This document shows positions 1-64,000 of a DNA stretch of 64,000 bases, piece after piece. Below the pieces are notes generated by a model. That model had not been told where the DNA came from, ran no database searches, and worked only from the letters and a program-made list of their open reading frames with translations. Numbering within the stretch: position 1 is the stretch's first letter; every line of letters begins with the position of its first letter. Position numbers and translations under genes: made by a program. The stretch is from an uncultured Acidimicrobiia bacterium (lineage in GTDB: Bacteria; Actinomycetota; Acidimicrobiia; Spongiisociales; Spongiisociaceae): positions 1,231 to 65,230 of the forward strand of contig CAZEZF010000002.1 of assembly GCA_964516495.1 (NCBI GenBank), given 5' to 3'.

Positions 1-209
1 CCTCCTTCAAGTGCCGCCAGCCGAGCCTGGAGATTCGAGACCGTCGGATTGGCCGACCGGGAATAGGAGTAACCCTTGGTCATATATTCGTCTACCGACG
101 GCTGCACGAAAGTGGTCGACTGGTGGATAGGGGTGAGGATTGCGCCCGTGGTCGGATCAGGGACCACGCCGGCGTGTATCTGGTCTGTTGTGAAACCCAT
201 GTAACTCCG
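1..209 (-). CDS. PLP-dependent Cys/Met-metabolism enzyme (cystathionine gamma-synthase / O-acetylhomoserine sulfhydrylase-like), N-terminal part; gene runs off window start
   Basis: Minus-strand translation from ATG at 209 gives MGFTTDQIHAGVVPDPTTGAILTPIHQSTTFVQ..., the conserved N-terminus of trans-sulfuration PLP enzymes; absent from ORF track because there is no stop inside the window. Confidence 0.5.
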
Positions 210-1041
210 GGCTCGCGGAGCAACCGACTCTACCGGCTTACAGTTCCTTTCGCATCATTTGCTGTCCTGCAAGGATGAAGTGGACAGGCGGTCGGGAGTC
301 TGCGGTCAAGCAAACATTCCCCGAAGGTCACTTGCAAGGATGTGGTCCAGTCCTTCACCGAATTCGTGGGAACCGTAGTAGGGCGGCGACCTCTTACCTG
401 GACAGGGCGTCCTCTACTTCCTCGGTAGCGCCGAGAGCAGCGATCAGGGCGGTGAGTTTCCGGTCGATTTCAGACATCACACCCTCCAAGGCCCCGATCC
501 GAACCTCCAAGGCCCCCATCCGGTCTTCGAGACGGTCTATCCGGTGATCGATCCTGGTCTCCAGGCTGGAGAGGCGGTCGTTGGTTTCGCTGATCCTGAT
601 GTTGGATGTGGTGAGTTACGAAGCCGAGCAACACCACAATGACCGCCCCGAACAGGCTCGCCAGCGGGTATTCGATCATCTGGTTGCGAAGTCCGGGCCC
701 GCGAGCCCTTGGTGATGTGGACGACGAGGCTGCATCACCGGCGTGGGTCCGTCGCACGACGGTCTGATCGGTTGAGGTTTGATCGCCGGTTGTCATAGGT
801 ATTCTCCTTTCATGTCCTCCAACACCGGAACCGGCGCCGGTGTTCCGGTGTTGATACGATGCTTCACCTGATTCTCAGCGAATGCGCCGACCCGGTCGGG
901 ATACTTGTGCCAGTATCCTGCTGATCTGCTGTTATGTAACATATAATAGCAGTAGACGAGCACTCCATGATCCGGTTGCATGTGTTCCGGGCCCACCGAA
1001 TGTGAAAACAGCTACTATCGGCGTCCTATCCGCATAGATCA

Positions 1042-2064
1042 ATGACCGGCCCTTCTGGAGGCGACTCCATGACCGCGATAACAACCACGGAGATGCATAC
1101 GGGAGGTGAGCCGGTTCGAATCGTCGAAACCGGTTATCCCCCCATTGCGGGTACGACGATACTCGACAAACGGCGTTACGTACGGGAACACCTAGACCAC
1201 CTCCGCACCACCATCATGCATGAACCGAGAGGTCACTACGACATGTACGGGGTGATCCCTGTCGAGCCCGACCTTCCGCAAGCGGATCTGGCGGTTCTGT
1301 TCATGCACAACGAGGGCTACTCCACGATGTGCGGCCACGCAGTCATAGCGTTTGGCAGGTATGCGGTGGATCGGGGACTGGTTCCTAGGAATGCGCCAGT
1401 CACCGAGATGGTGATCCAGTGTCCGTGCGGTCCGGTGACCGTACAGGTGGAGGTGAAAGACGGCCGGGCAGGCAGGGTCCGCTTTCGCAGCGTCAAAGCC
1501 TTCGCCGCGGCTCTTCAACATAAAGTTCATGTTAAACCTTATGGTTGGGTCACCTACGATATAGGGTATGGCGGAGCTTTCTATGCGGTCAGCGACGCCT
1601 CCCGATTCGGGCTGGAGGTAGGCGCCTCACGGGTGGAAGAGTTGGTCAGGGCTGCCAAGGCTTTGAGCGACGTCGTTAGGGAGGAAGGGGGATTGAGCCA
1701 CCCCGACAACCCTGAGTTGGCGGAACTCTACGGGTCGATCCTCACCGACGGCCGGGACGGAGAGGATGCGTCGGCCAACATCTGCGTCTTCGCCGATGCG
1801 CAGGTGGATCGTAGCCCGACCGGCTCGGGAGTAACCGCGCGAATGGCTATCCGCTATGCCCGCGGCCAGGTTTCTATCGGCGACGAGCGGACCTTCGAGA
1901 GCGTCGTGGGGTCGCGGATGACCGGAATGGTGGTAGCGGAAACAACCCTTGGTAGGTATCCGGCGGTCACGGTCGAGGTTGCTGGGAAGGCTTACTATAC
2001 GGGGAGGTCTTCATTCATCGTGGAGCCTGATGATCCGTTCGGGACAGGCTTTCTGGTTCGTTGA
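1042..2064 (+). CDS. Proline racemase family protein, Cys/Thr catalytic pair suggests trans-3-hydroxy-L-proline dehydratase type; start may be ATG at 1069
   Basis: MHTGGEP N-terminal motif; first catalytic motif MCGHA (Cys) and second SPTGSG (Thr instead of Cys), as in T3LHyp dehydratases. Confidence 0.7.
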   Translation: MTGPSGGDSMTAITTTEMHTGGEPVRIVETGYPPIAGTTILDKRRYVREHLDHLRTTIMHEPRGHYDMYGVIPVEPDLPQADLAVLFMHNEGYSTMCGHAVIAFGRYAVDRGLVPRNAPVTEMVIQCPCGPVTVQVEVKDGRAGRVRFRSVKAFAAALQHKVHVKPYGWVTYDIGYGGAFYAVSDASRFGLEVGASRVEELVRAAKALSDVVREEGGLSHPDNPELAELYGSILTDGRDGEDASANICVFADAQVDRSPTGSGVTARMAIRYARGQVSIGDERTFESVVGSRMTGMVVAETTLGRYPAVTVEVAGKAYYTGRSSFIVEPDDPFGTGFLVR

Positions 2065-2267
2065 CCCCGATTTTTCATGCAGGGGTTTGAATGGGTAACC
2101 GAGCGAGATGCAAAGAACTCTCTGACCTGCGACGATAGCTGATTGACGGCCTCTACTGGCCGGGGTATTACCTTTCACCCGAAAGGTGAACGCCGGGACG
2201 CCCCCATGCAAGTGGACTTGACGTGGCCTTTTCAGGTTCGGTGTGTCCGGGGCATGAAGAATTGGGG
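2065..2267 (+). mobile_element. MITE family A copy 1 (203 bp), flanked by TTGA target duplication (2061-2064 includes the upstream stop codon; 2268-2271)
   Basis: Terminal inverted repeats CCCCGATTTTTCATGC ... GCATGAAGAATTGGGG; about 85-90 percent identical to copies at 6915, 7271, 57605. Confidence 0.75.
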
Positions 2268-2806
2268 TTGATGCATCGGTTCAGCAAGCGTGACCGCCCG
2301 ACTGGTCAACCACCTACCCGAACGGCGCTTTAGGGTTCTCGGGTGAGCGCTGCCTTCAGATGGACTTGCATCGGCTGACGTGCCGCCTCCATGTGCAGTC
2401 GGTAGGTCATGGCGTTGTCTTTGACTTCAATAATCCTTCTTACACGGGATACTTCGACTGCGGTAGCGGAAAGTCCCACCAGACTGGTTTGGAAATCGAT
2501 CCGGTGGTCTTGCACGACGCCCGTGTGGACTTCGACGATTCCGGTCGGTTGGCTTATGACCAACTCGACAACACTTTTGGAAACGGGCCTGATGTAGCCG
2601 GTTTCGGAATGCAAAGGCTCTTGTTCGGCGCCTAGACGGTGGGTTGTCTGCCGGTAGATAATGAAAGGTTTACCGGGTCCAGGTGTGTATGTAGCTGTTT
2701 CTGTATATGCGAACGCGTCGATGGTAGGGTAGCGCCCCTCCCCGGCGCCCCTCCAGACTCCGAGGAGGAACTCCAGAGGGGCGAGTGCGGGATGTAGGTC
2801 GTGCAT

Positions 2807-3451
2807 CTAACCGGTTGGGATCTCGCAGGTCACCCCCGTACCCCGAAGCCCGCAGTATCCATTGGGGTTCTTGGCCAGGTACTGCTGGTGATAGTCCTCG
2901 GCGTAGTAGAACTCGGGCGCATCTCGGATCTCGGTTGTGACCGGTCCGATGCCTGTTGCCATCAAGTCCCGCTCGTACGCGGCCTTGCTGGCTTCAGCCA
3001 GTTCCCGTTGGGCCGGGGTCGTCCAGTAGATGGCCGACCGGTACTGGGTGCCTCGGTCGTTTCCCTGTCGCATACCCTGGGTGGGGTTGTGCTCCTCCCA
3101 GAACCTTTTCAGCAATTCTCCGTACGAGATTACGTCGGGGTCATAGGCGACCAGCACCGCCTCGGTGTGACCGGTGCGTCCGCTGCAAACCTCGTAGTAG
3201 GTAGGGTTGGCCGTCATCCCTCCCTGATAGCCCACCGCGGTGGTATAGACACCCGGAATCTGCCAATAGATTCGCTCCACCCCCCAGAAGCAGCCCATAC
3301 CGAAGTATGCAATCTCCAGATTTGTAGGGAACGGAGGAGTGATGGGTCGCCCATGGACGAAATGTGGTCTTGCCTCCAGAACACCGGTTGTTCTGCCCGC
3401 CGGCGCCGTATCGGCCGTCGGTAATACGTCTTTTCTACCTCGACCGAACAT
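2807..3451 (-). CDS. msrA: Peptide methionine sulfoxide reductase MsrA
   Basis: GCFWG active-site motif and overall MsrA length/conservation. Confidence 0.85.
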
Positions 3452-3580
3452 ATGTATTCCTTTCTGTCGTCTACCCTTGATAACACTATCGCCGTGTTTA
3501 TGTTCCCGAAAGCTGTGCAGATCCGGTAACCGGTTAGCCTGGGGTCAGCATCAGCGAAAGCAGCGGAGGCGTATCTCCAA

Positions 3581-4426
3581 ATGAGGGTCGGCGCGAACAT
3601 ATTCCTGACTGACATGTCCATCGAACCTGTTCAACTCGGGGAGGAGCTCGAGTCACGTGGATTCGAGTCCTTATGGGTGGCGGAGCACAGCCACATTCCT
3701 ACCAGCCGGAAGACGCCGTGGGGAGGGAGGAAGAACGCCCCGCCGCTTCCGGAGGAGTATTGGCGAACCCATGACTGTTTTGTGGCGTTGTCTGCGGTGG
3801 CGGCCACTACCGACCGTTTGAAGGTCGGTACGGGCATCACCCTGGTTGCACAGCATGATCCGATCTGGTTGGCCAAGCAGGTGGCATCCCTTGATGTGAT
3901 ATCCAAAGGCCGGTTCGAGTTCGGGATCGGATTCGGTTGGAACCGGGAGGAGATGCGCAACCACGGTGTGGACCCGGCCACGAGACACCAGCTGGTGGCG
4001 GAAAAGATCGGCCTGATGAAGGCCCTCTGGACCAAGGAGCGAGCCTCCTATGACGGCGACTTGGTGACTCTGAAGGAGAGTTGGGCTTGGCCCAAACCGA
4101 TACAAAAGCCGCATCCACCCATCTTCATGGGGAGCAGCGGAGGTCCTAAGGCTTTTGCAGCCACAGCGGCTTACTGTGATGGGTGGTTACCGGTGCGACC
4201 GGGAAACCTGGCCGAAGGGATCACCACCTTGCACGGCTATCTGGAGCGGGCCGGAAGAGATCCTTCGGAACTGGAGATTGCGGTTTACAACGCCGCGCCC
4301 GATCCCGACGCTTGGAAGACGTGGGAGCGACTAGGAGTTTCCCGTGTCATGATAGGACTTCCGCATGCTCCCGCCGAGGTGATTGTCCCGTTACTTGACG
4401 AGTATCAACACCTGATCGAGGTTTGA
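3581..4426 (+). CDS. LLM-class (luciferase-like) flavin/F420-dependent oxidoreductase
   Basis: ESLWVAEH..., TIM-barrel LLM family signature pattern, 281 aa. Confidence 0.65.
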   Translation: MRVGANIFLTDMSIEPVQLGEELESRGFESLWVAEHSHIPTSRKTPWGGRKNAPPLPEEYWRTHDCFVALSAVAATTDRLKVGTGITLVAQHDPIWLAKQVASLDVISKGRFEFGIGFGWNREEMRNHGVDPATRHQLVAEKIGLMKALWTKERASYDGDLVTLKESWAWPKPIQKPHPPIFMGSSGGPKAFAATAAYCDGWLPVRPGNLAEGITTLHGYLERAGRDPSELEIAVYNAAPDPDAWKTWERLGVSRVMIGLPHAPAEVIVPLLDEYQHLIEV

Positions 4427-4460
4427 GGCCGGGCTGGTAGCTCCCGGATCGGAATCAAGG

Positions 4461-5669
4461 TTGGCCTCCGGTTCAGACTCTCACTGTCCAGGAAGGCTCA
4501 TCCTCATGGGGTCGGGGGAGATGTCCGCCCCCTTGCTTGCCGCCCATCGTCTGGGCATTGAAGAGGCCGAGGCGCGGGAGGTGGTTGTCCTGGATACTCC
4601 GTTCGGGTTCCAGGAAAATGCCCCGCTCCTAGCCGACCGGCTGACCCGCTTCTTCCGCACCGGCTTCTCTGTGGATTCTACTGTTGCGTCGTACCGATCG
4701 GTTGGAGATGGAGAGGTCGCCGCCGAGCGGATGTTGACGAAGCTGAGGGGCGCCCGTTACGTGTTCGCCGGTCCCGGATCCCCTACTTACGCTCTCGGGG
4801 TATGGAAAGGTGTCAACTTGGAGCAGACCCTCCGGGAGCTGCTGCGAACGGGGGCGACGGTGACCTTCGCGTCTGCGGCGGCTCTCACTGCGGGGATCAA
4901 GACCCTGCCCGTGTACGAGATATACAAGGTTGGGGCGGCGCCGTACTGGCTTGAGGGTCTCGACTTGGCCGGCGCTCTGGGTCTTGCGGGTGTGGTCATT
5001 CCCCATTGGAACAACACGGAGGGTCAGGGATTCGATACCAGCCGTTGTTACATGGGTCGTCGCCGCTTCGGGCTGCTGCGTTCGATGCTTCCCCCAAGGG
5101 TTGGAGTGATCGGCTTGGATGAGCACACAGCCGGAGTGTTCGACTTCGGTAAGGGACAGTTGAGCGTTATCGGAACGGGTCGGGTGACCCTCAGCGGTAT
5201 CGATGACATGACCCTCCGGCATGGGGAGCGGATCGACTTGGCCACTGCCGCCGCATTCCTGGAGTCGAGCCCACCGACCCCGACGGCCGATCCGCCGCAA
5301 CCTGTACCCGGCCTTCGGGAATGTTTGGAGGAACGATCAGCCGAAGCCATTGCGTCGATCCTGCTCTCGATCGAATCTCGGGCAGCGGCGGGTTCGGGAT
5401 CAGCCAGGAGAGAATTACGATCGACGATACTGGAGATGGCGGACCTGGCCGCACGCGGGCTTGTGACTCGTCGTGAGTGGGTGGGGAAGTATGTGGATCT
5501 GCTTGTAGAGCAGCGATCCCGGCTGCGGGCTGAGAAACGCTGGGAGGAGGCGGATCACCTGAGAGCCGCGCTCGATTCCCTGGGTATCGCTCTCAGGGAT
5601 ACCCGGAACGGTACGGAATGGGCCTTCTCGGATGGAGGCATTCCGGATATCGGATCGAATAGGGACTGA
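4461..5669 (+). CDS. Fusion protein: peptidase S51 / class I glutamine-amidotransferase-like N-domain plus C-terminal domain resembling the CysRS/MshC C-terminal (DALR-2-like) anticodon-binding domain
   Basis: N-term LILMGSGEM...VFAGPGSPTYAL (S51/cyanophycinase-like); C-term RWEEADHLRAALDSLGIALRDTRNGTEW matches the ...DWxxADxIRDxLxxxGIxLxDTxxGTxW end of cysteinyl-tRNA synthetases. Confidence 0.4.
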   Translation: MASGSDSHCPGRLILMGSGEMSAPLLAAHRLGIEEAEAREVVVLDTPFGFQENAPLLADRLTRFFRTGFSVDSTVASYRSVGDGEVAAERMLTKLRGARYVFAGPGSPTYALGVWKGVNLEQTLRELLRTGATVTFASAAALTAGIKTLPVYEIYKVGAAPYWLEGLDLAGALGLAGVVIPHWNNTEGQGFDTSRCYMGRRRFGLLRSMLPPRVGVIGLDEHTAGVFDFGKGQLSVIGTGRVTLSGIDDMTLRHGERIDLATAAAFLESSPPTPTADPPQPVPGLRECLEERSAEAIASILLSIESRAAAGSGSARRELRSTILEMADLAARGLVTRREWVGKYVDLLVEQRSRLRAEKRWEEADHLRAALDSLGIALRDTRNGTEWAFSDGGIPDIGSNRD

Positions 5670-6061
5670 TTGCCGGGATGGGATTACAGATCGGCGCCTC
5701 TCCGGTCATGGCCAGAAAAGGGTTACGGTCGAAAACTAGTGTCCTGAATCTTTAGGTTCGCTTGGTTTTTATCCTGCAAGAAATTCGGATTGCGCACCGG
5801 GATTCGCCGTTGTCTCTCAGATCAGCCCAGATCAGTAGACGCCGCGGAGGACCGCGTGAAGGGATCAGAGTTCGTTCGAGGCAACCCCGTCGGGGGGTGT
5901 GGGAGGACTCGTCTCGACCAAAGGCGGCGCCGGTGGGGGAGGGCCCGCCGGGGAAGGGTTCATCCCCCGGAGCTTATCTGTAAACGCACCGGGCAACGTC
6001 TCTATGTCAAACCGACGCCGAGGCGGTACCATGGTGACCTACGCAGGACGGTTGGAGATCG

Positions 6062-6337
6062 ATGAGCTACCAAGGTTATGTTCGTGTGATCGATGCTAAC
6101 GGCAACATCCTTGATGTAGCCGAGGCATCCCTAGGCGCGATCGACTATGTCGGTCATCGTTGGGGTGGGACTCTGGCGGTATGGCCGGGCGGGGCACTCG
6201 ACGGAAAGACCATGCCGGTGGAGTTGGAGGTACCGGGCGCCTTCCGGGCCGGAGCTCTCCTCACACCCGGTCCGGTGACGGATGGTCGCCGTCTGGTGTC
6301 GGTGCTCGGCGCCGATCCTTCACCGTTCGCGGCCTGA
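6062..6337 (+). CDS. Small hypothetical protein (91 aa)
   Basis: ORF with coding-like composition between annotated genes; no recognisable domain. Confidence 0.25.
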   Translation: MSYQGYVRVIDANGNILDVAEASLGAIDYVGHRWGGTLAVWPGGALDGKTMPVELEVPGAFRAGALLTPGPVTDGRRLVSVLGADPSPFAA

Positions 6338-6345
6338 GATTCCTC

Positions 6346-6849
6346 CTACGGCAAATCCCAAACCGTGGAGCTATCTCCGGACGCCGCCACAGCAAGGGAT
6401 CGAGCGGAGTGCAGTACCGTCCCCACCAGGACCAGCGCCAGGCCGGCGTTCACGATCATCTCCGTTAGGAGTGGAACCGATCCGATCAGTTCCGGAATGG
6501 TCGTGGCGGTTAGGTAGAGGATCGAGAATATGGCCCAGGTGACCAGGGCGGAGCAGACAAAGAAGACCTGCTTTGAAGTGCCGCTCGTCTGTCCGAGCCC
6601 CTTGTAGATCAGGGGAACCAGCAGCGCCACCAGAGCGAACCCGAAGAGTTGCGCCGAGTTACGGTCTCCGGAGACGAGGAAGAATGCGAAGCCGATTACC
6701 ACCGCGCTGCTCGATGCCCAACTACCCGAGAAGGACCAGCGCATCGGTCCAACCGTACCCTTCCACCGCCCCTTCGAGTCGCTGACCGCGGCAAAGGTCA
6801 CCACAAAGGCCACCAATCCGCTGATGGTGATCATCGAGTTCACGTTCAT
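6346..6849 (-). CDS. Hypothetical integral membrane protein (about 4-5 TM segments)
   Basis: Hydrophobic helices throughout (ITISGLVAFVVTFAAV..., ALVALLVPLIY..., LALVLVGTVL). Confidence 0.4.
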   Translation of the reverse strand: MNVNSMITISGLVAFVVTFAAVSDSKGRWKGTVGPMRWSFSGSWASSSAVVIGFAFFLVSGDRNSAQLFGFALVALLVPLIYKGLGQTSGTSKQVFFVCSALVTWAIFSILYLTATTIPELIGSVPLLTEMIVNAGLALVLVGTVLHSARSLAVAASGDSSTVWDLP

Positions 6850-6914
6850 GGATGGGCTTCCTTTCTAGCGTTTTCGAGGTACATCTTCACCGTCGTCGAA
6901 TACAAGAATACTAA

Positions 6915-7116
6915 CCCCGATTTTTCCATGCAGGGGTTTGAATGGGTAACCGAGAGAGATGCAAGGAACTCTCTGACCTGGGAAAATAGCTGCTTGGTGG
7001 CCTCTACTGGCCGGGGTGTTACCCTTCACCCGAAGGTGAACGCCGGGACGCCCCATGAAAGTTGGTTTGACGTGGCCCTTTTCGGGTTCGGTGTGTCTGG
7101 GGCATGAAGAATTGGG
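6915..7116 (+). mobile_element. MITE family A copy 2 (202 bp), CTAA target duplication (6911-6914 / 7117-7120)
   Basis: Same TIRs and internal sequence as copy 1; perfect 4-bp direct repeat flanks. Confidence 0.75.
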
Positions 7117-7270
7117 CTAAAGGGTTTGGCCTCTTGGTCTTGTTGTCGAGGTCCCGGGTCTACTCTCGAGTCGGGGGTATGTCACGCTCGTCCGTCGCGG
7201 TGAGGCCGTATCATTCATCGGATCGATTCGGCCTCATACCGAAGAGGGCAGCCCGATGGGTACGCAATAG

Positions 7271-7472
7271 CCCCAATTTTTATGTAGGGGTTTGGATGGG
7301 TAGCCGAGAGGGGGGCAAGGAACTCTCTGACCTAAGAAGATAGCTGTTTGGCGGCCTCACCTGGTCGAGGGGTTACCCTTCACCCGAAGGTGAACGCCGG
7401 GACGCCCCATGAAAGTTGGTTTGACGTGGCCCTTTTCGGGTTCCGGTGTGTCTGGGGCATGAAGAATCAGAG
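7271..7472 (+). mobile_element. MITE family A copy 3, 154 bp downstream of copy 2 (ATAG/CTAG flanks)
   Basis: Full-length alignment to copies 1, 2 and 5. Confidence 0.7.
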
Positions 7473-7488
7473 CTAGGAGAATCCTGAT

Positions 7489-9009
7489 ATGAGGTTAAGG
7501 GCGGTCGTTCTGGCCTCGCAGCGTGTTGCCGCCACCCGGTCACGTCGATCCAAGGTTGCGGTGCTGGCTGAACTGCTCTCGGCGGCCGATCCGGCCGAGA
7601 TCGAGGTAGTCGTGGGCTTCCTGTCGGGGGCGCCTCGCCAAGGTCGGGTGGGGATCGGCGCGGCTTCCTTGTGGGCGGTCGAGACCACGCCGGCGGATTC
7701 GCCCACCCTCGAAGTACTCGAGGTCGATCACTTCATCGAACGGATACCGACTATTACCGGTCGAGGGTCACAAGCGCGCCGTCGCCGGTTGTTAGAGGAT
7801 CTGCTGGGCAGCGCTACAAACACCGAGCAGGATTTCCTGCGCAGGTTACTGGTAGGGGAGTTGAGACAGGGAGCGCTCCGAGGACTCATGATGGACGGGG
7901 TGGCCGCCGCGTCGGGCCTTCCGGCTACCTTGATACGGCGGGCCACCATGCTGGGTGGGGACTTGGGCAGGGTGGCCTGCACCGCTCTCACTGAAGGCGA
8001 GGAAGCCTTGAGGCAGATGAGCATCCGGCCCCTCCGTCCGGTTCATCCGATGCTCGCTACCGCATCCGGTTCGGTGGCCGAAGCGTTGGACGGTCTCGAG
8101 GCAGCCTCGGTCGAATGGAAGCTGGACGGGGCCCGGATTCAGGTCCATCGAATAGGTGACCGGGTGGCGGTGTTCACACGGCGGCTGAACGAGGTCGGAT
8201 CTCGTATGCCTGTGGTGAGGTCGGTGGTGAACGCCCTACCGGTGACCGCCGTCGTTCTGGACGGGGAGGCCCTTACCGTCGACAGCAAGGGAACCCCGAG
8301 GCGTTTCGAACAGACAATGAGCCGCTTCGGTTCGCAGGAGGCCACCGACGATGCCCCGCTGATTCCCTTCTTCTTCGACATTCTCCATATCGATGGGCGG
8401 GATCTGATCGATCTTCCCCTCTCTGAGAGGATTGCGCTGCTCCAGCAGTTGGCGCCTGCCGAGTATCTGGCGCCCAGAATCATCACCGGGGAGGTAACCG
8501 AGGCTGAGAGGTTCTTCGCCATGGCCCGCCGCCGGCGACATGAAGGGATCATGGTGAAGGACCTCAACGCGACCTATGCGGCCGGTCGGCGAGGATCGGC
8601 CTGGCGAAAGGTCAAGGTCGCCCACCATCTTGATCTGGTGGTGCTCGCCGCCGAATGGGGTCACGGTCGCCGCAGGGGGTGGTTATCCAACCTGCATCTG
8701 GGAGCTCGAGACGCGGATCGAGGCGGGTTTGTGATGGTAGGGAAGACCTTCAAGGGGCTTACCGACAAGATGCTGGCCTGGCAAACTGAACGGTTTCTGG
8801 AACTCCAAACGGGTCGGGACCGCCATATCGTCTTCGTTCGTCCCGAAATGGTGGTAGAGGTGGCTTTCGACGGGGTTCTTCCCAGCCCTACCTACCCGGG
8901 TGGAGTGGCTCTTCGCTTTGCCAGAGTGAAACGTTTCCGTACCGACAAAAAACCCGACGAGGCCGACACCATCGAGGAGATCCGCCGGATCCTCGAAGGT
9001 CATACCTGA
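7489..9009 (+). CDS. ATP-dependent DNA ligase (LigB/LigC type)
   Basis: Adenylation motif WKLDGAR (KxDG), OB-fold region, 506 aa. Confidence 0.8.
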   Translation: MRLRAVVLASQRVAATRSRRSKVAVLAELLSAADPAEIEVVVGFLSGAPRQGRVGIGAASLWAVETTPADSPTLEVLEVDHFIERIPTITGRGSQARRRRLLEDLLGSATNTEQDFLRRLLVGELRQGALRGLMMDGVAAASGLPATLIRRATMLGGDLGRVACTALTEGEEALRQMSIRPLRPVHPMLATASGSVAEALDGLEAASVEWKLDGARIQVHRIGDRVAVFTRRLNEVGSRMPVVRSVVNALPVTAVVLDGEALTVDSKGTPRRFEQTMSRFGSQEATDDAPLIPFFFDILHIDGRDLIDLPLSERIALLQQLAPAEYLAPRIITGEVTEAERFFAMARRRRHEGIMVKDLNATYAAGRRGSAWRKVKVAHHLDLVVLAAEWGHGRRRGWLSNLHLGARDADRGGFVMVGKTFKGLTDKMLAWQTERFLELQTGRDRHIVFVRPEMVVEVAFDGVLPSPTYPGGVALRFARVKRFRTDKKPDEADTIEEIRRILEGHT

Positions 9010-10352
9010 TACGGATCGTCATATAGATCGTTGCGCGACTTCATAAGGTCCGGCCCGTCCGGTATAGCGCGACGATACCCGATTCTTGCCGGGGGATCAG
9101 CCATGGATACGAGCAGGGCGCTCACCAGGATGACCTGAGCAACGAGGGCGGTGCAGCCCGCCAGAACCAGACCTAAGGTAACCGGAATCGGTAGCAGGAC
9201 CGGGATGACCGCGCCGAGGACCCAGGCCAACTGGAAGAGGGTTTCCGAATAGGTGAAGGTCTTGCCGCGTTCGCCCGGCGCGACGCTGGCATGGAGCAGA
9301 CCGTCGTAACCGAACTTGGCGGTTCCCCAAGCCAGACCGGCGAACAGGGCCAGAGCCGCCGAAGCCCACACCCCGAAGACATGGGCGCCTATAAAGGCAG
9401 CCCCCGCTTCGAGGGCCAGGGCCGCCACGACCATCGGTTCTTCGCGGAGGCGTCTGACCAGGAACTGGGCGAGGTAGGAGGACAGCCCGAATCCTGCTCC
9501 CGCGGCGATCATTAGGGCGCCGAAGCTCGCCATGCCCTCTTGCGCGTCCCGTAGCGCGAAGGCGACCAGAAGGAGGAGGTAACCGTTGAGGAGCCGTACG
9601 ATGGCGGTGGCTATCCGGGCGTGCCGCATGGCTCGGCGGGAGGCGGGAGATCGGGCCGGGTTTTCCAGTACCTCGCCGGTCACCCCGCCTCTTGAGCGCA
9701 GATCGAGTCTTAGCCCGAGAGCGGCGCCCGCCGACCAGCAGAAGAGCAGGGTGGCCAGCGCCAGCGCGTACCTGTTACCCAACAAGGCGATCAGGCCGGC
9801 GCCCACCGGGGCGACCAACCCGCCGGCGAAGATTCCTATCCGAGCGAGCCGGGCGTTGGCGGATACCAGGGCGGTCGCTTCAGGAAGCGCCGCGGGCAGG
9901 ATAGAACTACGGCTGATTCCGTAGATGCGTGACAGCACCAGCATCCCGAACACCAGGGACAGCATCACCAACTCGGCGTCGGATCGGATCATTGCTATCG
10001 CCACGACCGCACGCCCGATCGAGCCGAATGTCAAACCTGCCTGATGGCTTCGAGGCACGCGATTGAACATCGAACCCAAGAGTGGTCCGATGACCGCGAA
10101 CGGGGCCAGGGTGAGAAGCAGAAAGGACACCACGTTGCCGCGCGCTTCGGCGGTCGGCACCGAGAAGAACAGGGTTTCGGCGAGCGCGAGGGCAATCAGG
10201 GCGTCACCGGCGACGTTGGCGGCGTGCGAAATAGCGAGGCGGCGGAAGGCCCATCCGTGAACCGAGAAGGCGGCGTCGATCCTTCGTCCGACCGCCCTGG
10301 TAGCTCTGGCTACCTTGGAAGACTGCCTACCGCGAGGAATCGATTCGGTCAT
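9000..10352 (-). CDS. MFS-type transporter / polytopic membrane protein (start taken at ATG 10352, MTESIPRG)
   Basis: About 12 hydrophobic segments, MFS-like loop motifs; upstream Met candidates overlap the ligase gene. Confidence 0.55.
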   Translation of the reverse strand: MTESIPRGRQSSKVARATRAVGRRIDAAFSVHGWAFRRLAISHAANVAGDALIALALAETLFFSVPTAEARGNVVSFLLLTLAPFAVIGPLLGSMFNRVPRSHQAGLTFGSIGRAVVAIAMIRSDAELVMLSLVFGMLVLSRIYGISRSSILPAALPEATALVSANARLARIGIFAGGLVAPVGAGLIALLGNRYALALATLLFCWSAGAALGLRLDLRSRGGVTGEVLENPARSPASRRAMRHARIATAIVRLLNGYLLLLVAFALRDAQEGMASFGALMIAAGAGFGLSSYLAQFLVRRLREEPMVVAALALEAGAAFIGAHVFGVWASAALALFAGLAWGTAKFGYDGLLHASVAPGERGKTFTYSETLFQLAWVLGAVIPVLLPIPVTLGLVLAGCTALVAQVILVSALLVSMADPPARIGYRRAIPDGPDLMKSRNDLYDDPYQV

Positions 10353-10633
10353 GTCTGAACCTGATCTTTGTGTTCTCACTACACCAAGGCCCATCATGCC
10401 ACCTAACCGGAGGATCGGGTGGTATCCCGTGACACATCCCGCCGACGAATGAAACGCTCTACAAAAGGATATACACAGTCAACTAGTGGTAAATAATCTT
10501 TACAAGCCTTCTTACGGTGTCCGGGTAATCCCTGGTCAATGGAATAATTATGATTAACGTAGCTCTCGACAGCGGTTGGACACGGTAAACAGGTCCGGTG
10601 TCTCCGCCAGTAGATCGAACTTGGAACGACGGG

Positions 10634-11518
10634 ATGAACAGAACTCAACTCAAGAAGGCCAAAGAGGGTCAAGGGTTCATAGCGGCTCTTGACCAGAGCG
10701 GCGGCAGCAGTCCGAAGGCCCTCCAACGGTACGGATTATCGGAAGACGGCTATTCAACCAGTGATGAGATGTTCGATCTGATCCACGCCATGCGGACCAG
10801 GATCATCACCAGTCCGAGCTTCGGGGGCGACCGCCTGTTCGGGGCGATCCTCTTCGAGAACACCCTGGGCCGTGAGATCGAAGGCCGTAACTCGGCTGCC
10901 TACCTATGGGAGGTGAAAGGCATTGTACCGTTCCTGAAGGTTGACAAGGGTCTGGCGCCGGACCGCGATGGTGTCCAGGTCATGAGACCCATTCCCGACC
11001 TTGACGCTCTGCTGGAGTTCGGCCGAGAGAAGGGGGTCTTCGGCACAAAGATGCGTTCGGTTATCAAGCTGGCGAACCCCGCCGGTATCGAGGCCAACGT
11101 CGAGCAGCAGTTCAGGCTGGGAGAACGTATCCTCGAAGCGGGTCTGGTTCCTATCCTGGAGCCGGAGGTAGATATCAACAGCCCTCAAAAGGCTGAAGCG
11201 GAGGAGATGCTCAAACAGGCCATTCTTGATCGGCTCGGCAGGCTCGGGGACGCAGGGGTCCTCTTCAAGCTCACCATACCCAGCCAGGACGACCTGTACC
11301 GCGACCTCGTCGAGCATCCGAACGTCGTACGTGTGGCGGCGCTATCAGGTGGTTACACCCATGACGAGGCCTGTGAGGGATTGTCCCGCCAGAAAGGGAT
11401 GGTCGCCAGCTTCAGCAGGGCGCTCCTCGAAGGGCTCTCGGTAGACCAGACCGACGACCGGTTCGACCAGGTTCTGGATCGTTCGGTAGCGAACATATTC
11501 GCCGCGTCATCCACCTGA
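10634..11518 (+). CDS. fba: Fructose-bisphosphate aldolase class I
   Basis: IAALDQSGGSSPKALQRYG and Schiff-base region typical of bacterial class I FBA (Glycolytic family). Confidence 0.75.
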   Translation: MNRTQLKKAKEGQGFIAALDQSGGSSPKALQRYGLSEDGYSTSDEMFDLIHAMRTRIITSPSFGGDRLFGAILFENTLGREIEGRNSAAYLWEVKGIVPFLKVDKGLAPDRDGVQVMRPIPDLDALLEFGREKGVFGTKMRSVIKLANPAGIEANVEQQFRLGERILEAGLVPILEPEVDINSPQKAEAEEMLKQAILDRLGRLGDAGVLFKLTIPSQDDLYRDLVEHPNVVRVAALSGGYTHDEACEGLSRQKGMVASFSRALLEGLSVDQTDDRFDQVLDRSVANIFAASST

Positions 11519-11742
11519 GATACTGTTATGTCAAAGAAGGTGAGAGGCGCTCATCTTGTCGTTTGATCGAAGAAGATGATGGGCGAAACGGTCAGATTCG
11601 GTCGGCGACCCGCCCCCGAAGAGGTCATCGGTACTCGAAGCGGCGCTCGCCGGGCCGGTCCGGGTCCTCTCTTCACCGGCTTGGCTTGGGGTGCTCGCAG
11701 TCGGTACCCGTTCGATCCATCCGATCTGATAACGTCATAGCC

Positions 11743-12849
11743 GTGTCGGGAAGCAGCATCGCCGGACTAAAGCGGCTAACCCTTCGAGAGCGCCACGACG
11801 CACTCGGCGCCCGCTTCGCACCCTTTGCCGGTTGGGAGATGCCGCTCCAGTACCAGGGCACGGTGGCGGAGCACCAAGCTGTGCGTGATGGGGTGGCGGT
11901 TTTCGACGTTTCGCACCTGGGTCGGGTCTGGGTGGGCGGGGCAGGCGCCGACCGGGTTCTACGTTCGGCAACCACCTTCGATGTGACCTCGATACCGGTG
12001 GGCAAGGCCCACTACAGCCTCTATTGCAATGACGCAGGAGGTATCGACGATGACGTTTTCGTCTATCACCTTCCGCGCGATCGCTGGCTCATTGTCCACA
12101 ATGCGGCTAATGCGAAGCAAGACCTCGAGCGTCTCCATAACGCGTTCACCGGAGAGGCGGTCGACGTAACCAGCGATACGGTGATGCTCGCGGTCCAGGG
12201 TCCCGATGCGTTACCCCTGCTCGGCGCCGTCTTCGGGGATAGCCTTGCGGATATTGCACGTCATGGCTGCCTCGAGTTCAACTGGCAAGGATCATCCGTA
12301 CTCTTCGCTCGTACCGGTTACACGGGGGAAGACGGTGGGGAGTGCATTGTAGGCGCCGATCGGGCCGGTGACCTCTGGGATGCTTTGATGGAGGCGGGCG
12401 CCGCCCCGGCCGGCTTGGGCGCGCGCGACACGTTACGTCTTGAAGCCGCCCTGCCGTTACACGGCAATGACATCGATCACACCGTTAACCCTTTCGAGGC
12501 GGGACTCGGGTTTGCGGTGAGTCTTGAGGACGGTCGACCGTTCCAGGGTCGAGAGGCGCTGGTGAGCCTCAAGGAGGGACCGCTCTCCCGGCGTCTGGCT
12601 CACCTGAAGGCGCGTGGACGGGGCGTCCCCAGGGCGGGCTTCCCCGTGTACGAGCCGGACAGCGGTGAAGCTGTCGCGGTGCTTACCAGTGGAGGATTCA
12701 GCCCCAGTTTGCGACTCGGGATCGGGATGGCGTACCTCCCTGTCCGTTTGGCTAGAGCCGGGGTTAGGTTGCAGATTGATATTCGGGGTCGCGAGCTGCC
12801 CGTGGAGGTGGTGAGCCGACCCTTCTACCGAAAGTCGAGGCAATCATGA
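11743..12849 (+). CDS. gcvT: Glycine cleavage system T protein (aminomethyltransferase); start assigned to GTG 11743
   Basis: GWEMPLQYQG...AVFDVSHLG motifs; followed by gcvH-gcvPA-gcvPB. Confidence 0.8.
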   Translation: MSGSSIAGLKRLTLRERHDALGARFAPFAGWEMPLQYQGTVAEHQAVRDGVAVFDVSHLGRVWVGGAGADRVLRSATTFDVTSIPVGKAHYSLYCNDAGGIDDDVFVYHLPRDRWLIVHNAANAKQDLERLHNAFTGEAVDVTSDTVMLAVQGPDALPLLGAVFGDSLADIARHGCLEFNWQGSSVLFARTGYTGEDGGECIVGADRAGDLWDALMEAGAAPAGLGARDTLRLEAALPLHGNDIDHTVNPFEAGLGFAVSLEDGRPFQGREALVSLKEGPLSRRLAHLKARGRGVPRAGFPVYEPDSGEAVAVLTSGGFSPSLRLGIGMAYLPVRLARAGVRLQIDIRGRELPVEVVSRPFYRKSRQS

Positions 12850-13247
12850 AAAGGGACTACGACATTCCCGACGGACTCCTGTACACAGAAACCCATGAAT
12901 GGGTGCGTTGCAGTGAAAGCCATCCCGGAGAGGCCACGATCGGAATAACCGACTTTGCCCAAGACGAGGTGGGTGATGTTGTATATGTAGATTATCCGAA
13001 CGCCGACTCCGTAGCGGCTGGAGACATGTGCGCGGAGATCGAATCCACTAAGACCGTCGCCGAGTTATACGCTCCGGTAGATGGCGAAGTCATCGCCACC
13101 AACGCGAACCTGGAAGGTCAACCTGAGTTGGTTAACCATTCACCATATGATGAAGGTTGGATGGTCAGGATCAGGGTCGAAGATGATGATCAGCTTTCGG
13201 GTCTCTTGAACGCCGGTTCCTACCGCGCCTTGATCGAAAAGGGTTGA
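12846..13247 (+). CDS. gcvH: Glycine cleavage system H protein
   Basis: Lipoyl-lysine motif ESTKTV, 133 aa, ATGA overlap with gcvT. Confidence 0.85.
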   Translation: MKRDYDIPDGLLYTETHEWVRCSESHPGEATIGITDFAQDEVGDVVYVDYPNADSVAAGDMCAEIESTKTVAELYAPVDGEVIATNANLEGQPELVNHSPYDEGWMVRIRVEDDDQLSGLLNAGSYRALIEKG

Positions 13248-14623
13248 AGCGCTTGGTATCTTCTCCACCCGCCGGATCATTCCACCCCTATATCCCCGCT
13301 ACGGAAGATGATCAGGCCCGGATGCTCAGGCGAATAGGCGTCTCCGATGTAGACGCCCTTTTCGATGATCTGCCCGAAGCCATGCGGGATCCGAAGATCA
13401 ACCTGGCGCCTTCCTTGACGGAGCCCGAACTCGTAGCGTTTATGGAGGATCTTTCCGTCGTCAATGAGTCCCCGGCGCGGCCTTCGTTTCTCGGCGCCGG
13501 CGCCTACCGTCGTTTCATTCCGGCGATCACCGCCAACCTGACCTGGAGATCGGAGTTTGCAACCTCATACACGCCTTACCAGCCGGAGATCAGCCAGGGA
13601 ACCTTGCAGGCGGCTTTCGAATTCCAGTCGGTGGTGTGCGAATTGACCGGCATGGATGTGTCGAACACCGGTCTATACGACGTGGGTAGCTCGACCGCCG
13701 AGGCTTGTCTCCTGGCTACACGAGTAACCAGACGACGGGCGGTTCTCCTCCTGGAACCGATCCATCCCGGAACCGCCGATGTGGTGAGAACCTACGCCCG
13801 CGGCGCCGGGTTAAGGGTCGATGTGGCGAGCGCGCCGGACGCGTTGACCACCGAGCATGCCTGCCTCGTGGTGCAGCAACCGGATTTCCTGGGCGCCATT
13901 GTGGATTTGGCCCCCCTCTCCGAGGCGGCCCATGCGAAGGGAACCCTGTTGGTAGCGATCGCCGATCCCTTCTCCTTGGGTTTGCTACGAGCGCCGGGGG
14001 ACGTCGGCGCCGACATCGTTACCGGGGAAGGTCGCGACCTGGCCGGTCCACCGAACTTCGGAGGACCCTCTCTCGGTCTCTTCGCAGCCCGTACCAGGTT
14101 TCTACGACAGATGCCGGGTCGCATCGTCGGGCGCACTCAAGAACTGCATGCCGCACCCGACGGAGGCGGCGCACGGCGCACCGGGTACATACTTGCTCTG
14201 CAAGCTCGCGAGCAGTTCATCCGGCGAGAAAGGGCCACTTCCAACGTTTCCACCGCTCAATCTCTGATCGCGGTGGCTTTTACCATCACCTTACAGGCGC
14301 TCGGTCCCCATGGCCTTCGGCAGTCCGCCGAACTGTGTTACCAGCGGGCGCACGACGCGGCGGCCCGGATCGCCGCCCTGCCCGGATACAGTGTTCCGGA
14401 TCGAGGGCCCTGGTTTCAGGAGTTCCTGGTGCGAGGGCCGCTTCCCGCCTGGCAACTCGCGGCTCGTCTTGCGGAAGAAGGCGTCACCGCCGGACTGGAT
14501 GTTGCGGCGCGTCCGGAGCCCGAGGCGCGCGATGCGCTGCTCTTTGCGGTGACCGAGGCCACGCCGGATGCCCATGTCGACACCTTGCTGGAGGCGCTGG
14601 AGAAGATCGGAAGGGAGAAGTGA
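13244..14623 (+). CDS. gcvPA: Glycine dehydrogenase (decarboxylating) subunit 1
   Basis: N-terminal YIPATEDD...MLRRIG..DALF pattern of GcvPA, 459 aa. Confidence 0.8.
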   Translation: MKRLVSSPPAGSFHPYIPATEDDQARMLRRIGVSDVDALFDDLPEAMRDPKINLAPSLTEPELVAFMEDLSVVNESPARPSFLGAGAYRRFIPAITANLTWRSEFATSYTPYQPEISQGTLQAAFEFQSVVCELTGMDVSNTGLYDVGSSTAEACLLATRVTRRRAVLLLEPIHPGTADVVRTYARGAGLRVDVASAPDALTTEHACLVVQQPDFLGAIVDLAPLSEAAHAKGTLLVAIADPFSLGLLRAPGDVGADIVTGEGRDLAGPPNFGGPSLGLFAARTRFLRQMPGRIVGRTQELHAAPDGGGARRTGYILALQAREQFIRRERATSNVSTAQSLIAVAFTITLQALGPHGLRQSAELCYQRAHDAAARIAALPGYSVPDRGPWFQEFLVRGPLPAWQLAARLAEEGVTAGLDVAARPEPEARDALLFAVTEATPDAHVDTLLEALEKIGREK

Positions 14624-14625
14624 GC

Positions 14626-16098
14626 ATGACCAAACCAACCGACGATGACTTCGGCGCCCGGTTGAGCTTCGACCGGGGTTCGCCTGGTCGTCGCGCGGTT
14701 GACATTCCCTCCTGGGGCGAGGATGAAACGCCGCTACCGGACCGGCGTCTGTTGCGCGATACGGTCCGCCTACCTGAGATGGGCCAGGGTGAACTGGTCC
14801 GGTATTACACCGCCATGTCCACCCGGAACTTCGGTATCGACTCCGGCGCCTACCCGTTGGGCTCCTGCACCATGAAGTACAACCCGAAGGTTAATGACGT
14901 GGTGGCGTCGCTACCCGGTTTCGCCCGAGCTCATCCCCAGGCTCCGGCCGGGGAGGTTCAGGGAACGTTGCGCATCATGTTGGAATTGCGCCAAGGCTTG
15001 AGCGAGCTTACCGGTTTACCGCACGTCAGCATGGCGCCGGCGGCAGGCGCCCATGGCGAACTCGCCGGAGTGTTGATGATTACCCGCGCTCTCGAAGATC
15101 GGGGGGAACTAGAACAGCGGCGCCGGATACTGGTTCCCGATTCGGCTCACGGCACCAATCCGGCCACCGCCGCGATGGTCGGTTACAAAGTGACCCAGAT
15201 ACCTACCGGCGCCGACGGTTCACTTGATCGCGCCACCCTCGAGAACGAACTCGACGAGACGGTCGCCGCGGTGATGGTAACCGTTCCCAATACCCTCGGA
15301 TTGTGGGAAAACGGCATCGAACGGGTCGCCGAAATGGTTCACGACGTGGGAGGTTACGTCTATGGGGACGGCGCCAACTTCAACGCCGTCATGGGCCGGG
15401 CGCGCTACGGGGATCTGGGTTTCGATGTGGTGCACCTCAACCTTCATAAGAGCTTCAGCACCCCCCACGGCGGTGGTGGTCCGGGGGCCGGACCGGTCTG
15501 CTGTAGTGACGAACTAGCCCCTTACCTCCCGGCGCCGGTGGTGGAGGAAGGCGAGGACGGCATGGTGCGATTGGCAACCCCCGCTCACAGTATCGGCCGG
15601 CTACAGCAATTCCACGGTAACGCGGCCGTCCTGGTCCGCGCCTACTCCTACCTACGAGCCCTCGGTCTCGAGGGGCTGCGAGCCGCCTCGGGGCAAGCCG
15701 TCCTCAACGCCAACTACGTGCGGGCATTGCTCTCCGGTCACTACGAACTGCCCTATGACCGCCCGGTACTTCATGAGGTGGTGTTCTCGGGAACCCGCCA
15801 GCGTCGCGAGTTGGATGTGCGGACCTATGACATAGCGAAGCGGATCATCGATCACGGATTCCATCCTCCCACCGTCTACTTCCCGCTGATTGTCGAGGAG
15901 GCCTTGATGATCGAACCGACCGATACGGAGTCGTCCGAGGCGATCGAAGGACTTGTGGAAGCCATGATCGCCGTTGCCGAGGAAGCGAAGACCGATCCCG
16001 AAACGCTGAACGGCGCTCCCTGGACGGCCCCTATCGGGCGTCTCGACGAAGCCACCGCATCCCGCAGACCGGTGCTCCGTTGGGTCGCCTCGGAGTAA
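14626..16098 (+). CDS. gcvPB: Glycine dehydrogenase (decarboxylating) subunit 2; real start ATG 14626 (the 797-aa track ORF has a spurious Arg-rich N-terminal extension overlapping gcvPA)
   Basis: CTMKYNPK, PLP-lysine region HLNLHKSFSTPHGGGGPG; ATG 2 nt after gcvPA stop. Confidence 0.8.
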   Translation: MTKPTDDDFGARLSFDRGSPGRRAVDIPSWGEDETPLPDRRLLRDTVRLPEMGQGELVRYYTAMSTRNFGIDSGAYPLGSCTMKYNPKVNDVVASLPGFARAHPQAPAGEVQGTLRIMLELRQGLSELTGLPHVSMAPAAGAHGELAGVLMITRALEDRGELEQRRRILVPDSAHGTNPATAAMVGYKVTQIPTGADGSLDRATLENELDETVAAVMVTVPNTLGLWENGIERVAEMVHDVGGYVYGDGANFNAVMGRARYGDLGFDVVHLNLHKSFSTPHGGGGPGAGPVCCSDELAPYLPAPVVEEGEDGMVRLATPAHSIGRLQQFHGNAAVLVRAYSYLRALGLEGLRAASGQAVLNANYVRALLSGHYELPYDRPVLHEVVFSGTRQRRELDVRTYDIAKRIIDHGFHPPTVYFPLIVEEALMIEPTDTESSEAIEGLVEAMIAVAEEAKTDPETLNGAPWTAPIGRLDEATASRRPVLRWVASE

Positions 16099-16108
16099 TC
16101 GAGCCGAA

Positions 16109-17227
16109 TCACGATGCCGTTCGACGGATTGTGTAACTCTCGTTGTTGAACCAGACCCCGCCGTGTCGCTCCATCACAGTGCGGGTTGCCTTGATGTAGG
16201 CGCCCGACGCCACCGCATCGGCCATCCGTCGCTCGTCTATCTGCGCTACATATGCGGCGGCGTTCCAAGCCGCCAGGATCGACGGCGTGGCGATGTGTTC
16301 CTGTGCCTCGACCGCCATCGATCGCATCGTGTAGCGGAATATAGAGGCGCTATCTTCCAGAGGTTCCATCACCAGGTTACCCCTTCCCGACAGGCGCCGT
16401 GAGGCTTCGGCGAGGAGAGCGTGGCGATCGGATCGGAAGGGGTCTTCTCCTGGCCACAGGTTCCTGATGATCTCGATGCCGGGATCGTGCCCGTAGGAGT
16501 GTATACCCAACAGGCGCCCTCCCGGGGCCAGCGCCTCGGCTAGCGGCCGGATGACGGTACGCACCTTGTGTTCCGAGGTGGTGCGGGCTCGATAGGGCTG
16601 GGATGCGATGATCAGATCGTAGGCGCCCCGGTAGTCGTCGCGCTCCGGCAGTACCCGGCGCAGTATGAACTCGCGGTCCTTGCGATAGATCAGATGGACG
16701 GACGGTCTTCTGTAGATCGGATTGCCCGTCACGCTGCTGGTTCGTATCTGCCAGTCCTCGGTTACCGAACCGAGGGTTGCCCTGATCTGGCGGGCGAAGT
16801 CCACCGTGGTGGATCCCTCCAATGCGGTGGTGCGCCACGACAGCCGGGGCTTGGTCGGGCCCGGCCGGAGATCGGGGGCCTCGCCGTAGGTCATGTTGGT
16901 GACCACGAACACCATTTCAGGATGTTCATGAAAACGGTCAGGCAACTTCTCCAGCGCCAGACGCACGTCTTCCAGGCTTATCTCCTTGCCCACCACCAAC
17001 CATGGGACATGCGTAAAGGAGGCGTGCAGGTCGCGCATCACATCGGTTAGAACACTGGCGTCACCCATTCCCGCATCGAACACGCGTAGAGCGTCCGGGC
17101 CGGGATTTACGAGATCCGCCTCTTGGGCGATACGAGCCGCCACCTCCGCTTTCTCGGTGGTGGTGGTCACGAACATCATGTAGGCGGCTCGGCTGTCGAA
17201 GAAACGAGGCCGGTTCTTCTCTTCCAT
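16109..17227 (-). CDS. Hypothetical protein, possibly class I SAM-dependent methyltransferase fold
   Basis: VFDAGMGDASVL resembles MTase motif I; otherwise no confident assignment. Confidence 0.3.
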   Translation of the reverse strand: MEEKNRPRFFDSRAAYMMFVTTTTEKAEVAARIAQEADLVNPGPDALRVFDAGMGDASVLTDVMRDLHASFTHVPWLVVGKEISLEDVRLALEKLPDRFHEHPEMVFVVTNMTYGEAPDLRPGPTKPRLSWRTTALEGSTTVDFARQIRATLGSVTEDWQIRTSSVTGNPIYRRPSVHLIYRKDREFILRRVLPERDDYRGAYDLIIASQPYRARTTSEHKVRTVIRPLAEALAPGGRLLGIHSYGHDPGIEIIRNLWPGEDPFRSDRHALLAEASRRLSGRGNLVMEPLEDSASIFRYTMRSMAVEAQEHIATPSILAAWNAAAYVAQIDERRMADAVASGAYIKATRTVMERHGGVWFNNESYTIRRTAS

Positions 17228-17279
17228 GTGCGGTACCTCGATATCCTTCTACAACCGGGTTAACGGTACTCTCTCCGGG

Positions 17280-18449
17280 ATGGTGTACGAACCTCCTCCG
17301 GCTATGGCTGTTCCCCGCCCGTTTCGACCTACCTATGCCGAGATCGATCTAGCGCGTCTAACCTCCAACTACCGGGCGATCGAGCGGGCAGTAGGGGCCA
17401 ACCGGATGGTTCCGGTACTCAAAGCCAACGCCTATGGACACGGTCTGATCCAGGTTGCCCGGCATGTAGAGTCGCTGGGTGCGGCCGGATTGGCGGTAGC
17501 GTTTCTTGAAGAGGGGGAGTTGCTCCGGAGGGCGGGGATACACTGTCCGATCCTGGTGATGGGCGGGATCGACGGGCGCCAGATTTCGGACTTCCTGCGC
17601 TACGACCTGACCATGACAGCCTCATCAACTCACAAGCTGAGGGAGGTCAACCGGGTGGCTGCCCGGTATGGGAAGGTCGCCAAGGTCCATTTGAAGGTCG
17701 ATACCGGCATGGGTCGGATCGGGATGCGTTCCGATACCGCCCCGACCATGTTCGACCTCGGCCTGCGCTCCCCCAACGTGCGGGTTGACGGGGTGTACAG
17801 CCACCTCGCCACCGCCGACCGCAGGGATCCGGAGCAGACGCGGCAGCAGCTTCGAGAGTTTCTCGGGTGCGTTTCTTTCTACCGCTCCCGCGGCCTTCCC
17901 ACCCCGAAGCTACATATAGCCAATTCGGGCGCCATCCTCCAGCATCCCGATTCGTACCTCGATCTGGTGCGTCCCGGCCTCCTGCTATTCGGTGTCTATC
18001 CATCAGAGGAGGTTCGGCGAACGATAGAGGTGAAACCGGTGCTGAGTTGGAAGTCGCGGGTGGTGTTCTTCAAGGTTCAGCCGGCAGGTCGCCCGATCGG
18101 GTACGGCGCCGGATGGGCGCCTCGCAGGGACACGAGGGTGGTGACCGTACCCGTGGGTTACGGTGACGGATACTTCTACTCCCTGTCGGATCGAGGCCGG
18201 GTCATCATCGCCGGCCGCCGGTATCCGATCGTCGGCGGTATCTGTATGGACCAGTTCATGGTCGACGTCGGACCCGACGGAGAGGTCTACAACGGTGACG
18301 AGGTGGTCCTGATCGGATCACAGGGTGACGGATCGGTCAGTGTGAGCGATGTGGCTCGTTGGGCGGGGACGATTCCCTATGAGGTACTCACCAACATAAA
18401 CACCCGCGTCGGGCGACGTTACGTCGAATGCGGAACCACCACCTCGTAA
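17280..18449 (+). CDS. alr: Alanine racemase
   Basis: PLP motif VLKANAYGHG, C-terminal domain conserved; start placed at MVYEPPP. Confidence 0.8.
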   Translation: MVYEPPPAMAVPRPFRPTYAEIDLARLTSNYRAIERAVGANRMVPVLKANAYGHGLIQVARHVESLGAAGLAVAFLEEGELLRRAGIHCPILVMGGIDGRQISDFLRYDLTMTASSTHKLREVNRVAARYGKVAKVHLKVDTGMGRIGMRSDTAPTMFDLGLRSPNVRVDGVYSHLATADRRDPEQTRQQLREFLGCVSFYRSRGLPTPKLHIANSGAILQHPDSYLDLVRPGLLLFGVYPSEEVRRTIEVKPVLSWKSRVVFFKVQPAGRPIGYGAGWAPRRDTRVVTVPVGYGDGYFYSLSDRGRVIIAGRRYPIVGGICMDQFMVDVGPDGEVYNGDEVVLIGSQGDGSVSVSDVARWAGTIPYEVLTNINTRVGRRYVECGTTTS

Positions 18450-19378
18450 CCCTCGGCCTCCGGTTCGGCGTCCACCAACTCCGCCGGGAAGCCCGGCGCT
18501 CGCAAATCCAGACCGCAAGCATCTTCGAGGAGGCGGACGACTTCCGAGGACCAGGCCCGCGATCCGTAGGCCTCTCGACCTTTCCGGAATATTTTCGTTA
18601 CAAGTGGCGAAACCTCGAGAGGGACATCGTGGAGATCGGCGAGTTGCTGGAACAGCGATAGATCCTTCACTACCAGGTCCATGGTGAAGTTGATGTTGTA
18701 GCTACCGTTGAGGATCACCTGGGACTCGGTTTCGTGGACGAACGAGTTACCGGAACTGATCCGGATGCCTTCGTATACAGCCCCTAGATCCAACCCGTTT
18801 CGCGCTGCCACCGTCATTGCTTCACCCAGCGCTACCAAGTGGACGGAAGCGAGATAGTTGGTCACCACCTTGAGTACGGAGGCGGCGCCCAAGCCGCCCA
18901 CATGAAGGATACGCCGTCCCATCGCGGTCAGGACAGGCATATTCCGCTCGAAATCCTCGCGTGTCCCGCCGACCAGAATCGATATGTTTCCGGTCGCGGC
19001 CCGGTGGCATCCTCCCGAGACCGGCGCCTCCACGGGGCGGGCGCCCGACGATGCGACCAGGTCACCGAGGCGGCGGACCTCGGATTCGTCGGTGGTGCTC
19101 ATCTCCATCCATGTTTTCCCCGGTCCCAACCCGGCGATCACGCCTTCGGCGCCTTCCATAACCCAACGCACCGCGTCCGGTGACGGCAAGCAGGTGATGA
19201 CGACATCGCAACTGCGGGCCAACTCGCGGTTGGTGTCGACCCACTCGGCGCCGGAGTCCAGGAGAGGGCGCGCAACTTCCCGGTCAAGGTCCCTGACGGA
19301 CATCCGAAAGCCGTTTCGCAGCAGGCTGCCGGCCAGCTTTCCCCCCAGGTTGCCCAGCCCGATGAATCCCACCCTCAT
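18419..19378 (-). CDS. NAD(P)-dependent oxidoreductase, 3-hydroxyisobutyrate/6-phosphogluconate dehydrogenase-like
   Basis: N-terminal Rossmann MRVGFIGLGNLGGKLAGSLLRNGF and HIBADH-like body. Confidence 0.7.
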   Translation of the reverse strand: MRVGFIGLGNLGGKLAGSLLRNGFRMSVRDLDREVARPLLDSGAEWVDTNRELARSCDVVITCLPSPDAVRWVMEGAEGVIAGLGPGKTWMEMSTTDESEVRRLGDLVASSGARPVEAPVSGGCHRAATGNISILVGGTREDFERNMPVLTAMGRRILHVGGLGAASVLKVVTNYLASVHLVALGEAMTVAARNGLDLGAVYEGIRISSGNSFVHETESQVILNGSYNINFTMDLVVKDLSLFQQLADLHDVPLEVSPLVTKIFRKGREAYGSRAWSSEVVRLLEDACGLDLRAPGFPAELVDAEPEAEGYEVVVPHST

Positions 19379-19717
19379 TGTTACCTCCTCCAGCCGATTT
19401 GATGTTGCGGTGAGTGATGGTATTCCTGATCATGGATCGGCGCGGTCGTCCACAGGGTCCCATTCGAACGCACGTCATGTCGCTCCATCCGGTGGATCAT
19501 TCCGGATACGCCTATCTATCCCTACCATGGGAATCCCATCTCTACCGGCCTGGTCGTTCGGAGAATTACGGAGAAGCAGTCGATATCACCCGGTGGCGCA
19601 TTTGGTGTGATAGCCTCAATCAACCGATGAATGGTCACACCATAGGTATAAAGTCCGCCAGAAGGGTGGCCATCAATCCGGAATTGAGGTCGGTTGCGAG
19701 CGAAGGGATGGAATGTA

Positions 19718-20737
19718 ATGCCCCGATTGTTGTTCCTGGTATCGAGTGCGCGAGAAATGAAACTTGCCGATGGCACTACGACCGAGACCGGGTATTTCGC
19801 CGATGAGGCGCTGACGCCATACGAACGGTTCGTGGAGGCGGGCGTAGATGTGGTGGTCGCCACCCCGGATGGCCTATCGCCCTACGCCGATCCCTACGGG
19901 TTGGAAGAGATATTCCATTATCCGGATGCTGACGAGGACTTTCTCAACAGCATCACCCGGACTTTCGCCCATGACATCGACGACATTCGCCTCACCCTGC
20001 ACCATCTCACCGAACTCGGCATGATTTCAGCTCGTCGGGTATTCGATCGCCTCAAAACAGCAGGTATGCATCCGATCGAGGCCCGCAAACTGGTAGCGCG
20101 GGCAGCAGCCGACTCTTGGCGTGACGATGAGCAATTCATCGATTCGCTATTGTCGGAAGATCTCCCCGATTCGATCACTCGCACCGACCTCGAAGCCGCC
20201 CTCGGCGAGGTCCTGGCCGACAGCCAATCGGAATCCCAGCGTGTGAAGGGCGCCTTGGACTCCCTTCCCGGCTTCGTTTCGCCCGCCGACCTATCGACCA
20301 TGACCGACGAGGAGATCGGCGAGTTCGACGCGGTATTCGTACCCGGAGGCCATGGGCCCATGGTGGATCTGGCGGACAACCCCGACGTTACCCGGGTAAT
20401 TCAGATCCTGCATCAGAAACAGGCGTCGATCGCCTCCGTTTGCCACGGACCCGCTTTCCTACTCTCGGCGCCCGCCAACCTCGACGGTCAATGGTTGTTC
20501 GACGGTTACCGGGTTACCTCCTTCACCGACGAGGAGGAGGACCAGACCAGGCCCGGCCAAAAGGGTCTGTCGTGGTATCTCGAGAGCGCATTGCGAAACG
20601 CAGGAGCGGTATTCGACGACGGGCGGTCTGCCTGGTCCTCCCATGTGGTGGTGGATCGCAACCTCATCACCGCCCAGAACCCCGGCTCCGCCGACGCGGT
20701 AGCCGATGCGGTCCTCAAGAGCCTCGACGCACTCTGA
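19718..20737 (+). CDS. DJ-1/PfpI (type 1 glutamine amidotransferase-like) family protein with insertion
   Basis: VFVPGGHGPMVDL...ASVCHGPAFL nucleophile-elbow region. Confidence 0.6.
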   Translation: MPRLLFLVSSAREMKLADGTTTETGYFADEALTPYERFVEAGVDVVVATPDGLSPYADPYGLEEIFHYPDADEDFLNSITRTFAHDIDDIRLTLHHLTELGMISARRVFDRLKTAGMHPIEARKLVARAAADSWRDDEQFIDSLLSEDLPDSITRTDLEAALGEVLADSQSESQRVKGALDSLPGFVSPADLSTMTDEEIGEFDAVFVPGGHGPMVDLADNPDVTRVIQILHQKQASIASVCHGPAFLLSAPANLDGQWLFDGYRVTSFTDEEEDQTRPGQKGLSWYLESALRNAGAVFDDGRSAWSSHVVVDRNLITAQNPGSADAVADAVLKSLDAL

Positions 20738-20753
20738 ACTGAGGTGGATACAG

Positions 20754-21173
20754 ATGCCTGATACAGTCGAAAGGTTCTGGGCCGCGATCAGGGAAGGCAA
20801 CGTCGACGGAGCTATGGAGTTGGTCTCCTTCGAGGCCACCATTGATCTGACGCCTGCCAACGTCAAGGGGGGCAAGGACGAGGCGCGGGGATTCTTCGCC
20901 GACACCGTGGCGGCTTTTCCTGACCTGCTGCTCACCATCAAGAACCATTTCATAGGGACCGACGGGACCGCGGTTACCGAGATGAAGATGGAGGGCACCC
21001 AGGCCGCAGATTATCTAGGAGTGGTAAACCAGGAGAAGCACATCGATCTCGACCAGGTGTGGTTGCTCGGCGTGGCCGACGGCTTGATAACTTCGATACG
21101 GGGGTTCTGGGACCAGAACATCCTTTATCGTCGGCTGGCGGTCAAGCGCCTGGACGCAGTGTCGATCGTGTGA
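20754..21173 (+). CDS. SnoaL-like / NTF2-like superfamily protein
   Basis: About 140 aa, ERFWAAIREGNVDGAMELVS... typical ketosteroid-isomerase-like fold proteins. Confidence 0.5.
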   Translation: MPDTVERFWAAIREGNVDGAMELVSFEATIDLTPANVKGGKDEARGFFADTVAAFPDLLLTIKNHFIGTDGTAVTEMKMEGTQAADYLGVVNQEKHIDLDQVWLLGVADGLITSIRGFWDQNILYRRLAVKRLDAVSIV

Positions 21174-21215
21174 AGTGGACCATATGAGATGGAGCTATAA
21201 CCAAGGAGGGAATCG

Positions 21216-21680
21216 GTGACAACTACCGCAACGAAAGCCGACCCGGCGACGACGGTCAAGGCCTTCTTCGACGCCTACCGGCGACAGGATACGATAGCGA
21301 TGGTGGATCTATGTACCGACACCGCCAGTTTCTCTTACGTGCCGTTCGAGATATGGACCAAACAGAGGGTGATCAGGGGTGACGGAAAGGTCGCCACCCT
21401 CGGCCGGCCTATCTGGGAGGGCCTGATCAATTCTTTCCCCGATCTGACCAACGAGGTGCATTCCATAATCGCTTCCGAGGACGGCAAGGTGGCGGCGGTG
21501 GTCAGTATCGGCGGGTGTCAGGAGAAAGCCTGGGGGCCGATAGCTCCACAAGGAAAGAAGTACTGGGAGCCGCATGCGTTCATTTTCGATGTAGACGACG
21601 ACGGCAAGATCGAGAGCTTGACCGCCTACTGGGACAACGCTTCGATCTACCGGCAACTCGGTCACATGGAAGTCGACTGA
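21216..21680 (+). CDS. NTF2-like (SnoaL-like) domain protein
   Basis: VKAFFDAYRRQDTIAMVDLCTDT... pattern; second paralogue immediately upstream of monooxygenase genes. Confidence 0.5.
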   Translation: MTTTATKADPATTVKAFFDAYRRQDTIAMVDLCTDTASFSYVPFEIWTKQRVIRGDGKVATLGRPIWEGLINSFPDLTNEVHSIIASEDGKVAAVVSIGGCQEKAWGPIAPQGKKYWEPHAFIFDVDDDGKIESLTAYWDNASIYRQLGHMEVD

Positions 21681-21693
21681 GGAGGAAGAGAAC

Positions 21694-23202
21694 ATGACCC
21701 TTAAAAGAGAGGAATGGCAGGGAATAGTCCGTGATGTCGACTGGACTCTTGGATATGTGGACGACGACGCCGTATACCCGGATTGGTTGAGCGGAACGGG
21801 CAAGGTTCCCCGTGAGGCCTGGTCGGCATGGGAGGAGAGCTACAAGGTCGCCTATCCCGAGTATGTCGCCACCCAACACGAGAAGGAAACCTCGGCCTAC
21901 GCCGTCAAGGCGGCTCTACGCAAGTCCAACCAGTACGACATGCTGGACGAGGCGTGGCGGTCATCGGTCAAGATGCACCTCGGGGGAATCGCCCTCGTCG
22001 AGTACGCGGCGGTTTACGGTGAGAGCCGCATGGCTCGCTTCGGCCTCAGCCCCGCCTGGCGCAACATGGCCGTCATGGGAACCCTCGACGAGATTCGTCA
22101 CGGGCAACTCAGCCTCTCCTTCGCCCATGAGCTGGTAGAGCGGGATCCGCAGTTCGACTGGGCCCACAAGGCCCTCCTGACCAACGACTGGGTCGCTATC
22201 GCGCTGCGAGCCCTGATCGACAACATGATGATCGGCGGCAGCGTGGTTGACATCGCCATCCAGTTGCCCTTCGCATTCGAAACCGGATTTACGAACATCC
22301 AGTTCGTGGCTCTGGCCGCCGACGCCTTGGAAGCCGGCGACGTGGCCTTCGCCAACCTGATCTCCTCGATCCAGACGGACGAGGCTCGCCACTCCCAGCA
22401 GGGTGGACCCACCTTGGAGGTGCTGATCGAGCATGATCCGGTTCGGGCCCAGTGGACCGTGGACAAGTTCTTCTGGCTGTCGGCGCGCGCCTTTGCCGCC
22501 CTCACCGGCCCGTCGATGGACTACAACACCCCGGTGGAGTCCCGCAAGTACAGCTATCGGGAGTTCATGGAGGAGTGGATCATCGACCAGTTCGTCCGCA
22601 CCATCCAGGACTACGGCCTCAAGCGCCCCTGGTACTGGGACGAGTTCATCGAGGGTCTTGATGTGTGGCACCACTCGCTGCAGATGGGGGAGTGGTTCTG
22701 GCGTCCCACCCTTTGGTGGAAGCCGGTCGGTATCACCCCGGAATCACGGGAGTGGTTGATCGAGAAATACCCGAACTGGGAGCTCCTCTACGGCGACAAA
22801 TGGCGGATCCTCGCCGAGAACATTAACGCCGGTAATATGAACCGCGCTCTTCCGGAGACCCTTCCCTGGTTGTGCAACTACTGCCACCTCCCCACCTGTA
22901 ACGCCACCTACGGGCGGGACGGCAAGTGGCGGGTCCGGAATCACTCGCTCAAGCACAACGGTATCACCTATCACTTCTGCACTCGGGCCTGCCGTCAGAT
23001 CTGGTGGGAGGATCGCGACGCACTCAACAACAAGACGGTGGTGGAGAGGTTCCTGGCCGGTCAGATCCAGCCGATGGACGTTCCCGGAATACTGGGTTAC
23101 ATGGGCATCACGCCCGACGTCATGGGTGACGACGCCAGCGCCTACGATTGGACCGAGGCCTACGCCCGTACCGGGAAGGTAGGCGCGGGAGTGGGTGCAT
23201 GA
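21694..23202 (+). CDS. Soluble di-iron monooxygenase hydroxylase alpha subunit (toluene/alkene/propane monooxygenase type)
   Basis: Two di-iron ligand motifs DEIRHGQ and DEARHSQ, about 500 aa like TmoA/TouA-type alpha subunits. Confidence 0.8.
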   Translation: MTLKREEWQGIVRDVDWTLGYVDDDAVYPDWLSGTGKVPREAWSAWEESYKVAYPEYVATQHEKETSAYAVKAALRKSNQYDMLDEAWRSSVKMHLGGIALVEYAAVYGESRMARFGLSPAWRNMAVMGTLDEIRHGQLSLSFAHELVERDPQFDWAHKALLTNDWVAIALRALIDNMMIGGSVVDIAIQLPFAFETGFTNIQFVALAADALEAGDVAFANLISSIQTDEARHSQQGGPTLEVLIEHDPVRAQWTVDKFFWLSARAFAALTGPSMDYNTPVESRKYSYREFMEEWIIDQFVRTIQDYGLKRPWYWDEFIEGLDVWHHSLQMGEWFWRPTLWWKPVGITPESREWLIEKYPNWELLYGDKWRILAENINAGNMNRALPETLPWLCNYCHLPTCNATYGRDGKWRVRNHSLKHNGITYHFCTRACRQIWWEDRDALNNKTVVERFLAGQIQPMDVPGILGYMGITPDVMGDDASAYDWTEAYARTGKVGAGVGA

Positions 23203-23474
23203 GCGACAACGGCGCCGCCGCAGAACCACAGTTGGTTCCACTCAACGCCATCTTCGCCGACGACTTTGTAGAGATCCTGGTTCCGGTGATGTCCAACAAC
23301 ACCATCGCCGAGGTGGCGGAAGCGGTAGCTCACCACACGGTGGGTGTGCGGGTTCGAGACCGTGGTCTACCCAAGATCGTCGTCCACAACAACCGGATAC
23401 TGCCGTCCGACCTGACGGTGGTCGAGGCGGGGATTGCCCCCCTCGACCATATCCGGGTTGACTGGCAAGAGTAG
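23199..23474 (+). CDS. Monooxygenase small (TmoB-like) subunit
   Basis: About 90 aa ORF between alpha and effector genes, overlapping stop/start. Confidence 0.5.
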   Translation: MSDNGAAAEPQLVPLNAIFADDFVEILVPVMSNNTIAEVAEAVAHHTVGVRVRDRGLPKIVVHNNRILPSDLTVVEAGIAPLDHIRVDWQE

Positions 23475-23484
23475 GAGGGTCGAT

Positions 23485-23790
23485 ATGGAGAATCCGGTAG
23501 GTCCGATTCTACGGATGAGCGACTCCATCGAGGAGATCATCAGCGCTATCGAGGACGATAATCCCGGTCGGGAGATCGAGGTCATCGACCGGGGCGCTTA
23601 TGTGCGGGTGCAAGCCTCCTCCTTCCTGAAGGTGACGGCCGAGTCGTTGAAACGCCATTTAGGACCCGATTACCAGTTGCGATCCCTGGAAACCTTGCTG
23701 ACCGCCAACGCCGGGCGTATCAACACGTCCCGGAGTGATCAAACGAGTTGGTCGCTGGGTGGGGCAACCGAGGAGGACGTGACATCATGA
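23485..23790 (+). CDS. Monooxygenase effector/coupling protein (MmoB/DmpM family)
   Basis: About 100 aa, position and composition typical of SDIMO effector. Confidence 0.55.
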   Translation: MENPVGPILRMSDSIEEIISAIEDDNPGREIEVIDRGAYVRVQASSFLKVTAESLKRHLGPDYQLRSLETLLTANAGRINTSRSDQTSWSLGGATEEDVTS

Positions 23791-24821
23791 ACGCCAAGAA
23801 GCGTAAGCTGCGCACATGGAGCGAGTTCGGCGAGATTCGACGCCGTCCCACCGAGTATGAAATCGGCGCTCACGCCGCCAACTACACGGTCCGGCGAGAT
23901 CGAATGGCGCCCCTGGAGCAGAACCCTTCTTCTCCGGGAAACCTGTGGTTCTTGGCCTATCGAGACAATTCCCCGCTTCAGATCGACGACTGGGAGGTAT
24001 TCCGGGATCCTGACCAGCTGACCTATCGGGCCTATGTGTCGAAGCAGTCCACGCAAGAGGCCAAGGTGGCGGGATTGCTGGACAGCTTCGCGGCTGTCGG
24101 CCATGATGAGTCCTTGTCGGCCGGATGGGTGGATATTCTGCGAAAGCTCTACACGCCCATGCGTTATCCGTCGCACGTCATCCAGATGTTGCAGGCCTAT
24201 GTGGCGCACATGTCACCCACGGCCTACATCACCAACGCGGCGGCTTTGGCCGCGGCTGATCAGCTGCGACGGGTAACGGTGGTGTCGATCCGAACCCGTG
24301 AGCTACAGATGGCCTATCCGGAGGCAGGTTTCGTCACCGGTGAGCGCAAGATCTGGGAAGATCACGAAGCGTGGCAACCGGCCAGGGAACTCTTGGAGAA
24401 GGCCCTTATCGCCTATGACTGGGGCGAGGCCTTGACGGCCGCCAACCTGGTTATCGCCCCTACCCTCGACGATGTCCTGAACCGACAGTTGGGCGAGACG
24501 GCCCGAGCCAACAACGACAATCTGACCTGGTTGCTGTGTCAGAATCTGCATGAGGATACGGCTCGCCGGGCCCGGTGGTCGGCTGCGGTCGTCCGGCTGG
24601 CGGTGGAGAGCCGCTCGGAGAACGCGTCGGCTTTCGAACGCTGGATCAAGAAATGGGCGCCGCGGGCCGATGCCGCCGCGCTGGCCCTGGGAACCATGTT
24701 GGCCGGTGCGCCGGAGGGAAGGGTCGACGCCGAGACGGTGGCGGTGGAAGCTGCCGAGGCAAGGCGACAGATCCTCGCCACCACCGGATTGACCTGTCCG
24801 GCCGTTCACGCAGCGAGCTGA
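23787..24821 (+). CDS. Soluble di-iron monooxygenase hydroxylase beta subunit
   Basis: About 340 aa, ATGA-coupled to effector gene, beta-subunit-like helical protein. Confidence 0.6.
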   Translation: MNAKKRKLRTWSEFGEIRRRPTEYEIGAHAANYTVRRDRMAPLEQNPSSPGNLWFLAYRDNSPLQIDDWEVFRDPDQLTYRAYVSKQSTQEAKVAGLLDSFAAVGHDESLSAGWVDILRKLYTPMRYPSHVIQMLQAYVAHMSPTAYITNAAALAAADQLRRVTVVSIRTRELQMAYPEAGFVTGERKIWEDHEAWQPARELLEKALIAYDWGEALTAANLVIAPTLDDVLNRQLGETARANNDNLTWLLCQNLHEDTARRARWSAAVVRLAVESRSENASAFERWIKKWAPRADAAALALGTMLAGAPEGRVDAETVAVEAAEARRQILATTGLTCPAVHAAS

Positions 24822-24828
24822 GAGGTCG

Positions 24829-25152
24829 ATGACCGAATCTTCCGACCGGTGGCTCGACGCCATGGAACTGGATGACCTCTGGGAGGGTGACCTCGAAGGC
24901 GTTACGGTCGGCCGCCACAAACTCATACTCGTCAATGTGGATGGGGAGGTGCGCGCCTACCGGGATCGTTGCCCGCACCAGGCTTGGCCGCTTTCGGACG
25001 GAGATCTGGATGGCGAGGTGCTTACCTGCACCAACCATTTATGGGAGTTCAACGCGATAACCGGCGCCGGGATCAATCCGGACGACTGTTCATTGTTCAC
25101 CGTTCCGTGCAAGGTTGAGGATGGTGTCATCTACGTAGCGCCGCCCGGCTGA
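24829..25152 (+). CDS. Rieske [2Fe-2S] ferredoxin component
   Basis: CPHQAWPLSDG ... CTNHLWEF (CxH / CxxH Rieske ligands). Confidence 0.8.
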   Translation: MTESSDRWLDAMELDDLWEGDLEGVTVGRHKLILVNVDGEVRAYRDRCPHQAWPLSDGDLDGEVLTCTNHLWEFNAITGAGINPDDCSLFTVPCKVEDGVIYVAPPG

Positions 25153-25154
25153 TC

Positions 25155-26396
25155 ATGGCTGGTCTCCCGGAGACCGTCGTGTTGTTAGGTGGCGGTACCG
25201 CTTCGGCGGCGTGTGCGTCGACTCTTCGCCATAGAGGTTTCGACGGCCGGATCGTGTTGGTATCGGAAGAGGTGGAACTACCTTACGAACGTCCGCCCCT
25301 TTCGAAGCAGATACCGGCCGGGACTATGGATCCCGGCGCGGCAACCATCCGCAGCGAGGATTGGTACCACGCTAACGATGTAGAGTTGCGGCTTGGTGTC
25401 AGGGTCATATCTGTAGACGCAGACGGTTCGGCGGTCGGCACAGAGAAAGGTGAGCGAATCGGGTACGACCACCTCCTGGTCGCTACCGGGGGGCGGGCCC
25501 GGAGGCTGGCCCATATCGAAGGAGATCGAGTCCTGCACCTGCGCACCCGACGGGACGCTGAGAGGCTGTCGTCCGTATTGCGGGAGCGAGGCCGTCTCGC
25601 GGTGCTGGGTGGAGGTTTTATAGGTTGCGAGGTGGCCTCGACCGCCTTGGATTTGGGCGTTGAAGTGACCATTATCGAGATGGAGCCCTACTGTCTCCGC
25701 GCGCCTCTGGGGGACCGTTACGGACGGATCATGACCGAGATCCATGAGGACCGGGGATGTCGGATGCGGATGGGGGAGAGGGTCACCGGCGCCATCGAGA
25801 CTGCGGATGGGTTGATGGTGACCACCGACCTGGACAGGCTGGAGTGCGACTGGCTACTGGTAGCCGCCGGTATGATCCCGAACACCGAACCGGTACTCGG
25901 TACTCCGATCGAAGTGGACAATGGGATACTGGTGGATAGCCACTGCCGAACTTCCGTTCCCAACGTGTACGCAGCCGGAGACGTCGCCGCCCGCCGTCGT
26001 CCCGGTGGCGGGCGGCGGGTGGAGCATCATGACAACGCCATGAGGCAGGGCGCGGTGGTAGCTCGCAACATCCTGGGCGAGAAGACATGCGATGACGAGC
26101 CGCATTGGTTCTGGTCGGACCAGTACGACCTGTCGATTCAATCCCTGGGTGAGTTCGATCCGGATGCGAACCATGTGATCAGAGGATCGCTCGACGATCG
26201 GTCCTTCTCGGCCTTCCATCTCGCCGGGGATGGGGTGAGCGGGAGTAGCATCGAGGGAGTACTGACCATCGGCCGACCGAGAGATGTCTTTGCGGCCCGA
26301 AAGCTCATGAAGTCGGGAATGACCGTGACTGCCGGACAGCTGGAGGACCTTTCCACGGATTTGCGCCGCCTCGCTCGACCCCGGAGACGACGATGA
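25155..26396 (+). CDS. FAD/NAD(P)H-dependent ferredoxin reductase (pyridine nucleotide-disulfide oxidoreductase family)
   Basis: N-terminal VVLLGGGTASAACA, second dinucleotide fold LAVLGGGFIGCEVA, BphA4-like architecture. Confidence 0.75.
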   Translation: MAGLPETVVLLGGGTASAACASTLRHRGFDGRIVLVSEEVELPYERPPLSKQIPAGTMDPGAATIRSEDWYHANDVELRLGVRVISVDADGSAVGTEKGERIGYDHLLVATGGRARRLAHIEGDRVLHLRTRRDAERLSSVLRERGRLAVLGGGFIGCEVASTALDLGVEVTIIEMEPYCLRAPLGDRYGRIMTEIHEDRGCRMRMGERVTGAIETADGLMVTTDLDRLECDWLLVAAGMIPNTEPVLGTPIEVDNGILVDSHCRTSVPNVYAAGDVAARRRPGGGRRVEHHDNAMRQGAVVARNILGEKTCDDEPHWFWSDQYDLSIQSLGEFDPDANHVIRGSLDDRSFSAFHLAGDGVSGSSIEGVLTIGRPRDVFAARKLMKSGMTVTAGQLEDLSTDLRRLARPRRRR

Positions 26397-26800
26397 GTGA
26401 CCCAGCGCTTCCGGCGCCCACCGTGACCGCCCTCAAGACCAACGTCCGGATCGACCAGGACGAAGCCGTACATATCCTGAGGTCTATCGAGGGTATGAAT
26501 GTCGAGGAGGCTCACCGAGCTCTCAAGTTCCGGCCCGGTCTTGTTTCGGCGCCGCTCTCCCGGGTACTCGAGCAGGGCTTGGCGGAAGCGGCCCGCTTCG
26601 GGATACGGAGCCGTGAGATGGAGGTCGGTAGTTGGAGTGTGGACGATGGGGATGTAATCACCCGTCTGCGGAGGATGGCGCACGGCATCGCCGATTGGAT
26701 CACCACCAGCACCACCCGGGTCGAGATTCAATTACTAGTAGTGACCTGGCAGACCTCTTCGGGACAGGATGAACGCGACCAGATCACAGAGAGAAGGTAG
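26393..26800 (+). CDS. Hypothetical protein translationally coupled (ATGA) to the reductase; sequence pattern resembles the ribosomal uL22 fold
   Basis: VEEAHRALKF / RVLEQGLAEAA / VDDGDVITRLRRMAHGIADWITTSTTRVEIQL parallel the L22 blocks VSQALDIL / KVLESAIANAE / [32 protein letters not shown]. Confidence 0.35.
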   Translation: MSDPALPAPTVTALKTNVRIDQDEAVHILRSIEGMNVEEAHRALKFRPGLVSAPLSRVLEQGLAEAARFGIRSREMEVGSWSVDDGDVITRLRRMAHGIADWITTSTTRVEIQLLVVTWQTSSGQDERDQITERR

Positions 26801-26805
26801 TTACG

Positions 26806-27141
26806 ATGGATCCAGTCAAGGTATCGAGCCCGATCCGGAGTCGGATCATCGAATCGCTGCGAAATGTGATCGATCCGGACTTGGGTGTGAACATTGTCGA
26901 CCTGGGTTTCATACGCCGAGTTCAGGTCGAGGGTCGCGAGGCTTCCCTTGACGTGACCCTTACCAACCCTTTCTGCCCGCTTACATCGGTCATCGAGGAC
27001 CAGATGCGCAACGAGTTGGTAGGGGAGGGGATACTGGAGGACTTCCGAGTCAGTTGGGTGTTCGACCCCCCCTGGTGTCCGGATCAGGTCACCGAAGAGG
27101 GTCGAAAGCAACTCCGATCGATCGGGTTCGCATCGATGTGA
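26806..27141 (+). CDS. DUF59 / SufT (MIP18-like) metal-sulfur cluster assembly factor
   Basis: DPDLGVNIVDLGFI...NPFCPL motif of DUF59/PaaD-like proteins. Confidence 0.7.
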   Translation: MDPVKVSSPIRSRIIESLRNVIDPDLGVNIVDLGFIRRVQVEGREASLDVTLTNPFCPLTSVIEDQMRNELVGEGILEDFRVSWVFDPPWCPDQVTEEGRKQLRSIGFASM

Positions 27142-27196
27142 GCCCATCCCTGCAATTCCAGGTTCCAGGTAAGGTCATCTCGAGGAAGGATCCAAC

Positions 27197-27478
27197 ATGA
27201 CGATCATCGCTACCTACGACGTATCCGAAGGCAATGGGGACAGGGTTGCCGAACTGTTGAAGGGTTATGCACCCACGGTACTCACCGAACCGGGATGTAT
27301 CGCCTTTGATGTGTACCGGAGCAATGACAACCCGAACCGGTTCGTGCTTGTGGAGCAGTACACAGGCCAGGCCGCGGTGGAGGCCCACATAGCCGCCGAC
27401 CATTTCGACGAGATAGCCGTGAAGCAGATCCGCCCTCTTCTGGCCGACCGCAGCGTCGACTTCTTGACGAAGCAGTAG
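27197..27478 (+). CDS. Antibiotic-biosynthesis-monooxygenase (ABM) domain protein
   Basis: 93 aa, ferredoxin-like ABM pattern (FVLVEQYTGQAAVEAHIAADHF). Confidence 0.65.
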   Translation: MTIIATYDVSEGNGDRVAELLKGYAPTVLTEPGCIAFDVYRSNDNPNRFVLVEQYTGQAAVEAHIAADHFDEIAVKQIRPLLADRSVDFLTKQ

Positions 27479-27664
27479 ACGACCCAGGCGCCCGATCCAG
27501 CCCCGTTGTTTGCCGGCAATAGGTTGGTTGGCGCCATTCTATCGGTGAGTAGATGTCACAAATTCCTGGACGCCAAGATTGGGGTGGGGTAGCCTGAATG
27601 ACCTACCCACCTTGGCTAGGCGGCCGCCGAAACGATCAAGACATCAACACATCATTACCACAAG

Positions 27665-27959
27665 ATGCTATGTTGTCTTGAGCGGACAACCTTGACTCTC
27701 GATGATGATGTAGCGGCGGCTCTCAGGGAACGGACCCGGCTCACCGAACAGACATTCAAGCAGGTCGTCAATGACACCTTGCGGCGAGGCCTTTCCCCGG
27801 CGCAACCGGAGGCGAAAGCGGGTTACCGTCGTCAGGGTCCACCACGGTGGATTCCTATCTGGAGTCGATCCATTACGCCTGAACCAACTCAACGATTCGC
27901 TTGAGGCCGCCGGGTTCGCCGGCTCACCACTTTCACGGGATGTCCCGACCTTAGGGTGA
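27665..27959 (+). pseudogene. vapB: VapB-type (RHH, RTTLTLDDD) antitoxin gene with a frameshift near 27828; its 3' end is overlapped by a MITE
   Basis: ERTTLTLDDDVAAALRERTRLTEQTFKQVVNDTLRRGL in one frame continues as VVRVHHGGFLSGVDPLRLNQLNDSLEAAG in the +1 frame (track ORFs 27665 and 27771). Confidence 0.6.
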
Positions 27960-28068
27960 TGGGGGCGCCCCGTCCAGACGAGGCCGTCACACAGCTATCT
28001 TCCCAGGTCATGTGGTTAATTTCACCTCGCTCGGCTACCCATCCAAACCCCTGCATGAAAAATTGGGG
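27935..28068 (-). mobile_element. MITE family A copy 6, diverged/partial, inserted at the vapB-vapC junction (TTAA at 28069-28072); left boundary approximate
   Basis: 28068 leftwards matches the first ~100 nt of other copies (ccccaatttttcatgcaggggtttggatgggtagccgag...); weaker similarity further left. Confidence 0.55.
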
Positions 28069-28085
28069 TTAACGGAACGGAGCAA

Positions 28086-28403
28086 GTGGGGATTGCATGG
28101 ATCGTGGCGGCAGGGTTCGTGCGGTTACTCACCCACCCCAACGTTCTCAGTACCCCGGCGACACCGGAACACGCCGTTGACACCATGGCGGAGTGGTTCA
28201 TTTCGCCCGGCGTCATACCCCTGAACCCGGGAACGCGGCGCCTTACGATCTTCCGCCACATGCTTTCGGCCGCCGGAGTAGGCGGGAACCTTGTTACTGA
28301 CGCTCACATCGCTGCGCTCGCTATCAAGTATCAGGCCGAGGTCCACTCCAACGATCGCGATTTTATGCGCTTCCCCGGTTTGCGTTGGCGTAACCCTCTC
28401 TGA
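28086..28403 (+). pseudogene. vapC: VapC (PIN) toxin gene lacking its first ~35 codons (MxLVDANVLLYAV... missing)
   Basis: C-terminal two-thirds of PIN domain incl. GNLVTDAHIAALAIKYQAEVHSNDRDFMRFPGLRWRNPL; paralogue of 29151..29579. Confidence 0.65.
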
Positions 28404-28515
28404 TCTCCCCTCCGTCGGCGTTGTCTGACCTGATGCAGGCCGAAGGTGGACCAGTCGGCTTTGTGGGCCTACGTTGTCGGTTGTCTCCGAGATCGGTGAC
28501 GGACAGGATTCTTAC

Positions 28516-28875
28516 TTACAGGCGTACCGCGGGCAGTCGCTTTAGTTCTTCCCGCTGAGGATCAACCACGAAGCCCCCGGATTCGAGTGCGGTTACGGCC
28601 AGTAGTGGTTCTACACCTTCCTCGCCGAAGACCACCATGTTCGCTACAAATACACCTTCGAACTCCAGCACCGCCGCGCTGATGTCATAGGTGACGATCC
28701 TCCCATCGGCCGTCTCGTAGTCGCGGTTGGAGATAGGCGCCAGCCCGATCGACTCCAGGTACGATCTCGGCGCTACCGAGTCGAATGCGCCGGTGTCGAC
28801 CAGGAACCTACCGGTCCATGACCGGTCGAGATCAGCCGGATTCCGAACTGTCACATCAACATGGGTCATCCCCAC
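28516..28875 (-). CDS. Retropepsin-like (clan AA) aspartic protease, copy 1
   Basis: Catalytic VDTGAFDS (D-T-G-A) motif, 119 aa; about 80 percent identical to 31157..31516 with co-duplicated 5' and 3' flanks. Confidence 0.7.
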   Translation of the reverse strand: MGMTHVDVTVRNPADLDRSWTGRFLVDTGAFDSVAPRSYLESIGLAPISNRDYETADGRIVTYDISAAVLEFEGVFVANMVVFGEEGVEPLLAVTALESGGFVVDPQREELKRLPAVRL

Positions 28876-29097
28876 AGGATACCCTCCTTGGTATCGAAAA
28901 CGTAGTAATCAATAATAGATTATTAACATATAATTACAAGACCAATGAGGTAGGACAGTCGGATAGAATGAGTCGGCGCCGAACGTGGTCGGCGTCCGTG
29001 GAAGACCTGTGACACGCCACCCCCGAACCGTGGACTCGTCTACTCAAAGACTTTCTGATAGCAATACATCAGTCAAGTCGATGCTATAACTGTCAGA

Positions 29098-29579
29098 ATG
29101 CGAACGACTGTGACGCTCGACGCGGACACCCAACAGATTGACAGGGGATCGTGAAGCTCGTCGATGCGAACGTACTTCTGTATGCTGTCAACGGCGACGC
29201 GCCCCACCACTGGACGCCGCCAAACGGTGGCTCGACGGCGCACTCAACGGCGGGGCGACGGTTGCCTTTGCCTGGGTCGTCTTACTGGCCTTCATCCGGC
29301 TGGCTACCGCGCGCAGCATCTTCACCCGACCACTACGACCGCAAGAGGCGATAGCGCAGGTAGTTGACTGGACATCGCAGCCAACCGCTGTTGTCGTGGA
29401 GCCCACCGTCCGGCATCCTCATCTCGTTGAACGGTTACCGGCGCCGAGCGGGCCGGGTGGGAACCTCGTCAACGACGCGCATCTGGCTGCGCTCTCCGTC
29501 GAACACCGGTGTGAAGTCGTAACCCTTCGATCGTGACTTCGCCAGATTCGAGGGCATCCGCACCCGACTTCCGGTTTGA
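29098..29579 (+). pseudogene. vapC: vapB remnant (18 codons, 29098-29154) plus vapC (PIN) with two frameshifts (about 29212 and 29524)
   Basis: VKLVDANVLLYAVNGDAPHH | DAAKRWLDGALNGGATVAFAWVVLLAFIRLAT...GNLVNDAHLAALSVEHRCEVVT | FDRDFARFEGI read in three frames; GTGA start/stop overlap with the MRTTVTLD remnant. Confidence 0.65.
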
Positions 29580-29804
29580 TCCCGACGACTCGAAAAGGCG
29601 CCATCAACATGTTGCGAAGGTCAGGTTCGAGGGCGTCCTCACGAAGAAGATAGAATCCTTAGCGTAGAGTAGTGAGAATTAGTAGTGTAGTAATGCGTGA
29701 ACTTATAGTGCTGACATAGCCTACGGTATCGGGTGACCAGTATCCGTATCGGGAGGACTACTGGGCCACCTGCGGCGCCGGGTAGTCGTTCAAGGGGACG
29801 AAGT

Positions 29805-31100
29805 ATGGCCGACACGGAGAAAACAACGTACCGCCCTCGGGTGGTCGATAAGGAGTTGGATTGGTTGCTGTCCGGACTTCCGGCTATCAGTATCAACGGT
29901 CCGCGCGCCGTGGGAAAAACCAGCACCGCCCTCCGGCGCGCTCGGACCATCCACAGCCTGGACGACCCCCAGACGTTGGCGCTGACCCTGGCCGATCCCG
30001 GCCGCTTGACAGCCGGGGAGCGTCCGGTGTTGATCGACGAATGGCAACTCTATCCCCCTGCGTGGGATCTGGTACGGCGCGCTGTGGACGCCGACCCTGC
30101 GCCGGGCGGGTTCATTCTCACCGGTTCCACGGCTCCGGAGACACCCCCGACGCACTCTGGCGCCGGACGCATCATCGTGTTGAGGATGAGGCCGATGGCA
30201 TTGAGCGAGCGCGGCCTTGAAGCGTCGACCGTGAGCCTGCGCGCCATGCTGGAAGGGAACCAACCCCCGGTGAAGGGACGGACCGGCGTAGGTCTGGCGG
30301 ACTACGCCCGGGAGATAGTCTCCGGAGGCTTTCCGGGCATGCAACACGCCGACCCCGAACTCCAGTCGGCTTACCTCGACGGCTATCTCGACATGGCTAT
30401 CGACCATGATGTAGCCCTGATGGGTTACCGGGTTCGCCGGCCGGTTATGATGCGACGCTGGCTGGCCGCTTACGCCGCGGCGACTGCAACCACCGCGACT
30501 TACGAGGCCATTCTGGATGCGGCCACTCCCGGAGAGGGCCAGAAACCGGCGAAGACCACGACGGCGGCCTATCGCGACCTACTGGAGGCGATGTGGTTGG
30601 TGGAGCCGGTCTCCGCCTGGCAACCGCGTGGCAATCCCCTACGACGACTCAAGCGGGGGCCGAAACATCATCTGGCCGACCCTTGCCTCGCCGCCCGGCT
30701 GATGGGAGTAACGGAAGCCTCGTTGGTCTCGCCCCTTCCGAAGGAGAGGGCGCATCCTGCTCCGTTTGCCAAAGGTCCTCTGCTGGGCGCATTGTTCGAA
30801 TCGCTGGTTACCCAGAGCGTTCGCGTCTACGCCCAATCTGCCCGGGCGCGGGTGGGCCACCTGCGAACCTGGAATGACGTTCGCGAAGTCGATCTGATTG
30901 TCGAGCGAGAGGACAAGGTGCTCGCAATCGAGGTCAAACTCGTTGCCGCCCCCACTCGTTCCGACACCGCCCACCTACGTTGGCTCGCTGACCAGATGGG
31001 CTCTGAGGTCTGCGATACCATGATCGTGACCACCGGCCGGCACGCCTATCGGGATCAGGACGGAGTAGCCGTGGTTCCCGCCGCGTTGCTAGGTCCCTGA
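29805..31100 (+). CDS. COG1373-type AAA+ ATPase (AAA_14 + DUF4143 architecture)
   Basis: Walker A GPRAVGKTS, Walker B VLIDEWQ, C-terminal DUF4143-like region. Confidence 0.6.
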   Translation: MADTEKTTYRPRVVDKELDWLLSGLPAISINGPRAVGKTSTALRRARTIHSLDDPQTLALTLADPGRLTAGERPVLIDEWQLYPPAWDLVRRAVDADPAPGGFILTGSTAPETPPTHSGAGRIIVLRMRPMALSERGLEASTVSLRAMLEGNQPPVKGRTGVGLADYAREIVSGGFPGMQHADPELQSAYLDGYLDMAIDHDVALMGYRVRRPVMMRRWLAAYAAATATTATYEAILDAATPGEGQKPAKTTTAAYRDLLEAMWLVEPVSAWQPRGNPLRRLKRGPKHHLADPCLAARLMGVTEASLVSPLPKERAHPAPFAKGPLLGALFESLVTQSVRVYAQSARARVGHLRTWNDVREVDLIVEREDKVLAIEVKLVAAPTRSDTAHLRWLADQMGSEVCDTMIVTTGRHAYRDQDGVAVVPAALLGP

Positions 31101-31156
31101 ACTCTCGTCCTTCCTATACAGTCTCCGAGTTGATTCGAGTCGGACCGGGGATCTAC

Positions 31157-31516
31157 CTACAAGCGCACCGCGGGGAGTCGGGTGAGTTCTTCCCTCCGGG
31201 GGTCTACTCGGAATCCACCGGATTCGAGTGCGGTGACGGCGAGGAGCGGTTCCACGCCCTCCTCGCCGAAAACCACGGTGTTTCCGACCAGGACTCCCTC
31301 GAACTCCAGTTCCGCCACGCCGATGGCATAGGTTACGGAACTTCCGTCCGCGAGTTCGTACTCACGGGTGGATCTGGGCTTGATTCCTATCGCCTCGAGA
31401 ACCGATCGCGGTATTACCGAGTCGTAGGCGCCGGTGTCCACCAGGAACCGGCCTGTCCATGACCGACCGAGATCAGCCGGATTCCGAACCGTCACATCAA
31501 CGTGAGTCATCCCCAC
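31157..31516 (-). CDS. Retropepsin-like (clan AA) aspartic protease, copy 2
   Basis: VDTGAYDS motif; 119 aa; duplicated with promoter/RBS region (31517-31595) and 3' flank. Confidence 0.7.
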   Translation of the reverse strand: MGMTHVDVTVRNPADLGRSWTGRFLVDTGAYDSVIPRSVLEAIGIKPRSTREYELADGSSVTYAIGVAELEFEGVLVGNTVVFGEEGVEPLLAVTALESGGFRVDPRREELTRLPAVRL

Positions 31517-31573
31517 AGGTTAACCTCCTTGGCTCCGAAACGTAGTAGTCCATAATAGGGCACTGACATACGA

Positions 31574-34500
31574 TTACAAGGGCACGGAGGCGGGGCGGTT
31601 AGAGATGGTCGGTTCGACGGCCAGCCTTCTGCGCCACTCGACAATCTCTTCCTCATCGAAGTCGAGGGCCATCGCAGCGGCCCGGTCGATGATCCGGCGC
31701 GCCTGACATTCTTGACCTAGCGACAGGGGGAGCATCTCGAGGTCGGCGGCCTGCTCCCATGCCTCCGCGAGGTGTGACCAGGCAGAGTTGTCGGGTCTGG
31801 GTACTCCGACCTGCCGTAGCTGCGCCAACGACCACGATGGATACGTCAGTTTCTTCGTGCGGAGGTTGAGTAGCATGAGTCGGACGGGAGTGGAGTTCCA
31901 CCATGCCACCAACGCCTTGCCTTCCGGTTTCCCGGAGACCGCAACCGGGATCCATCCTGACCCGATGGACGGTGTCGGCGACCAGAGAGCCGTTAGACGC
32001 CCGCTGATAGTGTCGTAACGCTCGGTGACTAGAGTGTGACTGCGCATCTCCCAATACCGACGAGCTAGGTGTGACTTGTCGGCCTTGGGATAGCCTTGAT
32101 GGTCTGGCGTACCCGCCATCCGCCGGTGGATCTTGGCGGCGATTGACCAGAACAGGGGAACTGTCTCCGGGTCTACCTCAGCGGACTTACGATAGGTATC
32201 GCGTATTCCCCGCCCTGATGGGCCGATCCAGTGGTGAAGGCCGATCGGTTCCAAGTTTGGCGACAGGTTGATTAGGTAGGTTGCCTCGGCAAGTTGACCG
32301 TCGAACCACTGCACTGGCGCCCAGTCGCCGGCTTGGACGCGGTCGGCCGGCCAGAACGTGCGGCTGCCCCACTCGGTAGCGTTCCTTTGTGCGATGGCGT
32401 CTGCTGCTGCAAGGGTTTCTTCCGGGCTGGTTGGCATTCTGCGTAACGCGAAGAACTCGGTCTCGGGGGGGGGGTGTTGATTCGACGCGCTATCAGCAGG
32501 CACTCGTGTATGCCGGTGTTCTCGGAGAAGTTTATGCGTTTGGGGTCGTGCGAGGTGATGATCCGTTCGATGTGGAACCGCTTCGCCAAGAAAACACGCT
32601 CTTCCACACCCGACGACCCGATGCAACCTGTCGCCGGAACAACTTTCGCGAGCGTTCCCGCTGTGGTCCCATTCCTGTCAGATGGCGAATCCGTACCCTC
32701 TTCACCCGCGTACGGATCCCGGAGGAGGCGGTCGGCGAGGGGAGTGAAGAAGGTGCTGACGCTGTTGACGTTGACAACCTGTCCGGCTTCATGGTCAGAT
32801 TGGGATAGATGATCGCGCAGGCTCAACTCGTACTGCTGCATCTGTCTCACCTGTTCAGAGGTGTATTGGCGGCCTCGCTTCACGTTGTTGGTGAAAGGTG
32901 GGTTCATGATGACCAGGTCGAGGTTGCCGGTCGGTAGCTCGGTCTCCTCATCGCTCACCTGGGTAGCGCCAAGTCCCAGCCGGGTTGCCAGAGGACGTAC
33001 CAGGCTTGCCAACGAGTCCGCATCTTCGGCGGCGCCGAGAATCTCCAACGAACCGGCTTTGACCTCACCGTCCGGTTGCGGACCGTGTTTCAGGGTGAAT
33101 AAGTTTATCCGTCGGTAGTCAACCGTCGGGGCGCCCAAGGTCAGGTTGCAGGCGGCCATCTGCACGGCGTAGCGGTTGATGTCAAGGCCGTAGATCACGT
33201 TCTCGACCAACGCCTTGTGGAACCCGGCCATGTCGTCCTCGCTCATCTGACGAGCTTCTCGTACACGGGACTTCATCACTTGCAGGGCGGCCATGAGCAG
33301 CGTTCCGGTGCCGCAGGCCGGATCCATGATTCTCAGTCGATTTACCTGTTCGGTGTCGTTCCATTCAACAAAGTCCTCGCTGATGGCGAGCCGGGCCAGT
33401 AGTAGCGCCGAGATGTTGTTGGTGTAATACGAGCCGGTCGCAGCGGCGTTGGGCAGGATGCGGTGGTAGAGCGGTCCGGCATGGTCGTAACCCAACTCGC
33501 TGAGCGAGGTGGCCGTTCGGTTGGCGCACTCGGCGAGTATGCATAGGGCGTGGCTTACGAAGCGCCGCCGGGGTAGGGTGGCGAGAACTGCCACGGCGGG
33601 TTCGAACACCGGTTTGTAGTCCTGTTCCAGGATTTTCTCCCAGTCGCGGACCAACGCCTCGGCGGGGTACTCGTCGCCCGACACCCGGGCCAGGTCGTCC
33701 AGCCAACCCATGTGCGCCACATCGGCCAGCCTACGGTGTAATAGGCAGGCGTTGGCGACCAGGAGTGCGGCGATCTTGCAGATATCGCGCTCGTTCCGGT
33801 CAACGCTCAAGCCCATGGCGGTTGCCAGGTCGGTAGCCAGGTCTCCCTCCTTGAAGAGCCCGGCCGCTCGCCGTACCGCATGGGTGATCTCGTCGGCTAC
33901 CAGCAGACCAGGTGTTCCCAGACCGGAGGAGGCCACCACATGAGCGAAGATGCCGCGTCCGACCTCCTTGAGATCAAGCGTCAACTGATCCGGGATGTAG
34001 TCCTCTTCGGATGACGGGTCGTCTCCGGTCGGTTCCTGGACGGAGACGAAGCGAAGCGGGTCCTCCGCGAGACGCCCGTCGTGGGACTGAAGCGCCCGCA
34101 ATACCTGGCCGACGGCCTTGTAGCCCTGGCTGCCTTCAGAGAGCGCGGTGGTCAGGTCCTCGCCGGGGGAGATCGGGATCGGCACGATTACATACCCGAG
34201 CCGCTTGCCCTCGCTACGCCGCATAACCCGACCAACCGCCTGGACGATGTCCACCTGGCTGTCCCTCGGCTCCATAAAGACAATGGCGTTCAGCGACGGA
34301 ACGTCGACACCTTCGCTGAAGAGCTTCACGTTGCACAGAACCCGGGCGGTGTCGCCGTCGCCGGCTCGACGAAGCTTCCGAAGGGCCTGGTTGCGCTGGA
34401 AGGCGCTGTTGGCGCCGTCGAGATGTTTGGCGTCGATCTTCAAGGAGGACTCGGCGTCGCGTCGACCCCGGCGTACCCGGCGGGTAATGAGAGATCTGAG

Positions 34501-35985
34501 TTCGGGATGCGCCAGAGCTTCGGCGAAGAACTTGGAGCGTTTGATCGAGTTGGCAAAAGCGATGGTGCGGTGTAGTCGCCCCGGGCGCTCCAACGATGCG
34601 CCTTCCGCCACGCCGTTGATAGCCAGGGCGGTTCCCAACAGGCGGGTCGCTTCGGTGCTGGTGACGGTCAGGGGCTTTCCCCGCCCCGTGCTCAGCTGTT
34701 CGCCGAGGGAGACCAGGCGCCTCCACATGCCCTCAGGGACGTCCCGGTCGCGGACGCCGAGCACGATCACCCGGTAGTCGGAGAGCATCTCGTGGTTAAC
34801 GGCGTCTTTGAAGGACAGGAGGTCCAGTTCCGGTCCGTACACCTCCAAGTCGGACATGTCCACCGTCTCGATACCCCGGGCTTTGAGTGAACCGCGAGAC
34901 CTGGCCGTGTAGATACGCGGCGTGGCGGTCATATAGAGGCGTTTGGAAGCTGACAGCAGGTCATCGTGATGCACCGCCTGGAACCCGTTGAAGTCCTTGA
35001 TCTGTGAGCCGGCCCGATCCACGCCGGTGGTGCGATGCGCCTCGTCGCACAGCACCAGATCGAAGGAGGGGGTCTCGTGTTTCTGCTGGGCCTCGGTCAG
35101 GCGCCGGAGTGACTGGTAGGTGGAGAACACCACCCGAGTGTTGCTGGTTTCCGGTTTTGGGGCCATCAAATCGGCCAACTTCTTGGGATCGGAAGTGACC
35201 GCGCATTCGAGTTCGGAGAGCTTGATCTCGTTTCCTTCTCCACGACCTCCGGCGGAACGGTCCGAGCAGACGACCCGGCAGTCGAGAGGTCGGAGGGTGT
35301 GCCGTAGCCACTCCCGCCTGGCCTGCGAGACGAGGGCGATGCTCGGGGCGAGGAACAGGATTCGACCACCGTCGGGAACCACCTGCTCCGCTATCCGGAG
35401 TGCGGTGAACGTCTTGCCCGTGCCGCACGCCATGGTGAGGCGGCCCCGGTGATGGTATTGCAGACCCTTCACGACTTTGTCGATCGCCTCCTGCTGGCGC
35501 GGCCACGGTCGGCGTACCGGGCGACCGTCGCCCGGTACGGTGAGCGGATCGTTCTCATGCCGCAGGAAGTCGATCCGTCGAACGGGTGGCTCAGCCCCTT
35601 CGACAGCCGCCTCGGCTGCCTTTGTCCAATCACTGGTGGCGATAATCCAACGCATGGAGTAGACCGACTGCTGGGTGAAACCAAGGAAAGAGTCGATTGC
35701 CGGCTTCGAGACGCGGGCCTTCTCGGAGTAGCACTTGCATTGAATGGCGATCCATCCGTCGCTTCGATGCCGGGCTACCAGGTCGACTCCCCAGTCGCGA
35801 CCGTCGTGTCCGGTCAACTCCTCCCGTTCCGGCCAGTCCGCCCATCGGTGGACCTTCTCGATCTCGTATTCAGGGTTTGCCAAGAGAACCTGGCTGACAA
35901 GGTTCTCGAACCATCGACCCTTCTCACTCTCGTCACGGCTTTCCCGTCGGATCCGATCCAGCGCCTCGCCAATCGTCGAAACCAT
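31574..35985 (-). pseudogene. Type ISP-like single-polypeptide restriction-modification enzyme (Mrr-cat nuclease - SF2 helicase-like ATPase - gamma-class N6-adenine MTase - TRD), reading frame broken at a C10 homopolymer (phase-variable, pseudogene or sequencing error)
   Basis: Mrr-like D...QCK (GVDLVAR...IAIQCKCY); Walker A MACGTGKT and DEAH box LVLCDEAHR; MTase motif I MDPACGTGTLL and motif IV VIMNPPFTNN; 1237-aa frame degenerates into low complexity after INTPPP while the overlapping 350-aa frame (HPPPETEFFALRRMPTSPEE...) continues as a plausible TRD. Confidence 0.7.
32465..32474. repeat. G10 (C10 on coding strand) homopolymer tract at the frameshift point of the RM gene
   Basis: tctcGGGGGGGGGGtgttga; both overlapping frames translate it as PPP. 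Confidence 0.9.
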
Positions 35986-36184
35986 GTTCTGCCTCCCTGC
36001 CTTCTCGGCAGCGGGTCTCCCTGTACCCGCCCGAGATATGCCCGCCCGAGATTTACCTATAACCGTACGTGATCCGCGATCCAGGCGCCTTCCCGTTCAG
36101 GGTCGGATGGATCACCGCCTCTATTGCGCGACGACGGTTGGAATGTGCAGCGAGGTTGATTCCCGGTCGCCCCGATACAAGGTC

Positions 36185-36345
36185 GAGTTCCCGAAAGGGG
36201 TGACTGGCTACTTGAATGTTTCCGCTAGATTGTCCTCCTACGTCTGCGAAAGACCGATGGAAGGTAGGGCTGTGGTTCATTTTGATGCGTCAGCGAGCCT
36301 TCGTTGCTCCTCCGGCGATTACATCTCCACTCGGGGATCCATCAC
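36185..36345 (+). repeat. Repeat B1: partial duplicate of promoter and 5' end of the 37569 gene (contains a 54-codon remnant ORF 36257..36421)
   Basis: About 80 percent identity to 37497..37650 incl. ttgaatgtttccgctagattgtcctcctacgtctgcgaa and ATGGAAGGTAGG start. Confidence 0.7.
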
Positions 36346-36481
36346 CCCCACCGGCTTGCGACGGTATGTCTATTGGCACATGGAGCATCCGCTTGAGGCT
36401 CGCACCGCTATTGGATGCTGATGTCGGTTCGACTGCGCGGGTCTCGATCCCCGTCCGTCGGGTCATTACCCGATTTCCCTG

Positions 36482-37450
36482 ATGCCTCCCGCGGTCCGGA
36501 TGGGCTTCCAGGTATGGGCACAGCATGTGTCCTGGGCGGAACTGATGGGCGCGGCCACATCGATAGAGGGCCGCGGCTTCGACAGCCTGTGGAGCAACGA
36601 TCACTTCTTTCCGATCGCAGGCTATGAACTCGACGTCAACCAGCGCCTGGAAGGTCCGATCTTCGAGGGATGGACGGTCCTGTCCGGTTTCGTCGCCCAT
36701 ACCAACGCCGTCCGGGTGGGATGTATGGTCTCAGCGGCGGGTTTTCGCAACCCCGGCTTGCTGGTGAAGATGGCAACGAGTCTGGATCATGCGTCGGGTG
36801 GCCGCCTGGTGTTGGGTATCGGCGCCGGATGGTACGAACGGGATCACATAGCGTTCGGGCTCGATCACCCGACAGTCGGAGAGCGTCTCGATCGATTGGA
36901 TGAGACGGTCGTGGCTATCAGAAGGTTGCTCGACGGCGAGACGGTGTCGATGGAGGGTAGATGGGTTCGGATGGTGAAAGCGCGCAACGATCCCCCTCCG
37001 CTTCAGAAGAACATGCCGTTGCTGGTCGGAGGCAGCGGCGAGCGGCGTAGTCTACCGTTAGCGGCTCGGTTCGCCGACTGGTGGAACGGTGAGGGGACCC
37101 CTGAGGAGATCGCCCGCAAGAACGTGCTCCTTGATCGGATGACCGAAGCTGCCGGGAGACGTCCGGCCGACCTCATCAGGACAGTGGGGTTACCCAATCC
37201 GCTAATCCGCAGTTCCCGGGCCGAAGCGGCGGAGGTCGCGGCCGCAATCCTGGCGAGACATGGCATGCCCGCCGGACAGGCGTGTGCTGCGGCCGTCAGG
37301 TCACCCTTGGTCGGGCCCTCGGATCAGGTCGCCGCCTATCTCCGCCGGTACGCGGAAGTCGGCGTAGCCGAAGTGGTCTTCGACTGGCCCTCTCCCTTCG
37401 ATGTGGAAACCCTTGACGCACTGGCGATCCTTCGCCGGGAAATGGGTTGA
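36482..37450 (+). CDS. LLM-class flavin/F420-dependent oxidoreductase
   Basis: FDSLWSNDHFF..., LVLGIGAGW motifs of luciferase-like monooxygenase family. Confidence 0.65.
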   Translation: MPPAVRMGFQVWAQHVSWAELMGAATSIEGRGFDSLWSNDHFFPIAGYELDVNQRLEGPIFEGWTVLSGFVAHTNAVRVGCMVSAAGFRNPGLLVKMATSLDHASGGRLVLGIGAGWYERDHIAFGLDHPTVGERLDRLDETVVAIRRLLDGETVSMEGRWVRMVKARNDPPPLQKNMPLLVGGSGERRSLPLAARFADWWNGEGTPEEIARKNVLLDRMTEAAGRRPADLIRTVGLPNPLIRSSRAEAAEVAAAILARHGMPAGQACAAAVRSPLVGPSDQVAAYLRRYAEVGVAEVVFDWPSPFDVETLDALAILRREMG

Positions 37451-37496
37451 GAGAGAGAGCCGGCCACGTTCGATGCGAGTGGTTTGCCGCGCCTCG

Positions 37497-37650
37497 GAGG
37501 TCCGAAAGGGGTTGGGTGGCTGCTTGAATGTTTCCGCTAGATTGTCCTCCTACGTCTGCGAAGCACCGATGGAAGGTAGGACCGTGGTTTCTCCGATGTA
37601 TCAGGGCGCCTCTGTTGCTCCACTGGCAATTACCGTTCCACTCGGGATCT
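37497..37650 (+). repeat. Repeat B2 (promoter/5' region of hypothetical gene), direct repeat partner of B1
   Basis: See B1. Confidence 0.7.
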
Positions 37651-38327
37651 CTATCCAGGAGTTCTCGACCATCATGGTTGCCATCGGCGGTCTCTACCGA
37701 GAGGTTGGTAAGGCCCTGGGCACTGAGGAGGTAACCGGGCTTCAGGTGAGCAGACATCGGGAGGGAAGCCTGGTGTTGGAGTGTGATCCGCTTCTTAAGG
37801 ATGGTTCCGACCCCTCCGCTGCCAATAGTGTCACCGATGTGCTCCTACAAGAATTGGAAGCGCTTGCGATAGGCAGCAGGTCCGCGAGCTTCAGTCAAGC
37901 CGCACTCAAGCATGCCGCCAAGTTGACCGGAGCTTTCACGGACGAGGGTTCTCAGGTGGTTGTATCAAGCGGTAGCCGATCCGTCTCGTTCGGCGTGGAC
38001 TTCCGCTCCACAGTTCTGGGCTTGGTCAACCGCACGACGGTCAGCTGGGGATCGGTTGAGGGGACGCTGCAAATGATCTCGCTGAGGGGACCTTCACGGT
38101 TCAACCTACACGAAATGCTCACTGACGAGAAGGTGGAGTGCAGATTCGATGCAGACATGCTTGAAACCGCGAGGGCGTCGTTGGGGTATCGAGTTGTTGT
38201 TTCCGGCGAGATCCACAAACGAGGGGGCAAGTTTGAGTACGTCAAGGTAGAGCGCCTGCACGCTCGTCCTCCATCTGACCAACTCCCGGGCTTTGCGGAG
38301 ATCCGCGGGCTGTTTGCTGACGCCTGA
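37569..38327 (+). CDS. Hypothetical protein (253 aa from ATG 37569; track ORF starts 37401)
   Basis: No recognisable domain; start inferred from the conserved ATGGAAGGTAGG shared with repeat B1. Confidence 0.35.
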   Translation: MEGRTVVSPMYQGASVAPLAITVPLGISIQEFSTIMVAIGGLYREVGKALGTEEVTGLQVSRHREGSLVLECDPLLKDGSDPSAANSVTDVLLQELEALAIGSRSASFSQAALKHAAKLTGAFTDEGSQVVVSSGSRSVSFGVDFRSTVLGLVNRTTVSWGSVEGTLQMISLRGPSRFNLHEMLTDEKVECRFDADMLETARASLGYRVVVSGEIHKRGGKFEYVKVERLHARPPSDQLPGFAEIRGLFADA

Positions 38328-38351
38328 TCAAATGCCGGCTGAATTACGATA

Positions 38352-38798
38352 TTGGGATTCTGCATGTTTCTGGCAGTGATGAAAAACGAACCAAAAGGCA
38401 TGGAGTGCGAAGGGGTGATAGAGGCCGCGGAAGCGGGGACTGTTCGGATTGTGACATCCACATGGACCCTTACCGAAGTTATTCGGATTAGGGGGTTGGA
38501 CACCATGACCGAATCCGACGATCATGTGATCAGACGATTCTTTGAACGTGACTATATCGCGCTACGAGCTGTGACAGAGGAGATCGGCCACAAGTCACGA
38601 CGGCTGGTCTGGAAACAACGTTATTCCACCAAGGACGCCATACACATAGCGACCGCCCTGGACGCAAATTGTACCGTCTTCGACACTTTCGACCAGCAGT
38701 TGATCAACCTGGGTGCGCCGACAGGATCTCATCTTCGGATAACGACACCCGATCTACCGAGCCGACCACGCTTGCTGATCAACGGTGCATCTGCATAA
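38352..38798 (+). CDS. PIN-like domain protein (possibly degenerate; N-terminal acidic residue not evident)
   Basis: C-terminal DAIHIATALDANCTVFDTFDQQL resembles PIN motif IV; 24 nt downstream of the hypothetical gene. Confidence 0.35.
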   Translation: MGFCMFLAVMKNEPKGMECEGVIEAAEAGTVRIVTSTWTLTEVIRIRGLDTMTESDDHVIRRFFERDYIALRAVTEEIGHKSRRLVWKQRYSTKDAIHIATALDANCTVFDTFDQQLINLGAPTGSHLRITTPDLPSRPRLLINGASA

Positions 38799-38945
38799 TC
38801 GGTGTTTCCTGATGGCTCCCAGCCAACCGACTTTCGAGGAGCCATCTTCATGGAGAGGCGATCATCTCTGTGGCCCTTCACTGCGGTAGGAAACCGGTCT
38901 TTTATGTTGTGACTCACCGGCCGCCACCCGGAAAAGGGGACCCTA

Positions 38946-39033
38946 AAACAGGGGCGGACCATACTCAAAACGGGCGGTTAGCAGCGCCTCGCAGGTTCTT
39001 GGTGGTTAGCATCCCTTAAACGGCGGTTAGGGC
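38946..39033 (+). promoter_or_regulatory. Array of direct repeats AAAC(G)GGCGGTTAG x3-4 upstream of the coxM-like gene
   Basis: aaaacaggggcggacc / aaaacgggcggttagc / ggtggttagc / aaacggcggttaggg spaced about 20-30 bp. Confidence 0.4.
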
Positions 39034-39068
39034 TACGTCGAGTACCGCCGCGCAGGAGGTGAACCCGC

Positions 39069-39941
39069 GTGAAACCAGCGGTTTTCAATTATTCGGCGCC
39101 GGAGAACATTGCAGAAGTTCTGGATCTTCTCGCCGAACACGGTCCGGAAGCGAAACTACTCGCCGGCGGCCAGAGTCTTGTTCCGATGCTCAACTTCCGG
39201 TTGGCGAGACCGGCGCATCTGATCGACATCAACGGAGTCGAGTCTCTGGCGCACATCTCGTCCAACGGAACGCTGCGGATCGGCGCCATGACCCGTCTGA
39301 CCGAGGTAGGTGAGTCGAGCGTGGTAGCAGCGGCGCATCCGGTTATTTCGGCGGCCGTGTCCCAGATCGGGCACCGGGCGATCCGCAATCGCGGCACGAT
39401 CGGAGGGTCGTTGGCGCACAACGATCCGGCCGCAGAGCTTCCGGCGGTGTTGATGGCTCTGGATGCCGAAGTGACGGCGCGGTCCATGGACGGGGAGCGG
39501 GTGATCGGGATCAGCGACCTCATCGGTGATCGTCTCTTCGACACCACCCTCGCCGACACGGAGTTGCTGACCGAGATCAGCGTTCCGGCGGCCGCTGGTC
39601 GCAGCCGATTCGGGTTTCAAGAGTTTGCCCGTCGCCACGGGGACTTCGCCCTGGCCGGAGTGGCGGTGGTGATCTCCCTCGACGGCGGCGCCATCAAGTC
39701 GGCCTCCCTGGCCGCATTCGGTGGTACCCATGCAGCTCGTCTTCCGTCCGCAGAAGCGGCCCTGGTGGGAGTTGAAGCGACCGGCGCGGCATTCGAAGCC
39801 GCCGGTGAGGCCGCATCGGCGGATTTTCCCACCACTTCGGATGTTCACGGTTCCGGCGAATACCGGAGCCACCTGGTCAAGGTACTTACGGTTCGTGCCC
39901 TTGCGGACGCGGCCGGCAATGCGGGAGGCGGTAATGGCTGA
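39069..39941 (+). CDS. Xanthine dehydrogenase/CO dehydrogenase family FAD-binding medium subunit (CoxM/CutM-like)
   Basis: FAD-binding domain pattern KLLAGGQSLVPMLNFRLARP, 290 aa. Confidence 0.75.
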   Translation: MKPAVFNYSAPENIAEVLDLLAEHGPEAKLLAGGQSLVPMLNFRLARPAHLIDINGVESLAHISSNGTLRIGAMTRLTEVGESSVVAAAHPVISAAVSQIGHRAIRNRGTIGGSLAHNDPAAELPAVLMALDAEVTARSMDGERVIGISDLIGDRLFDTTLADTELLTEISVPAAAGRSRFGFQEFARRHGDFALAGVAVVISLDGGAIKSASLAAFGGTHAARLPSAEAALVGVEATGAAFEAAGEAASADFPTTSDVHGSGEYRSHLVKVLTVRALADAAGNAGGGNG

Positions 39942-40425
39942 AAGAGTGAGTGTGGCCCTCAATGTCAACGGCGCCACCAGAGAGATATCGGTGGAGCCGC
40001 GCAAGACCTTGGCCGACGCAGTCCGTGAGGACCTAGGCCTTACCGGCACTCACCTGGGTTGCGAGCACGGGGTGTGCGGGGCGTGCACGGTCTTGCTCGA
40101 CGGGGAGGTTGTCCGCTCCTGCCTGCTGTTCGCCGTTCAGGCGGCGGGTTCGGAGATAACCACCATCGAAGGGATCGGCGCCGGGGGAGACCTCCACCCG
40201 ATGCAGGAGGCGTTTTCCCGCTACCACGGTCTTCAATGCGGATTCTGTACCCCGGGGATGATCCTGGCGGGCATCGACATGCTGTCCCGGAATCCGGATC
40301 CGAGCCGCCAGGAGGTACGAGAAGAAATGGGCGGCAACATCTGCCGGTGTACCGGTTACCAGAAAATCGTCGAGTCGGTCCAGGCAGCCGCCGCCGTGAT
40401 GGCCGGTGAAGGGGGGAGCAAATGA
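39934..40425 (+). CDS. [2Fe-2S]-binding small subunit (CoxS/CutS-like)
   Basis: CEHGVCGACTV and CGFCTPG cluster motifs. Confidence 0.8.
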   Translation: MAERVSVALNVNGATREISVEPRKTLADAVREDLGLTGTHLGCEHGVCGACTVLLDGEVVRSCLLFAVQAAGSEITTIEGIGAGGDLHPMQEAFSRYHGLQCGFCTPGMILAGIDMLSRNPDPSRQEVREEMGGNICRCTGYQKIVESVQAAAAVMAGEGGSK

Positions 40426-42797
40426 CCACCACGCAGGAGACCGGTTGGATCGGCCGTTCGGCGCCTCGCCGGGAGGATGGCCCCCTCATTCGGGGCCGGG
40501 GCCGCTTCATCGCCGACATCGAGCCGGCAGGAACCCTTCACATGGCTGTTCTTCGCAGCCCGTTCGCCCATGCCCGCATCAGCGCCATCGACACATCGGC
40601 GGCCGGAGCCCTCGATGGTGTCCATCTCGTCCTCACTGCGGACGACCTCGACGGTGTCGGGGACTTTCCGACCATTTGGCGGTTGCCTGGTCAGAAAGAG
40701 TCCGATACTCCGGCCCTTGCTCCGGGCAAGGCTCGTTACGTCGGCGAACCTGTGGCCGCGGTGGTGGCCGACTCGCGATACGTCGCCGAAGACGGTCTCG
40801 ACCTGATCGAAGTGGACTATGAGGTTCTCGACCATGTGGTTGGAGTCGAGGCGGCTATAGCGGAGGACGCTCCGGTCATCAACGAGCACATGGGCGACAA
40901 CGCCATCATCGAGTATACCTTCCCGGGGATCAACGCTCTCGGGGAAGCCGGGGATGTGGCGGCCGCATTCGATGAGGCCGACGAGATCGTTAGCGGCCGG
41001 TTCCATATCGGTCGATACTCCGGGGTTCCGTTGGAGACACGGGGTTTGGTGGTCGAATGGGATGACCTTCGCCAGACCCTTACCGTCCACTCGGAAAGCC
41101 AGGTAGCCAGCCTGTTCCGAACCGAGTTGGCCGCGGCCCTGGGTCTTCCTGAGACGGCCGTCCGAGTGCTTACTCCGAACATCGGGGGCGCCTTCGGCAA
41201 CAAGTGGGACCGGTATCCGGAGGACATCCTGGTATCTGTCGCGGCGATGAGGCTCGGCCGCCCGGTGAAGTGGATCGAGGACCGCCGCGAATCGCTGCGA
41301 GCAACCGTTCACGGACGGGAGCAGGTACAGGAGTGGCGCCTGGCGGCCCGCTCCGACGGAACCATTCTGGGATTGAAAGGCCGCGTGCTGAGCGACCAGG
41401 GCGCCCATCTGCACAGCGTGGGTATCGGACCGGCGTGGGTAACCGGCGCGGCGGCGGTCAACCAGTACAAGATCGCCAACTACCACTGCGATGTGATCGG
41501 AGTGGCCACGAACAAGACGCCGAACAGCACCTTCCGCGGATTCGGTGGTCCCGAGGCCATGTTCGGGATCGAAAGGATGGTGGACAAGACCGCCCGCCGG
41601 CTCGGTATGGACCAAGCCGAGATCAGACGGAAGAACATGATCGGGGCGGACGAGTTTCCGTACTTCAGCCCGGGTGGCGCCGTCTACGACAGCGGCAATT
41701 ACCCCGCGGCCTTGGAGAAGGCGCTGGAGGCGGTCGAATACGACAAGTTGCGCGCGGAGCAGCAAAGCCTGCGAGAGCAGGGGATTTACCGGGGGGTCGG
41801 CATAGCCTCCTACATTCATGTCTCCGGCTTCGGGCCCTCGGCAATCCTCGGGTTCCTCGACTACTACACCGGTGGCTACGAGGGTTCTACCGTCAAGATC
41901 GATCCGCACGGGCGAGCGACCCTGTACACGGGAATGATCCCCATGGGACAAGGCACCGAGACCACCCTTGCTCAAGTAGCGGCCGATCACCTTGAGATCG
42001 ACATCGCCAACGTAAGAGTCGTGTGGGGAGACACCGACCAGACTCCCTACACCGGCTTCGGATCCGCCGGCAGCCGCTCGAACGTGGCGGCGGTGGCGCT
42101 TATCAAAGCGATCGACGAGATCAAGGCGAAAGCGGTGCGGATCGGGGCCGGATTGCTGGAAGCCGATCCCGACGATGTGGCTTATGCGGACGGTCGGATC
42201 TCCGTCAAGGGGGCCGAGGAGATGAAGTCCCTCACCCTGGCCGAGGTGGCGCAGCAGGCGTACTGGGGTCACCATATCCCGGAAGGCGACCAGCCCACTC
42301 TTGAGGCGACCTATGTGTACGACCCGGCCAACTTCACCACCGCGTACGGCACCCATGTGGCGGTGGTGGATGTGGACATCGACACCGGCAAGATCGACTG
42401 GGTCAGGTATGTAGTGGTCGACGACTGCGGCACGGTCATCAACCCGCTTCTGGTAGAAGGGCAGATCCACGGCGCCTTGGCGCAAGGTCTGGGCGGGGCG
42501 ATGTTGGAGGAGTTCGTGTACGACGAGGAGACCGGGCAGTTGCTGTCATCCTCGCTGATGGACTACCTGTTGCCGTCGTTCACCGACCTGCCGGACTTTG
42601 ACATCCATCACCTGGTCACCCCGTCTCCGCACACCGAGGGCGGGTTCAAGGGAATGGGAGAGGCCGGATGTTTCCCGGCCGCTCCGGCTCTCGCCAACGC
42701 GGTGGTTGATGCGCTGTCGGACCTGGGGGTGGAGGTGGATCAGACCCCTATCACACCGAGTCGGCTGTGGACTTTGATCGAACAGGCGCGCGGCTAG
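40422..42797 (+). CDS. Molybdopterin-binding large subunit of xanthine dehydrogenase family (CoxL-like; active-site loop STFRGFGGPEA, neither AYXCSFR nor AYRGAGR)
   Basis: 791 aa aldehyde oxidase/xanthine DH Mo-co domains; GFGGP loop. Confidence 0.75.
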   Translation: MTTTQETGWIGRSAPRREDGPLIRGRGRFIADIEPAGTLHMAVLRSPFAHARISAIDTSAAGALDGVHLVLTADDLDGVGDFPTIWRLPGQKESDTPALAPGKARYVGEPVAAVVADSRYVAEDGLDLIEVDYEVLDHVVGVEAAIAEDAPVINEHMGDNAIIEYTFPGINALGEAGDVAAAFDEADEIVSGRFHIGRYSGVPLETRGLVVEWDDLRQTLTVHSESQVASLFRTELAAALGLPETAVRVLTPNIGGAFGNKWDRYPEDILVSVAAMRLGRPVKWIEDRRESLRATVHGREQVQEWRLAARSDGTILGLKGRVLSDQGAHLHSVGIGPAWVTGAAAVNQYKIANYHCDVIGVATNKTPNSTFRGFGGPEAMFGIERMVDKTARRLGMDQAEIRRKNMIGADEFPYFSPGGAVYDSGNYPAALEKALEAVEYDKLRAEQQSLREQGIYRGVGIASYIHVSGFGPSAILGFLDYYTGGYEGSTVKIDPHGRATLYTGMIPMGQGTETTLAQVAADHLEIDIANVRVVWGDTDQTPYTGFGSAGSRSNVAAVALIKAIDEIKAKAVRIGAGLLEADPDDVAYADGRISVKGAEEMKSLTLAEVAQQAYWGHHIPEGDQPTLEATYVYDPANFTTAYGTHVAVVDVDIDTGKIDWVRYVVVDDCGTVINPLLVEGQIHGALAQGLGGAMLEEFVYDEETGQLLSSSLMDYLLPSFTDLPDFDIHHLVTPSPHTEGGFKGMGEAGCFPAAPALANAVVDALSDLGVEVDQTPITPSRLWTLIEQARG

Positions 42798-43030
42798 CCG
42801 GAGCAATAGTTGGTCGGTAGCCCCGGCGTCTATGATCGGACGGGCGTGACGGACGGCGCGGTTGCGTACGGCTCTATCCGGCGCGGGTGCCGCGACCCGG
42901 TCCCGGGGCGGGACCTATGGCCCGGAAGCCGTGGTCGGCTTGAACGCGACCGCGTTCCGGTAGGGCGCGTCGCGTCCGTCCGTCAGGTCCTCGCGGGTTT
43001 CGATATCAGGCTGGTGACCGAGGTTGTTCC

Positions 43031-44431
43031 ATGAGGCTGCTGGTGCAGGGTGGCCGCATCGTGACGGCCACCCAGGACTATGTGGCGGATATCCTCGTGG
43101 AGGATGGTCGGATAAAGGCCATCGGTGATCTCGAAGGGATCGAGGCGGACGAGATAATCGACGCCGCCGACCACCTGATCTTCCCCGGTGGGATAGATCC
43201 GCACACCCATCTGGACACCCCGGTGGCCGGGACGGTGATTTCCGACGATTTCGACTCGGGGACCCGGGCGGCGGCCGCGGGCGGAACCACAACCGTGGTG
43301 GACTTCGCCATCCAGGACAAGGGCGTCGATCCCCGCGCCTCCCTGACTAGATGGCACGAGATGGCGGCCGGTAAGGCGGCGGTCGACTACGCCTTCCACC
43401 AGATCATCACCGATCTGCCCGACCGGATGCTCTCCTCACTGGACGGCGTCGTTGCGGAAGGAGTTACCAGCTTCAAGCTGTTCATGGCTTATCCGAACGC
43501 CTGGATGTTGGACGACGGGGTGATCTTCAAGGCAATGAGAAGGACCGCCGACAACGGCGGTTTCATGATGCTGCACTGCGAGAACGGTCACGCGATCGAC
43601 GCCCTGGTCAAGGAATCGCTTGCCCGAGGCGACTCAGACCCGGTTTTCCATGCCCGCACCCGACCGACCATCGCTGAGGATGAGGCGACCAGACGAGGTA
43701 TAGCGTTAGCCGAGATGGCGGGTGTGCCCGTCTATGTGGTCCACATGTCATCCGCCGGGTCGGTGCGCGCCATGGCCGAGGCGCGCGAGCGAGGGGTCCG
43801 AGCCTACGCGGAGACCTGCCCCCATTACCTCCTGCTCACGGACGACAAGTTGGCCGAGCCGGACTTCCGGGGCGCCAATTATGTATGTTCTCCGCCTCTC
43901 CGGCCGGCGGAGAACCACGGGCCCCTGTGGAACGGATTGCGGGTCGGCGACCTGCAAGCGGTCGGGACCGACCATGCCCCCTTCTTCTTCGAGCAACGCC
44001 AGGTCGGGAGGGGCGACTTCAGCAAGATACCCAACGGTCTTCCCGGTATCGAATGGCGGCTCAGCCTCCTGTACCACCACGGGGTGGTCGGCGGGCGGAT
44101 TTCACTAAACAGGTTTGTGGAGATTTCCTCCACCAACGCGGCGAAGCTGTTCGGCCTGTACCCGAGGAAAGGGGAGATCGCACCCGGATCGGACGCTGAT
44201 CTGGTGGTGTTCGACCCGGCGGGCACCACCACCCTGTCGGTCGACACGCAGGTGACCAACTGTGACCACAATCCTTACGAGGGCAGCGTGCTGGCGGGCG
44301 CGATCCGCCGAGTGGTCCTGCGTGGGAAGATCATCGTGCGCGGCGGTCGCTACGTCGCCTCGACATCCGGAGGCGTGTTCATAAGGAGCGCCGAGTCGGC
44401 CGCTCTCAGCAGCTCGACCCTGGTGTCGTGA
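43031..44431 (+). CDS. Dihydropyrimidinase / D-hydantoinase (cyclic amidohydrolase)
   Basis: Metal-binding HxH (DPHTHLD), carboxylated-Lys region, about 465 aa. Confidence 0.75.
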   Translation: MRLLVQGGRIVTATQDYVADILVEDGRIKAIGDLEGIEADEIIDAADHLIFPGGIDPHTHLDTPVAGTVISDDFDSGTRAAAAGGTTTVVDFAIQDKGVDPRASLTRWHEMAAGKAAVDYAFHQIITDLPDRMLSSLDGVVAEGVTSFKLFMAYPNAWMLDDGVIFKAMRRTADNGGFMMLHCENGHAIDALVKESLARGDSDPVFHARTRPTIAEDEATRRGIALAEMAGVPVYVVHMSSAGSVRAMAEARERGVRAYAETCPHYLLLTDDKLAEPDFRGANYVCSPPLRPAENHGPLWNGLRVGDLQAVGTDHAPFFFEQRQVGRGDFSKIPNGLPGIEWRLSLLYHHGVVGGRISLNRFVEISSTNAAKLFGLYPRKGEIAPGSDADLVVFDPAGTTTLSVDTQVTNCDHNPYEGSVLAGAIRRVVLRGKIIVRGGRYVASTSGGVFIRSAESAALSSSTLVS

Positions 44432-44447
44432 AAGGAGACCTGAAGCT

Positions 44448-45284
44448 GTGAGAACTGCATTGGTACAGATGGGCGCCCACTACGACCGGGACCGAAACGT
44501 GGACCGAGCGGAGCGTTTGGTCCGGCAGGCGGCGGATCGGGGCGCCCGGATCGTTTGCCTGCAGGAACTGTTCCACACCGTCTACTTTCCCTACGAAATG
44601 GACTCCCGGCACCTGGATCTCGCCGAGCCGATCGACGGTCCCACAATGGAGCGGATGCGCTCTCTGGCCCGCCAGTTGCAGGTGGTCCTGATCGCTCCGA
44701 TCTACGAGAAGGCGATGGATGGATTGCTGTACAACAGCGCCCCGGTGATCGGGCCGGACGGCGACTTGATGGGAATCTACCGCAAGAGTCACATCCCTAT
44801 CGTCTCGGTGCCGACCCTCACCGGAGTCGAGAAGTACTACTTTGCGCCCGGCGATACAGGTTTCGTAACGTTCCCGACCCCGTTCGGTGTGACCATCGGG
44901 ATCCTGATCTGCTACGACCGGCATTTCCCTGAGGCGGCCCGCACCCTCGCCCTGAACGGCGCCCAGATAGTTTACGTCCCCACCGCCACCACGGGCATGA
45001 GCCGCTACCTATGGGAGCTTGAACTCCAAGCCCACGCCGTCGACAACATCTACTATGTGGGTGGCGTCAACCGGGTCGGGGTGGACCAGGGCGGTTCCGA
45101 TTCGCACTTCTACGGCTCGTCCATGTGGGTCGATCCCAAAGGGAGGATCATCTGCCAGGCAAGCGACACCGATGATGAGGTGCTGGTCGCCGACCTGGAT
45201 CTGGCGGTTATTCCCCAGATCCGCAACGACTGGGGCTTCTTTCGCGACCGGCGCCCCGACCTTTACGGTCGCCTCAGTACCTGA
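44448..45284 (+). CDS. Carbon-nitrogen hydrolase family (beta-ureidopropionase / N-carbamoyl-amino-acid amidohydrolase-like)
   Basis: Nitrilase-superfamily E-K-C pattern (CLQELF..., ICYDRHFPE). Confidence 0.65.
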   Translation: MRTALVQMGAHYDRDRNVDRAERLVRQAADRGARIVCLQELFHTVYFPYEMDSRHLDLAEPIDGPTMERMRSLARQLQVVLIAPIYEKAMDGLLYNSAPVIGPDGDLMGIYRKSHIPIVSVPTLTGVEKYYFAPGDTGFVTFPTPFGVTIGILICYDRHFPEAARTLALNGAQIVYVPTATTGMSRYLWELELQAHAVDNIYYVGGVNRVGVDQGGSDSHFYGSSMWVDPKGRIICQASDTDDEVLVADLDLAVIPQIRNDWGFFRDRRPDLYGRLST

Positions 45285-45308
45285 GATTCACGAGCGAGGA
45301 GCGAAATC

Positions 45309-46076
45309 ATGGACACTGGTCTGGCGGGCAAGGTGGCGGTGGTTACCGGCGCGAGCCGCGGTATCGGGCGGGGCATAGCCCGGGCTCTAGCGGCCGAAGG
45401 GGCGCGGGTTGCCGCACTTGCCCGGACCGGCGGTGATCTAGCCGACACGGTTGCGAGTCTGGAGGGGAGTGAAAGCGACCATCTCTCGATTACATGCGAC
45501 GTTACCGACCCCGACCGGATTGCGACGGCCATGGATCAGGTTCACACCCGGTTCGGACGTATCGACGTTCTGGTCAACAACGCCGGCCGACGGCAGAACT
45601 TCGCCAGGTTGCACAAACTTGAGGTGGCCGAGTGGAGGGCGACTGTCGAGGCCAACCTGTCCTCGGTTTTCTACATGTCGCAGGCGGTGACCGGCCCGAT
45701 GATCGCCCAGGGATCGGGGTCGATAGTCAACATCGCCTCGATCGCGGGACCGGTGGCCTTCGCCCGCATCGGCGCCTACTCGGCGGCCAAGGCGGGCGTT
45801 ATCGCCCTTACCAAGGTGATGGCGGTTGAGTTGGCCGAGTTCGGCATACGCACCAACGCCGTGGCGCCGGGATGGACCGAGTCTTCCATGAACTACGAGC
45901 TACGTACCGAACCGGCCAACCGGGAACTGTTCGAGACGATTCGCGACTCGACGTTGTTCAAGAGGTTCGCGGTCCCGTCCGAGGTGGCGAGCGCGGTGGT
46001 GTTCCTCGCCGGAGACGGCGCTAGCTACATCACCGGCGAGACGCTCACCGTAGACGCCGGCTGGGTGGCGGTCTGA
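45309..46076 (+). CDS. SDR family oxidoreductase
   Basis: TGASRGIGRGIA cofactor motif and YxxxK region. Confidence 0.75.
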   Translation: MDTGLAGKVAVVTGASRGIGRGIARALAAEGARVAALARTGGDLADTVASLEGSESDHLSITCDVTDPDRIATAMDQVHTRFGRIDVLVNNAGRRQNFARLHKLEVAEWRATVEANLSSVFYMSQAVTGPMIAQGSGSIVNIASIAGPVAFARIGAYSAAKAGVIALTKVMAVELAEFGIRTNAVAPGWTESSMNYELRTEPANRELFETIRDSTLFKRFAVPSEVASAVVFLAGDGASYITGETLTVDAGWVAV

Positions 46077-46150
46077 ACCACGGGAATCACGGTCATTCGT
46101 TCCTTCGGACCGGCGCGAGGCGAAGGTCCGGTCAGCGGGTGGTCGGTGGA

Positions 46151-47161
46151 TCATGCCGCCGGGTTGAAAACCTCGATTATCTCCTCGTAGTTCTCGGTGA
46201 TGGGGAGCAGAGCCGGGTAGATGTTCGGCCGGATCGAGTAGGCGTTCACCTGCCGTAGGCACTGCTCCGGAGTCCCGGCCGCGGTGAGAGATCGGACGAC
46301 CTCGGCCGGAACGAGGGGCATGGCCGCCTCGATCCCTCCCTCCGAAGGGGGCCAGCCACCCATGGCGCGGCGCACGCTGTCCAGCAGATCCTGGTCGACT
46401 CCGCTCGCCCGAGCGATGTGAGGTTGCTGACCCAGGTACATGGTGGTCATGCGGGTGGCGACGGACAGCGCCTTCTCCTCATTCTCATCCATGGCTATGA
46501 CGATGGTCTGGGGAAGGTCCAGATCATGCAACTTCCGGTCGGCGGCTCGGGCACCCCGTTCGATATGGCGGAGGGCGTCGGCGAGGTAGGTGAGGGATGT
46601 GAAGCCGTTGAGCATCACCCCGTCGGCGACTTCGCCGGATAGGGCCAGCATTTGCGGTCCGGTTGCCCCCACGTAGATCGGGACCTGTTTAGGAAGGTGA
46701 GCCACCCCGTGCCCGAGATCGAGCCGCAGGTCCCGGACCGTCACCAACTCACCCTCATAGGTGACCGTTTCGAGTGCCAGGAGCCGACGGGTGACCTCGA
46801 TGTATTCCCGCATCTGGCGGATCGGCCGACGGCGGTTGATTCCCTGCTTCCACGCCAACGGATCCCAGTACGCTCCGAGCCCGAGCAGCATGCGGTGCGG
46901 CGCCATCTCGTCAAGGGTGGCGAAGGTGAGCGACATCAATGAAGCGGGTCTGGTCCACGAGTTCACGACCCCTGTCCCGAGCTTGATCGTGGATGTAGCA
47001 TAGGCCATGGCGCCCAAGACAGAAATGGCGTCGCGAGCGGTACGGGTCTCGCACACCCACACCGATTCGTAACCGAGCGCCTCCATCCGCGCCGCCAGAC
47101 TCACCTGCCGTCGAGGATCCGGTCGATCCAGGAAACACATGCCTACCCGCCGACTGGTCAT
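46151..47161 (-). CDS. LLM-class flavin/F420-dependent oxidoreductase
   Basis: Luciferase-like family pattern (ALGYESVWVCE..., LLGLGAYW). Confidence 0.6.
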   Translation of the reverse strand: MTSRRVGMCFLDRPDPRRQVSLAARMEALGYESVWVCETRTARDAISVLGAMAYATSTIKLGTGVVNSWTRPASLMSLTFATLDEMAPHRMLLGLGAYWDPLAWKQGINRRRPIRQMREYIEVTRRLLALETVTYEGELVTVRDLRLDLGHGVAHLPKQVPIYVGATGPQMLALSGEVADGVMLNGFTSLTYLADALRHIERGARAADRKLHDLDLPQTIVIAMDENEEKALSVATRMTTMYLGQQPHIARASGVDQDLLDSVRRAMGGWPPSEGGIEAAMPLVPAEVVRSLTAAGTPEQCLRQVNAYSIRPNIYPALLPITENYEEIIEVFNPAA

Positions 47162-47592
47162 CCGGGTATCCTCCCAGGAGAGTGTCGAAAAAGACGGGGG
47201 TGGGTCCACCGCCTGCTGACCAGGGAGTTTATCATCGAACTTCGGGCCGGCAGGAGGTTTTCAAGTACCTTCCTGTGTTGTCCTGAATCACTGTTTATTT
47301 TGTCGTTGTGGTCGGTTGCGTGGTTAGGGGACGGGTTTTTGTCCTAACCATGTTGCATACCGATAGGTAACTGCGATCACCAAGCGGCCCGTTTGGGTAC
47401 CGGCCGGGCCGGGATCATGTTGAACGTACCTGACCCTAGGTAGGGGGTATGGGGGGACGCGTTTCGGCGCTGAGGCGGCGGCGGTTGGGGGTGGTACCCA
47501 CTAGGGGAGTCAACCAGATAATAAGGATGTTTCTCGCGGCCTTTGGTCCTCAGGGGCCGAACAGTTCTGGCGGCAAGCACGTTATTCACCAA

Positions 47593-47717
47593 CCCCGATG
47601 ATTCTTCATGCCCCCGTCACGCCGAACCCGAAAAGGCCAAGTCAAACCCACTTTCTTGGTCGTCCCGGCGTTGTAACTCGTTCGTACCCATTCAAACCCC
47701 TGCATGAAAAATCGGGG
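47593..47717 (-). mobile_element. MITE family A copy 4, internally deleted derivative (about 125 bp)
   Basis: Both TIRs present, central ~80 bp missing; CCAA/TCAA flanks. Confidence 0.6.
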
Positions 47718-47813
47718 TCAATAAATCTCAGAATCAGGACAAGCAACTACCGAGCGTCAGGACCTCTACCGAACCTCGGACGAAGTAGGTCGGTAGACTG
47801 TCCGCCATCTTCC

Positions 47814-49112
47814 ATGAGAGGGACTGTGGCACGCGACTCCATCTACACGGCGGCGCTCCGTCGGGTGAGCGACGAATACATTCGGCGCAACCCCGCCTCT
47901 CGGGATATTGCCCGGCGCTCTGCGAAGGTACTTCCGGGCGGCACGACGCGTACCACGACCTTTTTTGCCCCGTTTCCTCCCGTCCTGGTCAGTGGCCGGG
48001 GTTCTCAGGTGGTGGATGTTGACGGCAACCGGCGGGTCGACTACCTGAACAACTACACGTCGCTCATCCTGGGCCATGCCCATCCGAATGTAATGGCGAG
48101 AGCGATGACCGTGGCGGAGCGGGGTAGCGCCTTCTCGTCCCCCACCATCCAAGAGGTTCGGCTGGCGGAGATGCTGGTTGAACGGGTTCCATCGGTGGAA
48201 CAGGTTCGATTCACAAATTCGGGTACCGAGGCGACGATGGCCGCGCTGCGGCTAGCGCGCGCCTTTACCGGGCGACCCAGGGTGGCCCGGTTCGAGGGCG
48301 GCTACCACGGGACCCACGACTACACCGCCACGCCGGGGGCCGGAATACCGGATGCGGTTGACGAACTGGTCGTTACCCTTCCTTTCAACGATGTGGCCGG
48401 TTGCGGGGAGCGGCTGGTGGAGGTGGCTGATTCGCTTGCGGCGGTGATCGTAGAACCGGTGCTCGGGGCCGGAGGAGTGATAGCCGCCGAACGGGACTTC
48501 CTGGCGTTTCTCCGAGAGGTAACCCGCCGGGAAGGGGCGTTGCTGATATTCGATGAGATCATCTCGTTGCGTTTGCACACCGGGGGGGTTCAGGCCATCT
48601 ACGAATTGGAACCGGACCTCACCACCTTCGGCAAGATTATCGGTGGGGGTTTCCCGATCGGCGGGTTCGGCGGACGGCGGGACGTGATGGCCCTTCTCCA
48701 CCCGATCAACGGCACGATAAGTTGGGGGGGAACCTTCAACGGAAATCCGGTCAGCGCATCGGCCGGCATAGAGACTCTCCAGGCCTTGACTCCGCCGGTC
48801 ATTGACGGGCTTAATCAGGCCGGAGACGAGTTGGCGGAGCGACTCGACAAGGTGTTCGAGATCTCCGGACTACCGGTCGGGGTGACAAACTACGGGTCGC
48901 TGTTCAACATCCATGCCACCGGCGATCCGATCCGTGATAACCGGGCGGTGGCGGGCGCCGATCCTGAACTGGCCGAAATCCTCCATCTCGGTTTGATGAA
49001 CCGCGGCTTCTTCCTTGCACCCCGCGGCATGGGTTGCCTTTCCACGGCCATGACAGCAGATGACCTGGACGGCTTGGTGGCGGCGGTCGAGGATTTGGTG
49101 GCGAACCTGTGA
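47814..49112 (+). CDS. Class III aminotransferase (glutamate-1-semialdehyde aminomutase-like); N-terminal part of track ORF is MITE translation
   Basis: PLP-fold motifs GGTEATMAALRLARAFTGR, FDEIISLRLHTGG. Confidence 0.7.
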   Translation: MRGTVARDSIYTAALRRVSDEYIRRNPASRDIARRSAKVLPGGTTRTTTFFAPFPPVLVSGRGSQVVDVDGNRRVDYLNNYTSLILGHAHPNVMARAMTVAERGSAFSSPTIQEVRLAEMLVERVPSVEQVRFTNSGTEATMAALRLARAFTGRPRVARFEGGYHGTHDYTATPGAGIPDAVDELVVTLPFNDVAGCGERLVEVADSLAAVIVEPVLGAGGVIAAERDFLAFLREVTRREGALLIFDEIISLRLHTGGVQAIYELEPDLTTFGKIIGGGFPIGGFGGRRDVMALLHPINGTISWGGTFNGNPVSASAGIETLQALTPPVIDGLNQAGDELAERLDKVFEISGLPVGVTNYGSLFNIHATGDPIRDNRAVAGADPELAEILHLGLMNRGFFLAPRGMGCLSTAMTADDLDGLVAAVEDLVANL

Positions 49113-49158
49113 CAGGGTGCTGCGCTCGCCGCGAATCGTGAGCGTTGATCCGGTCTCC

Positions 49159-50304
49159 TTATGCGGCTCTGCCCGCCAGGACTCCGGCAAGTTCTTCAAG
49201 CCCTTCGATATTGTGGCCCGCAACCAACTCGTCCACGAACGGTAGGGCTGCCACCAGCCCGCGCGCCAACGGTTGGAACTTGGGATCGCCCGCCAGCGGG
49301 TTGACCCAGATTACAGTGTGGGCTTGGCGGGAGAGCCGTTGCATGGCCCAGGCCAAGCGGTCGGGTGGACCCATCTCGAGGCCGTCCGAGCATATGATCA
49401 CCAGGGCTCCACGGTTGAAACGCAACTTGCCCCATGTCTGTACATAGCTGCTCAGCGACTCGCCGATCCTGGTGCCGCCGTCCCAGTCAACCACCAACCC
49501 CGTTGCCTGTTCGAGGGCTGTGTTTGCGTCCCGGACCCGCATCGCGCTGGTTAGACGGGTAAGCCTGGTTCCGAAGCAGAACACCTCCACTCGTTGTGAA
49601 GCCCTGCCGATGCCGTAGGAGAACTGCACCAGAGCACGTGAGAACCCCGCCATGGAGCCCGATACGTCGACAATCACGACGATGGGACGCGGGCGGTCCA
49701 CCCTCCGCCTGCGGCGCAGGTGAAACAGGTCGCCCCCGTAGTACAAGGAGTCGCGCACACTGCGGCGCAGGTCGATTCGAGGACCTCTAGATGCGGGGCG
49801 GGTACGGCGGGTACGCCTCTGCGGCAACTGCAGGCGGGGAACCAAGCGGGCTAGCCGCCGGAACTCCTCCTCGGTCCATTGGTCAAAGTGTTTGGTTCGC
49901 AAGACCTCGACACTCGACGCTTGTGGACCGCCCCCGGACGGACGGTCCAGGTTGTCGCCCTCTAGCAACTCCAACTCCGTATCCTCCCTGCCGAACGAAA
50001 CAGAGGCCGGTTCCGCATCTCCGTCGTTTTCAGCGACGCCCAACGGGAGCAACGGAGGGGGAGATCCGCTTTCTGAACCGACGAAGTACGCATCAAACGC
50101 GGCGTCGTAGATCGCCAGATCGCGGCGCCGGTTGATGAGGGTGATGCGGCCGGCCCAATACAGGTCCCGAAGGTCGGCGGGGTCCAATCCGGCCACCGCC
50201 CTCGTGTATGCCAGAACCTGGCCGGCGCCGACTGTCGCTCCCTGAGCCCGGAGCAGGTGTCCGAACCGGACCAAACCGGTCGTCGGGCCGGACTCAGACA
50301 CCAT
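49159..50304 (-). CDS. VWA domain protein, CoxE-like
   Basis: MIDAS-like IVVIVDVSGSM, CoxE-family body; adjacent to MoxR ATPase. Confidence 0.65.
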   Translation of the reverse strand: MVSESGPTTGLVRFGHLLRAQGATVGAGQVLAYTRAVAGLDPADLRDLYWAGRITLINRRRDLAIYDAAFDAYFVGSESGSPPPLLPLGVAENDGDAEPASVSFGREDTELELLEGDNLDRPSGGGPQASSVEVLRTKHFDQWTEEEFRRLARLVPRLQLPQRRTRRTRPASRGPRIDLRRSVRDSLYYGGDLFHLRRRRRVDRPRPIVVIVDVSGSMAGFSRALVQFSYGIGRASQRVEVFCFGTRLTRLTSAMRVRDANTALEQATGLVVDWDGGTRIGESLSSYVQTWGKLRFNRGALVIICSDGLEMGPPDRLAWAMQRLSRQAHTVIWVNPLAGDPKFQPLARGLVAALPFVDELVAGHNIEGLEELAGVLAGRAA

Positions 50305-51229
50305 CCAGAATCCCGGGCGCCCGGCTCCGAACGGTGGACAGATCATCATGGTCCTTGATTACCGATCCCAAGCTGAGATCCAGGTTGTCGGAGGTCACCT
50401 GATCCTCGCCCAGCTGATTGAGCGCTCGCGCCCAACTGATGGTCTCCGCCACGCCGGGCTGTTTGACCAACTCCAGGTCACGCAGCCGGGCCACCACCCG
50501 GGTGGTGCTCCGAGCGAGCCGCACCGGTACTTCGGGTGCGCGGGCGACGACAATGGCCACCTCTCTCTCCAGGCTGGGGAAGTCGATCCAGTGATAAAGA
50601 CAGCGGCGCTTCAGGGCGTCATGCAGTTCTCGGGTACGATTGGATGTGATGATCACCGGGGGTGCCGCCGAGGCCCGCACGGCGCCTATCTCGGGAATGG
50701 TGATCTGGAACTCGGACAGGATCTCGAGCAGGAACGCCTCGAACTCGTCGTCCGCCCGGTCGATCTCATCGATAAGCAGGACACACTCCGAACCTCGCCG
50801 GATGGCTTTCAGGAGGGGTCGTTCGACGAGGAAACGCTCGGCGAAGAGTTCATCCCGGTCACCTGATTCCGGCGGGTCGTCCGCCGATTGTCGCAGGTAC
50901 AAGAGTTGGCGCGGGTAGTCCCACTCGTACAGAGCCTGGTTGGCGTCGATACCCTCGTAACATTGGAGCCGGATGAGTTCGACCCCCAGCCCGCCCGCCA
51001 GCGCCTTGGCTACCTCGGTCTTCCCTACCCCGGCCTCTCCTTCCAGTAGCAGCGGCTGGGGCAGGGTAAGAGAAAGATAGATGGCGGTCGACAGACCTCG
51101 GTCGGACAGGTACGCCTGGTCGGCGAGCATCCGGGTGACATGGGTTATGTCACCGGAGAACCCGGCGTTGACGACTCCGGTCAAGGACGTTCGAAGATGG
51201 CCGCCAGTCCTTGTCCGCCGCCGATGCAC
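50294..51229 (-). CDS. MoxR-family AAA+ ATPase (CoxD-like)
   Basis: Walker A GEAGVGKTEVAKALAG, Walker B LLIDEIDRA. Confidence 0.75.
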   Translation of the reverse strand: MHRRRTRTGGHLRTSLTGVVNAGFSGDITHVTRMLADQAYLSDRGLSTAIYLSLTLPQPLLLEGEAGVGKTEVAKALAGGLGVELIRLQCYEGIDANQALYEWDYPRQLLYLRQSADDPPESGDRDELFAERFLVERPLLKAIRRGSECVLLIDEIDRADDEFEAFLLEILSEFQITIPEIGAVRASAAPPVIITSNRTRELHDALKRRCLYHWIDFPSLEREVAIVVARAPEVPVRLARSTTRVVARLRDLELVKQPGVAETISWARALNQLGEDQVTSDNLDLSLGSVIKDHDDLSTVRSRAPGILDGV

Positions 51230-52356
51230 ATCGTCACGATGCCGCGCCGCCCGCCAGTCCGTTCCAGGGCGTGGAGCAGTTTGATTACCAGGATGGCCCC
51301 GGTGGCGCCCACGGGATGCCCCAATGCGATAGCGCCGCCGGAGATGTTGGTCTTGTCGGGATCCAGGTCCGCGTCCCTGATCACGGCTACCGCTTGGGCG
51401 GCGAACGCCTCGTTGAGTTCCACCAGATCTATATCGTCGAGGGTCAAACCCGCCTTGTCGAGCACCTTGGGGATAGCGAGAGCCGGAGCGTATCCCATCA
51501 CCTCAGGATCGATACCGCTCACCGCCCAGTCAACCAGCCGCAACCGCGCGTCGGCGCCTCTGGCATGAGCCGATTTCTCGCTCATAAGCACCAACGAAGC
51601 AGCCCCGTCGTTGATCCCGGACGAGTTACCCGCGGTAACGGTGCCGTCTTTCACGAACACCGGACGCAGCCGGGCGAGGCTCGCCTCGGTCGTGGCCGGC
51701 CTCGGGTGCTCATCAACCATGAACGGCTCCTGCCGGGGTACGTCTACCGCGACGATCTGATCCTCGAAGTGGCCCTCCTTGATAGCGATAGCGGCGCGGT
51801 GTTGACTTTCGGCCGCGAACCGGTCCTGTTCACGGCGGTTTACGTTGTAGCGTTCGGCCACTCGCTCCGCCGTTACACCCATCGGGTAGTCGCCGAACGG
51901 ATCTGTTACCAGCGAAAGAGTGCCGTCCACCAACTTGCGATCACCCAGCCTCCAACCGTTGCGAGCCTTGAAGTCGAGGAACGGCTGGCTGCTCATGTTC
52001 TCGTTGCCCCCGGCGACCACGATGTCGGCGTCTCCCAGCATGATCTGCTGGGCGCCGGTGATGATCGCCTGAAGTCCGGAGGAGCACAGGCGGTTGACGT
52101 TCATGGCGGTGGTCGAGGAGGGAAGGCCGGCCTCGAGAGCACAACGCCGGGCGTTGTAGGCGTCAGGGCCGACTTGGCCGATCTGACCCATAACCACCTC
52201 GTCGACCTCGCCGGTTTCCACCCCGGCCCGCTGCAACGACTCCTTGACGGTGACAGCGCCGAGTTTGTATGAGTCGACCCTGCTGAGAGAGCCGCCGTAG
52301 GCGCCTATCGCGGTACGCGCCGCCCCGACCACAACTACCGGATTCACATTTACCAT
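51181..52356 (-). CDS. Acetyl-CoA C-acyltransferase (thiolase)
   Basis: Active-site NVNRLCSSGLQAI, C-terminal GHPVGATGA, CIGGGQG. Confidence 0.85.
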   Translation of the reverse strand: MVNVNPVVVVGAARTAIGAYGGSLSRVDSYKLGAVTVKESLQRAGVETGEVDEVVMGQIGQVGPDAYNARRCALEAGLPSSTTAMNVNRLCSSGLQAIITGAQQIMLGDADIVVAGGNENMSSQPFLDFKARNGWRLGDRKLVDGTLSLVTDPFGDYPMGVTAERVAERYNVNRREQDRFAAESQHRAAIAIKEGHFEDQIVAVDVPRQEPFMVDEHPRPATTEASLARLRPVFVKDGTVTAGNSSGINDGAASLVLMSEKSAHARGADARLRLVDWAVSGIDPEVMGYAPALAIPKVLDKAGLTLDDIDLVELNEAFAAQAVAVIRDADLDPDKTNISGGAIALGHPVGATGAILVIKLLHALERTGGRRGIVTMCIGGGQGLAAIFERP

Positions 52357-52624
52357 GTCCGTTCCTTTGTATAACGGTGACTGCCCGAACGCAGGTCCCT
52401 TCTCCGGCCAAACCCGCCAGGTACGACCGACTCTCCATCCTAACCCTTTCCGTGTCCTCAACTACCACAGAAAGAGTCCCGGTTCCAGATAGGACCCTAG
52501 GGTGAACTCGGGCGATCGCCGTGGTTGAGACGTGGTTTTGGCGTGAGAGCATGTACCACATATGAACCGAAACCCGCGGGAGTTCGTATCTATGATGCAA
52601 ACGAGACTAGACATTCTTAACCCG

Positions 52625-52643
52625 TATCTCTAGAATAGAGATA
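52625..52643 (+). promoter_or_regulatory. Perfect palindrome TATCTCTA-gaa-TAGAGATA abutting the ATG of the 52643 gene (candidate autoregulatory operator)
   Basis: 8-bp arms, 3-bp spacer, overlaps start codon. Confidence 0.45.
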
Positions 52644-53182
52644 TGGAGATAGTTAAGCTATTTTCAGGGGCGATAAGTGGGGCAGACTTCGCGGATGATC
52701 CACACTCGGTCAAGTACATGGGCGAGTTGGATCGACACTCCGAAGCCTTCCACCGTCTCTTTGAGCTACTCAATGATCCTGCTAACGAGCAACGCCTCGT
52801 CGATGCCGAGACCCATGATCTGCCGGCCTTGGCCGGCATCGTCCGGTTCGTCGAGGAGGAACCGGCCATCAGGTATGTGCTGTCGCGCGGGCGATCAAGT
52901 CTTCGATTTCGCCAGGCGGTCGGAGTGGCGGTAAAGCTGAAAATGCAGAAGCTCGGCCGGCGTACGACAGGTCGAAAGGGCGTTGTGAAGAGTGCTGTGT
53001 ATTTCACAAGGGCTGAGCGCTATATCGCCGATCCCGACGCCGCTGCTAGTTCCGCGTCAAGTGCGCTTGAGGCACTTGACGCGGTGGCAAGCATGGGCGA
53101 TGAGACGGAACGCCTCCAGACCGGGCGTGAGCTGATGGAGGCCCTGGCGGCGACTCGGCGGAGCGCGGGTCGTCCTTTCTGA
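52643..53182 (+). CDS. Hypothetical protein (179 aa), first gene of a pair with a PIN gene
   Basis: No recognisable domain; stop 3 nt before the GTG of the PIN frame. Confidence 0.35.
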   Translation: MEIVKLFSGAISGADFADDPHSVKYMGELDRHSEAFHRLFELLNDPANEQRLVDAETHDLPALAGIVRFVEEEPAIRYVLSRGRSSLRFRQAVGVAVKLKMQKLGRRTTGRKGVVKSAVYFTRAERYIADPDAAASSASSALEALDAVASMGDETERLQTGRELMEALAATRRSAGRPF

Positions 53183-53184
53183 GG

Positions 53185-53632
53185 TGTTGATACTGCTTGA
53201 CAGCGGTCCGCTGGGGCTTCTTAGCAACCCGACTGTCCGTGGGTCGGGACGCGATGCCCGCGTATGGGCGCGGAACCACCTTGTATCCGGCGCGCTTCTC
53301 ATAGTCCCCGAGATAGCCGACTACGAGTACGCCGTGAGCTGATCAGGGCTGGAAAGCAGATGGGCGTGGCGCGACTCGACGAGTTGTGTGAAAGTTTCGG
53401 TTATCACCCCCTCTCAACCGCGATCATGCGCGATGCAGCGTGGCTGTGGGCTCGGGCTCGTAACCAGGGTTACCCTACGGCTCATGACGCGGCGCTTGAT
53501 GGCGACGTCCTCTTGGCAGCGCAAGCCCGCCGCCTGAAGGCCGAACAGCCTACCGAGACCGTCGTAGTGGCAACTACGAACCCCTCCCACCTAAGGCGGT
53601 ATGTCGATGCCAGGGTCTGGCGCCAGGTGTGA
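53185..53632 (+). pseudogene. PIN-domain (VapC-like) gene with a frameshift near 53330
   Basis: VLILLDSGPLGLLSNP...VPEIADYEY in one frame, continuing RRELIRAGKQ...DAALDGDVLLAAQA...VVVATTNPSHLRRYV in track ORF 53264..53632. Confidence 0.5.
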
Positions 53633-53806
53633 GGCGGAGGCGGACTGTAGTCGCAGGAGTAGGGCTTCCCGGAGAATCAGTAGAGACCTCGGTGTCTCAG
53701 GAGACGCAGGTAGGTTTCGATACTCCCGCTGGGAGCGGCTTCAAATCCCGGCCCGTGACCGTGCGTCCGGCGCCTCGGTAAAGCCCAGAAGTGGTGAACC
53801 CCCATC

Positions 53807-53909
53807 AGGAGGGTGCCGGGAAACCCCCGGCTTGGCCCGACATCCGATGGTAAACTCCCTGGTCAGCGGACGGAGGGCCAATCTAATCACCCGTTTTCAG
53901 CACCCTCCT
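53807..53909 (-). repeat. Repeat family C copy 1: about 100-nt structured element closed by GGAGGGUGC/GCACCCUCC pairing, starting at the stop codon of the deaminase gene
   Basis: About 80 percent identical to 63083..63181; internal hairpins (ccggggguuucccgg etc.). Confidence 0.55.
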
Positions 53910-54900
53910 AGGAACTCCAGTATTCCTGCTGGATGGTGGAGGATTCGGCGACCAGGTGGGGTCCCCTCACCTCTATATGGCGCTGACCGGTACCCAGGAT
54001 CTCGCGGCAACCTACACCGCGCATGGTCGGGTTGAGGGGGTTGGCGCCGGTGTATTCCAACAGGTGGTGTTCGCTCATGCCGTACACCAGCCGGTTGAGG
54101 CCGCCCCAGTACATGGATCCGCTGCACATGGCGCAGGGTTCGCAGCTGGTGTAGAGAGTGGCGTCCGCGATCTGTTCGGAAGTGAGTTGGTCCACCGCCA
54201 TTCGCATCAGGTTGGTCTCGGCGTGGTTGAGAGGGCTTTTGCCGGTGATGTCGGAGTTCTCCGCCTCAAGGAGGATGTTTCCATCCGGGTCGGCCAGCAG
54301 CGCCCCGAAAGGCAGGTTTCCGTTGGCCACGGAGCGTTCCGCGACCTTGATCGCCCTCCGCAGCAGTCGCTCATCCATCTCGCTCAGGTCGCCGGTTACC
54401 GGTCGGGGGCCGCCTTCGGCGAAGAAATCGATGTGTACCGCCGACGCCTCCTCGATAAGGTGTGGTCCGCTCACCTCTATATGGCGCTGACCGCTGTCGA
54501 AGATGTTGCGACATCCCACGCCCCGCATCGTGGCCGTGCCGGGATCGCCTCCGGTTATTTCGAGAAGGTCCAACTCGCTCATGGCATAGACCATGCGGTT
54601 GAGCCCGCCCCAGTACATGGCGCCCGAGCACATGGCGCAGGGTTCGCAGCTGGTGTAAAGGGTGGCCTCGGCGATCTGTTCCGGGGTGAGGGTGGTAACC
54701 GCCAGGTTCATGAGGTTGGTCTCCGCATGGTTGAGCGTGTTGCGCCCGGTTACCCCGGTGTTCTCCGCCTCGAGCAGGATGTTTCCGTCACGGTCGGCCA
54801 TGATCGCCCCAAAGGGCATGTTCCCGTTGGATACCGATCTGGCCGAAACCTCGATCGCCTTTCGCAGGAGCCGTTCGTCATGTGAGCTGAGTACTGTCAT
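53908..54900 (-). CDS. Tandem-domain nucleoside/nucleotide deaminase (two CDA-fold TadA/guanine-deaminase-like domains)
   Basis: HAETNLM ... CEPCAMCSG zinc motifs present twice; the two halves are about 75 percent identical (504-bp internal tandem repeat). Confidence 0.7.
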   Translation of the reverse strand: MTVLSSHDERLLRKAIEVSARSVSNGNMPFGAIMADRDGNILLEAENTGVTGRNTLNHAETNLMNLAVTTLTPEQIAEATLYTSCEPCAMCSGAMYWGGLNRMVYAMSELDLLEITGGDPGTATMRGVGCRNIFDSGQRHIEVSGPHLIEEASAVHIDFFAEGGPRPVTGDLSEMDERLLRRAIKVAERSVANGNLPFGALLADPDGNILLEAENSDITGKSPLNHAETNLMRMAVDQLTSEQIADATLYTSCEPCAMCSGSMYWGGLNRLVYGMSEHHLLEYTGANPLNPTMRGVGCREILGTGQRHIEVRGPHLVAESSTIQQEYWSS

Positions 54901-55156
54901 GGAAAGATGCTATTGGGACCGACCTGTTACCGGGGTCTTATTCAGCTTCATTCTACGCAGGGTAGTTGCAAACCGGATCCTGGGCGGGCCCGCCGTTGAT
55001 ATCCCACAAAGAGATACGGCCGGATCGCTGGACTCGGGCAGGCGTCATAGAAGCCGTCATTCCGCACCATTAGGTCGAACGAGATTCGAGCCCCTTCAGT
55101 GGAATGGCCTACCCCCTCCGGCTTGACGGGGCGAACAGGGCAGAAGGCCAGTGAGG

Positions 55157-56323
55157 TTATGTTGCTCGACCTACCTCACTCACCAGGTCAAGTAGCGGTA
55201 CAGCCTCCGTGTCCGGGGTGACCCGGTAGCGCTCCTCTCCGGGATAGACGACAAACCTGGCTTCCGGTTGCACATCGGTACAGCCGCTGTGGAAGCCTTT
55301 GCGGGGCCGGGGCGTAAGGCTCCTTTTCGCTTCTATCGCCCACGGGCGATGGCCGGGCAAAGTGATGATCAGGTCGATCTCCGCTCCGCCCGACGATCGG
55401 TAGTAGCTCGCCTCGCTTCCGTCCGGAAGCCGAGATATGAGGGTTTCGATGACAAAACCCTCCCAACTTGCCCCGACCACCGGATGCCCTAGTAGGTCTT
55501 CCTTCGAGACAAGGCCCAGCAGAGCATGCACGATCCCGCTGTCACGGACATAGACTCTCGGGGACTTGACAAGACGCTTGCCGACATTCTTACGCCATGG
55601 CGGTAGGCGCCGTACCAGCAGCAGGTCCACCATAAGGTCCAGGTAGCGGGAGACGGTCTTGCCGTCCACGCCGAGCCCGCGCGCGAGGGCGGATGCGTTG
55701 AGTGGACCTCCTTGGGAGTGGGCCAGCATCACCCAGAATCGCCGGAGGGTTTCGGCGGGTATACGGGGGCCGAACTGGGGGATGTCGCGCTCGATATAGG
55801 TCCGGATGAAGTTCAGTCGCCAGCGAAAGCTCCTGCGGTCATCGGCGGCCAGGAAGCTGTCGGGAAAGCCGCCTCGCACCCAAATTGAATCCCGTTCGCT
55901 TGCATCAACCTCTGACACGTCCAGCGGACCGAGTTCAAGGTAGGCGATTCGTCCGGCCAGGCTTTCACCTGACTGTTGGAGCAGATCCATCGAGGCCGAC
56001 CCCAGCAGCAGAAACCGTCTCACTCCCCGGCCGCTTCGTCTTCCCTGATCTATGATGCCGCGCAGGGCTTGAAACAGGCCTGGGGTTCTATGCACCTCAT
56101 CCAGGATCACCAGCCTGTGCTGATGGCCTGCCAGATAGAGTTCGGGTTCGGATAGCTTGGCGTGGTCGGATGGTGATTCCAGGTCGAGATAGACGGAGTC
56201 GATCGCGTCGGCGATCTGCCAGGCCAGGGTGGTCTTCCCCACCTGCCGGGGTCCGATCAAGGCGACAGCAGGGTATTCGGATAGCAGTTCATGCAAGTGT
56301 GGGAGCAGGCGGCGGGGAATCAT
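55157..56323 (-). CDS. COG1373-type AAA+ ATPase (AAA_14 + DUF4143), second copy in window
   Basis: Walker A GPRQVGKTT, Walker B VILDEVH, DUF4143-like C-terminus. Confidence 0.6.
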   Translation of the reverse strand: MIPRRLLPHLHELLSEYPAVALIGPRQVGKTTLAWQIADAIDSVYLDLESPSDHAKLSEPELYLAGHQHRLVILDEVHRTPGLFQALRGIIDQGRRSGRGVRRFLLLGSASMDLLQQSGESLAGRIAYLELGPLDVSEVDASERDSIWVRGGFPDSFLAADDRRSFRWRLNFIRTYIERDIPQFGPRIPAETLRRFWVMLAHSQGGPLNASALARGLGVDGKTVSRYLDLMVDLLLVRRLPPWRKNVGKRLVKSPRVYVRDSGIVHALLGLVSKEDLLGHPVVGASWEGFVIETLISRLPDGSEASYYRSSGGAEIDLIITLPGHRPWAIEAKRSLTPRPRKGFHSGCTDVQPEARFVVYPGEERYRVTPDTEAVPLLDLVSEVGRAT

Positions 56324-56482
56324 CCTTGTAATTATGGTGTGACATGCCAGAAATGCAAGGATGACCGGGTTCTCCGAGGGTTTTCGGGATTGTGATCGAC
56401 ATGAACAGAATGCTGCAATCCTCGCAGCCGACGGCCGGCAAACCGTCTCGAATCGACCCTACTCAACCACAGTGGATCCAGG

Positions 56483-57286
56483 TTATGGGGCTTGACCCGC
56501 TGTTGGTGTCTGGTTCAGGTGCATCTTGCGCAGGGAGTGGCGAACCAGATCCTGGGCGGACCTGGCGCTGATGTCCAGGAATCCATCCGGCCAGCCTTCC
56601 GAAAGGCCGCCGTACTCGTTTATCTCCGACTTCCGGTAAGTCGTGATGCCGTCACTCTTCTCCGCGAATAGGAGGGTGACCAGTTCCCTGGTCGTATCGG
56701 TCTCATCTGACGCCACCTGGGTCCGCAGTTGATTGACAAGATGGTCGCTGTGGGTCTCCACGATTATCTGGCGGCCCGCTCGAACGAAAGCCAGGAGGAA
56801 GTCCGCAAGTCGCTTCTGTAGCGCCGGGTGAAGGTGTAACTCCGGCTGCTCGAGTATCAACAGATCCGCCGGAATACTCAACAAGCACTGCAAGATGACC
56901 GGCAGCACCTGACTAACTCCTGTACCGACCGCCGAAAGGTAGACGGGCCTTGGTGCATCGGATACGTGGACGCTCAGAGCCCGCTGTCCATAGCGATCCC
57001 GCACCTCCACGTCCACCGCTTCCGCTATACCGAACCACCGGAGCCACTGGTCCATTGCATCCCGAAACGGAACCAGATCCTCATGACCGGTGGGTAGCGG
57101 GACGTTAACCCACCGATCACTTGATCCATCCAGCACTATGGCCGCGTTCTCGCCGCGGGTACCGACATGTGTATTTTCCAGCCGAGTCATAGACGCAGGT
57201 CCTTCCTGTGGAGATACCCGCACTGGACCTAGATAGTGAAGCCTCGAATCAAGTAGTCCGTCGGACGCAGCCTTCATCCATAACAA
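56483..57286 (-). pseudogene. SMC/ABC-like AAA ATPase (AAA_21 + DUF3696-like) lacking its N-terminal Walker A region
   Basis: LHYLGP, Walker B LLILEQPELHLHP, H-loop ETHSDHL present; P-loop absent; MITE copy 5 lies immediately upstream. Confidence 0.5.
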
Positions 57287-57604
57287 TGGGTGGTCCTCCT
57301 CCGAGGCATTTTGTTTGTCCTAAACGTCGATCAACCAGCATCCGGCGTCTTCGGCAACCCGGATCATGCTGTCTCTGGTTCTCTCATACACATAGGAGGC
57401 GGAGACCGTTTGATGGTCTGGGCGTATCTTTAGTTCTCCGGCCTCGGTCTTTCGACCCGACTCCAACCCATCACCCGTTGCTTCGACACCGAAGTTCCCT
57501 GGAAGCGTGAGCGTAGTGAGCGCCCCTTCTATCAGAGGCCAGAAGGACTCGTAGTGGGCATGACCTAGTGTCCCGAATGTCTCGACCCAGTTGTCGACCC
57601 TTAA

Positions 57605-57805
57605 CCCTGATTCTTCATGCCCCAGACACACCGACCTCAAAAAGGCCATGTCAAGCGCAGCACCGTGGGGCGTCCCGGCGTTCACCTCAGGGTGAAGGGT
57701 AACACCCCAGCCAGGCGGGGCCACCAAGCGGCTATCTTCCCAGGTCAGAGAGTTTATTGCATCTTTCTCGGCTACCCAATCAAACCCCTGCATGAAAAAT
57801 TGGGG
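57605..57805 (-). mobile_element. MITE family A copy 5 (201 bp), perfect TTAA target duplication (57601-57604 / 57806-57809)
   Basis: Full-length, both TIRs. Confidence 0.8.
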
Positions 57806-57970
57806 TTAATGCCCCGACAGCCTCCAATTCCTTCACATCATCCAAGGTGAGCATCACTTCGTAGCTGGTTGCCAGGTTCAATAACCGTTGCAATACGGTC
57901 CCGAGGTTACCGCAGGAGTTAAGAAGTTCCAGAGCCAAGCAAACCGGGATCGAGTTGGAGGGGCGGTCCC

Positions 57971-58489
57971 TCATAGAGAAGAGCGGAGGTACAGTCGGCA
58001 GCCGGGCTTCTGACAGATGCGCCCTCTTGGGATTTGAAGTCCCCATCTGGGGTCGAATCGGCCGCGGAGCGGTAAACCGGTGGAAATGTCCTCCCAGTCA
58101 CATGGCTGGCCGATCGCGACATCACCGACTGCTTCCAGGCTCTCAGGAGCAATCGCGCCGGTCAGGTTTCTCATCTGGTCTTCCCAGATGACGGAGCGCG
58201 TATCAGTCTGGACGACGACGGTGTAAGGCAAGGTGGAGCTTTCTGGTGGGATGGTGAGGTCGAAGGCTGTCGCGAGTTCGGTGTTGGAGTGAACGAGCAT
58301 GATCTCGGCAAACCTCCGGAGGTGGTGCGAGTCCAGCCGGAGGACAAGGACCATGCGGTCGAATGTGAACGACGACCCGGTCATGTGAACTGTTCGTAGC
58401 TGTCCAGGTTGTACGTCGATTTGAACAGGCGGTAACCTGCGGCGGGTATGCCCGGCCAATGCGGCTTTGATCGCTCGGGGTACGCTCAT
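57971..58489 (-). CDS. Hypothetical protein (extent uncertain)
   Basis: Long ORF without recognisable domain in a decayed region. Confidence 0.2.
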   Translation of the reverse strand: MSVPRAIKAALAGHTRRRLPPVQIDVQPGQLRTVHMTGSSFTFDRMVLVLRLDSHHLRRFAEIMLVHSNTELATAFDLTIPPESSTLPYTVVVQTDTRSVIWEDQMRNLTGAIAPESLEAVGDVAIGQPCDWEDISTGLPLRGRFDPRWGLQIPRGRICQKPGCRLYLRSSL

Positions 58490-58904
58490 GTGTCTGTACT
58501 TCCGCCAAGCGATGAACTGATCGCGGCAAGCAACTCCTCCATCACCGCAACGTGGTGGCTTGCGTCGAAGCGGCCCAACAGGTCCGTCGCCAATCGACGG
58601 AGAACCCTCCGTTTCCGCTGTGCAACCCAGGGCCTTTGATCGTCCAAGACGTGCGGCCACCTCCCCGTCTGCGATACCCTGGCTTTTGCTCATAATGATC
58701 CACTGCTCAGGCTCACCGAGGTCTAGCGCGAAAACCTCCACCGCTGTTTCATCTCGACATCTTCCAGTGCTGCCCCGGGAGTCGGCTTGTCCGACGGGTA
58801 GTCCCTCTCAGTATTTGAAGGAACGTTGGAAGCCACGATGTCAACAACTTCTCGAGAATCCGCGCCAAGTCCCGTTCGCTTATGGTGCTGACCTCGTCTC
58901 TTGT

Positions 58905-59510
58905 CTAGTCCTGTGAAGTCGCTACCAGGTTCAGTAGATATGGATCGGTGATCGGGGTCTGGGTTATTTCCGCTATGCGGTAGCCGGATAGCGCTTCTTC
59001 TATCGCCGCCGCGATGGCGGGCGCCGGACCGATGATCCCGGCCTCGCCGGCGCCTTTCGCTCCCCAGGGCATCTCAGGCGCCGGTGATTCGAAGTGAAGG
59101 ACCGTCATATCCGGGATCTCCGTGGTGGTGGGGAGGTGATAGTCGAGGAATGAGGTTGACAGAGGGTTAGCCCACTCGTCGTAGTGGAGTTTCTCGAGCA
59201 GCGCCCCTCCTATACCCTGGGCTATCCCGCCGACCACCTGGCCTCTGACGATCTGGGGGTTGATCACCGTGCCGCAATCAAGGGCGACTATGTATTCGAG
59301 CACCCGGACCTGGCCGGTCCCGACATCGACCGAGACGATCGCGGCGTGGGAGGCGTTGGTGTAGGTGGCGGCTGCGTTGACCCGCCCGTACTCGTCCGGT
59401 ACGTGCTCGATTCCGGGAGGGTCATAGGTGGCGGTCGCTTCCAAGCCCGGATCGACGCCCGAAGGCAGGTCAACGGTCCTGATGTTGGCGCGCGGTGGTG
59501 ATCGGCACAC
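58905..59510 (-). pseudogene. C-terminal ~200-aa fragment of a second xanthine-dehydrogenase-family Mo-binding large subunit
   Basis: VDVGTGQVRVLEYIVALDCGTVINPQIVRGQVVGGIAQGIGGALLE...WGAKGAGEAG aligns with the C-terminus of the intact 40422..42797 product. Confidence 0.65.
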
Positions 59511-60387
59511 CGATCCTGCTGGCCGGTCTCGGAGAGATGATGACCGAGCACTCCGGGGTGATGAACCTGGGTGTGGAAGGAATGATGCTCGGAGGGGGAG
59601 TGGTGGGTTTCTGGATGAGCACCCAGCATGCGTCGATACCTATGGCGGTGGGGGCGGGTGTCGGGGCGCTGTTCGCGCTGATTCATGCTTATCTGGCGGT
59701 CACCCTGCGCGTCAACCAGATCGTCTCCGGATTGGCGCTGGTAATGACCGGAACCGGGTTCGCCGGTTTCGTGGGCAGTTTGGCCGACTCCGCCCTCATC
59801 TACGCTCGGCCTGTGTCTTCTTTCGGGCCGGTCTTCGGCGAGTGGCTTCGGGAGTCGCCGCTGGTCGGGCCCTTGATATTCGGTCACGACTGGGTCGTAT
59901 ACATGTCGTGGGTTCTCGTGGCTTTGGCTGCCTTCTGGTTGTTCCGGACCAGGGCGGTTCGGGCGGTGGGGGAAGATCCCGCGGCGGCCGACACGGTTGG
60001 TATTCCGGTTGGGATTACCCGATATGTCTATACGATGATCGGCGGCGCCGGGGCCGGGATGGGGGTACCTACCTGATGGTCGGTATTTTCGCCACCTACC
60101 AGCACGGCATAACGGCCGGTCTCGGTTGGATAGCCTTCGCGCTGGTGATCTTCGCCGGCTGGCGACCGTGGCGAGCCCTGGTAGCGGCGTATGTGTTCGG
60201 CGCCCTCCGTAACCTCGGCTTCTCGCTACAGATTCTGGGCGCCGAGATACCCTCGGACGTATTGAACGCCTTGCCGTTCGTGCTGACAATCGTCGCGCTG
60301 ATAATCATCTCGGCTCGGCCGGCGGCAGCCCGCCGCTACAGCGCACCGTCGGCCCTCGCCGTTCCGTACGCCCGGGAGAGCCGCTGA
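59495..60387 (+). pseudogene. BMP-family (nucleoside/sugar type) ABC transporter permease, N-truncated and frameshifted near 60062 (G-run)
   Basis: ILLAGLGEMMTEHSGVMNLGVEGMML... ends GMGVPT* and continues in the +1 frame as YLMVGIFATYQHG... (track ORFs 59495 and 59428). Confidence 0.55.
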
Positions 60388-60608
60388 ACGGATATCGACG
60401 GCACCGGTAGGAAAGCAGGTTCCTCGTGGGATTCCGGGGGACTGAAGCTGATGAGGTAACAGCGAGATAGATCAACGCCCGTTCCGCGGCTGCCGCGCGG
60501 ACCTCCGGCAGAGGGCCGCGCCGCCGCCGAGTATGTGCGACCTGATGCGATTCTCCCATGTGTGTGGTCCTTGTGCGTCCACAGGTCGGCGGCTCAAGAC
60601 CGGATCGG

Positions 60609-61937
60609 TCAGTGGAACTGCTTGGCCTCGGTGGAGCCCACCAGTGACAGGGTCGAACCGCGTCCGCCGGTCGTGACCTGCACCACCTCGTCGAAGTATC
60701 CCGCGCCTACTTCGGCCTGGTGCCGGGTGGCGGTGTAACCGAGCGACTCCGCGCCGATCTCGGTTTGCTGCAACCGGCTGTAGGCCGCCATACCGTCGTG
60801 GTGGTAGGACCGGGCCATGTCGAAGGTGTGGTAATTGAGCAGGTGCCATCCGGCCAGGGTGATGAACTGGAACCGGTATCCCAGCGAGGCGATCCGATCC
60901 TGGAAGGCCGCGATCTGTTCATCGCTCAGATGGCGCCTCCAGTTGAACGAGGGGGAGCAGTTGTAGGCGAGCGTCTTGTCCGGAAACCGCTCATGGATGG
61001 CCGCCGCAAAGGTTGCCGCCTCCTCGAGGTCCGGCGCCGAGGTCTCGAACCACAGCAGGTCGGCGTAAGGCGCGTAGGCGAGAGCCCTCTGCGTGGCGGC
61101 TTCCATTCCCCCACGGACTCCGTGGTATCCCTCCGCGGTTCGTTCCCCGGTGACGAAACGACGGTCGCCTTCGTCCACGTCGCTGGTCAGGAGACGGGCG
61201 TCCCGGGCGTCGGTCCTCGCCATGATGAGGGTGGGAACATCCAGCACGTCGGCCGCCAGCCGCGCCGCGGTCAGCGTACGGATAAACTGGGAGGCCGGTA
61301 CCAGCACCTTGCCTCCCATGTGTCCACACTTCTTTTCGGAGGAGAGTTGATCCTCGAAGTGGACACCGGCCGCGCCCGCCTCGATCATCGCCTTCATCAA
61401 CTCGAATGCGTGGACCGGGCCGCCGAACCCGGCTTCGGCGTCGGCCACTATGGGAGCGAACCAGTCGGCTCCAGTCCGGCCTTTGATGTAGTCGGCCTGG
61501 TCGGCGCGGGTGAGGGCGTTGTTGATGCGCCTTACCAAGCTCGGAACGCTGTTGGACGGATAGAGACTCTGGTCCGGATAGGTCTGGCCGGCCACGTTGT
61601 TGTCGGCCGCCACCTGCCAGCCGCTCACGTACAGAGACGTGAGTCCGGCCCGCACCATCTGCACTGCTTGGGCGCCGGTGAGTGCGCCGAAGGTTCGGAC
61701 GATCGGTTCGGTCTGTAGCAGGCGCCGGAGCCGTTCCGCCCCGGCTCGGGCGATGCTGTGCTCGATCCGGAGGCTACCCCGCAGGCGGAGTACGTCGAGG
61801 GCGGTATACGGGCGCTCGACACCCTGCCACCTTGCCTCCTGGTCCCAACGGGCTTGGAGAGCGTCTGCTCTCCCGAACCTGTTCCGCCCATTCCTCGACA
61901 TGATTCCGTACCTCCCCGGTACCGATCCAGTACTCAA
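60609..61937 (-). CDS. aceA: Isocitrate lyase
   Basis: Signature [15 protein letters not shown], 442 aa. Confidence 0.85.
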
Positions 61938-62106
61938 CCGAGCCGTCCCGCGCGCTCTGCCGAAGCATCGCGAGGTAATCGCTCCGTGTTAAGCATGGCG
62001 GAACCGGAGGCCATATGTGTTGCTTTCGGCAATAGTGCAGGCCTGTTTCTTTTGATCGAAGTGATAGGCTGTAGCTATCACATCGGGAGAAGGGAGAGGG
62101 AGGCGA

Positions 62107-63027
62107 GTGGAGTTCCGGGAACTTGAGTCCTTCCTGGCGGCGGCGCGGATAGGCAGCTTTCGAGGGGCGGCGAGAGCCTCGTTCGTGAGCCAGCCATCAC
62201 TCAGCGCCCGGATCAGGTCGTTGGAGCGCGAGCTCCGCGCCCCGCTCTTCCATCGTATGGGTAGAGGCGTTCGGCTCACCGTGGCCGGGGAGGCATTTCT
62301 GCCCTTTGCCGAGCGGGTTATGGAGTTCCTCGATAAAGGCCGCGACGCGGTACGTCAGACCGTGGATGAGCAGCAGGGGACCATCACGATCGGTTCGGCT
62401 CGTACCATCGGTACCTACATGCTTCCCCCGACGCTGGAACGTTATCAACGCCGCTACCCGCAGGTATCAGCCCGGATACGTACCGGACGGTCAACCGATG
62501 TCTTGGCCATGATCATCGATGGTGTTGTTGATGTCGGCCTTTGCAGGGGCTTGGTACACCCGGATGTGCATTCGATCTACCTGTACGACGAGGAGATCGT
62601 TCTGGTTACCTATCCGGATCACCCATTTGCGGAGGCGGGGCATGCCAGGATCTCGGAGGTGGCGCGCCAACCCCTGATCCTCTATGACCCGAGTTCGACC
62701 TACTTCCTGCTCATCAATCAGGCCTGTCACGAGGCGGGGATCGTGCCCCAGATCGAGACCATGCTCGACAGCATCGAGGCCACCAAGCGTATGGTGGCCT
62801 TGGGGCTGGGCATCTCGTTCCTGCCGCGCAGCGCTATCCGGAGCGAGGTCGAGATGGGAAGCCTTACGCCCATCCGGATGGCTGCGCAACACCGGGTGCA
62901 GCTGCCGACCCATGTCCTGGTCAGACGAGCCCAGCACTACAGCATGCCGGTGATGTCGTTTCTCGGGCTGTTGCGGGAGATCCACGGGTGCGACCTGTCC
63001 GGGGTGGTGGACAAGTCCACAGGGTAG
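62107..63027 (+). CDS. LysR-family transcriptional regulator
   Basis: N-terminal HTH (FLAAARIGSFRGAARASFVSQPSLSARIRSLE) and LysR substrate-binding domain. Confidence 0.8.
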   Translation: MEFRELESFLAAARIGSFRGAARASFVSQPSLSARIRSLERELRAPLFHRMGRGVRLTVAGEAFLPFAERVMEFLDKGRDAVRQTVDEQQGTITIGSARTIGTYMLPPTLERYQRRYPQVSARIRTGRSTDVLAMIIDGVVDVGLCRGLVHPDVHSIYLYDEEIVLVTYPDHPFAEAGHARISEVARQPLILYDPSSTYFLLINQACHEAGIVPQIETMLDSIEATKRMVALGLGISFLPRSAIRSEVEMGSLTPIRMAAQHRVQLPTHVLVRRAQHYSMPVMSFLGLLREIHGCDLSGVVDKSTG

Positions 63028-63082
63028 GTTCCGGTTGATCGGGGAGGCGGGTCCCTTTTGGCGCCCGGTCGCGGTTCGGTCT

Positions 63083-63181
63083 AGGAGGGTACTGAGAAAC
63101 CCCCGGTTGGCCCGACATCCGATAAACTCCCTGTTCAGCGGGCGGAGGCCGACCCGCCCCCGTCTTTTTCAGCACCCTCCT
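63083..63181 (-). repeat. Repeat family C copy 2, starting at the stop codon of the Rieske oxygenase gene
   Basis: See copy 1. Confidence 0.55.
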
Positions 63182-64000
63182 AAACGTTGTCCGCGCCGTC
63201 GGCGATCTGCTTGAGCCACCTTCGATACTCGACGGCCACTCGGTCGGAGCCTTTGATCTGCACCTCGGCCGACAGGTCCATCGGCAGTTCCTCAGGGCGC
63301 TGTGATTGTACGATGGGAAGGTCCTGCCCGATCACGAGGGCGTTGAAGTCGAGCATCTCTTGGTCTGTCTGTTCGTCCATCGAATAGTCTCGACCCATAA
63401 AGGTGAAGCATCTCGATGTCTTGCGTCCGGTCGGACAGACGGAGAAGAACAGCAAGTACCGCTGGTCGAGGGCGGGAATCCGCTGGTCGAGGGGGATCGT
63501 GTTGGGCATGAACATCCGGTAGTCGATCCGGACATCAACCGGACCGTCGCCGGACTCGAGGTTCTTGTTCTTGCCGGAGTCGGCGGGTTCGGCCATGTGG
63601 GGATGGTCGAAGCGCAACTCGTGGCCCACCCGGGCGATGCCGTGATCGGGAACCTCCGGCTGTTCACGATCCCCCAATACGCCGTCGTGAACCCAGGCGA
63701 AGTGGGCGAAGTCGACGTAGTTCTCGATCCGGCGCGGCATAGAGCAGTTCCAGTCGTAGGACGGCACTTCGATGATCCGGTACCGAGGGTCTGAGCGATA
63801 GGGGAAATCGGGCAGCGGGTATCTCGGCTTTCCCGACATGCACACCCAGATGAGACCGGCCGCCTCGGCGGCGGCGTAGCTGGTCAGGCGGGCTCTCTTG
63901 GGGATTCGGGTACCGAAACGGGAGGGGATTTCAGTACACATGCCGTCCGGCCCATATTTCCATCCGTGGTAGGCGCAACGTAAAGAGTTGTCTTCCACCC
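63180..64000 (-). CDS. Rieske non-haem iron oxygenase alpha subunit (VanA/PDR-like), C-terminal part; gene continues beyond window end
   Basis: CAYHGWKY (second Rieske CxxH ligand pair) near the window edge, catalytic domain downstream. Confidence 0.55.
   Translation of the reverse strand, partial: VEDNSLRCAYHGWKYGPDGMCTEIPSRFGTRIPKRARLTSYAAAEAAGLIWVCMSGKPRYPLPDFPYRSDPRYRIIEVPSYDWNCSMPRRIENYVDFAHFAWVHDGVLGDREQPEVPDHGIARVGHELRFDHPHMAEPADSGKNKNLESGDGPVDVRIDYRMFMPNTIPLDQRIPALDQRYLLFFSVCPTGRKTSRCFTFMGRDYSMDEQTDQEMLDFNALVIGQDLPIVQSQRPEELPMDLSAEVQIKGSDRVAVEYRRWLKQIADGADNV

Follow-up and report, generated by a model that had tools for sequence, protein, structure and literature searches.

Has the short repeat that lies between a vapB-like antitoxin gene and a vapC toxin gene inactivated the toxin, and was insertion alone enough to produce the arrangement seen today? 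The window (the whole stretch of DNA that was analysed, 64,000 nucleotides) comes from an uncultured Acidimicrobiia bacterium, whose association with sponges is suggested by the family name and by titles in the sponge-microbiome literature; among sequenced genomes its nearest relatives are MAGs that carry the labels Acidimicrobiia and Candidatus Spongiisociaceae. The locus, at 27665-28403, lies in GC-rich DNA directly 3' of a soluble di-iron monooxygenase cluster and an ABM monooxygenase gene. The earlier note had read it as a palindromic MITE that inserted at the vapB-vapC junction and took the place of the toxin start and the intercistronic spacer, a clear case of toxin-gene inactivation by a selfish element. 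The features of the locus are as follows.

27633..27684, no strand assigned: imperfect 21-nt inverted repeat spanning the vapB start, 76% complementary, with 10 nt between the arms
27665..27926, forward strand: vapB-like (RHH-type) antitoxin pseudogene, from DNA alignment to the intact vapB of L003/L004
27826..27836, forward strand: single-base insertion (+1 frameshift) in vapB, one extra window base near 27830 in the alignment to L003/L004
27927..28069, forward strand: 5'-truncated MITE copy of 143 nt, nhmmer profile positions 54-203 of 203, E 2.5e-29
28069..28072, forward strand: TTAA, the remaining (right-hand) copy of the target-site duplication, from which the ancestral GTT-AAC (Val31-Asn32) is reconstructed
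28071..28403, forward strand: vapC (PIN-domain toxin) remnant, codons 32-141 and stop, by its match to TIGR00028

Within the di-iron monooxygenase cluster, an ORF with a ribosomal-protein-L22 domain (26393-26800) sits between the ferredoxin reductase and an FeS-assembly (DUF59-like) gene, and its DNA is conserved in related Acidimicrobiia/Spongiisociaceae loci. Further along, at 32272-35985 on the reverse strand and near two toxin-antitoxin (TA) modules, is a 1237-aa fused Mrr-like nuclease / ResIII helicase / N6-methyltransferase protein, which is consistent with a defence or accessory island. A search of the plasmid collection by blastn with the locus gave no match, Rfam over 27000-30000 gave nothing relevant, and a promoter and terminator scan found no site within or beside the MITE fragment. 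The imperfect inverted repeat at the vapB start may possibly be the operator or promoter region of the operon.

Four intact vapBC loci (L003, from a TARA metagenome, and L004-L006) were compared at the DNA level, and in these an 81-aa gene lies directly upstream of vapC with a 4-nt overlap or 8-nt spacing. The window DNA is about 74-76% identical to the vapB of L003 and L004, and 27665-27926 encodes, across two frames, a small protein whose N-terminus is of the MRTTLTLDDD type. The single frameshift placed near 27828 by the earlier note is borne out, the extra base being ambiguous in its exact position within the interval listed; the frameshift sequence is also present in the independent Logan contig L027. 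GAG stands at the ATG/GTG start of the homologues, and an in-frame ATG is found five codons upstream, at 27665. At the other end, homology reaches the codon before the homologues' stop (...LEAAGFAG then TCA, 27924-27926, in the window; ...LEAADFAG then TAA in L004), and the frame continues 11 codons into the MITE, to TGA at 27957-27959. The frameshift-corrected protein is sub-threshold for Pfam PF09957 (13.0 bits, cut-off 23.4) and RHH_1 (14.3, cut-off 20.5), as is the intact L004 homologue for VapB_antitoxin and RHH_1; NCBIfam gave no matches for the window protein and only unrelated weak ones for L004 (E 0.12-0.21), and an exact-sequence look-up of the 79-aa ORF found no record. The gene is, however, small, co-oriented and directly upstream of a PIN toxin gene, as in L003 and L004-L006, and the putative name VapB is based on this gene order and on the weakly RHH-like N-terminus.

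The repeat downstream of vapB belongs to a family. When the window was searched by BLAST with 27850-28110, four full copies and one internally deleted copy were found beside the copy at the vap site.

57604..57806, forward strand: full-length MITE copy, in reference orientation
2064..2268, reverse strand: full-length MITE copy
6914..7117, reverse strand: full-length MITE copy
7271..7472, reverse strand: full-length MITE copy
47592..47718, forward strand: MITE copy with an internal deletion of ~75 bp, both termini kept

The family thus has at least six copies in the 64-kb window, the full ones being 201-205 bp long, which is below the ~300-500 bp usual as an upper limit for MITEs and too short to encode a transposase. 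The terminal inverted repeats are CCCYRATTYTTCATGC at both ends (consensus of the termini CCCC(G/A)ATT(C/T)TTCATGC), and a 21-nt terminal motif occurs five times in the window against 0.00 expected from 100 shuffles. The 4-bp flanks are TTAA/TTAA, TCAA/TCAA, TTAG/TTAG, CTAG/CTAT, and CCAA/TCAA, so that the target duplications are identical in three of the five copies and match at three of four bases in the other two. Terminal inverted repeats, 4-bp duplications and dispersed copies are the classical marks of a MITE, a non-autonomous derivative of a DDE transposon. The element is not palindromic as had been described: only 16-17 bp of terminal inverted repeat pair in the fold, together with a short central hairpin, and the fold is no more stable than that of shuffled sequences (z -0.89). 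No autonomous partner or transposase with the MITE termini was found in the window. The 4-bp, TTAA-like flanks resemble the 3-4 bp TTAA/TAA-type duplications of the IS5 superfamily (PIF/Harbinger-like); the TTAA-like duplications are reminiscent of IS5-superfamily targets, but IS5-type ends are unlike the termini of the window MITE.

Exact terminal motifs (25-mers, 0 matches) and a central 20-mer identified no member of the family in 185,579 GTDB representative genomes and JGI metagenomes, a set that does not include the source genome. Four metagenome matches to the central 20-mer were rejected as chance, at ~44 nt each by nhmmer. In the relatives L009-L016 there is no overlap with the MITE positions except at the vap site, where the whole segment is missing. 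The family is apparently undescribed and belongs to an uncultured sponge-associated Acidimicrobiia lineage. Several features of the other copies were noted in passing. The copies at 6914-7117 and 7271-7472 have the same orientation and lie 153 bp apart in one intergenic region. One frame is open throughout the MITE (...GRPGVHLRVKGNTPA.RGHQAAIFPGQRV.CISLGYPFKPLHEK...), and P0136 (106 aa, NCBI), the only match of a MITE-peptide search, is essentially a translated MITE copy on another contig. The copy at 47592-47718 overlaps the called start of a class-III aminotransferase ORF (47598-49112); the Pfam match begins only at residue 129, so this start has probably been called too far upstream.

The copy at the vap site was delimited with a profile HMM made from the four full copies. 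Positions 1-53, including the left terminal inverted repeat, are missing from it, and it has a 6-bp internal deletion; the right terminal inverted repeat is intact. It therefore has one terminal repeat and one duplication in place of two of each. The earlier observation that the vapB frame runs into the 3' part of the MITE is confirmed by the profile match. The same is true of the right end, which had been placed at 28068 and followed by TTAA: GGGG occupies 28065-28068 and TTAA 28069-28072. The last G of the MITE and TTAA read GTT-AAC, Val-Asn, in frame at codon 32, and homologues have V/A-N at vapC codons 31-32, V-N in most (GTG-AAC in L004).

This copy is ~79% identical to the others, with a variant in its left part, GGGATGTCCCG-ACCTTAGGG, also written GGGATGTCCCG-ACCTTAGGGTGATGGGGGCGCCCC. 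Since the adjoining vapC remnant is little decayed, the ~21% divergence is not mostly decay that followed insertion, and the copy probably belongs to a divergent subfamily whose divergence is largely older than the insertion.

Could the similarity be spurious, or the junction an artefact of the assembly, for example a chimeric join made at a repeat? Run SRR22586461 yielded two Logan contigs that bear on this, L027 being 100% identical to window 26376-27956 and L001 to window 28046-31403. They reach 30 nt and 24 nt, respectively, into the fragment from its two sides and then end; both breaks are inside the element, and none of the independent contigs crosses the whole fragment, as an artefact would allow. 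Contigs of short-read assemblies typically end at repeats. The complete agreement of the two contigs with the window means that neither the frameshift nor either MITE junction is confined to a single assembly, and no other copy in the window could have supplied a sequence as divergent as this one, ~79% identical to its relatives. With the profile E value added, an artefact or a spurious match is hardly credible. The earlier note had also allowed that no vapC sequence was lost and that the resemblance to the family was spurious; the E value and the intact homologues, which show the loss from vapC, speak against both. Look-up of the flanking proteins (Asp-protease and ABM) returned contigs of the same population only. 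A further contig, L026, from run SRR22586457, breaks off at window 27611, within unique sequence and ~55 bp short of vapB; strain variation at the left border of the first vapBC segment, or low coverage, could explain this.

How much of vapC is gone depends on where the MITE fragment begins. By eye, 27936-27953 resembles the vapC start of the homologues (GTGATCGTCCCGGACCTCA), the resembling stretch being 27939-27951 (GAT-GTCCCG-ACCT). If 27936-27953 (cgGGATGTCCCGACCTTA) were a degraded GTG-ATC-GTC-CCG-GAC-CTC start, the beginning of vapC would survive, the vapBC spacer would be TCACCACTTTCACGG, the MITE fragment would be only about 120 nt (27948-28069), and the deletion would have extended from about codon 7 of vapC into the centre of the MITE via shared ACCT(C/T)A microhomology. 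A hand alignment to L004/L003 has 13-15 matching bases with two 1-nt gaps, and no internal 6-bp deletion of the MITE would be needed. However, 27924-27960 scores only 9-10 against the vapC start, no significant excess over random window segments (p 0.07 for L004, 0.04 for L003), and the local alignment of the same stretch to the MITE consensus is far stronger, with a score of 17 against a null of 6.4+/-1.3 and none of 3000 as good. The preceding CCACTTTCA matches the MITE at nine of nine positions and is without counterpart in the vapBC loci. Replacement of 27900-27950 by 2000 random window segments lowered the profile score from 97.4 to 87.4+/-2.0 bits, with 4 of the 2000 reaching the real score; the left extension 27927-27950 is worth ~10 bits over random flanks. 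The MITE consensus itself scores 9 against the vapC start of L004 (window 9) and 7 against that of L003 (window 10), and its resemblance to the L004 start comes from CGTCCCGG...ACCT, which both contain. Because the resemblance to the vapC start adds nothing beyond chance, it is concluded that the MITE fragment adjoins the vapB end and that vapC codons 1-31 are wholly gone. Survival of the vapC start is quite improbable.

What is left of vapC is well preserved. The remnant matches TIGR00028 (VapC/PIN) over profile positions 37-141 of 143 with 94.8 bits (cut-off 73.6), and the N-terminal part of the PIN domain, positions 1-36, is unmatched; Pfam PIN (PF01850) alone is sub-threshold, at 20.2 against a cut-off of 23.6. 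In a protein alignment of 13 sequences, it fills columns 32-141 without gaps against eleven intact 141-aa homologues and the more distant L009 VapC. The missing columns 1-31 hold the near-invariant Asp5, Leu9, Tyr11, Ala12, His20, Ala23, and Trp26, and the TDAH and NDxDF motifs are retained. In the DNA, homology to the intact loci restarts at 28071, where AAC-GGA-ACG-GAG (N-G-T-E) begins with codon 32 of the 141-codon genes. The longest ORF is 28086-28403 (105 aa), beginning with a GTG that corresponds to residue 37, in good agreement with the earlier description of a vapC without its start block and open only from residue ~36. By what is established for PIN nucleases, the remnant, without strand beta-1 and the first catalytic Asp of the PIN fold, would not be an active RNase.

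The remnant was also searched against 5.8 billion proteins. The 105-aa ORF is present there as a predicted protein, P0001 (sources NCBI and Logan), 99% identical. Those listed below it are mostly 141-aa proteins at no more than 85% identity, and among the matches listed there is no closer intact orthologue, nothing above 85% except the truncated ORF. The intact P0002 is 85% identical in amino acids; the closest intact vapC is about 77% identical in nucleotides and sits in a different genomic context. Copies of the same vapC subfamily truncated at the 5' end have arisen independently in L007 (3950-4336) and L008 (3990-4378), with breakpoints near codons 20 and 18, respectively; no vapB is called upstream of either, no similarity to the MITE family was detected in either, and the genomes are about 2-4 Mb.

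The remnant has no internal frameshift or stop, deviates at only four of 63 positions that are invariant in the eleven intact homologues (H88R, A90T, E117K, A130M), and has 15 nonsynonymous and 30 synonymous lineage-specific substitutions, a ratio similar to that of intact relatives. For these reasons the inactivation of vapC looks recent relative to the split from those relatives. The same facts can be read in another way, in which the 105-aa, N-terminally truncated PIN fragment is no dead relic: the cell would keep and express it, perhaps with the help of signals at or close to the MITE end, and the catalytically inactive product might serve, for instance, as a decoy that binds VapB-type antitoxins or the PIN partners of related modules. 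The intact ORF, a GGAG 3 nt upstream of the GTG, and a 15:30 ratio typical of constrained genes would fit. A very recent inactivation also explains these facts, and a retained protein is considered very unlikely.

The observations on the two ends of the MITE fragment can be brought together in a history of two steps, which is the probable one. A MITE of ~203 bp would have inserted into an intact vapC at the TTAA of codons 31-32 (GTT-AAC). A single later deletion of about 150-160 bp would then have taken 53 nt of MITE (positions 1-53), the 4 nt of the left duplication, ~90 nt of vapC (codons 1-31), and the vapB stop with its spacer (0-8 nt), and would have fused the last vapB codon straight to the MITE interior at position 54. 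The decay of vapB by the +1 frameshift may have come before or after the event in vapC. Because the MITE copy is truncated on its left, a simple insertion cannot explain the locus, and an insertion and a deletion are both required. In support of this history, the right MITE end meets vapC exactly in frame, as insertion into an uninterrupted gene predicts, and the copy at 47592-47718 is also internally deleted, so deletions recur within elements of the family. Against it, no allele of the locus with a complete MITE or without the MITE was found, and the history is for this reason a reconstruction; the distance of the closest intact vapC and the contrast between a diverged MITE copy and a little-decayed vapC also count against it. 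The deletion is not the classic IS-mediated adjacent deletion, since the element lost its own end.

Two parts of the earlier reading change as a result. On this history the original insertion site was inside vapC, at codons 31/32, and the present position of the MITE at the vapB-vapC junction is a product of the deletion. The element does occupy the place of the toxin start and the spacer, as had been claimed, but the copy is truncated and its insertion did not by itself replace them, a later deletion being required.

Whether relatives preserve an empty site was addressed through syntenic loci, which were recovered by a contig scan with the neighbouring ferredoxin-reductase gene. Between window positions 20000 and 27478, where the ABM gene ends, L009 and L010 are collinear with this DNA at ~82% nucleotide identity, and L009 passes directly from ABM to the orthologue of a second TA module, which in the window lies at 29098-29579. 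A segment of 1.6 kb that comprises the first vapBC, the MITE, and an Asp-protease gene is missing from these closest genomes. They offer no orthologous empty site of the kind that the earlier note had hoped to compare, the whole segment from vapBC to the protease being gone, and its absence from the nearest relatives identifies the first vapBC as accessory DNA in a variable island.

The second module had been proposed as an intact-looking paralogue, and it is not intact. In comparison with L009, its vapB retains just 18 codons, and two frameshifts interrupt its vapC (indels of +2 near 29210 and of +1 near 29523); this vapC is 42% identical in amino acids to the remnant of the first. The orthologue of the second module is intact in L009 (12327-12949), and in L010 (12660-12869) its vapC is lost. 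Around these modules a clan-AA aspartic protease gene is duplicated (28516-28875 and 31157-31516, both on the reverse strand; ~77% nucleotide identity over 428 bp), and the two direct copies flank the second TA module and a DUF4143/AAA_14 ATPase gene. Markedly AT-rich stretches in the otherwise GC-rich DNA lie upstream of the Asp-protease (28880-28960) and DUF4143 ATPase (29640-29720) genes, the former containing the only promoter-like hexamer pairs of the region.

The state of the island bears on the order of events. If the deletion came first, or if vapC or the whole module was already dead, by the vapB frameshift for example or on arrival by horizontal transfer, the MITE would have landed in non-functional DNA and inactivated nothing. 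Both TA modules of the island are pseudogenes, the first is accessory DNA missing from the nearest relatives, and the truncated vapC copies of L007 and L008 were shortened with no MITE detected, all of which agree with such an order. However, the TTAA at the right end of the MITE exactly restores two in-frame codons of the homologues, and a MITE that arrived at a breakpoint already present could have lost its left end only through a second event. Loss of the antitoxin ahead of the toxin is also expected to be counter-selected, and by this logic of TA systems it is more likely that the toxin was lost before the antitoxin. A deletion that preceded the MITE is therefore regarded as unlikely, and insertion into vapC followed by one deletion is retained as the preferred history. 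The MITE may or may not have been the first event to inactivate the module, and the lesions of vapB and vapC may have come in either order. The description of a selfish element inactivating a toxin is correct to the extent that the toxin gene is without its first 31 codons, and toxicity would have been lost with them; to call the locus a clear example overstates the case, since vapB is also broken.

Decay of TA modules is commonplace. The first module resembles the VapBC modules of TIGR00028 (Mtu_PIN_fam) in that the remnant is above the cut-off, an RHH-like antitoxin gene comes first, and the gene order is the same; it differs in the missing N-terminal catalytic Asp and the frameshifted antitoxin, and is a relic and not a working module. 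The repeat family is like known prokaryotic MITEs in being ~200 bp long, non-coding, and multi-copy, with terminal inverted repeats and short target duplications, in having mostly intergenic copies with an occasional insertion in a gene, and in having size variants that arise by internal deletion.

Insertional inactivation of genes by prokaryotic MITEs is well documented, for example for Chunjie in Geobacter uraniireducens, which disrupts a phosphate-uptake operon and whose size variants arise by internal deletion (PMC10969869). Further examples of such gene-inactivating MITEs are those in the mcy cluster of Anabaena and the Correia elements of Neisseria (PMC10969869). Unlike a disruption of the Chunjie type, the vapC copy studied here is truncated at its 5' end, so an additional deletion was involved. 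The event is an ordinary one, in which a MITE disrupts a VapC toxin gene and a deletion follows, and no new mechanism is involved.

The finding matters little beyond annotation, where the P0001 ORF should be flagged as a vapC pseudogene and 27927-28069 as a truncated MITE. For the organism, it describes a variable island with two adjacent decaying TA modules, and it adds one more data point on mobile-element activity and on the erosion of TA systems in sponge symbionts.

What the first reader, a model, noticed from the sequence alone, without database searches (positions are those of the whole stretch)
27665..60387. Six frameshifts, five in accessory genes and one in an ABC permease, at least two at homopolymers: decay versus sequencing error
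Frameshifts were inferred in vapB (about 27828), vapC (about 29212 in a G-run and about 29524 in a C-run), the RM gene (C10 at 32465-32474), the PIN gene (about 53330) and the ABC permease (G5-6 run about 60062). No frameshift was seen in the metabolic genes read here (gcv, alr, thiolase, ICL, cox, monooxygenase). That bias fits genuine pseudogenisation of toxic or costly accessory genes. The homopolymer context of two or three of the sites is also what systematic sequencing indel errors look like.
Basis: inference. Interest (0 to 1): 0.5.

Follow-up and report, generated by a model that had tools for sequence, protein, structure and literature searches.

The report
Dead toxin genes plus switchable restriction gene
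All six frameshifts are in the sequence: five are real, fixed mutations in decaying toxin-antitoxin genes and a relic transporter of an uncultured sponge-associated bacterium, and the sixth sits in a run of ten C's in a restriction-modification gene whose relatives repeatedly carry slippery repeats, so it looks like a reversible on/off switch.

Summary
All six frameshifts exist at the stated coordinates; each repaired protein aligns end to end with intact homologues. The homopolymer claim is overstated: only two sites are in runs of 5 or more (RM C10; ABC G5, intact state G6). The rest are in runs of 1-3.

Sequencing error is excluded for five sites. Independent Illumina (Logan) assemblies from up to three runs and at least two studies match the window across those sites with no gaps. 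The ABC permease is an old relic, shared with its 5' breakpoint with a related genome about 80% identical in DNA.

The accessory bias is real and stronger than reported. About 45 metabolic ORFs give full Pfam coverage, and about 15 runs of 6-7 bases lie in intact genes. All four PIN genes, both vapB genes and one defence-type ATPase are damaged, two of them next to a MITE-like repeat.

The RM gene is different. It is a Type ISP-like single-polypeptide enzyme whose only lesion is the C10. C11 or C8 restores 1470 or 1469 aa. An orthologue has C11 in frame at the same codons and another has C17 out of frame. Frame-shifting repeats are 7.8-fold enriched in this gene family (p = 6e-6). The best reading is the OFF state of a phase-variable RM gene. 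Within-population tract variation was not testable.

The parts
27665..27959 (+). vapB1 antitoxin pseudogene. One extra base in CGTCGTC at 27827-27833; the 3' end runs into the MITE-like repeat.
   Evidence: The identical sequence is in Logan contig L093.
27929..28074 (-). Truncated copy of a 205-225 bp MITE-like repeat. It replaces the vapB1 3' end and about the first 30 codons of vapC1.
   Evidence: VapC1 matches only TIGR00028 positions 32-141 of 143.
28068..28403 (+). vapC1 (PIN toxin) remnant that lacks its N-terminus.
   Evidence: (PIN 24-118/120).
29098..29154 (+). vapB2 remnant of 18 codons (MRTTVTLDADT...), consistent with an internal deletion of about 200 bp.
   Evidence: The identical sequence is in Logan contig L089.
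29151..29579 (+). vapC2 (PIN toxin) pseudogene with two frameshifts: one base missing at 29210/29211 and one extra C in CCC at 29523-29525.
   Evidence: Repaired protein matches TIGR00028 3-140/143 at 145 bits. L089 is 100% identical over 28046-31499.
31574..35985 (-). Type ISP-like single-polypeptide restriction-modification gene: Mrr nuclease, SF2 ATPase, N6-adenine methyltransferase and a C-terminal target-recognition part. As assembled it reads as 1237 aa (the last 67 out of frame) followed by an intact frame of 297 codons.
32465..32474 (-). C10 tract (G10 on the + strand) at codons 1170-1173 (T-P-P-P). This is the only lesion in the RM gene. C11 or C8 restores the frame.
   Evidence: L094 has C11 in frame at the same site and L002 has C17 out of frame.
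38332..38798 (+). Third PIN-domain gene, with a probable one-base loss at 38367-38370 that separates the first catalytic Asp (YWDSACF) from the rest.
   Evidence: The Pfam PIN match extends from 8-117 to 3-117 and gains 3.4 bits on repair. Suggestive only.
53172..53632 (+). VapC-family PIN toxin pseudogene, one base missing at about 53327 (GAG|TAC).
   Evidence: Three Logan contigs from three runs are identical across the site.
56483..57596 (-). AAA_15/AAA_21 + DUF3696 defence-type ATPase remnant. No Walker A region, an in-frame stop at 57320-57322, and a MITE-like copy at 57597-57823 at its 5' side.
58905..59510 (-). CoxL-type molybdopterin subunit, C-terminal fragment only (201 aa; MoCoBD_2 positions 174-283 of 283).
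   Evidence: Present identically in Logan contig L091.
59495..60387 (+). Lone, 5'-truncated ABC permease relic (BPD_transp_2), with one G lost from a G6 run (G5 at 60061-60065).
   Evidence: The orthologous relic in L084 has the same 5' breakpoint, G6 at this site and its own lesions. L091 is 100% identical.

Best explanation
The window comes from an uncultured, probably Acidimicrobiia, bacterium found in marine sponge metagenomes. Two processes produced the frameshifts.

(1) Ordinary gene decay. This is shown by independent assemblies and by comparison with a related genome. Chromosomal toxin-antitoxin modules (all four PIN toxins, both VapB antitoxins), a defence-type ATPase, and two gene relics (CoxL fragment, ABC permease) lie in variable islands between conserved metabolic operons. 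They have accumulated fixed inactivating lesions: single-base indels outside meaningful homopolymers, deletions, an in-frame stop, and, beside two of them, a MITE-like repeat.

(2) Repeat slippage. This part is inferred. The Type ISP-like RM gene is interrupted only by its C10 tract, between the methyltransferase core and the target-recognition part. Strand slippage during replication changes the tract length. C11 or C8 gives the full 1470/1469-aa enzyme (ON). C10 gives a product without the target-recognition part, so both methylation and restriction would be lost together (OFF), which would be safe for the cell. The assembled consensus is therefore most likely the majority OFF phase of a phase-variable defence gene, not a dead gene and not a miscall.
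For: Decay:
- Repaired proteins are collinear with intact homologues.
- Logan/Illumina contigs L086-L089, L091 and L093, from four runs, match the window with no gaps across five of the sites.
- SRR8304783-86 are among the Mix-51-derived runs deposited with the Autometa paper, which include two Hippospongia lachne sponge metagenome samples sequenced on Illumina NovaSeq (PMC6547426).
- Synteny with L084 and L085 places the PIN gene and the 54.9-59.5 kb block in variable spots.
- The ABC relic is shared with L084, which has independent lesions.
- About 45 metabolic ORFs have full Pfam coverage.
- About 15 runs of 6-7 bases sit in intact genes.

Switch:
- C10 is the only run longer than 7 in 64 kb.
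- Both parts of the gene are free of stops.
- At the same codons, L094 has C11 in frame and L002 has C17 out of frame.
- The frame breaks exactly at a repeat in L019 (G27), L022 (C13) and L021 ((CCGA)x9), with no other lesion. In L008 the break lies next to an 8-mer x4 repeat.
- Tracts of C9 to C19 lie at the 5' end in L001, L003, L007, L008 and L009.
- There are 14 frame-shifting repeats in 112 kb of gene against 7 in 436 kb of flanks, a 7.8-fold excess with binomial p = 6e-6.
Against: - No read-level data or second assembly covers the RM tract. Exact look-ups of the RM fragments found only the NCBI contig, so tract heterogeneity within the population is unproven.
- Every orthologue with a mid-gene repeat is OFF as assembled.
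- The two in-frame cases have another lesion elsewhere: L094 has a stop near codon 1373 and L003 has a non-repeat frameshift.
- The tract encodes a proline-rich linker (TPPP, GPPPP, DPPPT in relatives), which could become a homopolymer by chance in a GC-rich genome.
- A Markov model of base composition gives 0.7 runs of 10 or more per window.
- More distant Type ISP-like genes show no overall repeat enrichment.
- Long homopolymers are error-prone in both HiFi and Illumina assemblies, so individual ON/OFF calls are soft.
Confidence: 0.62

Rival explanations
1. All or most of the frameshifts are sequencing or assembly indel errors, typical of homopolymers.
For: Two sites are in homopolymers: C10, and G5 against G6 in L084. 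The source is a metagenome-assembled contig. The RM tract could not be checked in a second assembly.
Against: Five sites are reproduced without gaps in independent Illumina assemblies from four runs. Four sites are in runs of 1-3 bases. The damaged genes also carry deletions, a repeat insertion and a stop codon. About 15 runs of 6-7 bases in intact genes are undamaged, and about 45 metabolic ORFs are intact.
Confidence: 0.07
2. The RM frameshift is plain, irreversible pseudogenisation. A proline linker encoded by C-rich codons happened to form a slippery run, and the costly RM gene is simply being lost, like the toxin-antitoxin genes around it. There is no selected switching.
For: 11 of 25 orthologous loci are interrupted, several away from any repeat (L003, L018, L020, L024). 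All mid-gene repeat cases are OFF. The linker is proline-rich in relatives without a tract. H. pylori Type ISP genes carry frameshifts that are not due to repeats (PMC3936762).
Against: In five repeat-OFF loci the repeat frameshift is the only lesion, whereas the decaying genes here have several. Repeats recur at different positions and with different unit types (homopolymers up to 27, tetranucleotide, octanucleotide, 5' tracts), which a proline linker does not explain. An in-frame C11 exists at the same site.
Confidence: 0.27
3. The C10 allele is still partly functional: slippage by RNA polymerase or the ribosome on the long C run produces some full-length enzyme from the out-of-frame gene.
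For: By inference only: long homopolymers are known slippage sites in other organisms (my own knowledge). The downstream frame is fully intact.
Against: Nothing here tests it. No recoding signal was looked for or found. By my own knowledge, well-documented transcriptional slippage mostly involves A/T runs.
Confidence: 0.04

Closest known systems
Type ISP restriction-modification enzymes LlaGI and LlaBIII (Lactococcus; PDB 5ffj, 4xqk)
   Same: A single polypeptide with an N-terminal Mrr-family nuclease, an SF2 helicase-like ATPase (Walker A MACGTGKT, DEAH), an N6-adenine methyltransferase (DPACGTG, NPPF) and a C-terminal recognition region. These are the top PDB sequence hits for residues 4-640.
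   Different: Only the N-terminal 640 residues are detectably similar by sequence. The methyltransferase and recognition halves are divergent. The protein is about 100 aa shorter than LlaBIII. I found no report of repeat tracts in the lactococcal enzymes.
Repeat-driven phase-variable RM genes: Type III mod 'phasevarions', Type I hsdM/hsdS, and the Type IIG cj0031 poly-G gene of Campylobacter jejuni (PMC5909438, PMC7383803, PMC4889913)
   Same: A frame-shifting simple repeat inside the ORF of a methyltransferase-bearing RM gene. Tract lengths differ between relatives, giving in-frame and out-of-frame states.
   Different: Those cases are in cultured, host-adapted pathogens, with switching shown experimentally. 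Here the enzyme class is Type ISP-like, the hosts are uncultured marine and sponge-associated bacteria of several phyla, and switching is inferred only from comparative data. A full-text search for Type ISP together with phase variation found no such report, and a search for sponge symbionts found none.
Frameshifted Type ISP genes of Helicobacter pylori (HP0667-0669, JHP0612-0613; PMC3936762)
   Same: Type ISP genes found interrupted by frameshifts in natural genomes. Correcting the frameshifts restored methyltransferase activity for the first of these.
   Different: Those frameshifts are stated not to be due to sequence repeats. Here the break is exactly at a C10 tract.
Decaying chromosomal VapBC (PIN) toxin-antitoxin modules, TIGR00028 family
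   Same: A vapB-vapC gene pair arrangement. The PIN profile matches over its full length once the frameshifts are repaired.
   Different: All copies in this window are inactivated, so they are remnants rather than working modules.

Membership tests
Type ISP restriction-modification enzyme | All activities in one polypeptide of about 1400-1600 aa | tested here: met
   Repaired ORF is 1470 aa and collinear with homologues of 1452-1480 aa. As assembled it is split by the C10 tract.
Type ISP restriction-modification enzyme | N-terminal Mrr-family nuclease followed by an SF2 helicase-like ATPase | tested here: met
   Pfam Mrr_cat_2 6e-26, ResIII 6e-25, Helicase_C 3.5e-10. phmmer gives LlaBIII 8e-88 and LlaGI 3e-75 over residues 4-640. 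D68, Q82, K84, GTGKT and DExH are invariant in alignment A1.
Type ISP restriction-modification enzyme | N6-adenine methyltransferase domain with AdoMet and NPPF motifs | tested here: met
   Pfam N6_Mtase 2.4e-9 at residues 847-950. DPACGTG and NPPF are present, with D888, P889, G892, G894, N1028 and P1030 invariant.
Type ISP restriction-modification enzyme | C-terminal target-recognition domain related to that of LlaGI/LlaBIII | tested here: inconclusive
   Residues 1170-1470 are conserved within the family. They have no Pfam hit (protein 10) and no PDB sequence hit. No fold comparison was run.
Type ISP restriction-modification enzyme | ATP-driven translocation and cleavage on collision; hemimethylation of an asymmetric site | not testable with these tools
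   Biochemical property.
Phase-variable (contingency) locus driven by a simple sequence repeat | A repeat whose unit is not a multiple of 3, inside the ORF or at its 5' end, long enough to slip | tested here: met
   C10 at codons 1170-1173. It is the only run longer than 7 in 64 kb.
Phase-variable (contingency) locus driven by a simple sequence repeat | Tract-length differences at the same site that give in-frame and out-of-frame alleles | tested here: met
   Met between orthologues only: window C10 OFF, L094 C11 in frame, L002 C17 OFF. These genes are 70-72% identical; they are not strains of one species.
Phase-variable (contingency) locus driven by a simple sequence repeat | Tract-length heterogeneity within one population or clone | not testable with these tools
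   No reads are available, and no second assembly of this gene could be retrieved.
Phase-variable (contingency) locus driven by a simple sequence repeat | The gene is otherwise intact, so the state is reversible | tested here: met
   No stops in either part of the gene. The same holds for L002, L019, L021 and L022.
VapBC type II toxin-antitoxin module | Full PIN-domain toxin with an adjacent upstream antitoxin, both as intact ORFs | tested here: not met
   Homology is clear: TIGR00028 at 145 bits after repair, and VapB homologues. Every copy is broken, however: vapB1 frameshift, vapC1 5' loss, vapB2 deletion, vapC2 two frameshifts. They are pseudogenes of this family.
Sequencing or assembly indel artefact | Not reproducible in independent data; concentrated in homopolymers; spread over all gene classes | tested here: not met
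   Five sites are reproduced in Logan/Illumina contigs. Four sites lie in runs of 1-3 bases. No metabolic ORF is affected.

The most novel reading that the evidence does not exclude
A family of Type ISP-like single-polypeptide RM enzymes is widespread in uncultured marine and sponge-associated bacteria of several phyla (Acidimicrobiia, Gemmatimonadota, Thermoanaerobaculia, Longimicrobiales). It has repeatedly and independently acquired frame-shifting simple repeats at different positions: poly-C/G of 9-27 bases, (CCGA)n, an 8-mer, and 5' tracts. On this reading, defence, and possibly genome-wide methylation, is switched stochastically in symbiont populations. That would extend phase-variable RM systems to a new enzyme class and beyond host-adapted pathogens.
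Probability: 0.45. Interest if true: 0.65.

Novelty: new member of a known kind. Interest (0 to 1): 0.5.

Why it matters
The decay part is ordinary, though useful for annotation. These ORFs should be flagged as pseudogenes and not 'corrected', and the MAG sequence is reliable at these sites.

The RM part matters more. Repeat-driven phase variation of RM systems is documented for Types I, IIG and III, mainly in cultured pathogens. I found no report for Type ISP enzymes or for sponge or marine symbionts. If it is confirmed, metagenome consensus sequences would systematically hide a switching defence layer. Many 'broken' RM genes in MAGs would then be OFF phases rather than dead genes. That changes how defence repertoires and methylation-based binning of symbiont genomes should be read. 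It is directly testable with existing reads.

Tried and rejected
- My first reading of the vapC1 N-terminus as several frameshifts was wrong. That stretch belongs to a dispersed MITE-like repeat.
- Pfam and NCBIfam gave nothing for the 53.3-kb 'PIN' gene or for vapB1. Both were settled by homologue searches instead.
- The exact look-up of the 1237-aa RM product found no contig on record. Four alternative C-terminal RM ORFs were either absent from the collection or present only in the NCBI contig. I therefore have no independent view of the C10 tract.
- An exact DNA scan of the JGI metagenomes for the tract plus its flank found nothing. The protein-based scan there found only one further full-length orthologue, and it has no repeat.
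- I considered gcvP as a hidden frameshift because its ORFs overlap. I rejected this: it is the normal two-subunit GcvPA/GcvPB arrangement.
- The neighbouring ORF triplets TmoB/MmoB/hydroxylase and CoxE/MoxR/thiolase are separate complete genes.
- The PIN gene of L085 is not homologous to the third PIN gene here, so it could not confirm that frameshift.
- Rfam found no RNA family in the window. The MITE-like repeat does not fold better than shuffled sequence (z = -0.58).
- More distant Type ISP-like genes show no overall repeat enrichment, so the enrichment claim is limited to the orthologous family.

Full report
**What the window is.** GC content is about 61%. The exact 1237-aa truncated RM product exists once in the protein collection, on a 68,131-bp NCBI contig, so the window is from a metagenome-assembled contig. 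The closest isocitrate lyase homologues are 85-87% identical and unnamed. Named ones, at about 75%, are from Acidimicrobiia/Actinomycetia MAGs. PIN homologues come from 'Candidatus Poriferisodalis' and Acidimicrobiaceae MAGs. Short contigs matching parts of the window at 99.9-100% occur in Logan assemblies of SRR8304783, SRR8304785, SRR22586457 and SRR22586461. SRR8304783-86 are among the Mix-51-derived runs deposited with the Autometa paper. Those datasets include two samples of the Hippospongia lachne sponge metagenome FL20-9, sequenced on Illumina NovaSeq (PMC6547426). The paper does not say which run is which sample, so 'sponge-associated' is an inference; the family name is also an inference.

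**Checking the six frameshifts.** Three-frame translation shows each one.
- **vapB1.** The ORF matches 85-90-aa homologues only over residues 7-55. Its C-terminal motif GVDPLRLNQLNDSLEAAGFAGSP lies in the next frame. It aligns almost residue for residue with P0366 once one base is removed from CGTCGTC at 27827-27833.
- **vapC2.** One base is missing at 29210/29211 and one C is extra in CCC at 29523-29525. The doubly repaired protein matches TIGR00028 positions 3-140 of 143 at 145 bits, against a cut-off of 73.6.
- **PIN gene at 53.3 kb.** It has no Pfam or NCBIfam hit. The repaired 153-aa protein nevertheless covers 95-97% of more than 100 homologues of 146-149 aa at 60-75% identity, some annotated as VapC-family toxins.
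- **ABC permease.** The repaired protein matches BPD_transp_2 positions 7-269 of 269. The break is a G5 at 60061-60065.
- **RM gene.** The + strand G10 at 32465-32474 is C10 in the gene. Adding one C, or removing two, gives a 1470/1469-aa protein that aligns across the junction (..HECLLIARRINTPPPETEFFALRRMP..) with some 35 full-length homologues.

So the positions are right. The 'G-run' and 'C-run' in vapC2 are only GG and CCC. Four of the six sites are in runs of 1-3 bases.

- A 205-225-bp repeat with roughly 19-bp terminal inverted repeats (TAACCCCGATTTTTCATGC) occurs six times in the window.
- A truncated copy at 27929-28074 replaces the end of vapB1 and the first 30 or so codons of vapC1. 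VapC1 accordingly matches only profile positions 32-141.
- vapB2 is reduced to 18 codons.
- A third PIN gene (38332-38798) probably lost one base at 38367-38370. This separates the first catalytic Asp from the rest; repair extends the Pfam match from 8-117 to 3-117.
- An AAA_15/21 + DUF3696 ATPase (56483-57596) lacks its Walker A part, has an in-frame stop, and abuts another copy of the repeat.
- A CoxL paralogue survives only as its last 201 aa.

**Is the bias real?** I scanned about 50 ORFs against Pfam. They include proline racemase, MsrA, three luciferase-like monooxygenases, DNA ligase, GcvT/H/PA/PB, alanine racemase, the di-iron monooxygenase operon, CoxMSL, amidohydrolase, nitrilase, SDR, aminotransferase, CoxE, MoxR, thiolase, deaminase, ICL and LysR. 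All give essentially full profile coverage. Overlapping ORFs that looked suspicious are normal gene boundaries. About 15 homopolymers of 6-7 bases lie in these intact genes. Among accessory genes, four of four PIN genes, two of two vapB genes, the RM gene and the ATPase are damaged. Two DUF4143 ATPases and two retropepsin-like genes are intact.

**Decay or error?** Independent assemblies answer this for five sites.
- Logan contig L093 (SRR22586461) equals window 26376-27956 at 100%.
- L089 (same run) equals 28046-31499 at 100%.
- L086, L087 and L088 (three runs) equal 52643/52688/52952-53877 with one mismatch and no gap.
- L091 (SRR8304783) equals 57930-61082 at 100%.

One caveat: I do not know which reads built the NCBI MAG. 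The SRR225864xx contigs may therefore exclude assembler error only. The PIN and ABC sites, however, are also seen in the SRR83047xx runs from the separate Autometa study.

**Synteny** adds to this. In L084 and L085 (ICL 85-86% identical) the order is LysR-ICL-deaminase-thiolase-MoxR-CoxE. The window carries extra material at 52.5-53.9 kb and 54.9-59.5 kb. L084 holds the same ABC relic with the same 5' breakpoint (window 59495). It has G6 where the window has G5, plus its own stop codon, an indel and a deletion of about 390 bp. The permease was therefore already dead in the common ancestor of two genomes about 80% identical in DNA.

**The RM gene.**
- **Architecture.** Mrr_cat_2, ResIII/Helicase_C, N6_Mtase, then about 300 family-specific C-terminal residues. 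The best PDB sequence matches are the Type ISP enzymes LlaBIII and LlaGI, over residues 4-640.
- **The lesion.** C10 is the gene's only lesion; both parts are free of stops. This contrasts with the multiply damaged genes around it.
- **Same-site tracts.** Three of the closest orthologues carry a tract at the same codons: window C10 (out of frame), L094 C11 (in frame, the length I had predicted as ON) and L002 C17 (out of frame).
- **Breaks at repeats elsewhere in the family.** L019 breaks at G27, L022 at C13 and L021 at (CCGA)x9. L012 ends in (ACCG)x8 at the same site as L021. In L008 the break lies next to an 8-mer x4 repeat.
- **5' tracts.** L001, L003, L007, L008 and L009 have C9-C19 at the 5' end. 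In L007-L009 the tract follows a conserved putative start (T/G)TG AGC CTN CCN TTC GCT, and in L003 it directly follows the ATG.
- **Enrichment.** Counting repeats whose unit is not a multiple of three gives 14 in 112 kb of gene (12 of 25 loci) against 7 in 436 kb of flanks. That is a ratio of 7.8 with binomial p = 6e-6.
- **Distant relatives.** Genes sharing only the N-terminal half show no overall enrichment. Five of them do carry very long repeats in the C-terminal third: (GACA)x20, (ACGAC)x11, (CGAGC)x10, (CAGGA)x23 and C11 twice.

**Mechanism proposed.** Slipped-strand mispairing changes the C-tract length. C11 or C8 gives the full enzyme. C10 ends translation 67 codons later and removes the recognition part, so methylation and restriction would be lost together. 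This step is inferred, not shown.

**Reasons for caution.**
- No reads or second assembly cover the tract.
- All mid-gene repeat cases are OFF as assembled.
- The two in-frame cases have another lesion elsewhere.
- The tract encodes a proline-rich linker.
- Many orthologues (11 of 25) are interrupted, some away from repeats, so simple loss of a costly gene remains a serious rival.
- Consensus lengths of long homopolymers are unreliable.

**Comparison with what is known.** Repeat-driven phase variation is established for Type III mod genes, Type I hsdM/hsdS and the Type IIG cj0031 gene (PMC5909438, PMC7383803, PMC4889913). For Type ISP, the only natural frameshifts I found described, in H. pylori, are stated not to be due to repeats (PMC3936762). 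Full-text searches found no report of phase-variable Type ISP enzymes, nor of phase variation in sponge symbionts. These searches cover only the held library.

**Verdict.** The finding as written is largely ordinary: real pseudogenes, not errors. One component, the C10 in the RM gene, is better explained as a probable new member of the phase-variable RM systems.

Noticed in passing
window 2046-2269, 6912-7125, 7264-7470 (+); 27929-28074, 47584-47721, 57597-57823 (-): A dispersed 205-225-bp MITE-like repeat with roughly 19-bp terminal inverted repeats (TAACCCCGATTTTTCATGC / GCATGAAGAATCAGGGTTA). There are six copies in 64 kb and two abut damaged accessory genes. It is absent from all 170-odd related loci fetched, has no Rfam match, and does not fold better than shuffled sequence.
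   Followed up: partly
window 28516-28875 (-) and 31157-31516 (-): Two intact paralogous 119-aa retropepsin-like aspartyl protease genes (DNA 77% identical over 428 bp). Each sits just downstream of a vapBC remnant. Function and any link to the toxin-antitoxin modules are unknown.
   Followed up: no
window 53908-54900 (-); L085 11457-12369: A 330-aa protein with two tandem cytidine/deoxycytidylate deaminase domains; the two halves are 75% identical in DNA. L084 has the same fused gene, whereas L085 has two separate genes of 137 and 162 aa.
   Followed up: no
window 26393-26800 (+): A 135-aa protein matching Ribosomal_L22 (1.7e-14) lies inside the soluble di-iron monooxygenase operon, next to an Fe-S assembly protein. 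This is an odd place for an L22-like gene. The same arrangement is in Logan contigs L092 and L093.
   Followed up: no
window 4461-5669 (+): A 402-aa ORF whose only clear match is the last 45 or so residues of cysteinyl-tRNA ligase (CysS_C), plus a weak cyanophycinase-like stretch. It may be a fusion or a remnant.
   Followed up: no
window 47176-47274, 53807-53910, 63083-63182: A second short repeat of about 100 bp (76-81% identical) lies at the ends of three genes. It may be a shared terminator or another small mobile element.
   Followed up: no
L021 13979-14014 and L012 8113-8144: Two Thermoanaerobaculia MAGs carry a tetranucleotide repeat, (CCGA)x9 and (ACCG)x8, at the same position (about query residue 1355) of the RM orthologue. 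L021 changes frame there, and the L012 contig ends in the repeat.
   Followed up: partly
L018 10001-14411 and 15417-19199: A Spirochaetia MAG has two tandem copies of the RM orthologue, each about 40% identical to the query.
   Followed up: no
L026 13957-14036; L039 13943-14152; L049 4617-4666; L056 14154-14268; L029 10944-10987: More distant Type ISP-like genes carry very long repeats about 4 kb into the gene: (GACA)x20, (ACGAC)x11 twice, (CGAGC)x10, and (CAGGA)x23 in Acetobacter fabarum. A Corynebacterium has two C11 runs. These suggest wider repeat-driven switching in this enzyme class.
   Followed up: partly
window 36191-36335 and 37502-37646: A 146-bp direct repeat (83% identical) flanks the luciferase-like monooxygenase gene at 36482-37450.
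   Followed up: no

Follow-up and report, generated by a model that had tools for sequence, protein, structure and literature searches.

A poly-C tract as a candidate phase-variation switch in a Type ISP-like restriction-modification gene of an uncultured Acidimicrobiia bacterium

Repeat-driven ON/OFF switching of restriction-modification (RM) genes is well established for Type I, Type III and Type IIG systems, mostly in host-adapted pathogens. Type ISP enzymes such as LlaGI and LlaBIII (PDB 5ffj and 4xqk) carry a nuclease, an SF2 ATPase, a connector, a gamma-class m6A methyltransferase and a recognition domain, in this order, on one polypeptide. Simple-sequence repeats are common in RM genes according to REBASE surveys (PMC5909438, PMC7383803), and in the C. 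jejuni Type IIG gene cj0031 (cj0031/cj0032), slippage in a G9/G10 tract at nt 2573 of 3732 gives rise to two ORFs and abolishes both activities (PMC4889913). The Type ISP gene of H. pylori (HP0667-HP0669, M.HpyAXVIII) is frameshifted into several ORFs, and its repair yields an active m6A methyltransferase (PMC3936762). Reversible frameshifts at G/C homopolymers are also described in a high-GC actinobacterium, Mycobacterium tuberculosis, where glpK carries a 7C tract (PMC10334774; bioRxiv 10.1101/717272). In the literature searched, reports of repeat-based switching were found neither for LlaGI and LlaBIII, nor for the motor-driven Type ISP architecture, nor for RM in uncultured marine or sponge-associated bacteria.

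The gene described here lies on a 64-kb stretch of DNA from an uncultured Acidimicrobiia bacterium, referred to below as the window. Its features are as follows.

31574-35985, minus strand: whole interrupted gene, 1470 codons if the tract is C11 (repair simulation, and tblastn with the intact homologue P0001)
32272-35985, minus strand: ORF A, the 1237-aa product as the sequence stands, identical to database protein P0002
35560-35865, minus strand: Mrr-type PD-(D/E)xK nuclease domain, aa 41-142 (Pfam Mrr_cat_2, E 8e-26), with D...QCK at 35734-35796
34915-35502, minus strand: SF2 ATPase N-lobe (ResIII/DEAD), aa 162-357, with Walker A MACGTGKT at 35410-35433 and DEAH at 35035-35046
34216-34452, minus strand: SF2 ATPase C-lobe (Helicase_C), aa 512-590, with motif VI QAVGRVMRR at 34216-34242
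33448-34068, minus strand: mostly helical connector between ATPase and methyltransferase, aa 640-846, in the position of the Type ISP coupler
32475-33447, minus strand: gamma-class N6-adenine methyltransferase core, aa 847-1170, with DPACGTG at 33304-33324 and NPPF at 32893-32904
32465-32474, minus strand: C10 homopolymer (G10 on the plus strand), the proposed slipped-strand switch, OFF at C10 and ON at C11 or C8
32272-32464, minus strand: end of ORF A past the tract, read out of frame, with 63 low-complexity codons (RPSSSRYAEC...) and a stop
31574-32464, minus strand: post-tract coding part, 296 codons and a stop, beginning ETEFFALRRMP, a recognition-domain-like C-terminal domain

The tract, whose codons read T-P-P-P, lies inside the ORF, and its length sets the reading frame. 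ORF A contains the nuclease, ATPase and methyltransferase motifs followed by the 63 out-of-frame codons, and the post-tract coding part is one base out of register with it. As an earlier note on this DNA had described, the 1237-aa frame ends in low-complexity sequence after the C10 tract, and an overlapping ORF in another frame (31574-32626, minus strand) continues with good protein sequence from the tract onward. In homologues, the corresponding region shows 52-63% identity to this continuation, part of which is annotated by NCBI as a separate 246-aa protein, P0121. A reading of the overlapping ORF as an independent gene starting from TTG at 32626 was rejected, its first 50 codons overlapping ORF A in the other frame and not being conserved. 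When P0001 was compared with the window by tblastn, residues 1-1158 matched one frame and residues 1091-1451 the next, with no internal stops, and the tract was the sole lesion over the 1470 codons. Repair simulation bore out the proposal that a one-base change in the tract would restore a protein of about 1470 aa for C11 (1470 aa) but not for C9, which gave a 1265-aa product; C8 also restored the frame (1469 aa), and C12 did not (1266 aa), so that the product is truncated at C9, C10 and C12.

As judged from its sequence, this is a stand-alone, single-polypeptide, ATP-dependent RM gene of Type ISP architecture. The domain order claimed for it (nuclease, translocase, methyltransferase) agrees with the Pfam matches (Mrr_cat_2, ResIII, Helicase_C and N6_Mtase) and with alignment of aa 4-640 to LlaBIII and LlaGI, and each motif listed in the claim (D...QCK, GTGKT, DEAH, DPACGTG, NPPF) was found, in the same order. 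In ORF A they run D...QCK (aa 64-84), MACGTGKT (185-192), DEAH (314-317), QAVGRVMRR (582-590), DPACGTG (888-894) and NPPF (1028-1031). The nuclease D...QCK aligns with the D...QAK segment of LlaBIII, and Walker A, DEAH, TATP and QxxGRxxR motifs of the SF2 motor are all present. Pfam matches to the methyltransferase core are N6_Mtase, MmeI_Mtase and Eco57I, and motif I precedes motif IV, which is the gamma-class arrangement. The expected likeness to the LlaGI type held over aa 4-640 (phmmer E 8e-88 to LlaBIII 4xqk; E 3e-75 to LlaGI 5ffj over aa 163-639), but the C-terminal half is not LlaGI-like in sequence. The connector, of about 200 aa, is helical in the AF2 model of the homologue P0005 (pLDDT 83), and sequence similarity between aa 640-846 and the LlaBIII coupler was not detected. 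The same model matches the methyltransferase and recognition modules of BpuSI, CamA and BrxX, and for its C-terminal half BpuSI, CamA, BrxX/PglX, M.BseCI and DrdV all rank above LlaBIII (rank 50, E 5e-10). The methyltransferase and recognition half thus falls outside the LlaGI sequence subfamily, with a predicted fold nearer to BpuSI, CamA and PglX. In the P0005 model, the tract site maps to a loop between two beta-strands, about 140 residues past NPPF, at or just inside the boundary between methyltransferase and recognition domain.

The earlier note had called a 10-base homopolymer very unusual in a high-GC genome, and the run counts agree. No other homopolymer in the window (GC 61.4%) reaches 8 bases, the runners-up being three 7-base runs. 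G/C runs number 91, 14 and 3 at lengths 5, 6 and 7, a drop of about 5-fold per added base, from which about 0.03 runs of 10 or more would be expected per window by extrapolation, compared with about 0.5 under a pure base-composition model. By itself, then, the C10 tract is unusual but not impossible, and it is judged non-random because its position is shared with homologues. A requirement for poly-proline fails to explain it, because CCC makes up only 28-31% of Pro codons in the window and one relative carries a GA repeat instead.

A genome scan for relatives, limited by its generic pattern MACGTGKT, gave 22 loci, and a JGI metagenome scan gave 3 loci, 1 of them useful. Relatives that belong to other uncultured bacteria, marine or associated with sponges, have runs of different lengths at the site. 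Poly-C occurs at the same loop codon in ten family loci, the window included, with assembled lengths from 8 to 23: C10 in the window, C15 in L001, C9 in L002, C11 in L003, C16 in L004, C8 in L011, C15 in L019, C11 in L031, C23 in L032 and C12 in L035. At this linker, an eleventh locus (L033, from a TARA metagenome contig) carries (GA)~24 in place of poly-C. Nucleotide identity of the other repeat-bearing loci to the window is no more than 64-74%, and in an NJ tree the repeat-bearing loci are spread over at least four lineages, with alleles that lack a tract interspersed. Phase could be assigned for 9 of the 10 poly-C alleles at this site, and 2 of the 11 repeat alleles cannot be phased; from about 15 bases upward, the calls are unreliable because long tracts are badly assembled. 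The organism of L001, for example, has C15 in one assembly, and in the other (L036) a scaffold gap, poly-G artefacts and C17.

In five alleles (the window, L002 on a partial contig, L011, L019 and L035), the tract alone puts the gene out of frame and no further lesion is present, and L001 combines a frameshift with a nonsense codon (TGG to TGA). Three of the nine phased alleles are in frame, two of which carry a nonsense codon elsewhere (TGG to TGA in L003; TAG, together with an N-terminal deletion, in L004). The third, L031 (protein P0027, 1455 aa, C11), is fully intact and is the only verified tract-bearing allele of this kind. Counting both this site and the leader site described below, the window, L002, L011, L019 and L020 need one additional base to restore frame, and L001, L021, L028 and L035 need one base fewer. 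L002 and L011 come from near-identical strains (99.9% identity before the tract by Blast) and differ in the tract region. Over their post-tract ORF, dN/dS is 0.26 at dS 0.30 in this pair of OFF alleles, which indicates purifying selection downstream of the tract. No other pair was usable, comparisons of the window with its relatives being saturated (dS 1.4-2.3) and uninformative.

We conclude that the C10 tract is probably a slipped-strand phase-variation switch, reversible, with the window allele OFF. Among the readings put forward in the earlier note (phase switch, dead gene or sequencing error), this one is favored by the comparative data, because repeats recur at the same loop codon in the 11 family loci and because otherwise intact ON and OFF alleles both exist. 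A hypermutable poly-C in the surface loop that joins the methyltransferase core to the C-terminal recognition domain would gate expression. At C11 or C8, the 1470-aa enzyme would be made, its C-terminal domain recognizing an asymmetric site and one adenine being methylated, as homology to LlaGI and LlaBIII suggests; on unmodified DNA, homology of the N-terminal 640 residues predicts ATP-driven translocation, with cleavage by the N-terminal Mrr-type nuclease upon convergence of two enzymes. At C10, translation would leave the frame and stop 63 codons on, losing the last 296 residues while keeping every catalytic motif, and restriction and modification would vanish together, for which reason the OFF state should be safe for the cell. 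Slipped-strand mispairing at replication would alter tract length and flip the state, presumably in both directions, and a population holding both states could hedge between phage attack on one side and self-damage or blocked DNA uptake on the other. We infer the rate of switching, the enzyme activity, the recognition site and the adaptive benefit alike.

It is also conceivable, although in our estimate unlikely, that the gene is permanently inactivated, the poly-C being a mutational weak point at which members of this family tend to die and the window allele being in early decay. Part of the family is decaying, as shown by the nonsense codons of L003 and L004 and by L001, in which a nonsense codon comes on top of a frameshift; a second region is broken in L017 and L020, L034 has an IS element inserted at the same linker, and many database matches located on Mb-sized contigs have shortened N-termini. 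There is no excess of in-frame tracts, and a share of about one third or less would also fit random drift of a dead gene's tract. In H. pylori, Type ISP genes are known in the form of frameshifted remnants (PMC3936762). Against permanent loss, however, the window gene lacks a second lesion, and the repeat has been kept or re-created at one codon in at least four lineages and in two repeat chemistries, when neutral decay would be expected to interrupt a pure C run at 26-36% nucleotide divergence. The low dN/dS downstream of the tract in L002 and L011 and the intact, in-frame L031 also argue against it.

We consider it improbable that the frameshift is a sequencing or assembly error, with one base missing from the deposited consensus of a tract that is really C11 (or mixed). 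Such an error would fit the finding that four of the six out-of-frame alleles at this site (the window, L002, L011 and L019) lack exactly one C, which is how under-called homopolymers usually err, and assemblies do fail at the tract: the L032 and L033 contigs end in it, L036 has its gap and artefacts there, and several loci lie on contigs that their names (ctg..._4x, _8.13x) mark as low-coverage long-read assemblies. However, tracts of C8 to C10 are normally called correctly in short-read consensus, and yet L011 (C8) and L002 (C9) are out of frame; both are taken from their names to be short-read assemblies, L011 having the SPAdes NODE pattern and a coverage of 62. Moreover, L001, L035, L021 and L028 are off in the opposite direction.

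Long homopolymers promote transcriptional slippage, an established effect for the A/T runs of IS elements and endosymbionts. Programmed recoding, in which the ribosome slipping by -1 or RNA polymerase stuttering along the C tract would yield truncated and full-length protein from a fixed C10, has this general tendency in its favor, as well as the perfect tRNA-Pro re-pairing that C CCC CCC permits in the -1 frame, but is very improbable, given that relatives need shifts in both directions, which argues against a programmed ribosomal frameshift, that their tract lengths are very different, and that L033 has a GA repeat at the site. Low-level slippage could leak some full-length protein beside switching at the DNA level.

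Repeats are found at other sites of the family as well. In a sister clade, poly-C lies in a conserved N-terminal leader (C9 in L021, C10 in L017, C11 in L028 and C19 in L020); leader and gene body are in different frames in L020, L021 and L028, and the L017 leader ORF is degenerate, with no phase assignable. L026 has G27 in a third loop, within the methyltransferase, exactly at a frame change. When the post-tract domain was used as a protein query, 72 short C-terminal fragments were returned, at least 16 of which begin at a conserved Met right after the tract site. In an unbiased genome sample, the density of homopolymers of 8 or more bases in the gene did not significantly exceed that in its flanks (7 vs 5, p = 0.11); an enrichment over all loci (14 vs 6, p = 7e-4) comes from a set biased by locus choice and is not relied on. 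We offer only tentatively that the gene has served as a convergent "switch socket", in which unrelated marine or sponge-associated lineages of several phyla, among them Acidimicrobiia, Bryobacterales (Acidobacteriota) and Longimicrobiales, might each have equipped tolerant loops of this one gene with a different hypermutable repeat: poly-C and GA at the methyltransferase/recognition-domain loop, poly-C in the N-terminal leader, and poly-G in the methyltransferase loop. If so, free-living or symbiotic environmental communities would be under strong second-order selection favoring stochastic ON/OFF restriction, and perhaps also regulation through methylation.

The gene and its relatives, the closest of which are from Acidimicrobiia MAGs, stand alone in varied defense-island neighborhoods, with no conserved partner gene. 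The retropepsin-like gene noted downstream (31157-31516, minus strand) is real (119 aa, Asp_protease_2). A functional link to it was rejected, because a paralogue lies 2.6 kb from it in the window and the flanks of 35 relatives gave a single distant match (L018). Megablast of 31000-36500 against PLSDB gave no match that would suggest plasmid origin, and neither a GC anomaly over 26-39 kb nor an adjacent tRNA was seen that would mark a compositional island. Elsewhere in the window, a second gene at 53952-54900 has 71-77% nucleotide identity to a flank gene of L011 and L002.

If the switch is real, many RM genes called "split" or "pseudogene" in metagenome-assembled genomes would be switchable genes, with at least 72 fragments in this RM family alone; MAG annotation would under-count defense repertoires, and contig breaks at such tracts would carry biological information. 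The family, with three repeat sites and two repeat chemistries in one gene, would then provide a test set for selection on mutability in environmental communities.

Compared with known systems, the window gene shares with LlaGI and LlaBIII the one-polypeptide domain order and, in the homologous aa 4-640, the nuclease D...Q-x-K, Walker A, DEAH and motif VI. It differs in that its C-terminal 830 residues match LlaBIII in sequence at methyltransferase motif I only, alignment to a PADLOC model (about 1646 positions) is limited to model positions 2-643, and the protein is about 100 residues shorter than LlaGI and LlaBIII. The H. pylori Type ISP remnants differ in that their frameshifts are "not due to sequence repeats" (PMC3936762), and in that a fragment with methyltransferase and specificity is active alone, whereas in the window it is the specificity domain that the break cuts off from the methyltransferase core. 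Among phase-variable RM genes, Type III mod and Type I hsdM/hsdS (phasevarions) resemble the window gene in having in-gene repeats, stochastic ON/OFF states and tract lengths that vary between strains, but they belong to multi-subunit systems with repeats usually near the 5' end of mod or hsdM/hsdS, and their regulatory role has been demonstrated in pathogens. The M. tuberculosis tracts show that G/C homopolymer switching works outside the classic mucosal pathogens, although in metabolic rather than defense genes and with shorter tracts. The closest precedent is C. jejuni cj0031. Both are single-polypeptide RM genes with a G/C homopolymer about 70-80% along the ORF (nt 3512 of 4413 in the window), both give two annotated ORFs after slippage, with conserved domains on both sides and a predicted joint loss of both activities, and in both families the tract is present in a subset of alleles only, being interrupted in some cj0031 alleles (PMC4889913). 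Unlike the window gene, cj0031 has neither an SF2 motor nor an Mrr nuclease, and colony GeneScan served to measure its switching in a host-adapted pathogen of low GC, whereas here we infer switching in uncultured high-GC bacteria. The tract is thus most likely a known kind of switch, found here in a new enzyme class and habitat.

The window (GC 61.4%) contains a single homopolymer of eight or more bases in its 64 kb, a G10 run at 32465-32474 of the plus strand, read as C10 on the minus strand, where the restriction-modification (RM) gene is encoded. G/C runs become about five-fold fewer with each base added, none besides G10 is longer than 7, and extrapolation from their counts gives ~0.03 expected runs of at least 10 bases per window. 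Two frames meet at the tract:

32272..35985, minus strand: first ORF, 1237 aa; through the tract it reads ...IHECLLIARRINTPPP, followed by 63 low-complexity codons and a stop
tract to the stop at 31574, minus strand: second frame, 296 codons, beginning ETEFFALRRMPTSPEE...

Products were predicted by simulating tract lengths from C8 to C12.

Predicted product at each simulated tract length
C8: 1469 aa
C9: 1265 aa
C10: 1237 aa
C11: 1470 aa
C12: 1266 aa

The earlier note had proposed that a change of one base either way would restore the frame; in the simulation this held for one extra C (two fewer also works) and failed for one fewer. With small corrections of this kind, its finding of an RM gene split at C10 proved real and correctly read when tract, ORFs and domains were checked. 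The Met of ...ALRRMPTSPEE is encoded at 32440-32442; this Met-Pro, eight residues past the tract, is invariant throughout the family, and gene callers let many orphan C-terminal fragments begin with this Met.

A Pfam search with the repaired protein returned the following domains:

aa 41-142: Mrr_cat_2
aa 162-357: ResIII/DEAD
aa 512-590: Helicase_C
aa 847-1043: N6_Mtase, MmeI_Mtase and Eco57I

Against solved structures, residues 4-640 aligned with LlaBIII (Type ISP; 4xqk; E 8e-88) and residues 163-639 with LlaGI (5ffj; E 3e-75), and the nuclease D...Q-x-K, Walker A, DEAH and motif VI were all kept. Domains and alignments thus agree on the Type ISP-like architecture that had been read from the sequence. 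The C-terminal 830 residues matched LlaBIII and LlaGI in sequence at methyltransferase motif I only, and the LlaGI-type model of PADLOC (1646 positions) aligned over model positions 2-643 only. To represent this half, P0005, an 842-aa homologue spanning exactly the C-terminal half, was modeled with AF2 from 43 sequences (pLDDT 83, pTM 0.83). A Foldseek search of the model against the PDB placed BpuSI (Type IIG), CamA, BrxX/PglX, M.BseCI and DrdV at the top, and LlaBIII at rank 50 (E 5e-10). From these ranks and the sequence match with LlaBIII at motif I only, the methyltransferase-plus-recognition module is predicted to belong to a broader IIG/IIL/BREX-like group, within a gene whose architecture and motor-nuclease are, as judged by alignment, those of Type ISP enzymes. 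In the P0005 model the tract position falls in the loop joining beta-strands E533-540 and E549-554, ~140 residues after NPPF; it thus lies at, or slightly inside, the predicted boundary between methyltransferase core and C-terminal domain.

The 296 post-tract codons of the window form an open frame with 52-63% identity to homologues. Only one pair of homologous loci, L002 and L011, was close enough for an unsaturated dN/dS; both are out of frame, with dS 0.30, dN 0.077 and dN/dS 0.26, values that point to purifying selection on the domain downstream of the tract. When L002 1-3744 was compared with L011 3456-7292, identity was 99.9% over 1613 nt and then fell to 94%, a level that begins ~200 nt upstream of the tract and extends past the gene end. 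This is a likely recombination breakpoint and suggests that the C-terminal (specificity) module was swapped.

With the repaired C-terminal half as query, a protein search gave >1300 relatives; among the best matches, >100 have lengths of 1430-1455 aa and align over 99-100% of the query with 46-68% identity, so the repaired length is the family norm. Genome records of the family that carry a name are MAGs of Acidimicrobiia (including Candidatus Poriferisodalis), Gemmatimonadota, Acidobacteriota, Nitrosopumilaceae and Proteobacteria, and many relatives appear to be sponge-associated, judging from such names and from sample labels. The family consensus at the tract site is ...CRRxxxxxPPTEFVSLRxMP. 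Mid-site repeats of 11 loci, the window included, were taken from DNA.

Repeats at the loop between methyltransferase core and recognition domain
Window: C10; frame lost, no second lesion
L002: C9; frame lost, no second lesion (partial contig)
L011: C8 then GCC; frame lost, no second lesion
L019 (Bryobacterales): C15; frame lost, no second lesion
L035: C12; frame lost, no second lesion
L001: C15; frame lost, and TGG to TGA at a conserved Trp, position 2039
L003: C11; in frame, but TGG to TGA at a conserved Trp, position 9127
L004: C16; in frame, but TAG at position 9973 and an N-terminal deletion
L031: C11; in frame, intact, 1455 aa
L032: C23; contig begins 17 nt ahead of the tract
L033 (TARA): (GA)~24; contig begins within the repeat, ~6 codons ahead of the TEF-equivalent motif

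The repeat-bearing genes share only 64-74% nucleotide identity with the window gene, and in a NJ tree their alleles lie in at least four lineages, with two tract-less homologues (P0001 and P0003) nested inside the window's own clade. A requirement for poly-proline was rejected as the cause of the repeat: CCC makes up only 28-31% of Pro codons in the window, so such a need would not give a pure C run, and L033 carries at the same place a GA repeat unrelated to proline.

Long tracts at the linker clearly break assemblies, as is also seen where the contigs of L032 and L033 end. The gene of L001 (5352-5366) is present in a second assembly of the same organism as L036 4664-4853 (NCBI GCA_026708015.1, JAPOVT010000007.1); the first has a clean C15, and in the second C17 is accompanied by artefact runs (G17 and G46), a scaffold gap of 10 N and a duplicated segment full of errors. 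Because long tracts are mis-assembled in this way, phase calls are unreliable for tracts of ~15 bases or longer.

Repeats were also found at two other sites of the gene. A sister Acidimicrobiia clade has no mid-gene tract and carries poly-C within an N-terminal leader that is conserved (MSETxPPQVEADADEI...LPFAG-PPP-...VTVGEVIERIR) and has an ATG of its own and a Shine-Dalgarno-like GGAGG.

Repeats and insertions at other sites or in other forms
L021: leader C9, position 2872; frames of leader and gene body differ
L017: leader C10, position 2835; leader ORF degenerate, phase not assignable
L028: leader C11, position 1837; frames differ
L020: leader C19, position 2841; frames differ
L026 (Longimicrobiales): G27 then AGGGGGG, 5813-5839; third site, a methyltransferase loop (HGPQPDG..KAGSLE), exactly at the frame change
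L034: IS element, 3555-4919, at the mid-gene methyltransferase/recognition-domain linker of a low-GC homologue

The G27 run may be genuine, as a poly-G/poly-Gly tract, or may have arisen in assembly. The IS element has a DDE_Tnp_1 transposase and terminal inverted repeats (...TAGATTCTATGCGTAATC...). When the post-tract domain was the sole query, 72 proteins matched. All of them are short C-terminal fragments, many encoded on Mb-sized contigs; for at least 16 the first residue is the Met of LRRMPxTPEEA, invariant and just past the tract site, and one, P0121, is the NCBI annotation of the window gene's own second half. Two closely spaced frame changes form a second break near residue 1225-1255 in L017 (6600-7060) and L020 (6780-6920). 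In L017 it holds ~300 nt extra, partly repeated, with an octamer repeat (ACAACCGA)x5 at 6703-6744, and ~10 database fragments (e.g. P0167, P0169, P0170, P0173, P0175-P0178, P0181) begin MSYxAFWS... just past the break, which may represent a further variable site or the insertion of an element.

The window gene lies within ~10 kb (26.8-36 kb) of small toxin-antitoxin-like genes, bounded by monooxygenase and reductase genes on one side and a luciferase-like monooxygenase gene on the other; the region has no GC anomaly, adjacent tRNA or plasmid match. Its members include:

27665-27904 and 28086-28403, plus strand: RHH-like ORF and PIN/VapC-like ORF, a pair
28516-28875 and 31157-31516, minus strand: retropepsin-like pair (Asp_protease_2, DTGA motif), 119 aa each
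29151-29354 (MKLVDANVLLYAV...) and 29138-29536 (...NLVNDAHLAALSVEH...), plus strand: second PIN-like gene in two overlapping frames, probably a frameshifted toxin gene
29733-31100: AAA_14/DUF4143 ATPase

The retropepsin-like genes are paralogous (81% protein identity; 72% over 300 nt) and flank the ATPase gene and PIN-like remnant on both sides; next to RM homologues elsewhere such a gene is not conserved. Since the homologues have unrelated, often defence-type neighbours (UvrD/PD-(D/E)xK, Vsr with C5 methylase, AAA_15/21, SocA), the RM enzyme looks like a stand-alone system. Elsewhere in the window, a 330-aa ORF (53908-54900, minus strand) is built from two similar segments in tandem (53952-54390 and 54458-54900), each with 71-77% nucleotide identity to a single dCMP-deaminase-family gene that flanks the RM homologue of both L011 and L002; it seems to have arisen by tandem duplication or by fusion. 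The match is also a hint that the DNA of the window derives from a related, Acidimicrobiia-like lineage. The sole tRNA, tRNA-Ile (GAT) at 3863-3934 (plus strand), lies within a mechanically listed 281-aa ORF (3581-4426) that is probably not a gene.

We consider a slipped-strand switch the probable explanation of the split gene. It is favoured by different repeats recurring at one tolerant loop, further repeats in two more places of this gene, frame shifts in both directions, the existence of ON (full-length frame) and OFF (out of frame) alleles that are both otherwise intact, and apparent purifying selection on the downstream domain. Counting against it, a single tract-bearing allele is fully intact, three tract-bearing relatives (L001, L003, L004) carry nonsense codons, in-frame tract lengths are not enriched among relatives, and in an unbiased genome sample the gene does not significantly exceed its flanks in homopolymer density (p = 0.11); a plain pseudogene is the unlikely reading that comes next. 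The mis-assembly of long tracts also counts against a switch, and an assembly error in the window itself seems quite improbable. Programmed recoding has very little chance of being correct.

The window gene would thus probably be a repeat-switched single-polypeptide RM enzyme, a kind already known, and what is notable in it is the Type ISP architecture, the habitat, and the apparently repeated and independent installation of repeats in the family. The same logic of a homopolymer tract splitting a single-polypeptide RM gene is found in C. jejuni cj0031, where the tract is G9/G10 and lies at nt 2573 of 3732, and where the split is predicted to abolish both activities together (PMC4889913).

Follow-up and report, generated by a model that had tools for sequence, protein, structure and literature searches.

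A direct repeat around an LLM-class oxidoreductase gene, and the adjoining X-PIN gene pair, in an uncultured Acidimicrobiia bacterium

The window, a stretch of 64,000 nt from an uncultured Acidimicrobiia bacterium, carries a gene for an LLM-class oxidoreductase between two copies of a direct repeat, R1 and R2. This arrangement probably consists of a resident LLM gene accompanied by two pieces of a horizontally acquired two-gene module, X-PIN. What the preliminary description of this DNA had observed was confirmed in part, and its interpretation found partial support. The features of the region are as follows.

31574..35985, minus strand: Type ISP restriction-modification (RM) gene, divergent from R1; LlaBIII (4xqk) match at 5e-88
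36185..36338, plus strand: repeat copy 1 (R1), decayed; a stump with the putative X promoter, the 5′ UTR and the opening ~27 codons
36211..36250, plus strand: perfect 40-nt core of R1, with TAGATT (36226-36231) and most of the 5′ UTR; ATG 36257 follows
36329..36335, plus strand: ACTCGGG microhomology, junction of the X 5′ fragment with the aminotransferase remnant
36339..36481, plus strand: 3′ remnant of a DegT-type aminotransferase gene, a pseudogene (tblastn E 5e-8)
36482..37450, plus strand: LLM-class (F420-type) oxidoreductase gene; Bac_luciferase 7.7e-42; orthologous and syntenic with L004/L005/L006
37497..37649, plus strand: repeat copy 2 (R2), with the putative working promoter region, the 5′ UTR and codons 1-27 of X
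37523-37562, plus strand: core of R2, with TAGATT at 37538-37543
37569..38327, plus strand: gene X, 252 aa, intact, homologues found
38332..38798, plus strand: PIN (VapC-like) gene, with a -1 frameshift at ~38370-38371
39069..42797, plus strand: coxM/S/L-like molybdenum hydroxylase genes, native; synteny with L004 resumes at ~39037

The direct repeat and its junction

R1 and R2 aligned over 154 columns with 79% identity and one 1-nt indel. They lie 1312 nt apart in direct orientation with the LLM gene between them, in agreement with the repeat of ~160 bp and ~80% identity described earlier (36185-36338 and 37497-37649). The conserved motif quoted in that description was indeed duplicated: its 39 nt occurred exactly twice in the window, and 0 times in 100 shuffles. 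The core is a perfect run of 40 nt (36211-36250, identical to 37523-37562), and a run as long arose in 0.04% of column shuffles (P about 4e-4); over the 58 nt at 36211-36268, R1 showed 2 mismatches to R2. Outside the core the copies differed by 31% (identity ~69%), evenly across codon positions. Alignment of the flanks gave no similarity above chance level past the ends of R1 or R2, and no inverted repeats relevant to the LLM segment were found in the window. There was no evidence of a dispersed repeat: the core occurred only twice in the window, and a search of the genome contig collection with a 25-nt pattern from the core gave 0 exact matches.

The coding part of R1 is decayed. Its frame is broken by a 1-nt insertion after GTGGTT, and conserved residues are changed (APPAITSPLG, versus APLEISVPLG in the X family). 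The 3′ half of R2 encodes the conserved X residues APLAITVPLG. Both copies share the derived AIT where all other homologues have EIS.

In a three-way alignment, the sequence switched from R2-like to aminotransferase-like at ACTCGGG, a heptamer also present in X (37640-37646) and in the aminotransferase gene of the related loci L004 and L006; upstream of the switch, similarity was only that expected by chance. A tblastn match from 36272, which had hinted at aminotransferase protein likeness inside R1, was likewise attributed to chance, since nucleotide tests showed just the 7-nt microhomology. The aminotransferase remnant has an in-frame stop (36419-36421) and an internal deletion of ~165 nt, and reads VYWHMEHPLEARTAIGC, a stop and CRFDCAGLDPRP, versus VYNHMEHLLGARTATGRGCPFECPGTDPRS. 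Its identities by codon position (0.72/0.76/0.39) leave a coding pattern still visible, and it retains the original TGATG stop/start overlap with LLM. The first repeat copy had been taken for a 54-codon remnant (36257-36421); this stretch is instead a chimera of the X start codon, out-of-frame X 5′ sequence and an aminotransferase fragment.

Resident gene order and proposed history of the rearrangement

In related sponge-symbiont Acidimicrobiia, the gene order is UPF0182, aminotransferase, LLM, EamA and coxMSL. Loci L004, L005 and L006 carry aminotransferase-LLM-EamA-coxMSL, of which the window retains LLM, coxMSL and the 3′ remnant of the aminotransferase gene, with X-PIN in the EamA position between LLM and coxMSL. 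Compared with these loci, the window LLM is 74% and coxM 80% identical. The GC content of X-PIN is 54-58%, versus 62-66% nearby, and LLM has the native GC. In a search for close relatives of the window organism, the nearest X was 71% and the nearest LLM 75% identical, and the metagenome contig scan yielded no relatives. Because the synteny, the aminotransferase remnant and the TGATG overlap are retained, LLM is, on the sequence evidence, a resident gene and not an inserted cassette; what is foreign is X-PIN, together with whatever took the place of the 5′ portion of the aminotransferase gene. The assignment of the enzyme to the LLM class is clear from Pfam Bac_luciferase. The F420 subfamily is only likely, with 206.3 bits against the F420-dependent LLM model TIGR03560, below the curated cut-off of 231.4.

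On the other side of R1 lies the Type ISP RM gene, which starts at 35985 as previously given. It resembles Type ISP enzymes (LlaBIII, LlaGI) in its Mrr-type nuclease, SF2 helicase and N6-methyltransferase domains. It differs from them in a break of the reading frame at ten consecutive C (~32466-32475), ahead of the C-terminal region. The X-PIN pair had been placed back-to-back with this gene; that position is held by R1, 200 nt away, and no other locus examined showed a functional link between RM and X-PIN. The term "defence island" suits the RM gene and the DUF4143 ATPase gene upstream, and does not extend to the genes beyond, which are metabolic.

The order of events that we infer starts from a second, already diverged copy of the module, of which R1 would be the 5′ stump (promoter, UTR and ~27 codons). 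Illegitimate recombination at ACTCGGG would have joined this stump to the 3′ part of the aminotransferase gene, which in the native order stands before LLM and is translationally coupled to it. This event would have eliminated the 5′ portion of the aminotransferase gene along with the native DNA further upstream, and brought the RM gene to its place 200 nt away. LLM would thereby have been left without its operon promoter, and the R1 promoter would have taken over. In joining unrelated genes at a 7-nt microhomology, the window chimera resembles known cases of microhomology-mediated (including homology-facilitated) illegitimate recombination. It also resembles promoter capture by gene fragments, as a putative foreign promoter fragment now stands ahead of a resident LLM gene that would lack its operon promoter. 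It differs from both in that the donor fragment is a paralogue of the module just downstream, and for this reason the direct repeat mimics a cassette. Neither a second X′-PIN′ copy nor an RM gene beside X, as a donor arrangement, was found in any other locus.

The LLM gene does lie between the two repeats at 36482..37450, as reported before. It had been seen as a cassette or foreign gene, which in the present case would have been inserted in the 5′ end of X with duplication of a ~155-bp target. Direct repeats 1312 nt apart do flank LLM, and a Logan unitig (L012, run SRR22586461), 100% identical to window positions 36221-37547, starts and finishes within the repeat cores. Nevertheless, we consider such an insertion highly improbable, since it is contradicted by the synteny of LLM with coxMSL and the aminotransferase remnant, as in L004/L005/L006. 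Between the repeats there is nothing but LLM and the truncated native pseudogene, with no integrase, transposase or terminal inverted repeats found. Moreover, identity between the repeats is only 79%, R1 ends on its right at a microhomology junction with a resident gene, and it is X-PIN, not LLM, that departs from the native GC. A different route to R1 would be tandem duplication, between two ACTCGGG sites, of the segment comprising the aminotransferase 3′ end, LLM, the spacer and the repeat, followed by a deletion or replacement up to 36184 that brought in the RM gene. The junction is exactly as expected from ACTCGGG in the aminotransferase gene and X, and the derived AIT shared by R1 and R2 against all other homologues also fits. 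We regard this route as rather unlikely, though, as it requires an extra event with a breakpoint just left of the promoter, and a search upstream of R1 for the LLM 3′ end or the 46-nt spacer found neither, with scores that equalled chance. The 31% divergence outside the core also looks larger than the extra decay of the remnant, which is roughly 10% with a wide error. Since this divergence is spread evenly over codon positions while the remnant keeps its codon pattern, the origin of R1 from an already diverged copy is weakly favoured.

A mis-join at the 40-nt repeat during metagenome assembly would make the whole arrangement an artefact. The contig comes from a MAG, the identical core is longer than common k-mer sizes, and two nearby genes are frameshifted; the frameshifts in PIN and RM could themselves be assembly or sequencing errors. 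We give a mis-join very little credence, because unitig L012 ends inside both cores, so LLM is core-flanked on both sides in an independent assembly as well, and because the diverged flanks are unique for each copy. The LLM segment in the unitig connects to nothing else, which makes the window path the only linear path including LLM.

The candidate promoter

A -10-like hexamer (TAGATT, TAGCTT or TATATT) precedes the X ATG by 21-26 nt, also in four other loci (L001, L002, L007 and L009). The earlier suggestion that the conserved motif is a promoter fits this hexamer, which recurs within this range of spacings in several species. A simple sigma-70 scan found no promoter in R1 or R2 and no -35 match, so the promoter call comes from the -10-like hexamer and its position only. 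No terminator-like site was found between R1 and LLM, and no Shine-Dalgarno sequence was evident before the LLM start. The R1 candidate promoter probably now drives LLM. If it does, as we propose, this would account for the identity of the two copies from the -10 hexamer to just before the ATG, 6 nt on, against flanks that have drifted to ~69%. Equally, gene conversion between R1 and R2 over a short tract, and not selection, could account for the perfect core. The 40-nt core is also compatible with an operator.

As the highly conserved core lies upstream of two same-strand ORFs, the repeat might also be read as a shared cis-regulatory structured RNA, such as a riboswitch or leader, and not as a gene fragment. 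This is hardly plausible: the whole window gave no Rfam match, and both strands of both copies folded no better than shuffled sequences (z +0.3 to +1.5). The 3′ half of R2, moreover, encodes conserved X residues, and R1 stops at the recombination junction.

The X-PIN gene pair

X is an intact protein of 252 aa, close to the ~253 aa first reported. It has 13 close homologues, and its family runs to 2734 clusters at 50% identity (E<=1e-3), with a range that includes Actinomycetota, Alphaproteobacteria (Skermanella) and one locus with Planctomycetes-type neighbour genes. X matched no family in Pfam, NCBIfam, PADLOC or PHROG, tblastn with X against the plasmid and phage collections gave no matches, and neither X nor PIN matched PDB sequences. 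X is a real protein of a large family without a model in the libraries searched. It had been described as having no recognisable domain, which holds for the sequence libraries; the predicted structure, on the other hand, has an N-terminal α/β domain (~18-153) and, as a probable assignment, a C-terminal OB fold (~156-232) of the tRNA-anticodon/SSB class. The closest known relatives of this predicted fold are the OB-fold nucleic-acid-binding domains (PF01336 tRNA_anti-codon; SSB, RPA and PriB; the anticodon-binding domains of LysRS and AsnRS). The C-terminal tail of X is conserved and contains Arg-Gly (LPGFAEIRGLFAD).

The PIN gene was directly downstream of X in 14/14 loci examined, including members only 26-35% identical, at spacings of +35 to -20 nt (4 nt in the window), which bears out the idea of a conserved, uncharacterised two-gene module of toxin-antitoxin type. 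In these loci X always went with a PIN subfamily of its own. Of the two proteins, only PIN has a Pfam family (PF01850, 3e-10); no NCBIfam, PADLOC or PHROG model matched it. In the window, PIN had been described as a 148-aa protein 24 nt past X, where the ORF opens with a TTG. Its true start is the ATG at 38332, 4 nt past the X stop, and a -1 frameshift follows at codon 14, where the sequence reads TGTTTC-TGG versus TGTTTCTTGG in six relatives. Frame A (38332-38379) yields MPAELRYWDSACFWQ and a stop, and frame B runs on to 38798. An alignment of 10 PINs, with the window sequence frame-repaired, showed D9, E49, D102 and D121 to be invariant. As the frameshift separates D9 from the rest, the 148-aa ORF lacks the first catalytic Asp, and the window PIN toxin is probably inactive. 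PIN has decayed with X kept in the window, L001 and L010.

The pair resembles VapBC systems (e.g. FitAB and the Shigella and Mycobacterium VapBC) in several respects. The downstream gene encodes a ~150-aa PIN protein with four conserved acidic residues, and the partner gene precedes it directly in one operon, set off by a tiny spacer or overlapping it. In both, the copies occur in scattered places and move horizontally, with frequent decay of the toxin gene. In contrast, X has ~250 aa whereas a canonical antitoxin has about 70-100 aa. Instead of an AbrB, RHH, Phd or HTH DNA-binding domain, X carries the unassigned α/β domain and the predicted OB fold; the toxin ORF in the window is also broken by the -1 frameshift. 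X-PIN is best read as a non-canonical VapBC-like module, with the toxin and antitoxin roles suggested by this resemblance. The word "antitoxin" for X is an assumption, because X is three times the canonical VapB size and has no recognised DNA-binding domain. In such a bicistronic, VapBC-style module, PIN would be the RNase effector and X its cognate partner, most likely a neutralising or regulating subunit acting via the conserved Arg-Gly tail, with the predicted OB fold offering a nucleic-acid-binding surface. In FitA, Arg68 plugs the acidic pocket of the PIN partner; by analogy, the conserved Arg in the X tail could do the same. X could alternatively be a sensor or a substrate-recruiting subunit.

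It is also possible, though doubtful, that X-PIN is a two-subunit nuclease or defence effector, in which the OB fold of X would recruit or sense RNA, tRNA or ssDNA (e.g. from phage), and X would turn the PIN RNase on rather than simply off. The size of X, the class of its OB fold and the lack of a DNA-binding antitoxin domain all point that way. So do the neighbours of some loci, which include defence or mobile genes: L013 has SNF2/DUF3670, DUF4007 and a gene of the cysteine-desulfurase family (Aminotran_5), L018 has an integrase, L001 has Fic and a tRNA, and the window has RM. Many X-PIN loci, however, stand in plain metabolic surroundings, and PADLOC gave no match. The genes are ordered, and overlap, as in classic type II toxin-antitoxin pairs, and repeated decay of PIN with X kept fits toxin loss. 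A literature search on PIN partners with an OB fold found nothing relevant.

The rearrangement is ordinary, and the X-PIN family is moderately interesting. A gene that lies between direct repeats has not necessarily been inserted; in this locus it is the resident gene that they flank. The window is a clean example in which illegitimate recombination probably gave a foreign promoter to an orphaned operon gene. We tentatively suggest, as a possibility and no firmer than that, that X-PIN is a widespread, unnamed PIN conflict system of several phyla, in which X, with its new N-terminal domain and OB fold, senses or recruits nucleic acid (tRNA, phage ssDNA or RNA) and gates PIN via the Arg-Gly tail, and in which the R1 stump of an autoregulated promoter/operator would have been co-opted for LLM, a housekeeping gene for an F420-type oxidoreductase; a metabolic gene would then be under toxin-antitoxin-style control. 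A PIN toxin with an OB-fold partner does not follow the VapB design of textbooks, and if this fold binds the target RNA or invader nucleic acid, X-PIN would represent a new control logic for PIN nucleases.

The direct repeat and the resident LLM gene

Features at this locus (window coordinates)
31574–35985, minus strand: Type ISP restriction-modification (RM) gene
36185–36338: repeat copy R1
36329–36335: ACTCGGG microhomology (7 nt) at the R1/aminotransferase junction, from three-way alignment
36339–36481: 3′ remnant of a DegT-type aminotransferase gene, between R1 and LLM
36482–37450: LLM-class oxidoreductase gene (LLM)
37497–37649: repeat copy R2
37569–38327: gene X (252 aa)
38332–38798: VapC-like PIN gene, frameshifted

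R1 and R2 aligned over 154 columns with 79% identity and one 1-nt indel, and the likeness ended abruptly at each repeat end. The motif quoted in the preliminary description had two exact occurrences in the 64-kb window, and shuffled sequences contained none. A core of 40 nt was perfectly identical (36211–36250 and 37523–37562); when the 32 differences between R1 and R2 were redistributed at random, an identical run of at least 40 nt arose in only 0.04% of trials. A Logan unitig (L012, run SRR22586461) matched window 36221–37547 at 100% identity with both ends inside the two cores, so that in an independent assembly the LLM segment is core-flanked on each side, and the window path is the only linear path including it. 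The repeat described earlier is thus real and non-random. An RNA element was rejected, as Rfam gave no match anywhere in the window and R1 and R2 folded no better than shuffles on either strand; a dispersed repeat was rejected because the genome collection, searched with a 25-nt core pattern, gave no identical sequence.

The nearest LLM homologues (74–75% identical) were found on three sponge-metagenome contigs (L004, L005 and L006), in the order UPF0182, DegT-type aminotransferase, LLM, EamA and coxM/S/L-like genes, with the aminotransferase stop overlapping the LLM start. The window aligned with these contigs across LLM and again from ~39037 through the cox-like genes, the X-PIN pair standing in place of EamA. 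The aminotransferase remnant (VYWHMEHPLEARTAIGC*CRFDCAGLDPRP against VYNHMEHLLGARTATGRGCPFECPGTDPRS; tblastn E 5e-8) has an in-frame stop and an internal deletion of ~165 nt, and has kept the original TGATG overlap with LLM. The GC content of X-PIN was 54–58%, compared with 62–66% in neighbouring genes. LLM had been taken for an inserted cassette, which was wrong: the synteny, the remnant and the retained overlap mark it as native. By these comparisons, the foreign DNA is X-PIN plus the sequence that took the place of the aminotransferase 5′ part.

Two small repeats lie in the adjoining spacers: a (GA)5 microsatellite (37451–37462) right after the LLM stop, in the 46-nt spacer before R2, and three GG(C/T)GGTTAG units, 28 and 21 nt apart (38973–39030), between the PIN stop and coxM, which are missing from the equivalent spacer of L004. 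The RM gene shifts frame at a 10-C run (atcaacaCCCCCCCCCCgagac, 32460–32480); frame 0 goes into junk and stops at 32272, another frame stays open as a good ORF as far as 31574, and at ~32,500 the GC3 signal changes frame. Phase variation at this homopolymer, pseudogene decay and assembly error are possible causes. Immediately 5′ of the RM start codon, the 200-nt divergent spacer holds a tandem 15-nt direct repeat, CCCGCCCGAGAT(A/T)(T/G) (36026–36055), a possible operator of this gene. A soluble di-iron monooxygenase cluster (21694–26800; two Phenol_Hydrox subunits and a ferredoxin-reductase-like protein) is separated from the RM gene by a DUF4143/AAA_14 ATPase gene (29733–31100).

Origin of R1 and identity of the core

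R1 carries a degraded X motif, APPAITSPLG, which a 1-nt insertion puts out of frame with R1's own ATG. In the three-way alignment, R1 tracked R2 up to CCACTCGGG and the aminotransferase gene from ACTCGGG on; before this heptamer, X and the aminotransferase gene resembled each other no more than by chance. From this switch, we infer that the junction is an illegitimate recombination at the 7-nt microhomology.

Two routes are compatible with such a junction. A second, already diverged X′ copy beside the RM gene would have become joined to the aminotransferase gene, through in-situ deletion or through one-step homology-facilitated illegitimate recombination of incoming DNA. Alternatively, a tandem duplication between the two ACTCGGG sites would have been followed by loss of the upstream copy, but the sequence left of R1 showed no remains of LLM or of its spacer. 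Moreover, codon-position identity of the remnant was 0.72/0.76/0.39, against 0.80/0.87/0.54 for LLM, a coding-type divergence that points to fairly recent inactivation, yet outside the core R1 and R2 differ by 31%, evenly across codon positions; the numbers are small and not decisive. For these two reasons, the sequences weakly favour the diverged second copy over the less favoured tandem duplication.

A −10-like hexamer lies inside the core (36226–36231 in R1, 37538–37543 in R2), and TAGATT, TAGCTT, TATATT or CAGCTT, 21–26 nt before the X start codon, was the sole conserved upstream element in four comparison loci (L001, L002, L007 and L009). It is therefore reasonable to place a putative promoter in the core. 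A simple sigma-70 scan reported nothing in R1 or R2, as no −35 element matches. One explanation for the core identity is selection on both copies, with R2 driving X-PIN and R1 now driving LLM: the LLM operon promoter would have been lost upon truncation of the aminotransferase gene, and R1 would have taken over. The R1–LLM interval holds no terminator-like site. With one genome compared, gene conversion over a short tract could explain the identity equally well. We regard the rearrangement as ordinary genome scarring, with promoter donation as a plausible twist. We also note that the X frame in R1 is open for 66 codons: it starts at an internal ATG (36285), crosses the remnant and ends at the TGA overlapping the LLM ATG (TGATG). 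This frame (36285–36482) could keep an upstream ORF translationally coupled to LLM, or it may be due to chance.

The X-PIN pair

X had 13 close homologues of ~251 aa in Acidimicrobiia MAGs, many of them sponge symbionts, and APLAITVPLGIS, encoded within R2, aligned with the conserved family motif APLEISVPLGIS. A profile search gave 2734 cluster representatives (1387 at E ≤ 1e-10), almost all of ~250 aa. The homologues and the conserved N-terminal motif bear out the earlier view of X as a genuine protein, and on this alignment evidence R2 is its true 5′ end. The public annotation (P0001, 284 aa) starts 32 codons further upstream, crossing the predicted promoter (37473–37568); the homologue alignment backs the start at 37569. 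Named family members, one from Skermanella among them, are all 'hypothetical protein'. X matched no Pfam, NCBIfam, PADLOC or PHROG model and had no tblastn match among plasmids or phages, and neither X nor PIN had a PDB relative by sequence. AlphaFold modelled X with confidence (pLDDT 81 over its full length, 90 for the N-domain), and its C-terminal tail, LPxxxD[IV]RGL, was conserved across the whole family.

The gene 3′ of X matched Pfam PIN (3e-10) but no NCBIfam, PADLOC or PHROG model. The PIN assignment in the preliminary description thus stood, whereas the start 24 nt after X did not: the true start is ATG 38332, 4 nt past the X stop. Alignment with six relatives shows the loss of one T at ~38370–38371, which takes the first 13 codons (MPAELRYWDSACF), and with them the first catalytic Asp, out of the frame of the remaining sequence; this copy of the putative toxin appears broken. 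Once frame-repaired, PIN was 63–77% identical to those beside close X homologues and 30–34% to those beside distant ones, with D9, E49, D102 and D121 invariant. In each of the 14 distinct loci inspected, a PIN gene of this kind came directly after X, even where X was just 26–35% identical; the two genes were at most 35 nt apart and overlapped by up to 20 nt. PIN decay recurred in L001 (frameshift) and L010 (25 residues left); in L010, X is frameshifted too. In the closest relatives, PIN is frameshifted in L001 and intact in L007, and X-PIN follows a tRNA gene at a distance of ~80 nt, with a Fic gene nearby (L001 5840–5920, same region in L007).

Possible function

The gene order, spacing, mobility and repeated PIN decay fit the logic of a type II toxin-antitoxin system, with PIN as the presumed RNase toxin and X as the protein that would neutralise it. 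FitA places an arginine in the acidic pocket of FitB; by analogy, the tail arginine of X may enter the acidic pocket of PIN. X departs from the definition of VapB in size and in DNA-binding domain. The main rival reading comes from the modelled OB fold of X, which suggests an additional nucleic-acid-binding role, as sensor or substrate recruiter. The surroundings of X-PIN were defence-related or mobile in some loci and not in others. One distant pair adjoins SNF2/DUF3670 helicase, cysteine-desulfurase-family (Aminotran_5) and DUF4007 genes (L013 1–6804), and another a phage-type integrase (L018 1–470). More valuable than the rearrangement is the finding that X-PIN is one member of a large, PIN-linked family without a model in the searched libraries and with a predicted OB-fold partner.
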